Source of the DNA: Perkinsus olseni
Taxonomy: Eukaryota
Length of the DNA: 64,000 nt
Assembly: GCA_013115125.1 (NCBI GenBank)
Contig: JABANN010000020.1
Coordinates: forward strand, 62,001 to 126,000
Direction: 5' to 3'
Program-made: the position numbers and the translations under genes
Notes under the pieces: model-generated
Seen by the model: only the letters and a program-made list of their open reading frames with translations
Databases searched by the model: none
Told to the model about the DNA's origin: nothing
Shown: piece by piece, positions 1 to 64,000 of the stretch
Layout of the letters: each line of letters opens with the position of its first letter
Position numbering within the stretch: position 1 is the first letter of the stretch

Positions 1-56
1 ACCGCACCAACTAAAATGTGATGAATTTTCTCAGGCTGAGACCTCGAGTTTGAGTA

Positions 57-1382
57 CTACTTTGAGTCTGTCGTGAGACCTTCGCTACGCCTTGGCAGCA
101 TTCGACCCAACGGCCCATCATCAATACGAAGTAGCGATTGTCGTAGCTTGTCCTCTTCCTCAGTCAGTGATTGCCATCTCTGGCCGAGCATCTCTCGGGA
201 GAGAACGGACGCCAACGGACGGCCGTCGATCCTCCGATGAGGAGGCCTCCCCTCGGAGTGGGGTGACTGCGATCGTGGCCCCAACGAGAGCACGGTCGGG
301 GCGGCGTTCGACTTCGACGGCATCGCCGTTTCCCGAGCCGCGCGCGCCACTACCGGTGCCATGATGCGCGGTATGACAGCGCGAGGCGGCTCCGAGTCCG
401 GCTCCTCACAGGAAGCCTCCACCACCACGGGCTGCCGAAGTCGGGCTGCTACCTTGCTTACGACAGGCGACTGAGGCCGGGCATGCAGGCGAACGAAACG
501 CTCCTCCCAACGCACCCCACCTTAGTCGTTGTTTTAGACTTCCCATCCCAAGGGCTCGGAGCTAAGACGGGCATTGGGTAGCGAGGATGAGAGCTAGGCT
601 CGTCTCGCTTTCTATGGCGCAGCAAACGTATCTGCCGTGCCATGTCTGCCCCAAGGCTACTTGTACTGAGGACACACCTTCCCAAAGACTTCCGGCCCCT
701 TGCGTTCCGTGTTGTGGTCACCCTTACTGGTGGACTCCTCAGTGCTTATCTCGGTCCTTATGCTACTAGCTACTGATGATGACTCTGCATCATCATTCAG
801 CTGTTGCTCGATAATATCACCTGACTCGCCAATCCCCGGACTCGTAGCTTCCGCTCGTACTGTGTATTTCCCCCCAGCCGCCGCTCGTCTGGAGGTGACT
901 TGACTCCACGGCTGCCGGCCTTACCACACCATGATCGACCTTGGATACCCCCACACCACCCTTTCCCGTCGATATCTCCTTGGATTGCCTTTGCTTCGTA
1001 GACGCTGGGGTTCGAGGGAGTACCCTCGGCCGGCTAGGGGACGGCTTTGAGAAGACCCTCCGCAAGTACTGTATATAACCTATTATCAGTAATCACTCTC
1101 TATTAGTTCTACTGGGCTTATTAATAGCCCTAGCGAAATAAAGTACACTGTCTCTCCTCCCTTTGCTGCTCCAATGCCTTTCGAGTAGTTGCATCGTCCG
1201 CTCGCGAGCGGTAGGACTACCGACCACAGACGCTTTGATATCAATGACGATGTATTATCCTTACCATGGGGTGATGGATTGTTTTCACCCGACGCGGCTG
1301 TCGCTGATTCGACTTTCCTCTCAATTGAAGCGTCGAGCGCAGCTCAGAGGACTCCACCCAGTCGCCGGGCGATGCATTCATG
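57..1382 (-). CDS. Hypothetical multi-exon protein (low complexity, Ser/Arg/Pro-rich), divergent from the giant gene
   Basis: Minus-strand ORF pieces (1241-1537, 817-1065, 458-721, 57-515) are bounded by GTAAG/GTGGG donors and CAG acceptors, e.g. ...KTTTK|SPVVSK... joins in phase. No recognisable domain; the start is uncertain. Confidence 0.45.
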
Positions 1383-1831
1383 CTATCACCCCCTGAAACT
1401 CCAATATAATCGAGAGGTAGGCCGACCAGGGCAGCGAAGATTGGGTCCACGCGCAGCGGAAAGTGCGCGCAGATATCGATCATCTGGGCGAGCGCTAATA
1501 ATATATTTTGCAAGTATTGCAAGAAACATAGCAACATCCATGTGGTTCGGGTGGCAGGCGAATTCCCGAGTTGAGCGTAACTTCTGCTAACTACTTTATT
1601 GAGTTTGTTAATTGATCACCCTGCTACGTAAGTAGGGGGCGTGTTAAAGATAAGCCGAATGCTTAGGGCTCGAACTGGGGCCCTCCGTGCGACCTGTACG
1701 AACGAGATGGAAGGCTCTCCTCTACCCGACCTGGCTTGGGTCGATGGCTATGGTGATAGTGATAGTTTATTTTAATTCATGTATGGCCTATGAGGGCACG
1801 GCTGCTGCAAGGTAAATGTGTGATACGTCTA

Positions 1832-1885
1832 ATGTACTACTTGGTAATACAAGTAGTGTTACTATTGCTGCAACCAGCTCGAGCA
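1832..1885 (+). other. Predicted signal peptide of the giant protein
   Basis: MYYLVIQVVLLLLQPARA|WV: hydrophobic core followed by an A-x-A cleavage motif. An in-frame upstream ATG at 1790 is an alternative start. Confidence 0.75.
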
Positions 1886-4800
1886 TGGGTCCTCGTCGGA
1901 CGGGATGGGACCATCACCTTCCTCGGTCGAATAGAGATAGGTAGCTCCATAGCCCTCACAGTCGCTCTTCTTGCTGATCTCCTCTGTATCAGACGCCTCT
2001 GTGTCGGGGTCTGGCATCACATTCCGTCATAAAGGAGTTGGACTGTGGGATATAGTAGCAGCGGATGACATCAACTCCTTTGAGTAAGCTAACTCGAGGC
2101 CGGGGCGCTTCTCTGAGGGTGCTATTGAAAGATACGAGCAAGGGGAGCTGGGCTTTACCTCTACCAACAACCCTACGCCGGTAATGGCTCTACTGCGGAC
2201 TAGTAGAGGGATGGTTTTGGCGGGAAGCCTTTCTGTCAAAGGCCAAGCGTAAGGGAATTGATACCTTCATACCGCACCGGATGGCTCGCGTGCATTAATA
2301 GGCACTTCGACGAGAAGGCTACAGTGTATCAGGGCCTCGACATAAAGGCTGGGGAGTTCGAGATTCAGGATGCTCTTCATGTTAAGCGCCCGGATAGTGG
2401 ACTTGATACCACTACTACCTACATGGACATCAAGTCTGCTGAGGTATCCTCGAGAGCGGGGGACACCATCTTTAACGCTGGTCGTGTGTCTGTAGGTATA
2501 TTTATCGACACTCTCGATAGGGAAGTTCGTCTACATCCATGGCGATTTCGTAAGGGCATTGGGAGGCAAGGGGAGTGTTAGTGAGAGTGTCTATCAGGTC
2601 CCACCGGAGGACGTTGGACCATCACTATCGGTCAATGGGGCGACACAGCTACTGGGTAAGGCGACCTTTGAGAAGACTGTGGACATCAAGAAGAGGATGT
2701 CTGTGGAGGATTACGTACGGTCTCCTTCATATGCCTGAGTATTACACCCTCCCCCTTGGCAGATAGTAGCCGCCTCCTCACTGAGCGTTCGATCATTCGC
2801 CAACTTCGGCAGTCTAGTTGGTATAGCTGATCGACTGAATGTAAGGGAGCATCTCTGGGCGGGCTGTCCTACTGCTTGTTGCTGTAAGGTATTTGGCTAT
2901 CCTAGTGAGCCTGATAGGAACGGTGGTGTATCGGTCAATGACGTCACCAGACTGGGAGGGCCACTCAGTGTTGCATCATTCCCTGTCACCATCATGGGTG
3001 ATGCCATTCAGCACTCGCTGCTGATCATACCTTGGAAGTTCTCTCCTCAGGTACCGTATCCGTATTTAACAAGGTAGATGTTGGATCAACACTATCTGTC
3101 TACAACATGATGGGCCTGGGTTCGACAGTGTCCCTACGCTCCTATGCACGCATGGGGTCGTCCATCTCAGTGTACGTATCATCATCGCGAGCCTCTCTCG
3201 AACACCGTAAATGACTCCTACTTGCTTCTCAGGTACGGAGCGTCTCGCTTCGGCAGCTCCCTATCCGTATTTGACTTCGCCCAGATGGCGAGTTCCATAT
3301 CTCTACGGGCATATCTTCGTGTGGGAAGTACTATGTCCACCTGCGGCCTCATACGCTGTGGCAGCGCAGGATCTGTACTGGACTTCGTCAATATGGGTAG
3401 CGCTATGTCCGTAAGGAGCTTCACCAGGTTCGGTTCCTCGGCCAGTGTCTTCGGCGCGGCAAGGCTAGGGAGCCCCCTGAGTATTCTAGACTTTGTTAAT
3501 ATGGGTAGCAGTATGAGCATCCGCTCCTACAGTCGATTGGGCAGCGCAGTATCCATATTCGGCATGACCAGGATAGCCAGCTGTCTCTCAGTATTGGAGT
3601 ACGCCCATATTGGCTCTGCTGCGAGTATTAGAAACTTCCACAGGCTAGGCTCGGGCCTCTCTGTCTATGCCACTACCCGACTTGGCAGTAGCCTATCACT
3701 GCTGGACTATATTGGCTTCGGCAGTTCGCTCTCCATACGGTCCTATTCTCGATTGGGTAGTTCCCTGTCGGTATACTCTCGGGTGCTGTTCGGTAGTGCT
3801 ACCTCGACTATAGACCAGTGCAGTCTGGGATCAGCCCTGTCGCTGCGATCCTCTTGCCGTATGGGCAGCACTCTCTCCCTCTATTCGGTGGCACGCTTCG
3901 GTAGTTCTCTCTCCGTGATGGACTACGTCATGATGGGCAGTGTCCTATCGGTACGCAGCACCTCGAGGATAGGCAGTACCCTATCCGTCCTCAGCCTAGC
4001 TCGCTTCGGCAGCTCTATGTCCCTCCTTGATATGGGAGCCCTGGGCAGCGGTCTATCTCTGAGGTCACAGTGCCGTCTAGGGAGTATGCTATCAGTATTC
4101 AGTGGTACGAGGTTGGGATCGTCCCTGAGCATACTTGATTGCACTCATCATGGCAGCGGCCTGTCTATTAGGTCCTTCGCCAGGCTGGGCAGTAGTATGT
4201 CAGTATATGGTCTAGTTAGGTTAGGGAGCTCTCTCACCATCCTGGATAAGACTCGTCTGGGCAGCAGCGTATCGGTCAACTCGTTCGCCCGATGCGGGTC
4301 CTCGCTGTCGGTGTTCGGCCTGTCTAGGTTCGGCAGTGCTCTCTCTGTCCTCGACTACGTGCAGCTCGCCAGCTCTCTAACGCTGCGTACATTCGCCCGT
4401 CTAGGGAGCTCCTGCAGCATCTTCGGATCGGTAAGGTTCGGTAAGAGAGTATCCATGATCGACCACCTGACCATCGGTAGTAGCCTCTCTCTGAGGAACT
4501 ACATCAGGCTGGGCTCGAGCCTTAGTGTGTTCGGTGGTGCCCGGATGGGGCAGGCTATGAGCGTGGTGGACTTTGCTATGGTTGGCAGCTCCCTATCACT
4601 CCGGAGCGCCTTTAGGATGGGCAGTGCTCTCTCCGCCGTTGGGACGGCGCGTCTGGGTAGCAGCATGTCTATGCTGGACTTCCTGCAGCTCGGCAGCTCC
4701 ATGTCTCTGCGGAGCATGCAGCGCCTCGGCAGTGGTCTAAGTGCGTACAGCACGGCTCGCCTGGCTGGAAGCTTTTCCGTCCTCCACGCCGCTGATCTGG

Positions 4801-7800
4801 CGTCGTCGCTCTCTCTACGAAGCTTCTCCCGGCTGGGCAGTGCCCTCTCAGCCCTGGGTATCACTAGGGTTGGAAGTGCCCTCAGTGTGCTGGACTTTGT
4901 CAACTTGGGCAGCTCCTTATCCCTCCACGCCTTCTCTCGTCTGGGATCGGCTCTCTCTGTGTCTGGTCCACAGAGCATCGGCAGCTCTTTGTCGGCCCTC
5001 GGCTGTGTTGCCCTCGCTAGCTCCCTCTCCCTGCGTACCTTCGGTAGGTTGGGCAGTGCCATGTCCGCCTATGGACTCGCCCGCTTGGGTAGTGCCCTCT
5101 CCACCTTGGAGTGGTGTACCCTAGGGAGCTCCCTTTCCCTCAGGACCCTCCTCAGGGTCGGCAGCACTCTCTCTGTCTTTGGCTCTACTCGCTTTGGTAG
5201 CTCCATGTCTATCCTTGACTTCTCGCATCTTGGTAGCGCCCTGTCACTACGATCCACCGCAAGGCTTGGCAGCTCTACCTCAGTCCTAGGGTTGGCTAGA
5301 CTCGGCAGCTCCTTATCGACTGTGGGAGCCGCTCACTTGGGCAGCTCATTATCGCTCAGATCTTCGCAGCGCCTAGGTAGTGCTCTATCCGTCCTCGGCA
5401 ATGCACGCTTCGCCGGCAGCTTCTCCCTGTTGGACTATCTTGCCCTTGGCAGCAGCTTGTCCGTGAGGCAACATGCTAGATTGGGTAGCTCCTTATCGAT
5501 CTTCCAAGTTCAAAGGCTCGGTGGGTCTCTTACCGTACTAGACTTTCTTACTATGGGTAGTAGCTGCTCTATGAGAGCCTTGGCTAGGCTGGGCAGCGGC
5601 GCTTCTCTATTCAGTATGACTAGGCTTGGTAGTGCTATATCAGTATTGGACTACGTTACTCTGGGCAGCTCTCTATCTCTACGGTCAACCTTCCGTTTGG
5701 GCAGCACCACCTCAGTGTATGGTACCATCAAAGCGGGGGCCAGCCTGTCCTCCCTGAGCTACGCAAGGCTGGGAAGCTCACTATCAGTCAGGTCGTTCAG
5801 TCGTCTTGGCAGCCAGGTTTCTACATTCGCGGTAGCCAGGTTCGGCAGCTCGTTGTCAGCTCTTGATTGGGCCGATCTCGGCAGCTCAGTATCCCTGAGG
5901 AGCTTCGCTAGGCTATCTTCGTCTCTCTCCATCTGGGGTATAGCTAGGGCTGGCAGCAGCCTTTCTGTGCTGGGGTACGCCCAGATGGCCAGCTCATGCT
6001 CAGTACGCTCCCTGTCAAGGTTTGGTAGTGCGGCCTCTGTGCACAGCATAGCCCGCTTCGGTAGTGCCGTGTCCATGTTGGCCAGGATCCACCTTGGCAG
6101 TGCCCTCTCCCTGCGCAGCTTCGCCCGTATGGGCAGCAGCGTGTCCATCTTCGGCCTTAGTTCTCTTCGCGCTGCCACTGCCGGTGTCACCGTCCTCGAC
6201 TATACTACTCTCGGCAGTTCGATATCGACACGCTGCTTTGGAAGGATGGGCTCGGCTATGTCCGTCCTCGGCCTTACCAGGGTCGCATCGACAGTATCGG
6301 TGCTGGATTTCGTTAGCATGGGCTCGGCTATCTCCCTGTCCAGATTCCAAAGGCTAGGCAGTGCCTTGTCTGTCTTGGGCCGTGCACGCTTGAGCAGCTC
6401 AGTGTCTGTCCTGGACTATGTCCATATAGGTAGCTCTGCCTCTCTACGAGCCTTCAGCAGAGTGGGCAGCTCAGTATCAGTACTGTGCCAAGCCCGTCTG
6501 GGTCACCAGCTGTCCGCGCTAGACGGCACCCATCTTGGCAGCAGTCTTTCCTTGAGAGGGGTTGCCAGGTTGGGCAGCTACGTCTCTGTATACGATACTT
6601 CAAGGTTGGGCAGAGGCCTCTCAGTCCTCGACTTCCTCCACCTTGGCAGCACCACCTCCATGCGAGCCTTGCTACGCATGGGCAGCTCTCTCTCCATGTT
6701 CGGTTCTAGTCGCTACGGCAGCACTCTGAGTATCCTCGACGCTGCGACCCTAGGGAGTGGTTGCTCTCTTAGAAGCTTCCATCGTATGGGTAGCAGCTGC
6801 AGCCTATTCAGTCTCGCCCGTCTTGGCCATGAGGTGTCCGTACTCAACGCCGTGGCCCTCGGCAGTAGCTTATCTCTGCGTGCCTTATCGCGCATGGGCA
6901 GCGGTGTATCTGTCTTCAGCCTGTGTAGATTCGGCTCCTCACTGTCGGCTATTGACGTGGCGACCTTGGGTAGCTCGGTATCCATCAGATGCATGTCCCG
7001 CATGGGTAGCTGCCTGTCGGTATTCGGTCTGGTGAGGTTCGGCAGCACAGCCTCTGTGGCGGACTTCGCCACCCTGGGCAGTGCGTGCTCGCTGAGGTCC
7101 TACCTGCGCATGGGCAGCCAATGCAGCGTCTTCTCTATGAGTAGGCTTGGTAGCAACTTGAGCATCTTAGATATGACCGAGCTTGGCAGTACTATGTCTC
7201 TTCGTTCCTTCTCCCGCTTTGGTAGTACCATATCTGTCTATGGCCTAGGCCGACTCGGCAGTAGCATATCGGTCTTCGACTACCAGTCAGTCGGCAGCTC
7301 GCTGTCCATAAGGTCGTACATTCGACTGGGATCCTCGGCCTCCTTCTACGGCATGTCTAGGCTTGGCAGTTCCCTCTCCGTACTGGACTTCGTCAACATG
7401 GGTAGCGCTTATTCTATCCGTAACTACATTCGCCTCGGCTCTACTATATCGGTATTCTCTATGCAAAGGCTGGGCAGTACGGTATCGACACTGGACTTCA
7501 TTAATATGGGTAGTACCTTCTCGACTAAGAGCTTCGTCAGGCTGGGTAGCACCATCACAGCACTGGCAGTCGCAAGGTTGGGCAGCAGCCTTTCAACCCT
7601 GGGGTACGCGAGTGTTGGCTCGGCTTTGTCGCTACGGTCGGCCGTGCGACTGGGGAGCTCTCTCTCGGTGTTCGGCCTGTCTCGCCTTGCTAGTAGTGCT
7701 TCCATACTAGACTACACTGGTGTTGGCAGCACTCTGTCTCTCAGAGGTTTCTGCCGCCTAGGTAGTACGCTGTCTCTATTCAACCTGGCGCGTATGGGTA

Positions 7801-10800
7801 GTGCAGCCTCAGTGCTTGCCTTCGCTAATCTTGGTAGTAGCATCTCTCTCCGCTCTTACCTTCGCGTTGGTAGCGTGGCTTCGGTCTACTCCGCCACGAG
7901 GCTAGGTGCTGCTATGTCCGCTATGGAGTGCTCACTTTGTGGGAGCTCCCTCTCACTGAGACACTTCGGTCGGCTAGGCAGCTCTGTATCCGCCTTCTCC
8001 GGCGCCAGGCTCGGTCTCTCTCTATCTGTGCTTGACTTCCTGCAACTGGGTAGCTCATTATCGGTGAGGAAGGGAGCTCGCCTAGGGTCAGCTGTGTCGG
8101 TTTATGGCCGTAGTCGGCTGGCTATGTCCGCATCGGCCCTGGACTACCTGCATCTGGGGAGCACTTTGTCCCTTAGGGGCGTTAGTAGACTCGGCAGCTC
8201 AGTATCAGCAATATCTGTGGCTCGGCTGGGAGATGCCCTTACTGTCCTGGCGGCTAACACTCTAGGAAGTAGCCTCTCCTTGAGGAGCTTTGCTAGGGTT
8301 GGTAGCAAATTGACAGTCCTGGACTTCGCCAACTACGGCAGCAGCCTGAGTCTTCGTGGTGCTCTCAGAGCAGGCAGTGGTATATCGGTCTTCAGTACAG
8401 CAAGGTTCGGAGCTACATTGTCCGTGCTAGACCGGCTCAGGCTAGGAAGCTGTATCTCCGTGAACTCCTTCGCTAGGCTGGGTAGCACGATATCGGTGTA
8501 TGGGTGGGCCAAGCTAGGTGATACTCTCAGTGCTATTGGCAGCGTGGAGATATCATCAGCCTTATCTCTCCGCTCTCTCATGCGTATGGGTAGCGCCTGT
8601 TCTCTCTATCAAGGCTGTCGACTGGGCGCCGAAGCATCCGTCCTGGACTTTATGGCTATGGGGTCGGCTCTCAGTGTCCGGGCCTTCAGTAGGCTGGGCA
8701 GTAGCGCCTCCCTCTTTGGTCTTGCCCGATTCGGCAGTAGCCTCTCGGTATTGGACTATGCTACTTTCGGCAGCTCTTGCTCTATTGGTAGCTTCCTCAA
8801 GTTGGGAAGTAAGATATCAGTCTTTAGCCTAGCAAGACTTGGCAGCTCTATGTCTGTGCTTGACTATGTCGGTTTGGGCAGCTCTTTCTCTCTTCGATCC
8901 TATGGTCGTATCGGTAGTACTATGTCCCTCTTTGGCCGTAGTAGGTTGGGGTCTAGTGTATCGCTACTGGACTATGCCCAGTGTGGCAGTACCCTCTCCC
9001 TGCGTAGCATGCTCAGGCTTGGCAGCGTCTTTTCCGTCTACAACCTTGCCCGTATGGGCTCCGTGGTGTCGGTCCTGGACTTCACTGGCCTGGGCTCGTC
9101 TGTCAGTGTGCGGTCGTATATTAGACTAGGGAGCACCTTATCGGTCTTTGCCAAGATGGCTGCTGGGAGCGCCGTGTCCATCCTAGACGTCTCGAGCCTC
9201 GGTAGTGCATTGTCGCTGCGGAGCTTCTACCGTCATGGCAGCACCGTGTCATTGTACAGCATAGCCTGCCTTGGCAGTACCATAAGTATGTTCGACGCTG
9301 TTACCCTGGGAAGTACTCTATCACTTCGATCGGTTGCCAGGTTGGGCTCTGAGGCATCGGTCTGTGGGAGGACTAGATTCCAGCAGCAGATGTCCATACT
9401 AGACTGTCTACAGCTTGGGAGTAGCCTTTCCGTGAGATCTGTATTCCGTCTTGGTAGCCATCTCTCGGTGTTCGGTAGTGCCCGGCTCTCAGCCAAGATG
9501 TCGGTGCTAGACGGTATGACGGTGTCGTCAGCCCTATCCCTTCGTGGCTTCAGCAGGCTTGGTAGTACACTGTCAGTCTTTTCTACTGTACGGGCCGGTG
9601 ATAACCTCTCCGTCTTGGGCTGGCTTCGGATGGGCAGCACAGCTTCAGTAATCGACCGAGTGTCCTTGGCCAGCTCTCTCTCACTGCGCAGCCTGGCTCG
9701 TCTGGGCAGCAAGGCGTCGGTCTTGGATTACCTCAGCCTTGGCAGTTCTCTGTCGCTCCGTGGGGTGAGTCGTCTTGGTAGTTCAGTCTCGGCATTCGGT
9801 GTCACCCGGCTCGGCAGGTCACTATCAGTACTAGATAGCCTCACCTTGGGGAGCTCCCTCTCTCTTCAAGCCTTCATGAGATTTGGCAGCTCCCTCTCAT
9901 GCTACGGCCAAGCCAACTTTGGGGTTAAGGTCTCCTGTGCAGGCGTGCTGGAGTTCGGTTCGTGTATGAGCGTTCGCTCCTATACTAGGCTGGGCAGCTC
10001 ATGCTCTGTCTTTAGTATATCGAGAGTGGGCAGCTCCTTATCGGTGCTGGACTGGCTTACGCTAGGCAGCTCACTCTCCGTCCGCAACCTTGTGCGCCTC
10101 GGCAGTGACCTCTCCATCGTTGCCCGCCAACGCCTGAGCAGCAGCCTTTCTGTAATGGACTTGGTCGAGCTAGGCAGCGGCCTGTCCATTAGAGCTATCT
10201 CGAGGTTGGGGAGTAGCCTGTCAGCCCTGGGATGGGCTAGGTTTGGCGACTCGATCACTGTTCTCGGCAAGAGCAACTTCGGTAGCTCCCTGTCTCTACG
10301 GACCTTCGCTCGCCTCGGTAGCACCGCGTCAGTGTTCAATAGGGTACACCTAGGTGACTATTTCTCGGTTTTATCAACGGCCAGGCTGGGCAGTCACTTG
10401 TCAGTGCTCGACTATGCTACCATGGGTAGCTCACTGTCCATACGCTCCTTCACTTCCCTGGGTAGTGCTGCATCGATTCTTGACTACCTCATGCTGGGCA
10501 GCACATTATCGGTGCGCCACAGCTGCAGGCTCGGCAGTGACCTCTCGGTCTTTTCCGTGTCCCGCATTGGCTCAGCTCTATCGGTGCTGGATTTCCTCAA
10601 CCTGGGCAGCACGGCATCTCTACGTTCCATCATGAGGCTGGGCTCGACATTCTCCGTTCAGGGATGGACCAGGCTTGGCTTGACTGTCTCTGTCCTTGAC
10701 CATGTGTCCTTGGCTAGTTCGATGTCGCTGCGGTCTATGATGAGGCTAGGCAGTGAGCTATCCCTCATGGGCATGGCTAGGTTCGGCAGTACCATGTCAT

Positions 10801-13800
10801 CGCTGGACAGTGTTGCGATGGGGTCTGCCCTGTCCTTGAGATCAGCTGCTAGATTTGGTTCCTCCACAAGTGTATTCTCCGTGGCCCGTCTGGGATCGAC
10901 AATGTCCGTGCTGGACACGGTGGCTTTGGGGAGCGCTCTTTCCCTCAGAGGCTTCGCTCGGTTTGGCAGCAACTTGTCGGTGCACGCGGCGCTTCGTTTC
11001 GGCTCATCAATGTCGCTGGTGGATTGCTCGACCCTGGGCAGCAGCTTGTCCATTCGGGCCAGCTCTCGCCTGGGTAGCGGACTGTCCATGCTGTCGCTGG
11101 CCAAGGTTGGCAGTACACTCTCTGTGCTTGACTTCGTCACTCTCGGCAGTAGCCTGTCGTTGCGAGCCTTCACGAGAGTTGGCAGCACCCTATCTGCCTT
11201 CGCGCGGACTGCTGTTGGCCATGCTCTGACGGTGCTTAGCGAGGGCCATCTCGGTAGCACTATGTCTCTACGCTCATTCTCCCGCCTGGGCAGCACTCTA
11301 TCGGCCTTACGTAGCGTGCGCTTTGGTGACTCTCTGTCCCTCCTTGACTTCGGCCATTGTGGAAGCGCCATTTCCATTCGGAATCTAGTACGGCTTGGCA
11401 GTACCCTCTCCACACTCTCCCAGGTCAGGATTGGGGCGTCCATCTCAACCCTATCCTTCGCTAGTATGGGCTCCGCAATGTCCCTAAGGTCAATGGTCAG
11501 GGCAGGCAGCAGCCTCTCGCTGTACAGCCTCACTAGGCTCGGTAGTGCCACCTCTATCCTCGACTATGCTACCTTCGCCAGTACAGTATCCCTTCGTTCT
11601 TTCGCCCGCCTGGGGTCGACATTATCGTCCTTTGCGATGGCTCGTCTAGGAAGTGGTGTATCCGTTATGGAGTGGGCTACTCTGGGTAGTTCCATCTCTC
11701 TGAGGTCCTACGCTAGAGCAGGCAGTAGAGTCTCTGTCATCGGTCTGGCACGCTTCGCCTCTCACGTGACTGTATTGGACTTCCTGCAGCTTGGCAGCTC
11801 GCTCTCCCTTCGTGACTTCGTACGGCTGGGGAGCTCGTGCTCCTTGCTGGGTCTGTCAAGACTCGGATCCTCGGCCTCCATTCTTGACTATGTCACAATG
11901 GGCAGCGCACTGTCCCTACGCAGCTACATCCGCTTCGGCAGTAACCTCTCTGTGGCGTCTTTGGCCCGACTTGGCAAGTCCCTCACTACCCTAGACTGCA
12001 ATACCCTGGGCAGTGTCCTCTCACTACGAGGTTTCTCCCGATTTGGCAGTGCCGTATCGGTGTTCTCCTCTCTAAGGTTCGGCAGCACTCTATCCTTGCT
12101 GGACTTCGGTACCTTCGCCAGCTCCTTGTCAGTGAGGTCCATGACACGGCTAGGGAGTGGTATCTCGGCCTATGGCATCGCTCGCTACGGACAGAGCATG
12201 TCGGTCCTCGACTTCATCGCGGTGGGATCATCGCTATCAGTCCGGGCGACTGCTAGGGTGGGCAGCTCCCTCTCTGCCATGGCCACCACACGTTTGGGAT
12301 CTACTATGTCCGTCTTGGATGCTATTGGTTTGGGTAGCTCCCTCTCTCTGCGCTCGTTTGTGAGGTTCGGCAGCAACCTGTCGGCCTGCGGGTACCAGAG
12401 GCTACATGGAGAGCTCTCGATCCTTGATGCGGTCAAGTTTGGCAGTAGCCTCTCTTTGAGGTCGTTCGTCCGGCAAGGCTCGTCACTGAGTATATTCTCC
12501 CATACTAGGGCTGGGGCGAGCCTTTCTGTTCTTGACACTGCGATCTTCGGTAGCTCTCTCTCACTGAGGTCTTTCTCGAGGCTAGGTAGTGCCATGAGCT
12601 GCTTTGGGATGGCTCGACTCGGCAGCACTCTAAGCGGCCTTGACCATGTCCACTTGGGCAGCATGATCAGCGTTCGCTCCACCGCGCGTCTTGGGAGTAC
12701 CCTCTCGGTGTACAGCGTGTCACGGCTCGGCAGCGGCCTCTCAGTCCTTGGCTGGAGTACCCTCGGCAGCAGCCTCTCTCTGCGGGGAATGATGCGCTTC
12801 GGCAGTGGTCTCTCTGTCTACAGTACGACCAGGTTTGGCTCCGTCATCTCCGTCCTAGATGCCGTGTCTTTGGGGAGTACCCTCTCCGTGAGAGCCTTCG
12901 CCAGGGCTGGCAGTACCGTGTCGGTGATTGCCTCAACGACCATGGGCAGCATTGCCTCTGTCCTTGATGCCACTTCCCTTGGAAGCTCCTTCTCTCTGAG
13001 GTCCTTCTGTCGGTTTGGCTCAGCCATCTCCATGCTCTCCAAGACTAGGATGGGCGAGAGCCTCTCAGTGTTGGACTACACCCACCTTGGCAGCTCGGTA
13101 TCGATCCGTTCAGCCTTGAGGTTGGGCAGTGTAGCATCTATCCTGTCCAGTATGAAAATGTCCAACACTCTGTCGGTCATGAACTTCACGGCCCTTGCTA
13201 GTTCCCTCAGTCTGCGATCGACCATCCGCCTCGGCAGCAGCCTGTCCCTCTTCGGTGCATCGCGGCTGGGGAGCAGCGCATCCGTGCTCGACATGGTAAA
13301 CTTCGGAAGCGCGGTATCGTTGAGGGAATTTGTGAGGTTCGGATCGTCCCTCTCGACGGTGTTGGGCACGAGACTTGGAAAGGATCTGTCTACCCTTGAC
13401 TGCACGTTGCTTGGCAGCTCCCTATCCCTTCGGGGCCTCGTACGCTTCGGCAGCTCAGTGAGCGTGTTAACCCAAACGAAGTTAGCTTCGTCATTGACAG
13501 TGATGGACTTCGCTGTCTGTGCAACTTCATTATCAGTGCGGTCGGTTCTACGACTCGGCAGCAGCGTCTCTGCTCTGTGTGCCACCAGACTGGGCGATTC
13601 GCTCACAGCACTGTCTTGGGCCAACCTAGCCAGCTCGCTCTCCTTGCGGGCAGCTTGCCGTCTCGGGTCAACTCTCTCCTTACACTCTATAGTTCGTTAT
13701 GGCTCCTCGGCCTCTCTCTTGGACCAGAGTGTCCTTGGCAGCTCCTTGTCGCTCCGCAGCTTCGCAAGACTGGGCAGCTCGGTCTCTACTGTGAGTACTG

Positions 13801-16800
13801 CAAGCTGCGGTGCCAGCCTGTCGGTCATCGAAGCAGCCACTGTGGGTAGCTCGCTGTCCCTTCGAAGCTTCTCTCGGGTTGGCAGCGGCTCGAGCATTCT
13901 CGGCTTGGCTAGGGTTGGCAGCTCGGCCAGCATCCTCGACTGGTGCAAAGTCGGTGACTCCGTCAGTGTGCTGAACTACGCTCACTTTGGCAGCTCCTTG
14001 TCATTGAGGAGCTTTGCTCGACTGGGGAAGTTTGCAACAGTGTTGGACTTCGTCAGGCTGGGCTCTTCACTGTCAGTGCGAGCCTTCGCTCGGATAGGTA
14101 GCAGTATGTCAGCTCTAGAGAATGTCCGATTCGGTCGGGACCTGTCCGTGCTCGACATGACCAACTTCGGCAGCACTATATCGCTCCGTAGCTTCATACG
14201 GTATGGCAGCGGTATCTCTGTTCTTGCCGAGTCCAGGCTAGGCTCGACGCTGACTGTACTCGACTGCACCACGCTGAGCAGCGCCCTCTCCCTCCGCTCA
14301 TTCATGCGGTTTGGCTCTACTATGTCGGTGGCCTCTAGTACGAGGCTCTCTGATACTCTGTCGGTGATATCGACCATCAACATGGGCAGCTCAATATCTC
14401 TGCGCTCGCTATCTCGCTTCGGTAGCTCCCTGACTCTGCTCGCCACGGCCCGCTTCGGTTCCAGCCTGTCGCTATTGGATATGGTCGATCTGGGCAGTTC
14501 AATCTCGCTTCGGAGCTACGCTAGATTCGGCAGCACAGCAACGGTTGCGAGCCTTGCTCGGTTGGGCGCTACACTCACCGTCCTTGATAGCTGTACCCTC
14601 GGCAGCTCTCTCTCACTGAGAACTATGTGCAAGCTTGGCAGTGCCTTGTCAGTTCTAGAGCCAGTCAGAGCCGCATCGACTCTTTCTGCCCTGGGCTGGG
14701 CAAGGCTCGGTAGCTCTGCATCTGTTCTGGAACAAGTCGAGTTTGGGAGTACCCTTTCCCTCCGCAGCTTCGCTCGGCTAGGCAGTGAGCTCAGTTTGGT
14801 TGACCTCGCCCACCTGGCAAGTAGCGTGTCGATGCGTTCCATGGCCAGATTGGGGAGTAGCCTCTCGACACTCCAGATAGCGCGGCTTGGCCAATCCTTG
14901 TCGGTCCTCGACGTCGCCAGCCTCGGCAGCTCTCTGTCTCTGAGAGCGGCTATCAGGTGTGGCAGTGGCCTGTCTGTAATCGATAGCCTCAGAGCTGGTT
15001 CAACTCTGTCAGTCCTAGACACGACACGTCTTGGTAGTGCTCTCTCGGTATTGGGTTCTACCACCCTCGGCAGCAGCCTGTCTCTGCGTAGCTTCGCCAG
15101 GCTTGGTAGTCGAGCCACTGTGCTTGACTTTACGCACTTCGGAAGCTCCTTATCACTCCGATCAACCGCCCGATTGGGCAGCGGCGTGAGCGTGCTGACG
15201 AGGGCCAATCTTGGCAGCTCACTCTCGGTCGTCGACTACACCATCCTAAGCAGCGCTCTCTCGGTACGACAGTTACTACGTATTGGTAGCAGCCTATCCC
15301 TCATCCACACAGCTAGGTTGGGAGAGACCCTCTCGGTCCTTGACTGCGCTACTCTAGGATCCAGCCTGTCCTTGAGGGTTATGCTCCGTGTGGGGAGTGG
15401 TTTGAGTATCCTCACTTCCGCAAGGGTCGGCAACACGCTGTCTGTACTGGATATCGCTACACTATCATCTAGCCTGTCGTTGAGGGACTTCCTCAGAGTT
15501 GGCAGCTCCTTGTCTATCGTCTCCAAGGCTCGGCTATCGAGCACCCTCTCTGTCATTGACTCGGCCTTCTTTGGTTCCACGGTTTCCCTTCGCTCCCTCT
15601 TGCGGGCTGGTTCAGCGGTGAGCGCTATACAGTCAGCGAGGCTCGGGTCGGACCTTTCTACGCTGGACGTGGTCAACTTTGGTAGCTCGCTGTCACTGAG
15701 GAGCTTCCTCAGGCTCGGTAGCGTCGTGTCTGCCGTCTCATATGCTAGAGCCGGCACGACACTCAGCGTAGTAGACTCTGTCAGTCTCGGCAGTACCCTC
15801 TCTCTTCGAAGCATGGCCAAGTTTGGCAGTTCTGTGTCCCTCCTCAAGTCAGCCAGCCTGGGCCTTAGCCTATCCGTGATTGACCACACCATGGTTAGCA
15901 GCTCGACTTCGCTACGCTCATTCGCACGGCTGGGAAGTTCTCTCTCCTCGTTCGCCTCCTGCCGTATTGGTAGTGCCCTATCAGCCCTGGGTGCAGCTAC
16001 TCTCGGCAGTTCACTCTCTGTGCGATCACTGGCTCGCTTCGGCAGCAGCATATCCGTGCAGAGCCGTTCGACCATTGGGGACGCATTCTCTGCCCTTGGG
16101 GTTGCTGAGTTTGGCAGCCACGCCTCCGTCCTAGGCTGCGTGGCGCTCGGGAGCTCCCTCTCACTGCGGTCCTTCGCAAGGCTTGGAAGCAAGCTCTCAG
16201 CGCTCGATATGACCGACCTGGGCAGCTCCCTGTCAGTCCGTTCATTCGGCCGTCTTGGTAGCGGTTGCTCGGTATTTGGTAACCTTCAGCTCGGCAGCGG
16301 TCTTTCTGTCGTTGACATGGCAAACTTCGGGTCAAGCTTGTCCCTGCGAACCTTCTTCCGGCTAGGCAGTGGTCTCTCAGTAGTCGGGGCCTCTCGTCTG
16401 GGGTCATCATTCTCGTGTTTGGACTGGGCCCGACTCGGCAGCTTCACTTCGGTACTAGAAGAAGTCAGCCTTGGCAGTTCCCTGTCCCTGCGATCCTTCA
16501 GTCGTCTAGGCTCGAGAGCGAGCATCCTAGACTTCGTCAACCTTGGGTCTTCGCTCTCTATACGGTCGGTCACTAGGCTAGGCAGCCTCATATCAGCGCT
16601 CAGTACGGCACGGCTGGGCAGTACCCTCACTGTATTGGACCAGTGCACTCTTGGGAGTAGCCTTTCCCTCAGAGCTGCAGCTAGGCTCGGCAGTACTATC
16701 TCCTTGCTGGGGTCGGGTAGGTGCGGTCAAGCCATCACTGTCCTAGATGCAGTCACTCTTGGCAGCTCCCTGTCACTCCGCTCGTTCCTGCGGCACGGCA

Positions 16801-19800
16801 GTAAATTATCTGTCCTAGATTACACCATTCTGGGCAGCAGCTTGTCCGTGCGGCGTATGGCTCGCTTTGCAGCCAAGATTTCGGTCTGTGGCGGTGTATC
16901 CTTTGGCAGCTCACTATCACTGCGGTCATTTATTCGACTAGGCAGTCACATGAGCGTGTTAGGTGACTCAAGCCTCGGTAAGGCACTCTCGGTCATTGAA
17001 CAGGCCGAGTTCGGCAGCAGCCTATCACTACGGAGTTTCGCTCGGTTGTCTAGCAAGGTGTCCATTTTGGACTACCTACATCTGGGCAGCTCCCTCTCCC
17101 TTCGAGCTTCCACTAGACTCGGTAGCGGGATCTCTGTCATCTCCGTAGCTCGACTTGGTAGCACGGCGTCCATTCTAGACTGGACTAAGTTGGGTAGCAC
17201 GGCATCAGTGCTGGATACTGTGGCGTTCGGTAGCTCTCTCAGTCTGAGGTCCTTTGGTCGCCTCGGCAGCAAAGTCAGCGTCCTGGACTTCGCCACTCTA
17301 GGCAGTAGCCTGTCTCTGCGCGCTCTGCTGAGGGCAGGAAGCTCGATCACTGCAGCTCAGTGTGCGCGTATTGGTACGACTATCTCCGTCTTGGAGGAGT
17401 GCGCACTAGGCAGCGCCCTCTCCCTTCGATCGTTCATGCGCATCGGCAGTACACTGACAGTGATGGACTCCGCTGTCCTCGGGAGCACCCTCTCTGCGTT
17501 GGACCATACACGTCTGGGCAGCTCCTTGAGCGTCCTTGACAGCTGCTGGTTCGGCAGCTCTCTATCGCTGAGGTCATTCGCTCGGCTGGGCAGTTCACTT
17601 ACACTACTCGACCACGTGGTGCTCGGCAGTTCGCTGTCACTTCGCGATGTTGCTCGCCTCGGCAGCTCAGTGTCCGTCATCTCCCAAACACGCTTGGGCG
17701 CGGACTTGTCTGTTCTCGATAGCACCGCCTTTGGCAGCAGCCTGTCACTGCGATCATTCGCCCGACTGGGGAGCTCAGCTACTGTCCTCGACTACGCTAC
17801 ACTGGGAAGCTCCCTCTCAGTGAGGTCCATGCTTAGGCTAGGCAGCGACCTGTCCGTAGCCACCCATACACGCATCGGTGACTCTCTCACGGTCCTGCAT
17901 CAAGCAACTCTCGGCAGCTCCCTCTCTCTACGGAGCTTTGCTCGTCTTGGTAGCAAGCTGACTGTGCTGGACTATACTACCTTCGGGTCTTCCTTATCCC
18001 TGAGGGGGGCCTCCAGGATCGGTAGCTACATGTCAGTCTTCGATGTCGCCAATCTTGGCAAGAGCCTGTCTACCCTCGACGCCGTTAATCTAGGCAGCTC
18101 GTTGTCTGTGAGAGGGTTCATGAGGTTTGGTAGCACCATCTCTGTGCTGGAAGAGTCTAGACTGGGCAGCAGCATGTCGGTGCTAGAGTGGGCCGGCCTC
18201 GGCAGCTCCCTATCGCTGCGGTCATTCGTGCGTTTGGGTAGTTCCCTGTCGTCGCAAGCTGCGGTCCTGCTCGGCTCCGCCACTTCAGTGCTGGATGCGT
18301 TGACTCTCGGTAGTTCCCTCTCGGTGAGGTCCCTGGCCAGGTTCGGCAGTGTCCTCTCTACCATCTCGGCCACCCAATGTGGCTCTTCCCTGAGTATCCT
18401 GGATGCCACAACCCTCGGAAGCTCGCTCTCTGTCCGCTCATTCGCGAGATTCGGATCGAGTCTCACAGCCCTGGATCTAGCATCTCTGGGCAGTTCCCTA
18501 TCAGTCGCTAGCTTTATGCGCCTGGGCAGCACCCTCACAGTCCTTTCTACCACTCGTCTGGGCGAATCCCTGTCGCTGCTGGACTGCATCAACCTGGGTA
18601 GCACCATGTCCTTGCGAGGCTTCACGAGGTTCGGTTCGGTCCTATCGGTAGCGGAAGCCTCAACATTCGGTAGTCATGCAACGGTCATAGACTTTGTTAA
18701 TCTCGGCAGTAGCCTGTCCTTGAGGAGCTACGCCCGGTTCGGCAGCACAGTGTCTATCATCGACTACCTCGCTTTGGGTAGCTCCCTCTCTGTTCGAGGG
18801 CACACCCGCCTGGCCAGCACCCTCTCGGTCGCTGCTGCGACTCGCTTGGGCGATTCACTCTCAGCAGTGTCCCAGCTACATCTAGGCAGCTCGCTGTCTC
18901 TCCGAAGCTATGCTAGGCTTGGCAGTAAGACTTCCACACTGGACTTCGCCCTGGTTGGAAGCTCCCTTTCTGTCCGCTCCCTGGCGAGATTGGGCAGCGT
19001 CGCCAGTGTCGCTTCCATAGCCCGCTTGGGCCAGAGTCTGTCGACTTTGGATTCTCTCACTTTGGGCTCATCCTTATCGCTCAGATCTTTCGCAAGGTTT
19101 GGATCCAAGCTGAGCGTCCTAGATTTTACTCACCTGGGCTCATCGCTCTCCATCCGTGCAGCTTCGCGGCTAGGCAGCTCTGCTTCTGTGTATGCCGCCG
19201 TCAACATAGGGCAATCGCTGTCGGTCATCAGCCTAGCCCATTGCGGCAGCTCTCTATCTCTACGGTCGTTCCTTCGAGTTGGAAGCAGCTGCTCTACCGT
19301 GAGCTCGGCACGCCTCGGTGAGAGGCTCTCTGTACTCGACTTGACCAACCTGGCTAGTTCGCTGTCACTGAGGCAGTTTATTCGACTAGGTAGCTCCGCA
19401 TCTGTCTACGGTGTCGGCAGAATGGGTTCGACTCTGTCGGCTCTGGACTATGTCACCCTGGGCAGCACCCTCTCCCTGCAGTCCCTGGCAAGAATGGGCA
19501 GCTCCATCTCAGCGTACGGCTTCACGCGTCTGGGGTCCACCCTAACTGTCCTCGACTACGCCATGCTCGGCAGCTCTCTATCGGTCCGCAGCCTTGCACG
19601 CTTCGGTAGCACCGTCTCGGTGGTTGGCAGGACGAAGCTGGCTCAGGCTACCTCCCTGCTCGACTGTATAAGTCTCGGTAGCAGCCTGTCCCTTAGGGCA
19701 GTCTTGCGGATGGGCTCCTCAGTCTCCGCGGCTTTCGTCTCCAGGCTCGGAGCCTCCGTAAGTGTGACCTCGTTCGTCCACCTCGGCAGCAGCCTGTCGG

Positions 19801-22800
19801 TGAGGACTGTTGCTCGGTTCGGTAGTTCCGTATCCGTGCTGGCGACTGGTAGACTGTCCAGTACTCTGTCGGTCCTTGACTGCGCTGTGCTTGCTAGCAG
19901 CCTATCTCTGCGTAACATGTGCCGCGTCGGCAGTGCTATGTCCGTGCTGGGGGGTGGCCGCATGGGTAAGCACTTGTCCGTAGTGGAGGCTGCCATGTTC
20001 GGCAGTGCACTGTCACTGCGGTCTTTCGCTAGGCTGGGCAGCGAGCTTTCGACCTTCGCTGCCTGCAAGGTTGGGTCCGCTGTATCAGTCCTGAGCGAGC
20101 AGTCCCTGGGAAGCTCTCTATCCTTGAGATCATTCGCCAGGCTCGGCAGCAAGCTCAGCGTACTGGACCAGGCCCTTCTCGGCAGCTCCGTTTCATTGAG
20201 GTCCTATGCTAGGCTGGGTAGCACGGTGTCCATCTATGCTGACCAAAGACTTGGGCAATCGCTCTCGGTACTAGCGGCGTCGCATCTCGGCAGCTCGCTC
20301 TCTCTCCGAGGCTTCGCTAGGCTAGGCAGTGCGCTGTCTGTCACTGATTCCCTCAGAGTCGGTAGTGCAGCGTCTATCCTCTCTTGGGCTCGCACGTCGG
20401 GATCTCTATCCGTCCTAGATGCCACGTCCTTCGGCAGCACCCTGTCGCTACGAGGCTACGGCAGGCTGGGTTCTAGTGCTTCCGCCCTCGATTATGTCAC
20501 TCTTGGCAGCTCTCTCTCCGTTCGGGCTATACTCAGGGTTGGCAGCTCCGCTTCCGTTTACGGTCAAGCGGCGTTGGGCTCTAGGCTCTCGGTCCTCGAT
20601 GCTGTCGGCATCGGCAGCTCACTGTCCCTGCGATCCCTAGCCAGGTTCGGTAGCAGTAGCTCTGTCTTCTCTGCTACTCGGCTGGGAGAGTCCCTCAGTG
20701 TACTTGATACGATAACCCTCGGCAGCTCCTTGTCTCTGAGGGCGGTCAGCAGGTTAGGTAGCTCTGTGTCGGTGTATAGTGATGGGCTTATTGGAGCCCA
20801 ACTCACTGTCCTCGCCCAAGCCACCCTAGGCAGCTCACTCTCTCTGAGGTCATTCTCGAGGTTGGGGAGTAGCGTGTCGGCTCTGGACTACACTACGCTA
20901 GGCAGCAACCTCTCTCTGCGATCCATGGCTAGATTCGGATCCGCGGTGTCAGCGGCAGGTAAGGCGTTCCTGGGCGATAGCCTGTCTGCCCTGGGCGCGT
21001 CCACCTTGGGTAGCTCCCTATCCTTGCGGTCCCTGGCCCGTCTTGGGAGCAAGGTTTCCATCGTGGACTACTCCTGTCTGAGCAGCTCACTCTCCTTGAG
21101 ACAACTCGCTCGGTTCGGTAGCTGCCTATCAGTAGTGGACCGTACCAGACTCGGCAGGGCCCTCTCCGTCGTAGATTTGGTTCAGCTTGGAAGCTCCCTC
21201 TCAGTTCGGAGCATCGCCCGCTTCGGTTCCTCGATCTCTGCTGCAGCCCACAGCAGGATCGGCCTTAGCGTATCGGTGCTGGGTTACCTCCTCCTGGGTA
21301 GCACGCTATCCGTACGCTCCGTCTCTAGGCTCGGCTCTGCTATCTCGGCTACAGGAGGGGCCTATGCAGCCTCTATAAGTGTCGTCGGTGCTGGCCATCT
21401 CGGAAGCTCCCTGTCGTTACGCAGCTTCGCCAGGTTTGGTAGCAAGCTGAGTATCCTGGACGCCCTAGCCCTGGGCAGCAGCCTCTCTGTCCGCGCCTTT
21501 GCTAGACTTGGTAGCTCCATCTCAGTAGCGACCACTGCAAGTCTGGGATCTGCCGTTTCCGTGCAGTGCGGTATGAATGTCGGCGAAGTTCTGTCCGTAT
21601 ACGACAGCGTCAGCTTCGGTAGCTCCCTCTCCTTGCGGAGCTTCTCCCGACTAGGGAGCAAATTGTCGGTGTTGGACCAAGGACTGTTCGGCAGTTCTCT
21701 GTCCCTGAGGTCCTTCGCTCGCCTAGGCAGCTCTACTTCAGTCACCGGGTCGCATGTGGTAGGCTCGGCGGTCAGTGCCCTCAGTCGAGCGCGCCTTGGC
21801 CTCACCTTATCTGCCTTTGATGCTGCATCCCTGGGGAGCTCCCTCTCTCTAAGGAGCGTTGCTCGCTTCGGAAGTACTCTCTCCCTTGTGGCATCGGGTA
21901 GCCTGGCATCCAGCCTGACTGTCCTTGACTTTGTGACGCTCGGTAGCTCACTGTCGCTCCGGGGACTTGCTCGCATTGGCAGTGTGACCTCAGTCGGCAT
22001 GAGTGCTATGCTTGGTAGCGGTCTGTCAGCCCTCGACTGTGTGAGCCTTGGTTCGACCCTCTCGCTCAGAGCAGTGGCTCGCATGGGCAGCGGCCTTTCC
22101 TTGTTGAAGGATGCTCGGCTGAGTAGTTCTGTCAGCACTATCGGTTTCTCGACCCTGGCCAGTTCACTATCTCTACGCTCCTTACTGAGATGTGGATCGA
22201 CGGTCTCCGCCTTGTCTGCCTCCGCCCTCGGAAGCTCCCTCTCAGCACTGGGTGAAGCCTCTCTGGGTAGCTCACTATCCTTACGTGCCTTTGCCCGGTT
22301 CGGGTCCGCTCTATCAGTCGTGAGCTCCTGCAGCTTGTCATCCAGCCTCTCTGTCATCTCACATACTGAGATCGGCAGCTCGCTCTCACTGAGCAGCTTC
22401 GCCCGTTTCGGTAGCTCCTTCTCTCTGTTCGCTGCGGGCAATCTCGGCGGCGGCTTATCCGTATTGGACTGTTCCACACTCGGTAGCTCGCTCTCGTTGC
22501 GGAGTACGGCGCGGGTGGGTTCTTACATCAGCGTCTCAGCCACTGCTCGGTACGGCTTCGGCCTCTCGTTGCTCGGCTCAGCCCACTGCGGTAGTTCCCT
22601 TTCACTACGCAGCTTCGCCCGACTAGGCAGCAGCGCCTCGGTGCTCGACTATCTCGCCTTGGGTAGCACGCTCTCTGTGAGGGCTGCGGCACGGCTAGGG
22701 AGCTGCATATCGGTTGCTGGATCGGGCTCCTATGGCTCAGCACTGTCGACTCTCTCTAATGTGAGGTTTGGCTCCGTGCTCTCAACACTCGACTCGGTCA

Positions 22801-25800
22801 TGCTGGGTAGCGGCCTCTCCCTACGTACCTTCGCCAGATGGGGTAGTGCTTGTTCCGTCGCCTCTGGCACACAGCTTGGGAAGACCGTCTCTGCCCTCGA
22901 CTCGACGGCGCTGGGGAGCTCTCTTTCCTTGAGAGCGATGGCTCGTATCGGTAGCGAACTATCTGTCTACTGTGCGTCCAAGCTTGGAAGCTCCCTCACC
23001 GCATTGGACTTCACTACCATGGGCAGTTCCCTCTCCGTGAGATCCCTGGTTCGCTTTGGCAGCGTCGTCTCGGTGTACGCCGAGTCCCGCCTGGGTAGCT
23101 CCCTATCGATCATGCTCACCACTAGCCTCGGGAGCTCGCTGTCTTTGCGGTCCTTTGCGAGGGTTGGTAGTCAGATGTCGGTCTTCGACCTAGCCAGGCT
23201 CGGCTTGACCCTCTCTGCGCTCGATAGCGTGAGCCTGGGGAGCACCCTCTCACTAAGAAGTGCTGCCAGGCTGGGCAGCGTTGCCTCTGTCCTTGGCCGC
23301 TCGGTACTGTCCGGTAGTCTATCGGCACTGGAGTCGTCGGCTCTAGGGAGCTCATGCTCTCTGCGTAGCTTCGCCCGTCTAGGCAGCACCTGCTCTATCG
23401 CTGGTATAGCTGGCTTCGGATCGACGGTCAGCGTCTTCAACATGATGAGCCTAGGCAGCACACTGTCCTTGCGTGCCATGGCCAAGTTCGGTAGCAGCGC
23501 CTCAGTATATGGTGCAAGCCTATTGGGGTCCTCCATCTCCGTCCTCGCTGCCACGACCCTCGGTAGCTCTCTATCAGTACGCTCTTTTACAAGATACGGT
23601 AGCGAGCTAACTGTCTTAGAGCAGGTTGCCTTTGGCAGCTCTCTATCCCTACGGTCTTTTGGTAGGCTAGGCAGCCAAGCCTCGGTCCTGGACACGGTGC
23701 TCTTGGGGAGCTCTCTCTCTGTGCGTGGGTTCTTCCGCCATGGCAGCGCACTCTCTGTAGTGGGCCATACGGCACTCAGTGATAGCCTCACAGTACTGGC
23801 CTCGGCATCTCTCGGGAGCTCACTGTCCCTCAGAAGCTTTGCTAGGCTCGGCAGCAGCGCCAGTGTCCTGGATTTCCTCCAGTTGGGGAGCTCCCTTTCT
23901 GTTCGAGGAATCACGAGACTCGGCAGCTCGATATCCGTGGCTCAGCGCGGCTCCCTTGGCTCATCCATGTCAGTTCTCGGATCCCTCACGGTCGGTAGCT
24001 CATTGTCATTGAGAAGCTTCAGTAGGCTGGGTAGCCATATCCGATGCTGGTCCGACCTAACCGTTCTTGACTTGGTCAACATCGGTAGCTCGGTCTCGCT
24101 TAGAAGCACTGCCCGCCTCGGTAGCGGCCTGAGCGTATCGGGCCTTGCTCGCTTCGGCAAGTCAATCACCCTCCTCGACTACGCTAGCTTCGGCAGCACG
24201 CTGTCACTGAGGAGTATTGCCAGGTTGGGTAGCATCATGTCTGTGATGAGCGTAGCTACCTGTGGATCCTCCGTGTCGGTCTTAGACCGTTGCGAGTTGG
24301 GCAGTTCCCTCTCGTTGAGGGGTTTCTCGCGCCTTGGCAGCAAGACGTCCATACTGGACCATGTTAACCTTGCCAGTGTATTGTCACTGAGGAGCTTCGT
24401 CCGCTTAGGCTCATCTGCAAGTGTCCTCGGTCGAGCATCTCTGGGTACGACTCTGTCGGTGTTAGACTGTACGAGTCTTGGCAGCTCGATGTCCCTACGG
24501 TCCTTGGCTAGGCTGGGCAGTGGCATTAGCCTCTTGGGCTTGGCACGCTTCTCATCTTCTATGAGCCTTATTGACAGTGCTGGATTCGGATCGACCCTCT
24601 CGCTTAGGTCGGCAGCTAGGCTCGGTAGTAGTCTCTCTACTTTCACACGATGTAGTCTCGGGTCATCCTTGTCAACGCTCGCAGGGGCCAGCTTTGCCAG
24701 CTCTCTGTCATTGCGGTCATTCTCGAGGTTGGGGTCGAGCGTCACTGCGCTCGACTACATTAGCCTGGGAAGCTCTCTGTCATTAAGGTCGACAGCAAGA
24801 CTGGGAAGCAGCTTTTCAGCACTGTCTACAGGCCGCTGCGGAGGTTCCTGCTCGGTCTTAGACTCATCCCTCTTAGCAAGCTCTCTGTCGCTGCGCAGTC
24901 TGGCACGCTTAGGGTCTTCCGTTTCCGCCCTTGGCTTCGCCAGTCTTGGCTCTAATCTGTCCGTGGTCAATGCTGCTAACTTCGGCAGCTCGCTATCTCT
25001 GCGTAGCTTCTCTCGGTTGGGCTCGAAGCTCACTGCTTTGGACTATGCTACCCTTGGGAGCTCTCTCTCACTAAGAAGTGCTGCTCGCCTTGGGAGTGTC
25101 ATGAGCGTGTTCTCTTCGGCCCAATTCCGCAAGGCCATCTCGACAATGTCATCTGCATCGCTGGGCAGTGCCTTGTCTCTAAGCTCCTTCGCAAGACTTG
25201 GTAGTAATCTCTCCTTGGCTTCCTATGCACGGTTGGCTGGCACTGTATCCGCATTGGACTGCGTCTCCCTGGGCAGCTCCCTGTCCTTGAGGTCCACGCT
25301 CAGGGTTGGAAGCTGTACCTCAGTGTCGAGCTCCACTAGACTAGGCAGCAGCCTCTCCTGCTTGAGCTTCGTCCACATGAGCAGTTCCCTATCAGTCCGG
25401 AGTTTCGCACGCCTGGGGTCGACAGCTTCCCTTCTCGGTGGAATATCCATTGGTAAACGCTGTTCTGCAGTCGACCTGGTCAGCTTCGGCAGTGCCATCT
25501 CTCTGAGGTCATACACTCGCCTCGGTAGCTCCCTATCAACACTTGCCACCGCCCGCCTTGGGTCGACAATATCAGCCTTCGACTGCTCAATGATAGCCTC
25601 GTCGCTCTCCTTGAGAAGCTTCAGTCGGATCGGCTCATTGCTTTCCTCTGTTGCTAGCGTGCGTCTCGGCAAGGATCTGTCGATCTTGGACTACCTAAGT
25701 CTCGGCAGCTCTCTGTCCCTCCGCTCGTTCTCGCGGCTCGGTAGTGAACTCAGTATCAGCGCCACAGCTAACCTCGGGTCAAGCCTTACTGTCTTCGACA

Positions 25801-28800
25801 CGGTTATGCTAACGAGCTCCCTGTCACTGCGGCAAGTTGCTCGATTCGGTAGCACGCTTTCGGCATACTCTGCTACTAAGCTTGGCCATCAGCTCTCGGC
25901 ATTGGACGGCTGCTTCGTCGGTAGTTCTCTGTCGCTGAGGTCCTTCGCGCGACTAGGCAGTTCAGTCTCGGTTGGGACGGACCTCAAGGTAGCCGGATCG
26001 GCTACGATCGGTGGGGTGCTGGAGATGGAGGATGGTGTGTCGATCGCCAGCTTCCTCCGCCTCGGTAGCACCCTGTCTGTAGCAAGCGTATCACGCTTGA
26101 GCGACAGTATATCCGTTCTCGGCTACGGTCATCTGGGCAGCAGCCTGTCTTTGCGGTCCTTCTCTAGACTGGGGTCTTCAGTGTCCTCATTCGGTTGTGC
26201 CAGACTGGGCGATGCAATAAGCGTCCTCGGTTCTACAGAGCTTGCCTCCTCTCTATCGCTACGAGGCTTCAGTAGAGTGGGCAGCTCTATGTCTGTGCAA
26301 TCTGGTTCCGCGCTCGGCAGCTCACTCAGTACCCTCGATATGACGTCCCTTGGAAGCAGTCTATCATTGCGCTCATTCCTACGGGTTGGCGATAGCATCT
26401 CCACTCTTACCAACGCTCGCCTCGGAGCTGGGCTGTCCCTAATCGATATGGGGCAGATAGGTAGCTGTGTATCGCTCCGTCAATTCGCAAGACTTGGCAG
26501 CACACTTTCGTTGGTGTCGTTGGCGAGGCTCAGTGGATCGTTATCAGTGGTATCCTTCACTGAGCTCGGTAGCAGTCTGTCTTTGAGATATCTTGCTCGA
26601 TTCGGAAGTGCCCTCTCCGTCCGAGAGAGCTTAAGGTTGGGTAAGTCCCTCAGTGTGATTGAAATCGCCACTCTGAGCAGTTCGCTGTCGCTGCGCAACT
26701 TCCTCCGTGCCGGTAGTTCAGCCTCCGTCGTGGGCCGCTGCCGACTCGGTAGCACGCTCACGGCTCTGGCCTCTACCAACTTCGGTAGCTCTCTCTCCTT
26801 GCGGTGCTTCTCGAGGCTGGGGAGTGCGATATCAGCCTATGGTTTGGCTAGACTGGGCAGTTCGATATCGACCCTGGATCTCATACACTGTGGCTCCGCT
26901 ATGTCTCTACGGTCCATGATCAGAGCCGGGAGCTCTCTGTCGGTCGCTGGATCAAGGCTTGGGGTGGGCAATCAACTGTCTGCTCTCGGATGCGGCCATC
27001 TGGGAAGCAGTCTGTCCCTGAGAGGCTTCTCCAGATTTGGCTCGGGTCTATCTGTCCTGTCCAGCTCCTACCACGGTGCATCCTTATCGGTGCTCTCTCA
27101 GGTTGGCCTTGGCAGTGCCCTCTCTCTGCGAAGTTTCTGCCGGCTCGGAAGTTCCCTGTCGACAACGAGTAGCTTCCGCTTGGGTTCTGTGCTGTCTATC
27201 ATTGGTGCTGCGGAGTTCAGCAGCTCCCTATCCGTGAGGAGCTATCATCGTGCTGGCAGTGGATGCTCAGCGCTCGGTCTCACAAGGCTCGGCCTGTCCC
27301 TAAGTGCGCTCGATTATGTTGCACTGGGCAGCTCAATGTCGTTGAGGAGCTTCGCTAAAGTTGGCAGCAGCGCTTCGCTGGTGGGAGGTGCGATGCTCGG
27401 CTCGGCTCTCAGTGTCATAGGGCAGGCCTCCCTCGGGAGCTCCTTATCTCTTCGGTCATTCGCTAGACTGTCCGACACGGTATCGGTACTAGACTTCGTG
27501 ACTTTGGCCAGCTCTCTGTCGCTTAAATCCTTCGCCAGAGTCGGACAGCACACTTCTGTGTTGGACCGGGCAAACTTCGGCAGTGCCTTGTCCTTGCGCA
27601 ACTTCCTCAGGATCGGGAGCGGTCTCTCTCTAGTCAGCGCTGCGAGGTTCGGTGCTGGCCTGAGCTTGATTGATGAGGTTCACTTCGGTAGCTCCCTCTC
27701 CCTCCGGTCCGTAACGCGGTTTGGCAGCGGGGTATCGGTCTTCGCTGGAGCACAACTGTCATCAGCACTCTCTGTTGTTGACTCTACTGCTTTTGGCAGC
27801 TCGCTGTCTCTGCGTAGTTTTGCCCGACTGGGTAGCCACGCTAGCGTTGCGGACTTCACGATGCTTTCGAGCTCGCTGTCTGTCCGCAGCTTGGCTCGTC
27901 TGGGCAGCGGTCTCAGTGTTGCCAAGCAAACCTGGCTGGGAAGCACCGTATCCCTCGTCGAGTATTGCAACTTGGGCAGCTCCGTCTCCCTGCGTAGCTT
28001 TGCTAGGATGAGTAGCAAGCTCTCCATCTTGGACTACGTGGCCCTCGGTAGCTCTTTGTCGCTGAGGAGTTCGCTCAGGCTGGGCAGCGCCCTGTCTATG
28101 GTATCAACTGCACGGTTCGGATCTTCAATCTCGGCTTTGGACCTAGCCTCCTTCGGAAGCACTCTTTCTCTCAGAGGAGTGGGTCGCTTCGGAAGCGGTA
28201 TGTCGGTACATGGCCTGGCCCGTATCGGGTCACTGTACCAGCTATCGGTTATTGCAATGAACACCCTGAGCAGCTCTCTATCACTAAGATCTTTCGCGCG
28301 GTTAGGCAGTAACCTGTCCGCATTGGACTACGTTAGCCTGGGTAGCTCTCTATCCCTGTCTACGACAGCACGACTCGGTGGCTCTATTTCAATATTTGGC
28401 ACTGGTCGGCTTGGCAGCAGCATATCCGTTCTTGATGCAGTCAGGCTCGGCAGTGCACTGTCACTGCGCCATTTCTTGAGGATGGGTAGCGTCGTATCCA
28501 CTGCCTCGAGCACCACGATGGGTGCTTCGCTAAGCACGGTCGGCGCGACCATGTTCGGCAGCTCGTTGTCCTTGAGGAGCTTCAGTCGGCTAGGTAGTTC
28601 CCTCAGCGCCCTCGACTGCGCTTTGCTGGCCAGCTCCCTATCCCTCCGATCCGTTGCTCGTTTTGGCAGCTCCTTGTCGGCGCAGTCCCTCGCAGCACTA
28701 GGCAGGGCGCTATCTGTCGTAGGCAGTACATTGATGAGCAGCTCATTATCCCTCCGTGGTTTTGCTCGCTTCGGTAGTTCTCTCTCGGTCACTGGCTTAG

Positions 28801-31800
28801 TTCGCCTTGGGTCGCTACAAGGAGCCTCGGTCATCGATATGGTCGTTCTCGGTAGCTCCCTCTCTGTGCGAAGCTTCGCTAGGCTCGGCCAGACGCTCTC
28901 GGTTTTCGACGCGGCACAGCTTGCGAGCTCTCTATCCCTCCGATCCTTGGCTCGTACGGGTAGCTCGTTCTCCGTCTACGGCTACTCCAGGTTAGGGTCG
29001 TCGCAATCAGTGGTCGGCTCAGCCCAGCTGGCTAGCTCGCTATCATTAAGATCCCTGGCGAGGTTGGGCAGCAGCGTATCTCTCCTCAGTAGTGGCGTGG
29101 TCGGTGGTGGGCTCTCTGTGATCGAGCAGATTCATATTGGAAGCTCGCTATCCCTTCGTTCATTGTCGAGGCTTGGTAGCTATGTCACTGTTCTGGACTA
29201 CGCCACCTTCAGCAGTTCGATGTCCATCCGTGCCTTTGCCAGGCTCGGGAGCAGTGCATCGATAAACGCTGTGTCGAGCATAGGAAGCAGCCTCACCGTG
29301 CTGGACGCTGTAGCTTTAGGCAGCTCTCTGTCCTTGAGGAGCTTCGCGAGGCTTGGTGGTGCTGCTAGCGTGCTCGACTGCACTGCTCTTGGCAGCTCTC
29401 TGTCCCTGAGGGCCTTCTCACGCTTCGGCAGCGGCCTATCTGTCACGGGCATGGCGAGGTTCGGTTCCATGACCACAGCAAGTGTGATTGGCTGTGCTCT
29501 TTTGGGTAGCTCGTTGTCACTACGCTCGGCGGCTCGTCTCGGCAGCTCCGTATCGATCGTTGGCTCGGCCAACTTTGGCAGTTCCGTCAGCGTCCTCGGC
29601 GAGGCTGCTCTGGGAAGTTCGTTCTCGTTACGAAGCTTCACTCGCCTCTCCGGTGCAGTTTCGGGTCTCGAATGCTCCCTTATGGGCAGCGCTCTGTCAT
29701 TGAGAGCATTCTCTCGGTTCGGCAGCTCCCTCTCTGCATACGGTGACTCGTCACTCGGCGGGAGCATCTCGGTACTCGACTATACTACTTTGGGAAGCTC
29801 CGTATCACTGAGAGCTGTAGCACGACTTGGCAGTACGGTGTCGGTCCTGGCGGCAGGCAGGCTGGCCGGAAGCACATCGGTGCTGAGCTTCGCCCATCTT
29901 GGGAGCTCACTTTCACTCCGCGGTTTCGCCAGACTCGGATCTAAGTGCTCGGTACTGGACTTCCTAACCTTGGGTAGTTCTCTCTCGGTGAGGACACTGC
30001 TACGCTGTGGAAGCAGCTTGTCGGTTGTTGAGAGGTCGCGATTCGCCGGCACTCTGTCGCTGCTCGACTATGTCAACATGGGCAGCACGCTCTCCATCAG
30101 AAACATAGCCAGCATTGGTGCCCGACTCTCCGCTCTTGACTGCACTTCCCTCGGCAGCGCCCTCTCTTTGCGTGCCTTTGCTCGGCTGGGCAGTGGTCTC
30201 TCCGTCACTGGACTGCAGAGGGTTGGCTCAGTCTACTCGGTCTCGGTTATTGACCAGGTCTCGCTGGGCAGCTCACTATCGGTGCGGAGCATGGCAAGGA
30301 TGGGAAGTCTCACCTCGATTGTCGGGTCCTCGTTGCTTGGTGGTGCCCTCTCTACAATAGGGCGCTCATCGGTCGGCAGCTCCCTGTCTCTACGCTCTTT
30401 CGCTCGTCTGGGCGATGGCATCACTGTATTGGAGCAGTGCGCCCTGGGTAGCTCCTTGTCGCTCCGGACGGCAGCTCGATGCGGTAGCAGTCTCTCCGTT
30501 CTTCTCGGTGCTCGCCTCGGCGGCTCATTGTCTGTACAGGACGAGGTCCACTTGGGGAGTTCCCTGTCTCTGCGCTCCTTCGCTAGACTCAGTGATCAGC
30601 TCTCCGTGATCGACTCGGTCGCCTTCGGTAGCACTCTCTCGCTAAGGTCCTTCGCCAGACTGGCTTCAAGCGCTAGCGTACTTGACTCCGGCTGCTTCGG
30701 CAGCTCCTTGTCCTTACGCAACTTCGCTAGGCTTGGCAGTGGCGTCTCCGTGGCTGGTCTGTGCAGAGTTGGCTCCGTATACAAGCTGTCCACGATAGCC
30801 GCTGGAGCATTCGGCAGCTCACTCAGTCTGCGATCCTTCGCGAGACTAGGCAGTGCGGCTACGGTCTTTGATCACATCTCGCTCGGTAGCAGCCTTTCCT
30901 GCCGAAGCTTTGCGAGGATCGGCAGTAGCCTCTCAGTCGGGTCCAGTGGCAAGAGTTCTTTTGCTGGTCCGCTATCCCTCTTCGATGCTGTTCAGTGCGG
31001 CTCCTCTCTGTCACTGCGGTCCTTCTTGCGAATCGGCAGTGGCGTGTCCGCGGCTGGACTGGGCACTGTAGGGTCCATGAGCTCGGTGTCTGTGATTGGG
31101 TGTGCCGCCTTCGGAAGCTCGCTCTCTTTGCGGTCTTTCGCCAGGCTCGGCAGCAAGGTGTCGATTCTAGATTGTACGAGCCTCGGCAGCAGCCTGTCGG
31201 TGAGGTCGGCAGTGCGCTTCGGCAGCTCCATATCAACTGCCTCGGTCGCCAGCTTCGGCTCCGTATCTCTCGCATCATGTGTCGGCTACGTCCATATTGG
31301 TAGCACCCTTTCCCTCCGCGGCTTTGGTCGCCTTGGTTCTCGCCTCAGCGTGTTTGATGCTGCAAGTCTAGGTAGCACGCTCTCGCTCCGCTCCTTCGCC
31401 CGGCTTGGAAGTGCTGCCTCAGTGACCGGCCTGGCTCGATTGGGCTCGGTTTACAAGCTCAGCGTTATCGATGGCACCCACTTGAGTAGCAGTCTATCCC
31501 TGCGCAGCTTTGCTCGCCTAGGGAGCAGCCTCTCAAGCGCTGGAACGGCTCATGTTGGTTCTGCCATCTCGGCTCTCTCCTTCATCAGATCTGGTGCATC
31601 ACTATCTGTGCTGGAGGGCTCACAGTTTGGTAGCTCACTCTCCCTGCGCAGCTTTGGTCGGCTGGGCTCCCGTCTCTCTATACTGGACGCGGTTTGCCTC
31701 GGCAGTGCCCTCTCTGTACGTGCGGTGGCGCGTATTGGAAGCACAATATCTGCTACTGGCTTTTGCAGGATTGGCCAGTCGCTGTCAGTGGTTTCCGAGA

Positions 31801-34800
31801 CACATCTGGGGAGCTCTCTGTCACTACGAAGCTTCGGTCGCCTCGGTGGCACTGCATCCGTCTTCGATGTAGTAGCATTAAGTAGCGCGCTGTCCTTGAG
31901 ATCCCTCGCCAGGCTTGGCAGTGGCGTATCTGTCACTGGCCTCGTCCGCCTAGGGTCCCTCTATGCTCTATCAACTATTGCATCGACGACTCTTGGTAGC
32001 GCTCTCTCAGTGAGGTCCCTCGCTCGCCTGGGCAGTGGCCTTTCAGTGGCTCGAAGCGGCTCATTCGGGGGGACCTTGAGTACCATAGGGCAGGCCCATC
32101 TGGGTAGCAGCTTATCTCTCCGGGGCTTTGCACGACTTGGCTCTTCGGTATCAGTGCTCGACTACCTCGCCCTCGGTAGCTCATTGTCGGTACGCGCGGT
32201 GCTGCGTCAAGGAAGCTCTCTCTCTGTGGCATCATCAGCCCTGCTCAGCGGCAGCATCAGTGTCCTGGGGCAATCCGCGATCGGCAGCAGCTTGTCACTG
32301 CGGAGCTTCGCTCGTCTCGGTAGCTCTGCAAGTGTTCTCGAGGCTTCGGCTTTCGGCAGTTCTCTCTCTCTAAGGAGCTTCGCTCGACTCGGCAGTGGTA
32401 TCTCTGTTGCTAGTTTGGCAAGAGTCGGATCCGTCTACAAGATCTCCGTGATCGCTGGCATGTCTATGGGAAGTGCCCTATCGTTGAGGTCCTTCGCGAG
32501 GATAGGCAGCTCGATGTCAGTGTCGTCCGGTCTCACACTTGGTAGCAGCGTCTCGGCTCTATCGCAGGGATACTTCAGTGACCGACTTTCCGTTCTCGGA
32601 GCTGCGTCGTTCGGAAGTTGCCTATCGTTGCGCAGCTTCGCCCGCCTTGGCAAGTCTGCCAGTGCCCTCGATTATACTGCTTTAGGCAGTAGCCTCTCGC
32701 TTCGTTCAGCGTCGCGTATCGGCAGCACCATGTCGGTCTTCGCTGACTTGAAACTAGGAGACTCTGTCAGTGTTATCTCAGAGGCGTCCTTGGGTAGTTC
32801 CCTATCTTTACGAAGCTTCTCCAGGCTCGGGTCGTCCGCCTCGGTACTTGACTTCCTAACCTTGGGCAGTTCCTTGTCCCTTCGAGGTTGTCTCCGTCTT
32901 GGGAGCGGCGTTTCCGTACAGGGCCTCCAACGCGTCGGCTCGGTGTACGCTATCTCGGTCATTGCCAGCTCATCTCTCGGTAGCTCCCTGTCTCTGAGGG
33001 GCTTTGCCAGGCTGGGCAGCGGAGTGTCGGTTCTCTCAACCGCTGATCTTGGAGCCAGCGTCTCGGTCCTGGATGCCACAGCTCTGGGCAGTAGCATGTC
33101 CCTGAGGAGCTTCGCCAGACTGGGAAGCTCAACTACTGCATTCGACTTCGCCTTGCTCAGTAGCTCCTTGTCGCTTCGGTCCGTGATGCGCTTGGGCAGT
33201 ACCCTCTCTGTACAGTCGTCTGGCCTAGTCGGAAGCTCGTGCTCGGTGTTGGGCTCCTCGGCCCTCGGTAGCAGCTTATCTCTGCGCAGCTTCGCACGAT
33301 TCGGCAGTGTGCTCAGCGCATTCGACTTCGCAGCCCTTGGCAGTGCTCTATCCGTGAGGGCCGCAATAAGAGCTGGTAGCTCCCTGTCTGTGACCGGGGC
33401 AACGAGGTTCGGATCCTTACTGGCAGTCTCCGTCTGCGAGGCAGTCAACCTCGGCAGTTCCCTATCGTTAAGAAGCTTCGCTAGGCTCGGCAGTGATCTA
33501 TCAGTACTCGACAGGACCGCCCTTGGAAGCTCTTTATCTGTCAGGGCCTTCGCCAGGCTGGGCAGTAGTGTGTCCGTAACAGGCCTTGCGCGAATTGGCT
33601 CGATATACGACTTATCGGTCATCAGCTCGACTACCTTCGGCAGCGGTCTATCACTCCGTGGTTTCGCCAGACTCGGGAGCACAGTATCAACGTGTGCCTC
33701 CGCGAGACTGGGCGACTCGCTCACCGCGCTCGGTGCTGCCTCCTTCGGTAGCTCGCTGTCTTTGAGGAGCTTCGCTCGTCTTGGCGGCAAGCATTCTGTA
33801 TTCGACTACACCAGCCTTGGCAGTAGCCTCTCCCTGGCCTCCTTCGCCAGGATCGGCAGCACGCTCTCAGTCTTCAGCGAGTCATCTCTTGGCGGGACAG
33901 TCTCCGTACTCGATGCTACCGCCTGCTCGAGCTCCCTCTCTCTGAGGAGCTTCTCTCGCCTTGGCGGCATCCTGTCGGTGTTTGACTTCACCACCCTCAG
34001 TAGCAGTCTCTCAGTTCGCAGTGCGGTCCGCATTGGCAGCTCGCTTTCCGTCTTCGGCAACACCAACAGCCCCTGTGGCTGCGGTCTCTCCGTCTTGGCT
34101 CAAGCTACTCTGGGCAGTTCGCTATCTCTACGCTCTTTTGCTAGTCTTGGCAGCTCCGCCTCCATCCTGGACATGGTAACTCTTGGTAGCTCTCTCTCCC
34201 TACGAGGCGTCTCTCGCTGCGGCAGTGGCGTGTCAGTGTATGGCTTGGCACGTGTCGGCTCCTTGTACAGCCTCTCGGTCATAGCCTGTAACGGTCTCAG
34301 TAGCTCCCTGTCCTTACGCTCATTCGCCCGTATGGGAAGTGTGGTCTCGATCTACAGCGCTAGCCGCCTGGGAGGCTCTGCAAGCATTCTCGACAGCATG
34401 CACTGCGGTAGTAGTCTGTCGTTGCGGTCATTCGCTAGGCTGGCCAGTTGTGCTAGTGTTTGCCACTTCGCCTCCTTTGGTTCGGCTCTTTCCATCCGCG
34501 CAGCGGTGAGGGTAGGCAGTACCTGCTCGGTAGCCCAGTTGGCCCGTATCGGTTCCATCTATAAACTGAGCGTCATATCCAGCGGCTACTTCGGCAGCTC
34601 TCTCTCCCTTAGGAGTGCTGCCAGGCTGGGCAGTTCCCTCTCAGTCAGCGGGCTTACCCGTGTTGGCTCAATCTATGCGTTGTCTGTGATAGCTGATACT
34701 TCTTTCGGCAGTTCGCTGTCTTTGAGGAGCTTCGCTCGCCTCGGTAGCAAGGTGTCAGTGCTAGACCAAGCTAACCTAGGCAGCACTCTATCTCTTCGGG

Positions 34801-37800
34801 GCGTTTGTCGGCTCGGCAGCAGTGTTTCCTCTTTCGGCCTTGCCCGTCTGGGATCTGTTTACAAGTTGAGCGTCATCGCGTCTGTGGACTTTGGTAGCAG
34901 TCTTTCTCTAAGATCAGCTGCCCGTCTCGGCAGTAGCCTATCCGTCTTCGGGTCTGGTCAGATCGGCAGTGCTCTGAGCATACTAGCCAGCACCTCCTTT
35001 GGGTCCTCCACTTCTGTTCTGGACCAGGTCGCAGTCGGCAGCTCTCTGTCACTGCGCAGCTTCGCTCGGCTAGGGAGCAAGTCCAGCGCACTTGACTTTG
35101 TACTGCTGGGAAGCACTCTATCCCTCAGAAGTCTTGCTAGGCTGGGCAGCGTGGCATCGGTCTACGGCCTCAGTCGGCTGGGCGACTCGTTGTCGGCCCT
35201 TGGACTGGTCGGCTTGGGTAGTTCGCTATCCGTCAGGAGCTTCAGCAGGCTCGGCGGCAAGGTCAGCCTCTGGGACTTGTCATCCATTGGCAGTTCTCTG
35301 AGTGTGAGGAGCCTGGCTCGCTTCGGCAGCACAATCTCGGTAACCTCGCTTCTCCGCTGCGGCTCTGTCTACTCACTGTCCATTATAGCCTCTACGTCTC
35401 TAGCGAGCTCACTGTCTCTAAGACAGTTCGCGCGGCTGGGCAGCGGCTTCTCTGTCCTCGGGAGCACCCGCCTCTCAGAGAGGATTTCTGTGCTTGACTC
35501 GACTGACCTCGGTAGCTCCCTCTCGCTCCGCAGCTTCTGCCGTCTGGGAAGCAAGCTGAGTATAGTAGACTTGGCTACACTGGGCAGCTCTCTGTCCGTG
35601 AGGTCTGCGGTGAGGATCGGTAGCTCGATATCTGTTGCTGCCTCTTCCAGACTCGGTGCTACCCTGTCTACTCTCAGCGAGACGGTATGCGGCAGCTCTC
35701 TGTCATTGAGGAGCTTTGCTCGTCTTGGCAGCCTACTGACCGTGTTCGACCACGGACTTCTCTCGAGTAGTCTATCACTGAGAGGCTTCGCAAGGCTTGG
35801 CAGTACTTTGTCGGTGACCGGTGTAGCAAGAGTAGGGTCCCTCTACACAGTCTCAGCCTACGGTGCAGTCACCTTGGGCAGCTCTTTTTCACTCAGGAGC
35901 TTTGCTCGATTGGGCAGCAGCCTCTCTGTCGCTACCTCTGGGTGCTTCGGCTCTGCAGTATCTGCACTGTCCCTAAGTCGTTGCGGCGGTACTATATCCT
36001 CACTCGGATTTGCTTCCTTTGGTAGCTCTCTGTCCATACGGTCTTGGGTGCGCCTCAGCGGTCGCCTAAGCATACTGGACATGTCGTCGTTCGGCAGCAC
36101 TCTCTCGTTGCGCTCCGCTGCTAGACTTGGATCGGGTCTCACGGTTCTCGGTATGGCAAGTATCGGTAAATCGCTCTCTGCCATCGAGGCTGTGGCTTTG
36201 GGCAGCAGCCTCTCTCTGAGGTCTGCTTGCCGACTGGGCAGCTCCGTGTCCATTCTGTCCGCCATACGTGCTGGTTCATCTCTCTCCGTGTTGGATCGAA
36301 TCACGCTCGGTAGCTCGGTGTCTCTGCGCTCGTTCAGCCGATTCGGCTCCAGCCTGTCAGTCCTCGACGTATCGGTCCTCGGTAGCTCTATGTCCATGCG
36401 GGCATTCCTTCGCGTGGGAAGCGCGTTTTCTCTATTCGATGGGGCGAGGCTGGGCTCTTGTATCTCGCTGGTCAGCTATGCTACCCTCGGAAGTTCAATC
36501 TCCTTGCGCAGTTTCGCGAGGATGGGCTCCAAACTCTCGGTCATCGACGACGTAGAGATCGGCAGCAGCCTGTCTTTGCGCAGCTTTTCAAGGCTGGGTA
36601 GCACGGTGACAGTCTTACAGCGGGCCACTCTAGGCTCGGCCTTATCAGTGCTGAGCCAAACCAGCATGGGCAGCTCGCTCTCTCTGAGATCCTTCTCCCG
36701 CTTTGGGTCACGACTAAGCGTTCTGGATTCCCTCAACCTCGGAAGCTCTCTGTCCCTCCGCAGCTTCGCCAGATTCGCCAGCTCCCTCTCGGCGTTGAGC
36801 TCCGGCCAGTTTGGCCGCCGCTTGAGTGCTGTAGAGCAAGCGCACTTCGGCAGTTCCTTGTCGTTGAGAAGCTTGGCCCGGTTAGGCAGCAAAGTTTCTG
36901 TTCTGGACTTGGCCCACTTTGGAAGCGCACTCTCAGTTCGCTCATTCACCCGAGTTGGTGCCCGCTTCTCTGTACTGGACGAGGTAGAGATCGGCAGTAC
37001 CCTATCCCTACGGTCATTTGCTCGTCTGGGCAGTGGAGTGTCTATGCTCGGCCTGCTACGGACAGGTTCTGTCTACTCAGTCTCTACTCTGGCAGAGGCC
37101 ATCCTTGGCAGCTCCTTGTCTCTCCGGAGCTTCGCTAGACTCGGCTCTAAGGTCTCGGTTCTCGACTTTGTCCACCTCGGCAGCAGCCTCTCCCTGCGTT
37201 GCAGCACCAAGATAGGGTCTCAAATATCCGTGTTGTCCAAGGCCTCACTCTCTGCCCAGCTCACTGTGCTTGACCATGCTAATATCGGCAGCAGTATGTC
37301 CATCCGCGCCATGGCTAGGCTTGGATCGGGCCTATCGATCTTCTCTAATGCTCTAGCGGGCTCGTCTGTATCGATATACGGCAAGTCCTACATGCAGTCG
37401 TCGGCATCTGTTGTCGACTCGGTGTCGTTCAGTAGCTCCCTCTCTCTGAGGAGCTTCGCGAGGCTTGGCAGCACCGTATCTGCTCTAGATTGTGTTACTC
37501 TAGGCAGCACGCTCTCGCTACGAGGATTTGGCCGCCTTGGCAGTGGAGTGTCGATCCTCGGCCTTGCTCGAGTAGGCTCTGTTTACAAGCTCTCGGCAAT
37601 CGATGGTGCACAGTTCGGCAGTTCTTTGTCCTTGAGGTCTTTTTCACGGTGTGGATCGAAGCTGTCGGTCTTCGACTTCGCTCAGCTTGGGAGCAGCCTC
37701 TCCATCAGGGCTCTCTTCCGGCTTGGGTCGAGCTTCTCTGCCGTGTCCAATTCTAGGATCGGCGCTGTTGCCTCGATCGTAGACCACGTCATGATAGGCA

Positions 37801-40800
37801 GTTGCATGTCCCTGCGTGCGGCTGCTCGCCTTGGCGGTGCCCTTTCGGTGGCATCTAAGACTCTGCATGGCGGAGTTATGTCCGCGGCTGATGCTGTACA
37901 GCTATCAAGTTCTGTATCGCTGAGGTCATTCGCTAGTCTCGGCGGTAAGCTCTCGATGTTCGACCTCGCTAACCTGGGCAGCGCTTTATCTCTCCGGGGA
38001 TTTGCTCGTTTCGGCAGCACCGTGTCCGTGTTCGACAAGAGCCAGCTTGGTAGCACCCTATCGGTCCTTGACGCCACGACGCTCGGCAGCTCGCTGTCGG
38101 TGAGGATGCTAGGCAACCTTGGCTCATCTCTGTCCGTCTACGACTTCGGCTCAATGAGCAGCTGCTTGTCATTACGACATGCTGCTCGGTTGGGTAGCGG
38201 AATCTCCATCCTCGGTCTGGCTAGAGCAGGTAGCGTGTTCAAGCTCTCGTTAATCGACATGGCGGCCATTGGCAGCTCGGTGTCCATGAGAGGGTTCGCT
38301 AGATTTGGCAGCAGCATCTCTATATTCGGCCTCACTCGCACCACTTCTATGTACAGTGCAAGCATAGTCAACATGGCCCACTGCGCGAGCAGCCTATCCC
38401 TGCGGAGCTTCGCTCGACTAGGCAGCGGTCTGTCGGTTACCGGCCTCAGCCGGTTGGGTTCCATCTACTCTCTGTCCACAATAAGCACCGCATCCTTCGC
38501 TAGCACCCTATCCTTGCGGTCAATCGGTCGACTTGGAAGCTCTATATCGGTGTATGGCCAGTCTAGGTTCGGTACCGGTGGTGTCTCCGTCTGTGACTCC
38601 ATCACTCTATCGAGTTCCGTCTCTCTCCGATCCTTCGCTAGGACAGGCAGCTCCATATCTGTCGCCGGTAGCAGCGGTGTGGCCGGTACCCTCTCGGTAA
38701 TGCTTGCTTCCAACTTGGGAAGCGCGTTATCTCTGAGGTCCTTCGCAAGGCTAGGAAGCTCTCTGTCACTCTACAGTGGTCTCGTCGCTCAGGGCGAACT
38801 CGAGTTTGGTGGCAGCCTATCGGTGGCGGAGTTCGTCAACTGTGGATCATCTCTGTCTATGCGCAGCTTCGCCCGCTTCGGCAGTATTGCTAGCGTTGTG
38901 GACTGTGTCAACCTCGGCAGCTCCTTGTCACTCAGAGCGTATGCTAGGCTTGGCAGCTCAGTATCTGTAACCGGTGTCGTGCAGTCAAGCTCTGCTATGT
39001 CGGTGCTTGGCATGGCCCGTCTAGGCGACTCCCTCTCCTCAGTCGGGTACTCTACCTTGGGCAGCTCCATGTCGCTCCGCAGCTTCGCCAGACTTGGGAG
39101 CAAGCTCACGGTGGTAGACTGCGCTGCTCTAGGCAGTTCACTGTCTCTGCGCTCCTACGTCCGTCTCGGCTCAGCCCTATCGGCAGCCGAAAGTGCCCAC
39201 ATCGGCAGTACACTGTCTGCCCTGTCGTCAGCAAGGCTCGGGTCAGCGCTCTCCTCTCTCGATGCCGTATCCTTCGGCAGTGCCATCTCCATCAGATCCT
39301 ACGGTCGTTTAGGCAGCAAGTTGTCTGTCTTGGACTTCGTGACCTTCGGCAGTGCACTGAGCCTGCGAACCTCGCTGCGTATCGGCAGCGGTATCTCCGC
39401 AACTTCTGGTCTTCTGCTAGGTGGTAGTTTGTCCATTATCCAAGCAGCCCACTTCGGCAGCACCCTCTCTCTGCGTTCGTCTGTCAAGATCGGAGCTAAG
39501 CTGTCCGCCCTGGGCCTCGGCCATCTCGGAAGTTCTCTATCTCTGAGGAGCGTAGCTCGGTTGGGAAGCGGCCTGTCTGTTGTTGGCATGCTACGAATGG
39601 GCTCCCTCTATGCCTTGAGTGCAATAGACTCGGCGGTGTGCGGCAGCTCGATCTCCATGAGGTCCTTTGCTCGCCTCGGTAGTGGGATATCCATCACTTC
39701 CATAGCCCGCGTGTGCGGCGTCACTTCCTCCCTTGGAGCAGTCCACGCTGGCTCCACGCTCTCCGCTCTCAATACGGCTTACTTTGGCGGAGCGATCTCG
39801 GCCCTGAACACTGCTCGATTTGGCGACATTCTAAGTGTTGTAGACGCCACGGAGCTGGGGAGTTCGCTGTCCTTAAGAAGCTTCGCTCGCTTCGGCAGCT
39901 CGTGTTCGGTAACCACAGGGTCATCTCTCGGTGAGTCCCTCAGCGTTTTGGGCAGCGCTCATCTCGGCAGCTCCCTGTCGCTACGATCCTTCGCCAGACT
40001 CGGCAGCTCCGTATCTGGTGTTGGAGCGGTGCGACTAGGCGAGCAGGTCTCGGCCCTCTCGCATGCACGCATCGGTAGCACGCTATCTGTCCTTGAAGGA
40101 GCCAACGTCGGCAGCTCGCTGTCTCTACGATCTTTCGCGCGTATTGGCAGCTCCATCACTCTGGGATCTGGTGCCCGTATAGCTAGCGGCATCTCAGCCA
40201 CTCAGGTGGCTCGCTTCGGCAGCGTTCTCTCTACTCTGGCTGAAGCCTCTCTTGCTAGTACTCTGTCCCTGCGTTCATTCGCCCGCCTCGGCAGTTCTAT
40301 CACTATCACGAGCGGCGGAGCGATTGGTGGCGATGTGTCCGCTCTGGGCTTCAGTCGACTTGGTGATACCCTCTCTGTCCTCGGCGCGAGCTCTCTAGGA
40401 AGCTCCTTATCTCTTCGGAGCTTCGCTAGATTGGGCAGTGCCATATCCGTTACGGGGGTAGCCAATACGGGCTCTGCCATTTCTGCAGTCGGTGCTGCTC
40501 GCCTCGGCTCTAGTATGTCCTTGCTGGGCATGGGTGCCCTGGGCAGCTCCCTATCACTGAGAGGATTCTTCAGAATCGGCAGTAGCTTGTCCGTAGATGG
40601 TCTCACGCGGATCGGTTCTACCGCTTATCTATCTGCTGTCGATGCGGTGGCTTTCGGAAGTACCTTGTCGTTGAGAAGCTTCGCCCGTCTGGGCAGCGCT
40701 GTATCTGTGGCAGGAGCTGGAGTAATGGCAGGGCAGCTCTCCGCTCTCTCCTCTATCCGCTTGGGTAGCAGCCTATCAGTGCTGGACTTCTCTGGCTTTG

Positions 40801-43800
40801 GCAGCTCGCTGTCCATACGATCCTTCGCTCGCCTTGGTAGTGGAGCATCCCTCACAGCGGCCGCAGCCCTCGGCAGTTCTGCATCCGTCTTGGGCACAGC
40901 TCGTTTCGGGGGTGGTGTCTCCCTCTTGGACCTCGGCAACTTCGGCAGCTCCCTATCCCTGCGTAGCTTCGCCCGGCTGGGCAGCTCACTGTCACTCCGC
41001 TCTAGGGCAGAGATGGGCTCTTCACTATCTGCGTTATCCCATACCCGAGTTGGAGCCACTCTCAGTGCCCTGGATATGGTATCGTTGGGGAGCTCAATCT
41101 CTATGAGGGCCTTCGCTCGCATCGGAAGCTACGTCTCCGTGGTCTCCAGCGGTCAACTTGGCAGTAGCCTCTCAGCACTGTCGTGTGCCAGAGTTGGCGA
41201 TACTTTATCCGTCTTGGACTCTGCTGTGTTCGGTAGCAGCTTGTCCATCCGAGACTTCCTCAGACTTGGCTCGGCCCTTTCGGTTGTTTCCACAACCAAT
41301 CTGGCTTCGACGGTCTCGGCCCTCAGTACTACCCGCCTTGGCCAGTCGCTATCGGCAGTCGACTTCACCTCGTTGGGAAGCTCTCTGTCACTGCGAAGCT
41401 TCGCCCGGTTCGGCAGCGGAATGTCCGCTACTGGGTTGATCCGTTTGGGATCTGCATTCAAGCTCTCGGTCGTGGACTGCACTACTCTTGGGAGCTCTCT
41501 ATCCCTCCGATCCGCGGCTCGAATCGGCAGCGCGTTATCGGTCTTCTCACCACTCACAACCGGAAGCCAATTGTCAGCCTTAAGCTGCAGCCGATTGGGG
41601 AGCACACTGTCCACGGTAGATGCTGTGTGCCTCGGCAGCTCACTATCTCTGCGAAACTTCGCCCGGCTGAGCAGCTCAGCCTCCGTCGTTGGTCGCATCC
41701 ACAGCGGGGATGCATTCTCCTCTCTGAGTTACGCTAGGGTTGGCGGAGCGTTGTCGACCCTGGATGCGGTCAACTTCGGCAGTGCCCTGTCCATCAGGTC
41801 GTTCGTACGCGCTGGTAGCTCTATATCAGTAGCGTCAGCATCCAGCATGGGTAGCACACTGTCTGCGCTCGGTACCACCCGGCTCGGCGCCTCCATCAGC
41901 GCCCTCAGCCATACTTCCTTTGGATCCTCGCTTTCACTGCGCAGCTTTGCGAGGATCGGTAGCGGTGCATCTCTCGTTGGTACAGCGGCGATTGGATCGT
42001 CTGTATCGATCATTGCTCATGCTCGATTCGGAGAGAAGTTGTCAGTGCTAGACAGGGTAGCCTGTGGTAGCTCATTATCTCTGAGGAGTTTCGCTCGCCT
42101 CGGCAGCAGTCTGTCCTCGGCAGGAGGAGCCCTCCTTGGTGATACCTGCTCGGCTGTGAGCTTAGTCAGGCTAGGCGGGGCTGTCTCTACCATCGATATG
42201 GGCACTCTGGGGAGCTCCCTGTCGCTGCGAGGCTTCGCAAGGTTCGGGAGCAGCATCTCCGTCACCGGTCTAGCGCGGTTTGGATCCCTCGGTGAGACGT
42301 CCATAAGCGGAACTGCCAGCTTCGGCAGCAGCCTCTCTTCTCTCGGAACTGTGCGGTTCGGCTCCTCGTGCTCAGCCCTGGACTTTGTAGCACTCGGTTC
42401 TGCATTATCACTCCGTGCTTTCGCGCGGGTTGGCAGCGGAGTTTCCGTCCTTGGCCAGAGCAGGCTGAGCGGCGCTCTTACCATCCTTTCTCTGGGCAAT
42501 CTCGGCAGTTCCTGCTCGCTCAGGGCCTTTGCTAGGCTTGGCAGCGCTATTTCGGTCACTGGAGTCGCGAAGCTTTCCAGCACCTTATCCGTCGTGAGCA
42601 CTTCACGGTTATCGGGCTCAATTTCCGTACTAGACTGCACCACCTTGGGCAGTGGCTTGTCCTTGCGATCATTCGCTCGTTTGGGGAGCGCCGTTTCAGT
42701 GGCATCAGCGGCTAGAGTATCTGACGCGCTGTCGATCACGGCTACTGGCCGCTTCGGTAGCTCTCTCTCTGCTTTGGACGCAGCTCAGCTTGGCTCCTCC
42801 GTATCCATGCGCTCGTTCGCGCGGTTCGGCTCGGCCCTATCGGTCGTCAGCACCACCTGGGTGGGTTCAGCTCTATCTGTATGCGCTCATGGTCGCTTCG
42901 GCGAGAAACTCTCAGCTCTGGATGCAACTGCACTGGGTAGCAGCCTGTCACTCCGCAGTTTTGTGAGGCTCGGCAGTAGCCTATCGGTCATCTCACCCGT
43001 GAGAGTTGGTAGTACTTGCAGTGTACTATCCACGACTAGACTGGGCGCTGATCTGTCGGCATTGTCTCATAGCATGCTTGGCAGTTCTCTCTCTTTGCGA
43101 GCATTCGCTCGATTGGGTAGCGGGCTGAGTGTAGCCGGGCTGGCTCGTCTAGGCTCCCTCTATAAGCTCTCCGTGGCAAGCTCAGCTGAGCTCGGCAGTT
43201 CGCTGTCTTTGAGATCATTCTCGCGCCTTGGCAGTTCTCTATCGGTCAGCGGCGTCGTAAGAGCTGGTTCCAGTCTCTCAGCAATGGCTAATGTCAGATT
43301 TGGTACCTGGCTTTCCGTTCTTGACGCAACCTGTCTGGGGAGCTCACTCTCGTTGAGGGCCATCGTGCGCTTCGGGAGCGACGTCTCAGTCGCTGGTGGT
43401 ACGAGCATGGAGGGGTCGTTGTCAGCCCTCAGCTTTACCCGGCTTGGTGACACACTATCAACCATCGGAGCGGCTAACATTGGTAGTTCACTTTCCCTTC
43501 GCTCTATGATGAGGCTCGGTAGCGGCGTGTCCATTACCGGTCTGGCACGACTGGGCTCTGCTTACAAGCTATCTGTGGTGGATTCTACAATGATGGCAAG
43601 TTCCATCTCTTTGCGCTCGTTCGCGAGGTTTGGATCTTCGCTGTCTATCCTCGAAGCAGCCAAGATATCCTCGGCAGTCTCGGCCCTCGGCATCGGGCGC
43701 TTTGGTAGCCATGTGTCCGTGCTCGACTCGGTATCATTCGGCAGCGCTCTGTCTTTGAGAAGCTTCGCCAGACTTGGCAGCAGCTTGTCCATCCTTGGTG

Positions 43801-44903
43801 TGGCGCAAACAGGATCCGCACTGTCCACCCTAGGCGTTGCTCGTCTTGGAGCAACACTCTCTGCTCTGGACGCTGTATGCTTGGGTAGCTCAGTATCTCT
43901 GCGAGCTTTTGCCAGAGTTGGTAGTTCGGTATCCGTCGTTGGCCCGGCTTCCCTCGGGTCTGCACTGTCGGCTATAGGCTACGCTCGGCTGTCCGACACG
44001 CTGTCCGTCCTGGGCGCGTCCTCCTTCGGCAGCTCCCTATCCTTGCGGTCCTTTGCCCGCCTTGGTAGCTCAGTCTCGCTACTAGAGGCTTGTCGAATTG
44101 GCAAGACACTGTCAGTCGTGGACTCGATCACTTGTGGCAGCTCATTGTCCCTACGGAGCTTTGCTCGCCTGGGCAGCTTCGACCTCTACGCCGGGAGCGC
44201 ACGAGTCATTTCGGCTACATCAGATCAGACAGGCCACCTTCATGGTAAGTCTGATGAACCTTTCACGGCTCTCTCACACCGCTTTAGCCGTTGTTGGCAG
44301 CTCATGTGACATGCTTTCAGGTACGTGGCAAGTTGATGTTGCTCTGACAACTTCCGACCGTCGTTTGAAAGAGCGCATTATTCCATTGAAGCGATCACTG
44401 GCTTCAACGACGGCAGCAGCAGGACAAGTTGAGGACGAGAAGCAGATTGGCGAGTGGCTCCTTAGAGAGCTTAGGCCAGTTGCTTTCGACCTGAAGGATG
44501 ACAAAGATCACAGAACCCGATTCGGGTTCATCGCTCAGGTAAGAATGATGTATCTTTCATCTTTATGTACTCAGTGGATTCCTGTGGCTGCCTTAATTTC
44601 CTATAGGTAGTAAATCACAGTTCTCCTTCTCAGGACCTGGAGCATATCCTACCGGAGGTTGTCCACACACATTCTTCGGAACCAGAGTCCAGCGAGGATG
44701 ATCTCTCTGCCGGCCGATTGAAGTCGGTTCTTTACCAAGACTTAATTGCAGTTCTAACTGTGGCCCTGCAAGAACAGCAAGCCACAATACAGTCACTCAC
44801 GGCGAATCTAACAGCCCTCACGGATGAAGTCCGAGATCTGAGAGCACAGCTCGACGAGCGGATACGAGTGCTGGAAGAACATGCCGGTTTGACCGCTCGA
44901 TAA
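1832..44903 (+). CDS. Giant secreted beta-repeat fibre protein with C-terminal peptidase S74 / intramolecular chaperone autocleavage (ICA) domain, ~14,145 aa
   Basis: Manually spliced exons: 1832-1940, 1993-2083, 2132-2248, 2302-2443, 2496-2549, 2598-2714, 2763-2840, 2889-2997, 3051-3171, 3233-44244, 44321-44538, 44634-44903. All 11 introns are GT-AG and in phase, and the exons total 42,438 nt (14,146 codons including TAA). The 13,721-aa ORF in the track is the giant exon plus out-of-frame and intronic ends. Confidence 0.9.
3051..44177 (+). repeat. Coding tandem array of ~1,140 degenerate 12-aa (36-nt) units
   Basis: The translation shows recurring GSSLSLRSFARL, GSxxSVxGxARL and GSSLSVLDxxxL units. 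Synonymous codons vary between copies, Pro is rare, and there are no stops in the giant exon. Confidence 0.97.
44353..44903 (+). other. Peptidase S74 (endosialidase-chaperone / ICA) domain plus terminal coiled coil
   Basis: Spliced sequence TT-SDRRLKERI...LRELRPVAFDLK...RFGFIAQ|DLEHILPEVV...SVLYQDLIAVLTVALQEQQATIQSLTANLTALTDEVRDLRAQLDERIRVLEE. It matches the S74 motifs SDxxLK, GFIAQ and PEVV and the trailing helix. Ser at 44353, Lys at 44368. Confidence 0.9.
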
Positions 44904-46411
44904 CGCTGAGCTAGATTTATCTCGTGACACACCTTGAGGGTTTGACTTTACACGTGATTGATTTCTGTATTATTGCTTATGTGTATCTCGAGATAAATCG
45001 TTGTCGCTACATCTCATAATTGCGTGCCGTGTGCTGCACATCAGAGTGGAAGACTTACCTTCCACTGTGCAGTAGTGCGCTATTCCATGACCTGATGCTA
45101 CATTGCTCGTGTTGACCTATAGTTCGAACAGTACTCGTGTTCAAGTATGCTTCTGCCATCTGACTCTTGAGCGGAACCGACCATTCCCTCTCCGGTTACG
45201 GGTGGTGAGACTGGCTTCAAATCGACTCCGTCAGATGGGACAACACCTAGGTGGTCAGTGGCAGTACGCCGCACGAGTGCCCGACGCAGGAACAATTCAC
45301 ATGTCGCGTCTCCATACACTTATCAACACAAAACCATTCACGTCGTTGGCTCTCTTTATACACACCAAGGTGACAGGGATAGTTCATACCGAATGCTGGA
45401 CAACTCGCCACATGAAACAACACCTTATGAGTGTAAGAAGATAGGACATACCGATGCATTCTGTAGTACACAAGGAGGTTGTTGGCTCCTATACTGTCTA
45501 GATGATGAGTCGCCAGAAAAATGTCCTGGTAGATATATCTTCAGGGCCCGCGCAGTATTTGATAAGTGAAGAAGAGGCCGCAAGTGGCGAAAGGGTGCTA
45601 TAGTTATCCTCCGGGTAGCTTGATGAGGATCCAAGTCAGTGGTCGGTGCCACCGACTCGGTGGCCGTGTGATCACATCACCCGGGCAGACGGGCGCTGTG
45701 CCCGTGTGCGTCACACAGGTGACACTAGCAGAAACCTCACGTTAGCAAGCCAATCTACTTCCTCAGAGGGCCCTTAAAGCTTATTCATGCGGCTGGTGGT
45801 CTCGCTCTTCCGGGCCTCGGGTTAGCGGTGAGCTTCTAGGCTCAGGCCCGGGATACCGAGCGCGAGCCGGCCAGCCCAACACCCACTACCGTTGCATTAC
45901 TGCGATGAGCGGACGAGGAGGTGTGCGGGGTCGCATTCGTGGAGTGATTGGGTTTCCAACGGCACTTACTGATAACTCGCCATTCGGTCTTTCCCTGCGC
46001 AATGTCGAGAAAGGGTGTCAAGACCGCATCACTAGCTCGTGGGACTCCCACGGTGGGAGCCAACTCCAACACTCGCATTAACAACACGCCTTATCCTCAG
46101 GAGCATATCTTCTATCCGATATTGACGCACAAGTCAAAGTCTTGACTGAACTTTTGATATCTTTTGAAATATCTTGACTAATGCGAAAGAAGCAAATCTT
46201 TTGACAACGCGAACGAAATTCCCTTATGAAAGGCTTAGCCACAGTGCTTCCTCATGCCCGCAGAATATGATACCTGGTTGAGAAGTCGAACAAAAGTAAG
46301 ATACACGACTGATGAGATGAGCCGTGAAATTCATCAATGACCATTGGGGAGATGTGCGTCTCGGGTGGGACAAAGAGAGAAGTAGTCTAATATAGCTGCG
46401 CCTCTATCGCT

Positions 46412-48771
46412 TCAGCGCAATTGATTTCCAACAAAAGCGGTCAGCAGCTGCAGCAGTCCTTCCGGTGAGTCCACCGGAGCGCTGTGACTGGCCTTGAACA
46501 CCTGAGGGTACTTCAGTCTGTCACCCCGCGAGGTCGCCTTCATCTATGCTACAATCTCACCTGTACAAAGCTGAGTTGTCCACCTGTAACGCTATAAGTG
46601 AAAGTTCTGAGTTTTCCAACTGGCTGTCCGGTGGGAAGCTGAAAATTGCAGGAGAATAGAACCTCTCACGAACCTCTCTAGTCTTGCGCCGTAGACTCCC
46701 CGAAGCTGGGGAGGGCAACTCCAGAACTTCCTTGGGCTATGCAAGACCAACGTTCACCTCACATTGTACGGCACGTCCTTCGCTTTGTTGAAGCCTTCGC
46801 GTCCTCCCCACTGTAAGTTCATGGACCAGCCACGGTTGCCTAGCCAGTTGCCTATGTAGTCCTAGTCACCAGCGTAGATAAGAACCTGATCGCGCATCAG
46901 AAAAAGACGGCATACCAGTGGAAATGCGGTAAGGAGCTCTGCGTTGTGATAGAATACTGCTAGTAGCAGTATTCTATCCTAGTAGTACTAGGATTCTAGC
47001 TCAGTTGAAGCCATTCTCACTGAGCATCTCTAAGTTGAGATTGCAGTTCTCAATATAGTTCGATTCTCATACCAGGGCGAGAGCTGAGAATTACTGGAGC
47101 ACATGGCATACACTAGCAGCATGATAGCTCAGCTGCCCTTTGTGTAACGCGCCTTCCGGCACGGAGGCCAGTAGCATCCATAAGCTTCCCAAGAGAAGGG
47201 CCGAAATTTAGCATGTAGTCGCCAGCGAAGTCATTGTGGACCTGAATGACGCCTGTGCTGCATGATGTCATGCCTCTGATACGGGTCGTTGGCGAGCAAG
47301 GTGCCGTCGGTGGTGGTCTTACTCCTGTATTCAGGAAGATCCATGTTGCTTCGACTTGTAGATAATCCTGCACCTTCTCACTGTTAAAATACTTCTCATA
47401 CTGAGCGACCAGTTCACCAGACTGAAAATCCCTTCATTTGGCTACCTTCTTATATGTCCGACAAGCTGCAGGGGGTTTTGGGCAGGTTAGACGAAGATCG
47501 TATCTGAAAGCAGCTGTTCCCGGTCAGCACAGGTCCGCGGATGGCATGGAAGTTCCCGACTCAGCTGATGAAGGTTGACCTACAAGTCAATGCCCATCTG
47601 GACAAGGGGGGTGACGAAATCTGCCAGGCAGTTGTCTCGCGCCTGTTTGCAGATGACGGGGTTCCACGGCTTGTTGTTACAGGTTTTAATTTGCGATACG
47701 CATCCCTGAACCTGACTCAGCATCTTCTGATATCTGAGGAGGAAGCTTCAAGAGGATATCTTGACAGTGTTCTCACAACTCCTCTGAGATAACACTTGGG
47801 GCGGTCCCGCTATCGTAGGCCATCTGTGGCATGAATGGGAATCTGGTTGAGCAATCAAACAGGATGCATCTTGTCGAAACCACTGAACTTCAGGGACAAC
47901 AAGGCCATTCCCAATAGCGACGCCCTTGAGATTGATCTTCGACTTCTGAGCATACATTTCCTGTGCCATAGCCGGTATGTAATGACCTATGATGAGCGAA
48001 GACAAATGGCGGTTTGTGAAGGAGTCACCAACCACCATTACCTGCATATGACTGCCCCACGAGAAAGACCTCGGTGTTGTACTTGGGGTTCTCGCTGAAG
48101 AACTTCTCCAAAGCAACGAGACTGAAACCAGCGACGCGGAAGAGGCTAACTACGGTCGAGATGCGCTTCCTCTACGTGGACTTCGCTGCATCAATCGAGT
48201 TAGTCGGTGGAGTGCCCTCACTGAAGCCCACAAGAGCAGGTTGATCGATGTACATGACATTGGCGAAGCTGTTGAAGGAGTATCTAGAGGTCGAGGCAGG
48301 AGTGAAGACGCTTCGCTGAAGGCCCAGGGGAATTCAGCTGCTCACTTGTTGATGGTGGTGTCGGTACCAGCATCATTAAGAATGCAGGGCCCTCCGTTCC
48401 CAGAAGTCACCGAGTACATACTGCTAGCGCCGGGGCCTCCTTGGAAGAAGATTACCAGAGGGCTTTTGTCGGGAGCCTGACGAGACTCGAAGAGCCAGTA
48501 GAACAACCTGATACGGATGGTAACAACCCAGTGAGCTTCATCACTCACTCGGCATCGCCGATGCCCTTCAGGTGACCAAATAGTTGAGCTACTTGGTCAT
48601 CACACAAACCCCCGTTTCCTGCCAGGGAACGATTCCGTTGCTCTGAAAAGGTAAAACGGTAAACATTCTAGGCGTCTCTCAGCACCCGCCGCCCCCAGGC
48701 CCTCTCGAAGCCAGGTTCCTCGAGATAGACGCAGCCAATGTGGCAAGGATTAACTTCAGCAGGGAGACCAT
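46412..48771 (-). pseudogene. Serine carboxypeptidase (family S10), probably pseudogenised
   Basis: Spliced motifs: LFYWLFESR...FQGGPGASS, NVMYIDQPALVGFS, catalytic [35 protein letters not shown] and ASHSAPVDSP. Signal-like MVSLLKLILATLAAS starts at 48771. There is an in-frame TAG at 46862-46864, and two junctions lack an in-phase GT donor. Confidence 0.8.
46948..46994. repeat. Two overlapping perfect inverted repeats inside an enlarged intron
   Basis: GATAGAATACTGCTA-G-TAGCAGTATTCTATC (15-bp arms, 46948-46978) and ATCCTAGTA-G-TACTAGGAT (9-bp arms, 46976-46994). Confidence 0.85.
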
Positions 48772-50653
48772 TTTGCGCAGATAGGCAGAGGATTATGGTG
48801 GTGGTGAGCGGTAACGCCTGAATGCGGAGGGTGATATTTACTGGATAACTCTCCCCGCCGTGGGTACGGGACAATCAGTGTCCTTTCTAGCCGCGTAGAG
48901 ATCACCTTCTCCACAACGGCACTGGCAGCCTCTCAGCCCCAGAAGATACTCTCCACGACAGGAGGGTACTCTCGGGGAGACTTCTACTCAACACGACCAG
49001 TACCCTGCTGTGAGTTTCACTAGTAGTCCAGGATACGGTCCGTACGCTGCTTGATACATCAGTGAGACACTGTCCCGGGGACAATCCTAGACTCGTCCGC
49101 TAGGTTTGATCTTCTTGAACCTGGCCACGGTCAGTCTTCATCGTGCCTCGATTCGCCTCCGCATGGGATTTAACATCGGCCACGGTAGCGGTCAACGGCA
49201 TGTCAAGGCCACTGGCAGTCCAGCAACGGTCAGCTCGTCAACGGGCGACGGTCACCTCGTGGATATGCTCGCAACTAGCCTTAGCGTATGCGTGCGACTG
49301 TGTCGACCGCGTACCTAACAGTAGAAGAGTAGAATTCGAGAGAGGCAGTACTAAGGATACCCCTCTCCTTTGCCTCCAGCTTTATCACATGTCGAAATCA
49401 GGGTAGACTGATGTATACGACAGTACTCGAGAGTCTACACTTGAGGTCTCCGGTAACCATTATTCTACTGGAGACCAGAGGCCGTGTATCAGAGCCAGTA
49501 GACCAACACAGACACAACCGATTGGCAAGTGGCGCTGAAAGAGGGCTCACTTCTGTTGCTCTCACGAAGCAGCAGGTTATACAATGTAGCCGACTTTATA
49601 TCTCTAAAATCTCTCTCTAGCAAGTGAGGGACGCTCCAGCTTCAACACAGAACCACTCATATAGAAAAATACTCGGAAGTCGTGTTTCGAGATGGGTTGA
49701 GGTTCTCAACTTGACTCAAGTTACTTGAGAATTTCTCTTCTCAAACCAGGCAGCTCTTGGTAGGTCTAAGCATGAAAACTTGGCGGGTCCCCTCGCCGCC
49801 TCTGCTCATGTCCGCTGGATTTGATGAATCGATTCAACAAAAATTCGAAAGAAATTGATTGTGCCTGTACGCACGGCCCTCTCCTGTAGGTTGACTCATC
49901 ACGTGGCATCAGGAGGAGCTCAACGAGGGCTTTCCAACGATGCCTATGACACAACGTGACATAAATGCGAGGAACAAGTGGCACAGAACGCCTGTGATAG
50001 GTGAACCCTTGTATTGGGATGTTGCGCACTTCGTGTGCATGCGTGCTTTATCAGATCTATAGCTAATCGGCGCGGCTGGTGTAGTTGGTCGTCGTCCCAG
50101 CTCTTAGCGCCCTCTATCGTCACTCCTCTCACTAACCACTTAACCTAAGGCTCCTCGCGGTTGTGTTAACTGAATCTGAGCACTAGAGTCACCGCTAGTT
50201 ATACCCGATACGAACCCTACAACACCCTTCCTCTACATAATTCCTCTGTCTATCAGGCGACCACTGAATTGTTCTTTGGGACGGTTCTGAGTGATGATAT
50301 TGTCGGACGGGTAAGTGTTCAGAGCATTGCAAGAGGAAGTCCGTAGTAGCGCATTCTCTCGTCGACTTGCTGCGTCGCACAGCAGTTGTGTGTCCTGGAT
50401 TGCCGGCTCGACGTGTAAGTTTGGACGGCTAAGCACCCACCGCAGCAGCGGCCGAGAGTCCATCGTTATCGGTGTTGGCCTCTGGTGTAGTTCCACATGA
50501 TGATGAAGTCCCCTGATTTTCGAATTTGGTGCACCCTCGGGATCACTAGCCGAACACAACACGAAGTTACTCCGCAAAACGGTTTACAAAATGCACAGCA
50601 AGTTCGGAACGGTATCAGTGAATTGGATTCGCTCATCTCATCTTTACACGAAA

Positions 50654-53621
50654 CTAGCAGAACCCGTCGCTTCGCTCCGGGGGTTCTCTAGCTCTTAGTC
50701 AGAGGGACCATGTCCCTCGCTGCGCTCGGGGAATAGACAGTGCATCTCCGTGAGGGATCAATCGAAAAGGCCAGCACGGAGGACAGAGCGTGACAGTCCC
50801 GTGGTTGGAGGGATCGACATGCTTACCGTAAGCAGTTACGGCTGGATTCATAAGTTTATCTTCCCATCATGTGGTATCTTCGAGCGTTACAGTGAAGGAA
50901 CTAATAGATGCGATCGGTGGGTGATGGTGCCAATCCAAGCAAGATTGAATCCAAGCAAGATGGCAATAATCAAGCATAGCCGACTCGCTCGTTCAGCCAG
51001 AAGAATTGTTAAGCAAGAACGGTGGTGATTAAAACAAGGTTGCAGATCTTCCGCAAAAAATCAAAGAACCGGCTCGGGTCGGTTTCGAACAGGGGACTAT
51101 CCGCATACGGGTAGTGGTCCGAAGGAGACTTCAAGAAATCCAAGATTTGAGCACTGTCGGCTGTCAGTCGACAGCTGCGTCTATGGCCGATTCATTCATC
51201 ACTCTTAGGCCTATACGCGTCGCCCCCGCCGGTGGGCGGCCGGCTACAAAGTATGGACCGAACTTGACACATACAACCTCCTCATTTGCGTTTCCACGAT
51301 AACTTGCGTCTCAAACTTCTTTTCTTTACCAGTATAGATGTCCAGTGGGCCCAATTCATGAATTGAATTCACTCCCCTCAACTCGAGGGCCGTGACGAGT
51401 CGCCACTGACGACCCCCACGAGACGTTGCTGGCAGCATCGCTGCTCAGTCAACAAGCCATCCATCAGCAGCCAATGTGAAGCTGACCCCGCAATTATCAT
51501 ATCAGCTGAGGCTCTGTGCTGCTGGTCATGCGTTCTCGGGCGGTCCTTACGCGCGCCGTGTATAGGGCTATGGGTTAACGTCCGTGAAACCTGGGTATAA
51601 GTTTTGAGTCGAGTCGAGTCATTGACACAAGCTAGCAGAACCCGTCGCTTCGCTCCGGAGTTCTGTAGCTCGTTCGCGCTTGTGCGCATGTTCACACCAG
51701 TAACGAAACTGCGAATCGCAGTCTGCGATTGAGAGTGTAGTTGAAATTGGGCTAAGTGAGCATAGGGGCTATATCAGCCTCTCGTAGATCGAAACCTCTC
51801 GAAAGACCCAAATGGACTGACATTGTAAGTATACGTCCTCAAGAGCTTCAATGGGGAGGGGTCGCGATGAATTTAGGCGGATGAAGTTAGGAGGCTTAAA
51901 GCCGACCTTGTCGCCATAACGAAGGCGATTGATCGACCGACAATCGTGACTCCGGCTGCGGGTTAAACCGTCTCGTGATGAGGCGTCTGGGCACTGCCCA
52001 GTGGGCAGCAGGCTGAAGGCCATACTGAAGCTGGTGTATACACCTTCCAAAGATAGCATCGGTAACTCAAAGGCTGGTGTGGCCGTGCGAACTGCCTAGG
52101 CTCACGGTATCGAGGCTAAACTGCAAGTACCTTCTCACTCGAGACGCCCTGGAAGCGGCCAGGTCCCGCTGATAGCACAGTCGATGTGATGCGGTCTTTG
52201 ATTCTGAGGTGCGATCTTTAGGCTGTTCTTTCCGCTATTTTGTTCCCACAGCGTCTGTTCTCGGGTTTCTCTGTGAACTTATGCGCGCAGTGGCGTATGG
52301 AAGCTTGTTAGTGGAAGGAACGGCCAGCGCTATTCGCGTAAGAAGCTCGATGGTAGTTCAGGCGTATGCCTCTACTGTGACTCACGGGAGGAAAAAGATT
52401 TCCTTCACCTTCCTTTTCACGCCTCCCGTGGCACCGGCCCCGCTCTGAGCTTTAACGCATGATCAATCTTTGTGCAAGTGCGTGCCTTCCTCTGGCGATA
52501 TTCTATTCAGGGGCAAGGCTTGCCCGGCAAGCACCTACCTGCGGCACTAAACCGGAACAAAAAGAGTACGATGCGGCCGTGGGTCGCATCGTGACTTCAT
52601 TGCCCCGGGGTCCCCCTGCCGGGGTCCGGTTTCGGTGGACCAGTTGGCGTGAAGGCGGCTGAGAGGCCAACAGGCCGAGCCGCGGCCCAGTATTGGAAAG
52701 AATAAGTTGAGAGGATTACAGATAAGCGCGATCCATGGGAAACAGTGGGGACCGTAGTGGCCGAGCCAAACTCGATCTCACTCGTAGGGTTGATGTGTGA
52801 ATCATATAATGTGAATCATGGCAAGACGGCCCCAGTTTCGTGCGGTCTGGCTTTACGAATTCAGAGAATATCGAAGAACACAAACGATGACCGTCGAGTT
52901 ATTATAGTATAGACTATCGTCGTTGTCGGACGAATGAGCACGATTAGTTAAAGAAGTAACAGTCATCCTACAACTCCGACTATAAGTCATCTGTACTACT
53001 GAAGTTTCAGTAAAAAAATGTGGCAAAATATGCAAAACATTCCGAGATATTTGGGGTTGATTTCTCCGAACATCCCGATGAACGTTTTAACAATCAGTCC
53101 TTGAGCCGGAAAAAATTTACGCGTTTGAACGTTGTAACCCGCCACATCGTTGGAGGAAATTACGCAGTACCGTTTTATCCCAATTTGTAGAACGGTTTAC
53201 GGGAGAGTTAGGCGTAGATTTAGATAGACTACACTGACATTTAGTGCGTCATCGTGGTACACGTAGAACTTGCTGTGGATAAGTAATATTCATGAGTAAC
53301 CAGAATCCGATAGGTTTTATGGAAGACTTGATATGATCAATCTTCCAAACGATTAAAATTTTGCACGCGTATTTGGCGATTGTGATCAAATATCTCGGAA
53401 ATTTTTACATGGACGGTTTACCCCATATCTTCGTACACTTCTCGCTCGCCTCTTACTCGTATACCTAGTGGTATAGGGGAAGCTAAAAGGAGGGTATAGG
53501 CTCTGTGAGTAGACACGTATAGACGACATACTTGACAGAAAACAGAGTCGAGAAATTCTAAACGCGGGGTTTTTTAGACCGGATAACTCAAACGATGACA
53601 GTCGTGTTATTATAGTATAAA
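50654..53621 (-). mobile_element. Candidate non-autonomous Helitron-like element (outer)
   Basis: On the minus strand the 5' end reads A|TTTATACTATAATAAC at 53621. The 3' end is a GC-rich hairpin CCCGGAGCGAAGCGACGGG, then TTCTG-CTAG|T at 50654, giving A/T flanks. No Rep/helicase ORF seen. Confidence 0.5.
51632..52913 (-). mobile_element. Candidate nested Helitron-like element (inner)
   Basis: The 5' end TCTATACTATAATAACTCGACGGTCATCGTTTG (52913-52881) is a near copy of 53621-53589. The 3' 27-mer at 51632-51658 is identical to 50654-50680. Flanks are G/C rather than canonical A/T. Confidence 0.45.
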
Positions 53622-54782
53622 TTCCTTCAATCAGCCTCTAATTCACAACATACAAAGACACTCCTCTTACGTGAGAATCCGAAGGACAAGAGGCGCGTTC
53701 ACAAAGATCGTTTCCGACTATACGGTTCCTGTAACCCCGAGTAGTTCGACAATCTAGGGCATCGCGATTCGATGGTCCAATGCCATACCCTTTTTTCGAC
53801 ATGAACCAACTCGAGTGTGTATGCAACCTGAATCTTGAACTTTACATTGAATGAGGTTCTGGAGAGCCTGGGACACCCTGACAGTGCCGGTTGCCGCTTG
53901 AGCCGTGAGACCAACTAGTCCTCTTCTCGAGGCCCACGAGACCCACGAGGCATGCACGCCTTGATAGCTCCTCGCTTGTGGACTTTTGAAATACTTTGTG
54001 AAATGAGCAGATCGGCTGAGCTACACGACCAAGGCAACACACACTCGCCCACCGGCGCGTCATGACTACATTTCACTGACGGTTACGGACACCTTAGGCT
54101 GAGATCGACTCTGAACATACTTACTCCCGGGACGCGAGTCGCGACCAGCGTGGGTCCAGGTGACCCAGATCCGGCCACGTTGAGCCGATAGGAACGGCGA
54201 AGATAGGCGAAGATCGGCAGGTCAATGCACCAAGGATCAGGCCAATCGAGGGTGATTGGGACGATGCCCCTCGCCCTCTTGCGCCTTGCATGAGGCTTCC
54301 TCGTTGCAACGTCTCAGAAACGCGATTCAGAACTTTTCTCAACATTAACTATCATAAAGTGAATAAAAGAGTATCCTCACTCCCCTTTCGATACAATTCC
54401 GCGTTGTAAAACAATGTGCGGATACTAGGGAAACATAGGCTCCTGACAAGCCCAGAGTGCCTTCAATCTGGCAAGGCTCGCTCGACAACGAATGATGCCT
54501 CGGAAAGCTCTTGATTTCCGCCCATCGTTACCGGAGTCGCCAGCATCATACTAACACCACAAACATCTCAGCAGTGGCTGGATCTGGAGCACTAAACGGA
54601 GACCGACCCGACCAGAATCGAAGGACCACTAGAACAATATAGATTTTGCAATGCCACCGATCGTGTACTCCCCCTTATCGAAGGTAACGTACTAACCCAC
54701 TACTCCCACACAACACTATTTAGAACGCAACCGAAAACCAGCACTTCAGCAAGAGACCCTTCCGTTAAAAGCCATCAGCCGT

Positions 54783-55301
54783 CTATATCTCGGCGGCCTG
54801 GAGCTTGCGGAGACGCTGCATGGAGGCTCTGAAAACAAAGAGACGTCAGGGAGGACGAGTAGAACAGTGACGCTGTCATTACCGGACAGTAGCCGCAGCA
54901 GCGGTAGTCAACTGCCAGCAGCCGCCAGCCATGGTCTTCTTGCAAGAGCGGCAAGACCAGATACCACCGGCCTGAAGGAAGCAACAATATCGACGAAAGC
55001 TTCAACGAACGCCTCCATGCTGCGCGAAGACGATCGGTATTATGAACAACGATGTTTAGTGGCGACCCTGGAGCCAGCTACAGGGTATCACTATAGCTTG
55101 GGATGAACCCACCGAGAGATAGACGAAATTCGCATTGCCCCGAATGATTACCTGACGCTTGACGGAGTCCTTGCCGCAGAAGGGGCAGGTGTACTTCGCC
55201 TTAGACTGAGCCTCGAACTTCTTCACGAGCTTACGCAGGGAAGCGCCGTAACGGGTTCCGTACTTGCCGGAGATACCAACCTTCTTAGTGCGTCTGGCCA
55301 T
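54783..55301 (-). CDS. RPL37A: 60S ribosomal protein L37a (eL43), 94 aa
   Basis: Exons 55301-55152, 54971-54883 and 54828-54783 give [24 protein letters not shown]...[33 protein letters not shown]...[18 protein letters not shown]. The C2-C2 zinc finger is intact. Confidence 0.97.
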
Positions 55302-56271
55302 TTTAGGAAGTGGGTCTGTCAGAGAGGACTTCTGCGGGCCGCACGCTCCGCTATTTCATAATCGATTATCGAGGCGGGCGAGATTCGCTACGACGACGGC
55401 GCCGCAAGTCGATCGAGTTCTCGACCATATTGCTGCCCAGTCGTAGGAAGGCGGAAACTTCACATCCCAGACGTGAGTCCACTAGTGAGTTAGGGAGCAC
55501 AGCGAGAGCTGGATGTACTGATGAGCCATTACCGCATCTTACGAACGTCTCATCGCGGTCCGAGTACAGGATGGCAAGTAAATGGAGAAAGACCAACTCC
55601 TGCCGAAACTTTTGCGAACACGCAAACTAGGCGATTTCAACTGAGGCAATAAGATGATAGTCCAACTGTAGGACTCCAACGCTAGTAGTGATGCAGACTG
55701 CGTCACGTCGTTGCTTCGCTGCTTATCCTTGGTGTGACAATCGTCGAAACTCGAACGAGCACATTCGAATTTCAAATCTTATCGGAGAACGCTGTCGTAG
55801 CGCATATGGCATACAGTAGCATTACTAAGGGTCAGTCGCACATTCATCTTTCGACAGTGCCTACGACGTTGGCACTTCCAGTTGGTTCCAGTTCCAGCTG
55901 GGTATGTAGTCCGGGGTCCTATTCAAGTAGTTTTGCTTTCCGGGTTCCGAGTCGGAGCAGTAGTCAAGGCATGATGATTTCACCGCTTACAAACCGAGTA
56001 TATTGGACTTTTGATTAGCCATGATGTCGAAAGATGTCTTAAAGCAAACAGAGGGTTAGAAGAAGTTCGATTAGAATATCGCCGCGAGGAACGAGAAGAA
56101 TGGTATGAGGAACGCGAAGGTTTCGACGTGTCTTATGATTGAGGTTTGATTGTAGCAGCGAGAGCTCTACAAGCGTTCTAGTATTCGCAGAGAGCAGCCA
56201 GAGCGCAATACTCCACACCCCTACTCCTCAACGCAAAACAGGCTCCTGTTTCCTTGTATATTTTACACGTG

Positions 56272-57855
56272 CTACTTTTCAGCAATCAGCCATGCTGTAA
56301 TGACATAGGGATCGCCGATACCACTCGTTGGGTCATTCGTCATGTGGGTCTTGACCTTCGGAATATCAAAGGAGGGTTCAGCGAAGAATCGTTTCATGCC
56401 CCAACCAGTGGATTGATGTATCTTCGAGAAGCCAGCCCAGAGTGAGAGTGCTCGATTGCCAGAGGGAAGGACCCTATAGTTATCAGGGTACGCGTAGCCC
56501 TTCTCCTTCAGTCGCTGATTGGCCTTTTGACTACCACCCAGTGGATGTCGGCGAAACTTTACGGGATTTGTGGAGATAAAGATCCCTCCCTTTTTGAGCA
56601 CTCGTTGAACTTCTCTGTAACACTGCCACACAAAGACGCTGTGCTCAATCACCATTTGCATGATGACAAAGTCGAAGGAGCCATCCGCGAACGGCAGGTT
56701 CTCGCATATCTCGTGTTGACCTTTATTCCAGTGAGTGATCACGAACCTTGTGTTTTGCTTGTTGAAGTGCCGCCCCCAGCATTCCAGTCCCCCCACAGGA
56801 GGCGAGACATTCAGCAAGTCAGTGTGAGCGCGTTTGCTCACTTCACTAGTGACTAACCATTGCTCAATTGCATGGTGAGCCGCGATCCGACCATATGATC
56901 CCTTGCACGTCTCGAAGTTGTAACGTCCTGTTTCGAAAATATGCCCTTCAAAGCTCGCGAGCTTTTGCTGCTCGTTTGGCGGCCATGGCACCCCGGCAGA
57001 CAGGAGTTGTGATGACCATTGTTTGGTCACTCCACACATACCCATCACAGCCCAAGTAACAAAATAGTTCTCACCATCAGACTTGTACAACTTACCACCG
57101 AGATTGACTTCCCTTCCTTCTGTAAATTCGTCCACACCTTGATTGTCAGTATTCTCTGGACCGTTCTTCGCCATACGCGTCCAGAAGTCCCAGGAGCCCC
57201 ACCCATCAGAGAACTCGAGTTTACGGCAGCCTGCCCACTCAGCCATATTTGAAAGTCCCGAGGGCAGAAAACGGAAGTAATCGTGCACCCCTCGTTCAGG
57301 CCAGAAGAAAAGGGATAGCATCACGAGATGGCCTCCCTTGTTGACAAGGCGTGCATAGTTCTGTAGATCCTCCCACGGCCTCGATGAGGACTCCAAGGCG
57401 TAGGCCACGATTACAACGTCATGGAGTGAGCCATCAAGGAGGTTGCCTGGACTGACCAGCGCACCCTGTGTGAAGCTGAGCAGACACGATATGGCAGAGT
57501 TATTCTTATCATCTGATATCACTAGTGTACGATTTTGGTGTAGTTTTTGGAACCACCATCCAAACCCGAGCACAATAGGGACAGAATATCGGATGGCACA
57601 GCCACGCCACCGCTTGTCGTATGGTAAGAATCCCGGAGAGTGATACTCTGAATGTGCCAGTGAAGCAGAGGCCACGTTGGAATCATCTGTAAGCTCGCTT
57701 GAGGTGAGGTCTGGTACAGGAACCGGGTTGTCTCCTTGTTGCCAGTTCTCTCTTGAGGTTGAGGATGGCGATACAATAAGGCGAGGGAATGATATCGCAA
57801 TGATGACGACACCACAGATGAGGATAGCCGAGAAGATGGCAACTGGGAGTCTCAT
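56272..57855 (-). CDS. Type II membrane protein with two tandem class I SAM-dependent methyltransferase-like domains (intronless)
   Basis: 562-aa ORF with likely start MRLPVAIF at 57855 and an N-terminal TM segment. C-terminal motifs LPFADGSFDFVI, EH and EVQRVLKKGG. Internal duplication: RLVNKGG...DYFRFLPSGL...WAG...GWG versus RVLKKGG...DNYRVLPSGN...WAG...GWG. Confidence 0.8.
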   Translation of the reverse strand: MRLPVAIFSAILICGVVIIAISFPRLIVSPSSTSRENWQQGDNPVPVPDLTSSELTDDSNVASASLAHSEYHSPGFLPYDKRWRGCAIRYSVPIVLGFGWWFQKLHQNRTLVISDDKNNSAISCLLSFTQGALVSPGNLLDGSLHDVVIVAYALESSSRPWEDLQNYARLVNKGGHLVMLSLFFWPERGVHDYFRFLPSGLSNMAEWAGCRKLEFSDGWGSWDFWTRMAKNGPENTDNQGVDEFTEGREVNLGGKLYKSDGENYFVTWAVMGMCGVTKQWSSQLLSAGVPWPPNEQQKLASFEGHIFETGRYNFETCKGSYGRIAAHHAIEQWLVTSEVSKRAHTDLLNVSPPVGGLECWGRHFNKQNTRFVITHWNKGQHEICENLPFADGSFDFVIMQMVIEHSVFVWQCYREVQRVLKKGGIFISTNPVKFRRHPLGGSQKANQRLKEKGYAYPDNYRVLPSGNRALSLWAGFSKIHQSTGWGMKRFFAEPSFDIPKVKTHMTNDPTSGIGDPYVITAWLIAEK

Positions 57856-57983
57856 GAGGGTAAGGTCGAAGGAAACTGCCGAGGACGGAAGAGGTCCGGA
57901 TAAGAACGGGTGTGCAGGGACAACGTCGATCGCATTCGAGCGCAGAACATGAGTCACCATATACTGTACATGATCACAGCTCT

Positions 57984-60007
57984 TTACGAGTTCTCTCTTC
58001 CTAACAGGAGAGCACCCATGATATCTCTTTTCTCGACGGCGTCCGGAAACCCAGGCCTGAGAAAGTGACTAACGACCGGATGAACATGCCAGCGCATACA
58101 GCAAATCGGGATGATGTTCTTCGGCTCCCCCATTGTCCTCCTCGATAGTGCGATATAGCCCATCAAAGATGAGGAAATGCTTCTTGGCTTCTCCGAAGTC
58201 ACCATGGTTGAAGGCCGTGATGCAGCAGTTGAGGTGCGTTATAGCCGTAGGGGTCGGATCATCCTGAATGTGCTTCTTAGATTCTCAGACGTTCTCTTAC
58301 CTCGGTGGGTGTCGCAGTGCCTATCGCTCGCGCGTATGCATTGCGGGAGTTGGTGTAGTCGTCGAGTCGGGACAAGGTGATTCCCAGATACCTGCGTGCG
58401 CCCCAGTGCTATCGGCATCTGGTGAGATGTTCTACATGTAGACTAGGGAAGGTTCGGGCTCGAGATTGAGGGCGGCCGAGAAGAAGGCGAAAGCAGAGGC
58501 GTACTGGCCCGTGTACAGGTGAAGCTACATGAGAAAGATGATGAAGGCTCGCGTAGCGCAGAAAAGAAGACTAACCAGGCCTAAGTTGAAGTGAACCTTC
58601 CACTGGAAAGGCTCAAGTGAGACCGCCCTCTTGAGACATGCAATGGCTGCCACCACCTTCCGCTTTTCTGAGTAAATAAACTTTCCTGAGTTGAGTTAAG
58701 AACCCCGTCCTTACCGAAGAAACACATTCCGACATTGTTCCACAGCTCTGCGCTCGAAGGAGTCTGTACGGCGGCAACGCGGTATCTGGAGGATCCCACG
58801 AGAGGGCGAAGAGTGCACTGCCGTACTTCACCAGAGCAACGTCGACATCGCCGTGGTCTTGTATAACACTGCCTGCTGCCAGGATTGTCCGAGGGTCCTT
58901 GGGGTCGTATACCAGGCTGAGGAGGGAGGAGTATGAGGATGAGTTGGAGGGCACCGCATATGAGACCTATTCCCAAGGCACTCGAATGCTCTATAACTGT
59001 CTCCGGTCTTGAGAAGGAGAACTCCCACTGAGAAGAAGCACTTCGAAAATGGTTTGCAGAGCACGGCTTCATTCACATCTGGTAAGAATACTGGTGTTTT
59101 CCGGCGAGAACTCGAGGGCTTCATTGTACGTCTCGATGGCATCCTCGCTGGCGCCTTCGCGTGCATCCCTGAAGGAGTGTCCTCCGCTAGCCTCTAGACG
59201 AAGACGGTAACATCTCCGCTATTTCAGTAAAGGTCGCGTCGTGACGCTGTATTTCGTTAGCAGCTCGGAAGCTGTTTATGGCCGTTTGATGATCGCCAAG
59301 ATACCTGCCATGAACAGTGGACGATGCTAATCGTAATGGGCGTTGCTGAGTACTTCTGGCACATTCCGATGTTGAAGTACAACTCCCAGTCTTCAGGCTC
59401 ATGCTTCAGCGCCTCCGTGTAGATCTGGTAGCAGGTGGTTGTCACCAGTGCGACTCGCACTGGGCACTCGCACTGTGCGAGTGCCCAACTGACCTCAATA
59501 GCGGCTTGGTGTTGACCCAGCAAGGACAGGCTCTTCCCGACGTGCTTGAGGTAGTCGACCTACGCGTTATACACATACTTGCGGCAAGGCACGCATCTGT
59601 ATGAGAAAGGCTACTGGTCGTACGTTGAGAGGGTCTAGGCACGCTGCTGCCTGGAACAGCTGTAGAGAACTGCGTATGTCACCCTGCTGACGATGGATTA
59701 GGGCTTTGTAATACAGTGCATATCTGAAGCGCAGTAGGGGTGCCAGAAACACGATGAGTGTCTTCGGGGATATGATACTGATTGAGGCCTTTAGACTCCG
59801 TCAGGCACTCTTCTATGAACTCCAGGCAATCGTCGAACTCGTGTCGTACGTAGAGAGTGTTGATGTACCAGTTCCTGGAGTCTCGTCCGACGCTAGGTGC
59901 AGCCTGAGTAACCAGTCCAACGTGACCGTGTCCTGTAGGAAGGCTGCCGGCCGCGTTACTTGCCGCGCCGCTCGGTGTTCTCTTGCCAGCTGCGGTGAGT
60001 TCGTCAT
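57984..60007 (-). CDS. BBS4: Bardet-Biedl syndrome 4 protein (BBSome TPR subunit), multi-exon
   Basis: Exon fragments [84 protein letters not shown] and [25 protein letters not shown]...YASAF match the BBS4 sequence I recognise. Confidence 0.9.
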
Positions 60008-60373
60008 TGATATTCGAAAAGCTTAGCGCATTGGATACACCTCCTCACGAGTCTCATCGGTTTTACAATGTCAATGAGACAGATTTGATACCACATTGTC
60101 ACGAATTCGTGTGCTCTCTACATATGTTCTACTGAGCGATCTGAGCTTCGCCCCTTGGCTGCCACTGTTAGTGACGTCCCCTATGCCAACATGATGTCAT
60201 CAACGCAACCCGCAAGCCTCGAGAAATAGATATCATCAAGCGATGAACCAACGACGTCGAAATGCAAGAGTTCGGATCACACACTCTCACTGAAATAGAC
60301 TAGTGTACGGCAGCAGATTGCGTGCTGACACGCAACGAAAAGGACGGACGGTAGCACCATACTGATGATGCAC

Positions 60374-61163
60374 CTAGAGTCTGTGTCTGAATGTAGCAGA
60401 GGAGGCGAGAGACCCTAGACCCCCAGCCGTCTGGCCAGTGGATATACTAGAGCATAGATCGGAGGTTGCACGCTCGTAGTTGTGCCTGCCACCACCACGA
60501 CCGTGCGTGTTGCCATCTCGAGCATGATGTCGTTGAGGTTGTACCTGACCGACGCGGGCATCCAGGCGCACACAGGCGTTAATACTCACCATCAAGGAGG
60601 AAAGATCTCCACGTTCTCCTGTCCCGAGCTTCCGAAGGATTTCCTCATCCAAAGTGCCACTACAGTGACTGACGCTACTGCCAGCGCCTCTAGCAGCCTT
60701 CCCAATATCGCTCCGCCCTGCAAGAGACAGCACAGAGATGTTGCTTTCACAGAGGCAGGAAATACGGACTTGCGTGCAGCTGCAGCGGCCGCTGGGATTG
60801 CTCTATCGATCCACAGCGGGCGTCCCAACGGCCCAGCTCGTCATTGTCTAGGGCATGGCGCTTTGTATCCTGTCTTTGTCGATGCAGCGGTCTCGAGTTC
60901 TTCCGCCTCTCCTTGTCCTTCGCTCTCTCCATTGCTTCTAGCCGCCCGTTCAACTCGGCAGTCTCTCTGCGGGACTCCTCAATCTTCCGTTTGGTCTCGG
61001 TCCTGATGGAGCGTACTCGCCTGTGGCAGAGCTTGTTTCGGTTACTTCCTCTGTTCGATCCCCCTCAAAGTGTCGAGGAGCTTCTTTGACTCCTCCACCA
61101 ACGACTGCTGCATCTGGGATCTGTGCCGCGACGAGCTGTTGTCCTCAAACGAGGCGTCGCGGC

Positions 61164-61194
<31 letters not shown>

Positions 61195-61707
61195 CTCCTG
61201 ACGGGAGGAGTCAGCGGTCACATGTAGCGGTATCTTACCCAGAACCGGAGTGCTTGCTTCACATGGGCGAGGGCTGAAACATGGCAGGAGGGCACTCATG
61301 CTATTTAATCTTATCATTGTCATCACCTTCCTTCATACCGTAGCCTAACAGAGCCACGCACACTGAGCCGTTCCGCTTCATAGTCATGAACTCAGACTGG
61401 TCCATTGACAGGCGGAAGCGTACACCGTTGTGCCGACATACTGGACACTGCTGCACCTACAGTAGCACAGGCCTCATCTATCGACGGCCAAGACGCACAC
61501 TCACTGTGTCTTCGCTATGTTGTCCTTGCTTCCGTTGCCATGCTCGAAAGTGTGGTATGCATATAATATCACCACAAGTGCCGATAACAAACCTACGATA
61601 TTGATGGAAGGGAGACTCCTAGGTGATAAAGCCCTACGATGCTCTTGCCTCTCGAGGCTCTCCGCCGGGCTGCTGTCTGCTCGCCTCTCTGCATGACTTG
61701 ATTCCAC
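60374..61707 (-). CDS. Hypothetical multi-exon membrane protein with His10 tract and charged helical region
   Basis: TM-like INIVGLLSALVVILYAY near the 5' end. In-phase splices ...QALRFW|EHHHHHHHHHH...GIEQRK|TETKRKIEESRRETAELNGRLEAM. Both ends are uncertain. Confidence 0.4.
61164..61193. repeat. (GAT)10 microsatellite, read as poly-His on the minus strand
   Basis: Ten consecutive GAT triplets. Confidence 0.9.
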
Positions 61708-61926
61708 ACGAGAAGCACGGAGTCGTGGTGTGAGAGGAAGGGGACATCATATGAGGAAGGGCCCCACCATAGTGGTGAGTGTGCTGAGGCCAGCCGGGCA
61801 CGCTTGCTCGACAAACGCTGTCCTTTCAGGGTTTACCCCGCACGACAACAAGAACCACATCCAGACATAGTGGACAGAAACCTGTATCTCCTGGACCACT
61901 CATGTCCTCGAGCTACCCTCGTGTTG

Positions 61927-62859
61927 TTATGGCAGTGGTGTTGTACACCTTCTCTCGAGCAGCACAAGCTCTTGGTTGTACCCTGGCCAATTCACTTCGC
62001 CTTTCCGCTTCGCTATTTTTACCCAGTCGGACCGAATGGCCTCAAAGAACATCCGCGCCCCCCGCGATACCGAAGTCGTGCTGGCGCTGGGCCACTCTCC
62101 GATATAGACGATAGCCCTGCCAGGGAAGGCACTGAGGAGGTTGAAGGCGAGGTCATCCGGTTCATGTGGTGGCCAACTCAACCACAGAACGTCTGCCGTC
62201 GGCGTAGCACGGACTGCCTCCAGTGCCTCCCGGCAGAGCACAGGACAGGAGGCCCATTGCAGATGGACAGGTGCAGGGCAGGAGTCGGATACTTGAAAGC
62301 TCACTGTGGAGCCTACGACATCCATGAGGTAGGCGTGCCAGCCTGTAGCCGCCAGAGGGTCCAGGACGGTGAGGGTATGTCCACATCTCTGCATCAACCT
62401 CATGAGCTTGGTCTGCAGCCAACCCATCTCCTCAGTAGACGTCAAACCCCAGGCGAATCGATGGCAGCAGTACTCACGCCAAACCCGTATCAACTGGAGT
62501 ACTTCGACCGGCACATCATTCACTCGGGCTCTCATTATGTACTCATCAGCTTGCCGTATTCCTACCAGCATATCCCTGTATCGCTCCAGAGTATCAGAGC
62601 TTTTCCTATGACACGCTAACGCTCTTCTAATGGAATCAAAGAGCGGCAACAGACTAGGAAACGTGGACCATTGCATCGCGTGCCTTGCCTTGACCACACT
62701 GCCCGCTTTGAGTATCCGAACAGTCGCTCGGTCGAACCTCAGCAGCATGAGTTGCAGGTCTCCTGGCCGGGCAGCTGGGCCAGCGTCCGGGGGCTCTTCA
62801 CATAGAGATTCCGATCTATTGGCGTAATATAGGAGACGAGAATGAGCCAAGGGTGTCAT
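61927..62859 (-). CDS. Uncharacterised SAM-dependent methyltransferase-like protein (intronless)
   Basis: Motif I-like VLDPLAATGW, then LWLSWPP, IVYIGE and NWPGY. The first ATG in the 358-aa ORF is at 62859. Confidence 0.7.
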   Translation of the reverse strand: MTPLAHSRLLYYANRSESLCEEPPDAGPAARPGDLQLMLLRFDRATVRILKAGSVVKARHAMQWSTFPSLLPLFDSIRRALACHRKSSDTLERYRDMLVGIRQADEYIMRARVNDVPVEVLQLIRVWREYCCHRFAWGLTSTEEMGWLQTKLMRLMQRCGHTLTVLDPLAATGWHAYLMDVVGSTVSFQVSDSCPAPVHLQWASCPVLCREALEAVRATPTADVLWLSWPPHEPDDLAFNLLSAFPGRAIVYIGEWPSASTTSVSRGARMFFEAIRSDWVKIAKRKGEVNWPGYNQELVLLERRCTTPLP

Positions 62860-63026
62860 CGAGAGGGAGCTCAATGCCGCGACAGGAAAAGCAGGAACGG
62901 TACTTGTTGGCTCCCCGAGCGTAGGGTGACAACGCAACCCCTTCCTCGTCGACACGCTCACATCGTTGGTGATACTATAGGAAAGGCAGATAATTATGCA
63001 CAAGCTAGCAGTGGAAGCTGCTCCGG

Positions 63027-64000
<974 letters not shown>

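Follow-up and report, generated by a model that had tools for sequence, protein, structure and literature searches.

A giant GSxxSx7-repeat protein with a C-terminal Peptidase_S74 domain in Perkinsus olseni is a probable precursor of a TLP-12-type fibril

The closest described system to the locus analyzed here is TLP-12, which came from a freshwater pond and was found as free fibrils. In the available portion of the preprint describing its cryo-EM structure (bioRxiv 10.1101/2025.09.30.679562), TLP-12 is a glycosylated trimer with C3 symmetry, built of GSxxSx7 repeats that each rise 9.6–9.7 Å and bear glycans at positions 2 and 5. As TLP-12 candidates the same source names Amoebophrya proteins of ~20,000 aa that carry an ICA domain at the C-terminus, such as UniProt A0A8J1ZHD7 of Amoebophrya sp. 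[quoted passage not shown] For the fibril class it names predicted proteins only, and it leaves function and producer open. Our literature searches found no other publication on this repeat family, and none joining endosialidase with Perkinsus, Amoebophrya, a dinoflagellate or a chromerid. A further eukaryotic S74/ICA protein is MYRF, which reportedly uses the ICA domain for trimerization and self-cleavage.

We analyzed a window of 64,000 nt from P. olseni (assembly GCA_013115125.1, contig JABANN010000020.1, positions 62,001–126,000), in which one plus-strand frame, 3144–44309, runs for 13,721 codons without a stop and has a composition of 25% S, 17% L and 11% G. This frame contributes the tenth of 12 exons to a ~43-kb gene at 1790–44903 (plus strand, as are all features below). 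The predicted precursor of 14,159 aa agrees with the ~14,000-aa product proposed by an earlier, sequence-only reading of this DNA, and would be among the largest proteins known. The 5′ part of the gene model is taken from one 8,877-nt spliced contig of run X7 (record 9), which was compared with the window up to 4300 and, if collinear throughout, would extend to ~11,000. Within the compared range, nine introns appear as GT..AG joints; X7 is RNA by guess only, the evidence used being the joints themselves, and the same nine intervals are retained in the DNA runs X1 and X8. The first base of the contig, at 1682, sets the 5′ untranslated part at 1682–1789, and the transcript start possibly lies elsewhere. 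Run X10 has coverage at 1300–1443 only, outside the gene.

Exon 1 (1790–1940) holds two in-frame ATGs, at 1790 and 1832. The sequence-only reading had started the protein at the latter, which is also the start of the P. olseni models P0129 and P0156, but the Met codon at 1790, in the same frame and 14 codons further 5′, opens the gene model used here. Exons 2 to 9 follow at 1993–2083, 2132–2248, 2302–2443, 2496–2549, 2598–2714, 2763–2840, 2889–2997 and 3051–3171, and introns 1 to 9, each a joint in the X7 contig, occupy 1941–1992 (52 nt), 2084–2131 (48 nt), 2249–2301 (53 nt), 2444–2495 (52 nt), 2550–2597 (48 nt), 2715–2762 (48 nt), 2841–2888 (48 nt), 2998–3050 (53 nt) and 3172–3232 (61 nt). 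The last of these joints, 3171>3233, one of the two that the sequence-only reading had named as tests of its model, is thus present in spliced form. Exon 10 (3233–44244) measures 41,012 nt and encodes the dodecapeptide array up to residue 13973 (nt 44171), followed by a 35-residue linker. Intron 10 (44245–44320, 76 nt, GTAAGT..CAG, phase 1) and intron 11 (44539–44633, 95 nt, GTAAGA..CAG, phase 0) flank exon 11 (44321–44538), and exon 12 (44634–44903) closes with a stop codon at 44901–44903, exactly the gene end that had been proposed. Both 3′ introns follow the GT..AG rule and keep the frame, and sequence comparison places conserved motifs across both junctions: an HGxW motif crosses the intron 10 junction and is conserved in 10 of 12 aligned homologues, and the motif at the intron 11 junction recurs in P0164, a spliced paralogue that matches PF13884 over positions 1–58 of 58. 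The claim of 11 canonical introns stands on two footings, with nine 5′ introns seen as joints and two 3′ introns predicted from splice sites, frame and the motifs of homologues and paralogue. These homologous junctions also support placing the S74 domain on the same chain as the array.

At the N-terminus, residues 1–32 (1790–1885) resemble a signal peptide with an A-R-A site, as judged by hydropathy and the A-x-A pattern only. Across the whole chain, 19-residue windows with a mean hydropathy above 2.0 are confined to this end, and the homologues P0083 and P0095 show a hydrophobic segment followed by the same conserved N-domain, which together favor the signal peptide originally suggested. The unique region of ~250 aa noted in the same reading corresponds to an N-domain of 265 aa between the signal-peptide-like start and the array; no Pfam family was found on it when it was scanned via the near-identical P0156 and the homologues P0083 and P0095. 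The N-terminus is near-identical to P. olseni models of 383–421 aa that end early in the array, indicating that public annotation truncates the gene, and the S74 end of one paralogue is annotated publicly as a 141-aa protein. Surveys of annotated proteins would consequently undercount and mis-size the family.

At the opposite end, the Pfam Peptidase_S74 profile PF13884 matches exon 11 alone above the gathering score (E 1.4e-8; score 35.4 bits, cut-off 22; profile positions 1–47 of 58), and positions 48–58 are located in exon 12, as in P0164. Exon 11 thus encodes the first part of the Peptidase_S74/ICA domain, and exon 12 its end and a helical, coiled-coil-like tail. Of the S74 domain with coiled coil that had been predicted, the former is borne out by this match, whereas the latter corresponds to weak, sub-threshold matches of exon 12 to coiled-coil families (E 0.002–0.14). 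A PDB sequence search with exon 11 returned designed coiled coils only (E 0.17–0.44). Ser14009 (44353–44355) and Lys14014 (44368–44370) lie five residues apart in an S-D-x-R-x-K motif, the spacing of the catalytic pair of S74 domains; the motif is aligned in 12 of 12 homologues, which had been selected for having it.

Between these ends, the array spans residues 298–13973 (13,676 residues), beginning with an initial GSxxS unit in exon 9 (from nt 3083), and comprises 1,139.7 dodecapeptides of the GSxxSx7 type, in keeping with the ~1,140 beta-type repeats counted before. Identity autocorrelation reaches 0.345, 0.366 and 0.404 at lags 12, 24 and 36, compared with ~0.07–0.15 elsewhere, and three unit types combine into a super-repeat of 36 residues. 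Exact GS..S motifs number 813, against 90.8 ± 9.3 (maximum 118) in 200 shuffles, and of the 812 distances from one motif to the next, 766 are multiples of 12. In phase-fitted 120-residue blocks, column conservation is 82% for G1, 77% for S2 and 89% for S5, with a further 5% T at position 5. At a lag of 36 codons, identity is 0.44, 0.58 and 0.31 at codon positions 1, 2 and 3, respectively; S2 is encoded by AGY in 667 of 810 cases and by TCN in 143, and S5 by TCN in 740 of 810 and by AGY in 70. The codon-position pattern and the use of both serine codon families at one repeat position point to selection at the protein level.

We consider it highly probable that the locus is a single expressed 12-exon gene for the precursor of a TLP-12-type fibril. 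The core of the sequence-only reading, a secreted chain that would trimerize via S74/ICA, fold into a triple beta-helix and form a filament of gene-determined length, is the best reading of its mechanism, and it has outside support because TLP-12 is a trimer of GSxxSx7 repeats and its candidates, in the available account, are giant alveolate ICA proteins. For the Perkinsus protein, we infer secretion, trimerization, cleavage and glycosylation as follows. A cleavable signal peptide would deliver the chain to the secretory pathway. By analogy with the S74 family and TLP-12, three chains would join via their C-terminal Peptidase_S74/ICA domains, and this association would nucleate folding of the GSxxSx7 repeats into an intertwined three-chain beta-helix. 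The ICA domain would cut itself before Ser14009 by means of the Ser14009-Lys14014 pair, releasing 151 residues, and repeat serines 2 and 5 may bear large O-glycans, as in TLP-12. The mature chain would comprise 13,976 aa or 1.42 MDa of protein; its computed mass of 1,420 kDa reproduces the earlier estimate of ~1.4 MDa per chain. Repeat number would directly set chain length, and, if the rod is built like TLP-12, 1,140 repeats at 9.6–9.7 Å would give ~1.1 μm, the upper bound of the length range first put forward.

An assembly artifact, or non-coding repeat DNA left open by chance, is hardly credible as an account of the array, and no observation spoke for it. Tandem Repeats Finder (TRF) detected no DNA tandem repeats in it, and the 41-kb array holds no exact DNA repeat of at least 28 nt, which argues that it was not created in assembly. 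The compared stretch is identical in a 46,365-nt contig from X1, which may be the window's own source, and both the spliced contig and the codon-position pattern, with the protein-level selection that it indicates, speak for a coding sequence. Quite unlikely, too, is an arrangement in which each chain forms its own left-handed hexapeptide beta-helix, with two hexapeptides per dodecapeptide and 18 residues per turn, and S74 bundles three such rods; if true, the rod would measure ~0.37 μm. Such a helix is suggested by weak matches of the array to Hexapep (E 0.0019) and, in a PDB sequence search that returned no TLP-12 chain, to GlmU and LpxA only (E 0.016–0.65), as well as by the automatic naming of two relatives as LpxA-like acyltransferases. 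All of these matches are below cut-off, however, with PF00132 reaching 18.3 bits (cut-off 27) over 1,414 aa of array, and the S74 domains of K1F endosialidase, T5 pb1 and MYRF follow trimeric intertwined beta-helices. The only solved GSxxSx7 fibril is likewise an intertwined trimer, according to the accessible portion of its report (bioRxiv 10.1101/2025.09.30.679562). AlphaFold2 monomer models of a 300-aa array piece (P0152) were of low confidence, with a pLDDT of 45 for the piece alone and of 56 when 44 other array segments were aligned to it. The latter model shows short strands throughout, at low confidence, and a Foldseek search with it gave no PDB match at E ≤ 0.001, the best being assorted beta-helices at E 0.3–7. 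A complex prediction with three copies of the piece scored 0.00, which counts neither for nor against a trimer.

The family is large: 1,087 representatives pass E ≤ 1e-3, of which 302 also pass E ≤ 1e-10, and both S74 motifs occur in 29 of the best 150 matches. P0002 and P0003 show the same repeat-then-S74 order in single proteins. A protein homologue search aimed at giant relatives returned only P0003 in the range of 2,101–5,000 aa and none in that of 4,950–15,750 aa. An origin by capture of a giant-virus fiber gene, or within an integrated viral element, with no host role, would accord with the nearest ESM Atlas clusters, which are unnamed and whose few labelled members are Nucleocytoviricota, and with matches such as P0004, P0008 and P0016, which lie on contigs of 64–748 kb and have 12-residue repeats and, in some cases, S74 motifs. 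The eleven short GT..AG introns, the splicing in X7, the presence of paralogues in P. olseni, for example the locus behind P0162 on a 170-kb contig, and the ordinary cellular neighbors (a methyltransferase, PRMT_C and a fragment of a serine carboxypeptidase) nevertheless render this origin very improbable, and an old transfer between virus and host, in either direction, may have taken place. As roles, the sequence-only reading had suggested a flagellar hair, an extrusome thread or an adhesion filament, and the present evidence is neutral on all three. That the fiber forms the flagellar mastigonemes of motile zoospores, and not a fibril that vegetative cells shed or carry at their surface or in their wall, is compatible with the secreted, trimerizing fibril precursor that we favor, since it concerns role and not mechanism, but we regard it as unlikely. 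A thin, stiff rod of ~1.1 μm would fit a flagellar hair, and Perkinsus zoospores carry hairs on one flagellum. Against this, the known mastigoneme proteins are, to our knowledge, unrelated to an S74 repeat fiber. In addition, TLP-12 was found free, with no flagellar link in the available portion of the preprint (bioRxiv 10.1101/2025.09.30.679562).

The present analysis provides a complete gene model, its 5′ part backed by a spliced contig, for a TLP-12-type member in a culturable alveolate, and this model supplies a predicted signal peptide, a conserved N-domain of no known family and a predicted cleavage site. On a speculative note, the gene may act as a ruler for a 1.1-μm sugar-coated rod that is displayed or shed, for example in zoospore flagellar hairs or a host-facing surface coat, with a GSxxSx7 and S74 module exchanged between alveolates and giant viruses, the latter carrying look-alike fibers of 12-residue repeats. 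The odds are against this wider proposal; if true, it would, Perkinsus being culturable, supply a first known producer for fibrils of the TLP-12 class and a function open to testing. The source organism is a parasite of shellfish, and the coat in this proposal would meet its mollusc host.

Several known systems share parts of this architecture. The repeat proteins P0004, P0008, P0016 and P0072, which are encoded on large contigs and are probably of giant viruses, also show a 12/24/36-residue periodicity with an L-S-V core, and some have a terminal S74 motif; they mostly lack the G-S pair, with 0–4 in-phase G[ST]xx[ST] spacings compared to 766 in the Perkinsus protein, measure 2,783–3,620 aa and contain other globular domains. 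MYRF is likewise a eukaryotic protein with an ICA domain, but in the Perkinsus protein this domain comes after a repeat array of 13,676 residues, the pieces scanned (the mid-array lying outside the scan) gave no Pfam match to a MYRF-type DNA-binding domain, and hydropathy indicates no MYRF-type transmembrane segment after the ICA domain. Phage tailspikes and fibers such as K1F endosialidase and T5 pb1 also place S74 at the extreme C-terminus behind beta-helical repeats, with the conserved Ser and Lys. The Perkinsus protein is ~10 times longer, and, unlike these, its gene is eukaryotic and spliced, and its product starts with a putative signal peptide and lacks an enzymatic or receptor-binding head.

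The sequence-only reading had found no characterized protein with this architecture to compare; this proved wrong, as the family is described in bioRxiv 10.1101/2025.09.30.679562, and the Perkinsus protein is, to judge from its sequence features, a new member of this recently described TLP-12-type family. In the available account, the TLP-12 candidates share the GSxxSx7 repeat with conserved G1, S2 and S5, more than 1,000 repeats per chain, a C-terminal ICA/S74 domain and an alveolate host. Since TLP-12 itself is pond-derived and has no assigned producer, the fibril encoded in Perkinsus may be distinct from it, though within its class. Compared by description, A0A8J1ZHD7 has as its Perkinsus counterpart a protein of 14,159 aa with 1,140 repeats and a 36-residue super-repeat, to which the present analysis adds, relative to the accessible portion of the preprint, the signal peptide, the 265-aa N-domain and the intron map.

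The dodecapeptide array lies almost entirely within exon 10 (3233..44244) of a 12-exon gene spanning 1790..44903 on the forward strand, where a single frame, 3144..44309 (+), is open over 13,721 codons. In its translation, Ser accounts for 25% of residues, Leu for 17%, Gly for 11% and Ala for 9%, Pro and Trp are nearly absent, and residue identity peaks exclusively at multiples of 12 (0.345, 0.366 and 0.404 at lags of 12, 24 and 36, compared with 0.07–0.15 at other lags). The array unit reads L-G-S-S-L-S-[LV]-[RL]-[SDG]-F-A-R, and alignment of 45 array segments of 300 residues resolved three unit types that form a 36-residue super-repeat. We counted 813 exact GS..S motifs in the spliced protein versus 90.8 ± 9.3 in 200 shuffles; 766 of the 812 spacings were multiples of 12, and column conservation was 82% for G1, 77% for S2 and 89% for S5.

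At the DNA level, TRF detected no tandem repeats in window 3,000–45,000 and no exact repeat of at least 28 nt occurs across the 41-kb array, so that unique read placement is possible; on this evidence the array is not an assembly artefact. Between units 36 codons apart, identity was highest at the second codon position (0.58), followed by the first (0.44) and the third (0.31), and serine is encoded by both codon families at S2 (AGY 667, TCN 143; n = 810) as well as at S5 (TCN 740, AGY 70; n = 810). The codon-position identities and the presence of both families at one repeat position are a signature of protein-level selection, and the array is genuine coding DNA. The 21 antisense ORFs of 154–372 aa within it (3144–44243, −) are most likely a side effect of biased repeat codons rather than genes. 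Separately, a 92,988-nt contig of DNA run X1 (record 6) carries 31–33-nt words of the array (window 3371–3401 and 4173–4205) at 59,623 and 79,154, i.e. approximately 19.5 kb apart, which hints at a second long array elsewhere in the genome.

To define the 5′ end, four sequencing runs were compared over window 1300–4300. An 8,877-nt contig of run X7, presumed to be RNA, starts at base 1682, has zero differing letters in the listed pieces and lacks nine GT..AG intervals of 48–61 nt on the forward strand (1941–1992, 2084–2131, 2249–2301, 2444–2495, 2550–2597, 2715–2762, 2841–2888, 2998–3050 and 3172–3232), all of which are retained in DNA runs X1 and X8. The 5′ model rests on this intron-less contig itself, whose last joint reproduces the 3171>3233 junction proposed in the sequence-only reading. 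The acceptor of intron 2 (2084–2131) in P0129, a P. olseni gene model, differs from that in the X7 contig and in the models P0154 and P0156, a difference of 11 residues that stems from either variant annotation or alternative splicing. Immediately upstream of the gene, window 1465–1498 looks like a dispersed multi-copy element, with very high X1 word depth (31-letter contigs at 550–650 versus 75 nearby) and diverging loose ends of X1, X7 and X8. Contigs of X7 and X10 span window 1300–1443 and both terminate at 1443, which may mark the end of an adjoining transcript upstream of the gene.

At the 3′ end, sequence and homologues predict two frame-preserving GT..AG introns on the forward strand, 44245–44320 (donor GTAAGT) and 44539–44633 (donor GTAAGA). 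Exon 11 alone scored 35.4 bits against Pfam Peptidase_S74 (PF13884), above the cut-off of 22, with E = 1.4e-8, bearing out the S74 domain first recognized from the sequence alone; the match covers profile positions 1–47 of 58, and the profile is therefore interrupted precisely at the end of exon 11. In an alignment of 12 homologues, picked from 29 having both S74 motifs, HGxW is conserved across the first junction in 10 and GFIAQ-[ED]-x-E crosses the second in all 12. P0164, a partial P. olseni paralogue with an identical splicing pattern, matches positions 1–58 of 58 (E = 4.1e-14), and in P0162, which models another paralogue copy with its introns read through, the match ends at 47 of 58, as in exon 11.

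Joining the 12 exons yields 14,159 aa from ATG 1790, or 14,145 aa from the previously chosen ATG 1832. Residues 1–32 resemble a signal peptide, with a basic start, a hydrophobic core and an A-R-A site, and no further hydrophobic segment was found in the whole chain. Residues 33–297 form an N-terminal domain for which no Pfam family was found in a scan of the near-identical P0156; in the homologues P0083 and P0095, the same domain likewise follows a hydrophobic segment. Next come 1,139.7 dodecapeptides (298–13973), a 35-residue linker (13974–14008), and the S74 domain with its helical tail (151 residues; 14009–14159), including Ser14009 and Lys14014 of an S-D-x-R-x-K motif. The predicted mature chain has 13,976 aa, 1,420 kDa and a pI of 11.5. 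AlphaFold2 monomer models of the array were of low confidence, and PDB fold and sequence searches returned nothing significant.

The spliced N-terminus matched P0129 (E = 1.8e-182), which represents a cluster of five Perkinsus olseni 'hypothetical proteins' (e.g. KAF4684016.1, KAF4749888.1); P0154 and P0156 share RNA-supported 5′ exons and then end at 383–421 aa via a spurious splice within the array. The homologue search found no array-related protein of 4,950–15,750 aa, and a HMMER scan no near-identical match to the last 1,200 array residues. Given the match to short models and the lack of a full-length relative in these searches, we conclude that the window comes from P. olseni itself or a very closely related species and that public models truncate the gene. 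Three paralogue S74 ends, P0162 (141 aa), P0164 (142 aa) and P0161 (142 aa), share 51–53% identity with exon 11, the first two being annotated as Perkinsus olseni; P0162, on a 170-kb contig with both introns read through, is listed as a 'Peptidase S74 domain-containing protein'. The genome probably harbors at least one additional giant gene of the TLP-12-like family. The reverse-strand genes downstream, a serine carboxypeptidase S10 fragment (47751–48149; E = 1e-6), a class I methyltransferase (56272–57960; E = 8.6e-15) and a PRMT_C domain (63073–63501; E = 2.9e-8), are ordinary cellular neighbours, and no glycosyltransferase was seen among the pieces scanned.

When the last 1,200 residues of the array served as query in a full HMMER scan, 1,087 representatives passed E ≤ 1e-3, of which 302 also reached E ≤ 1e-10 and 35 reached E ≤ 1e-30. 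Among the best 150 of the 1,087, 50 carry at least one of the two S74 motifs and 29 both, and P0002 (1,612 aa) and P0003 (2,175 aa) combine repeats and PF13884 within one uninterrupted protein. The strongest period was a multiple of 12 in 147 of 151 fetched proteins, and 61 of the 151 have at least five in-phase G[ST]xx[ST] spacings; the remainder include long proteins, on 64–748-kb contigs, with an L-S-V core lacking the G-S pair. The closest ESM Atlas clusters are unnamed, their few labelled members being Nucleocytoviricota. Five proteins of 2,783–6,952 aa (P0004, P0008, P0016, P0072 and P0122; contigs of 23–748 kb for those looked up) have 12-, 24- or 36-residue repeats built on an L-S-V or L-D-V core, and P0016 and P0072 terminate in an S74 motif. 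A dodecapeptide fibre may be common to giant viruses and alveolates.

The giant repeat-plus-S74 gene is confirmed by its open frame, 12-residue period, X7 joints and PF13884 match; direct support exists for the 5′ gene structure, the dodecapeptides, the Ser-Lys motif and the match to S74. By analogy with the TLP-12 family, the chain would enter the ER, and the ICA (Peptidase_S74) domain would drive trimerisation and template folding from C to N; self-cleavage N-terminal to Ser14009, O-glycosylation of S2 and S5, and export of the rod are likewise predicted. The proposed fibre mechanism stands in this family-based form, and the accompanying claim of an architecture unknown among characterised proteins does not, as a preprint already describes the family (bioRxiv 10.1101/2025.09.30.679562).

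That preprint was the only relevant work found on GSxxSx7 repeats. It reports TLP-12 as a pond fibril with a cryo-EM structure, a rise of 9.6–9.7 Å per repeat and large glycans at repeat positions 2 and 5; assuming a TLP-12-like build, 1,140 repeats at this rise would give a rod of 1.09–1.11 μm. Its named candidates are Amoebophrya proteins of about 20,000 aa that end in an ICA domain; the preprint also refers to approximately 150 candidates from six alveolate species or strains, with Perkinsus genomes cited, and states that no function is known for any of them (bioRxiv 10.1101/2025.09.30.679562). Judged by sequence, the giant protein has all the attributes by which the preprint defines the family, both having GSxxSx7 arrays and a C-terminal ICA/S74 domain. 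It appears to be a new, very large and hitherto mis-annotated member of a fibre family described in 2025, with 14,159 aa and 1,140 repeats compared with 19,853 aa and 1,263 repeats in the Amoebophrya candidate A0A8J1ZHD7.
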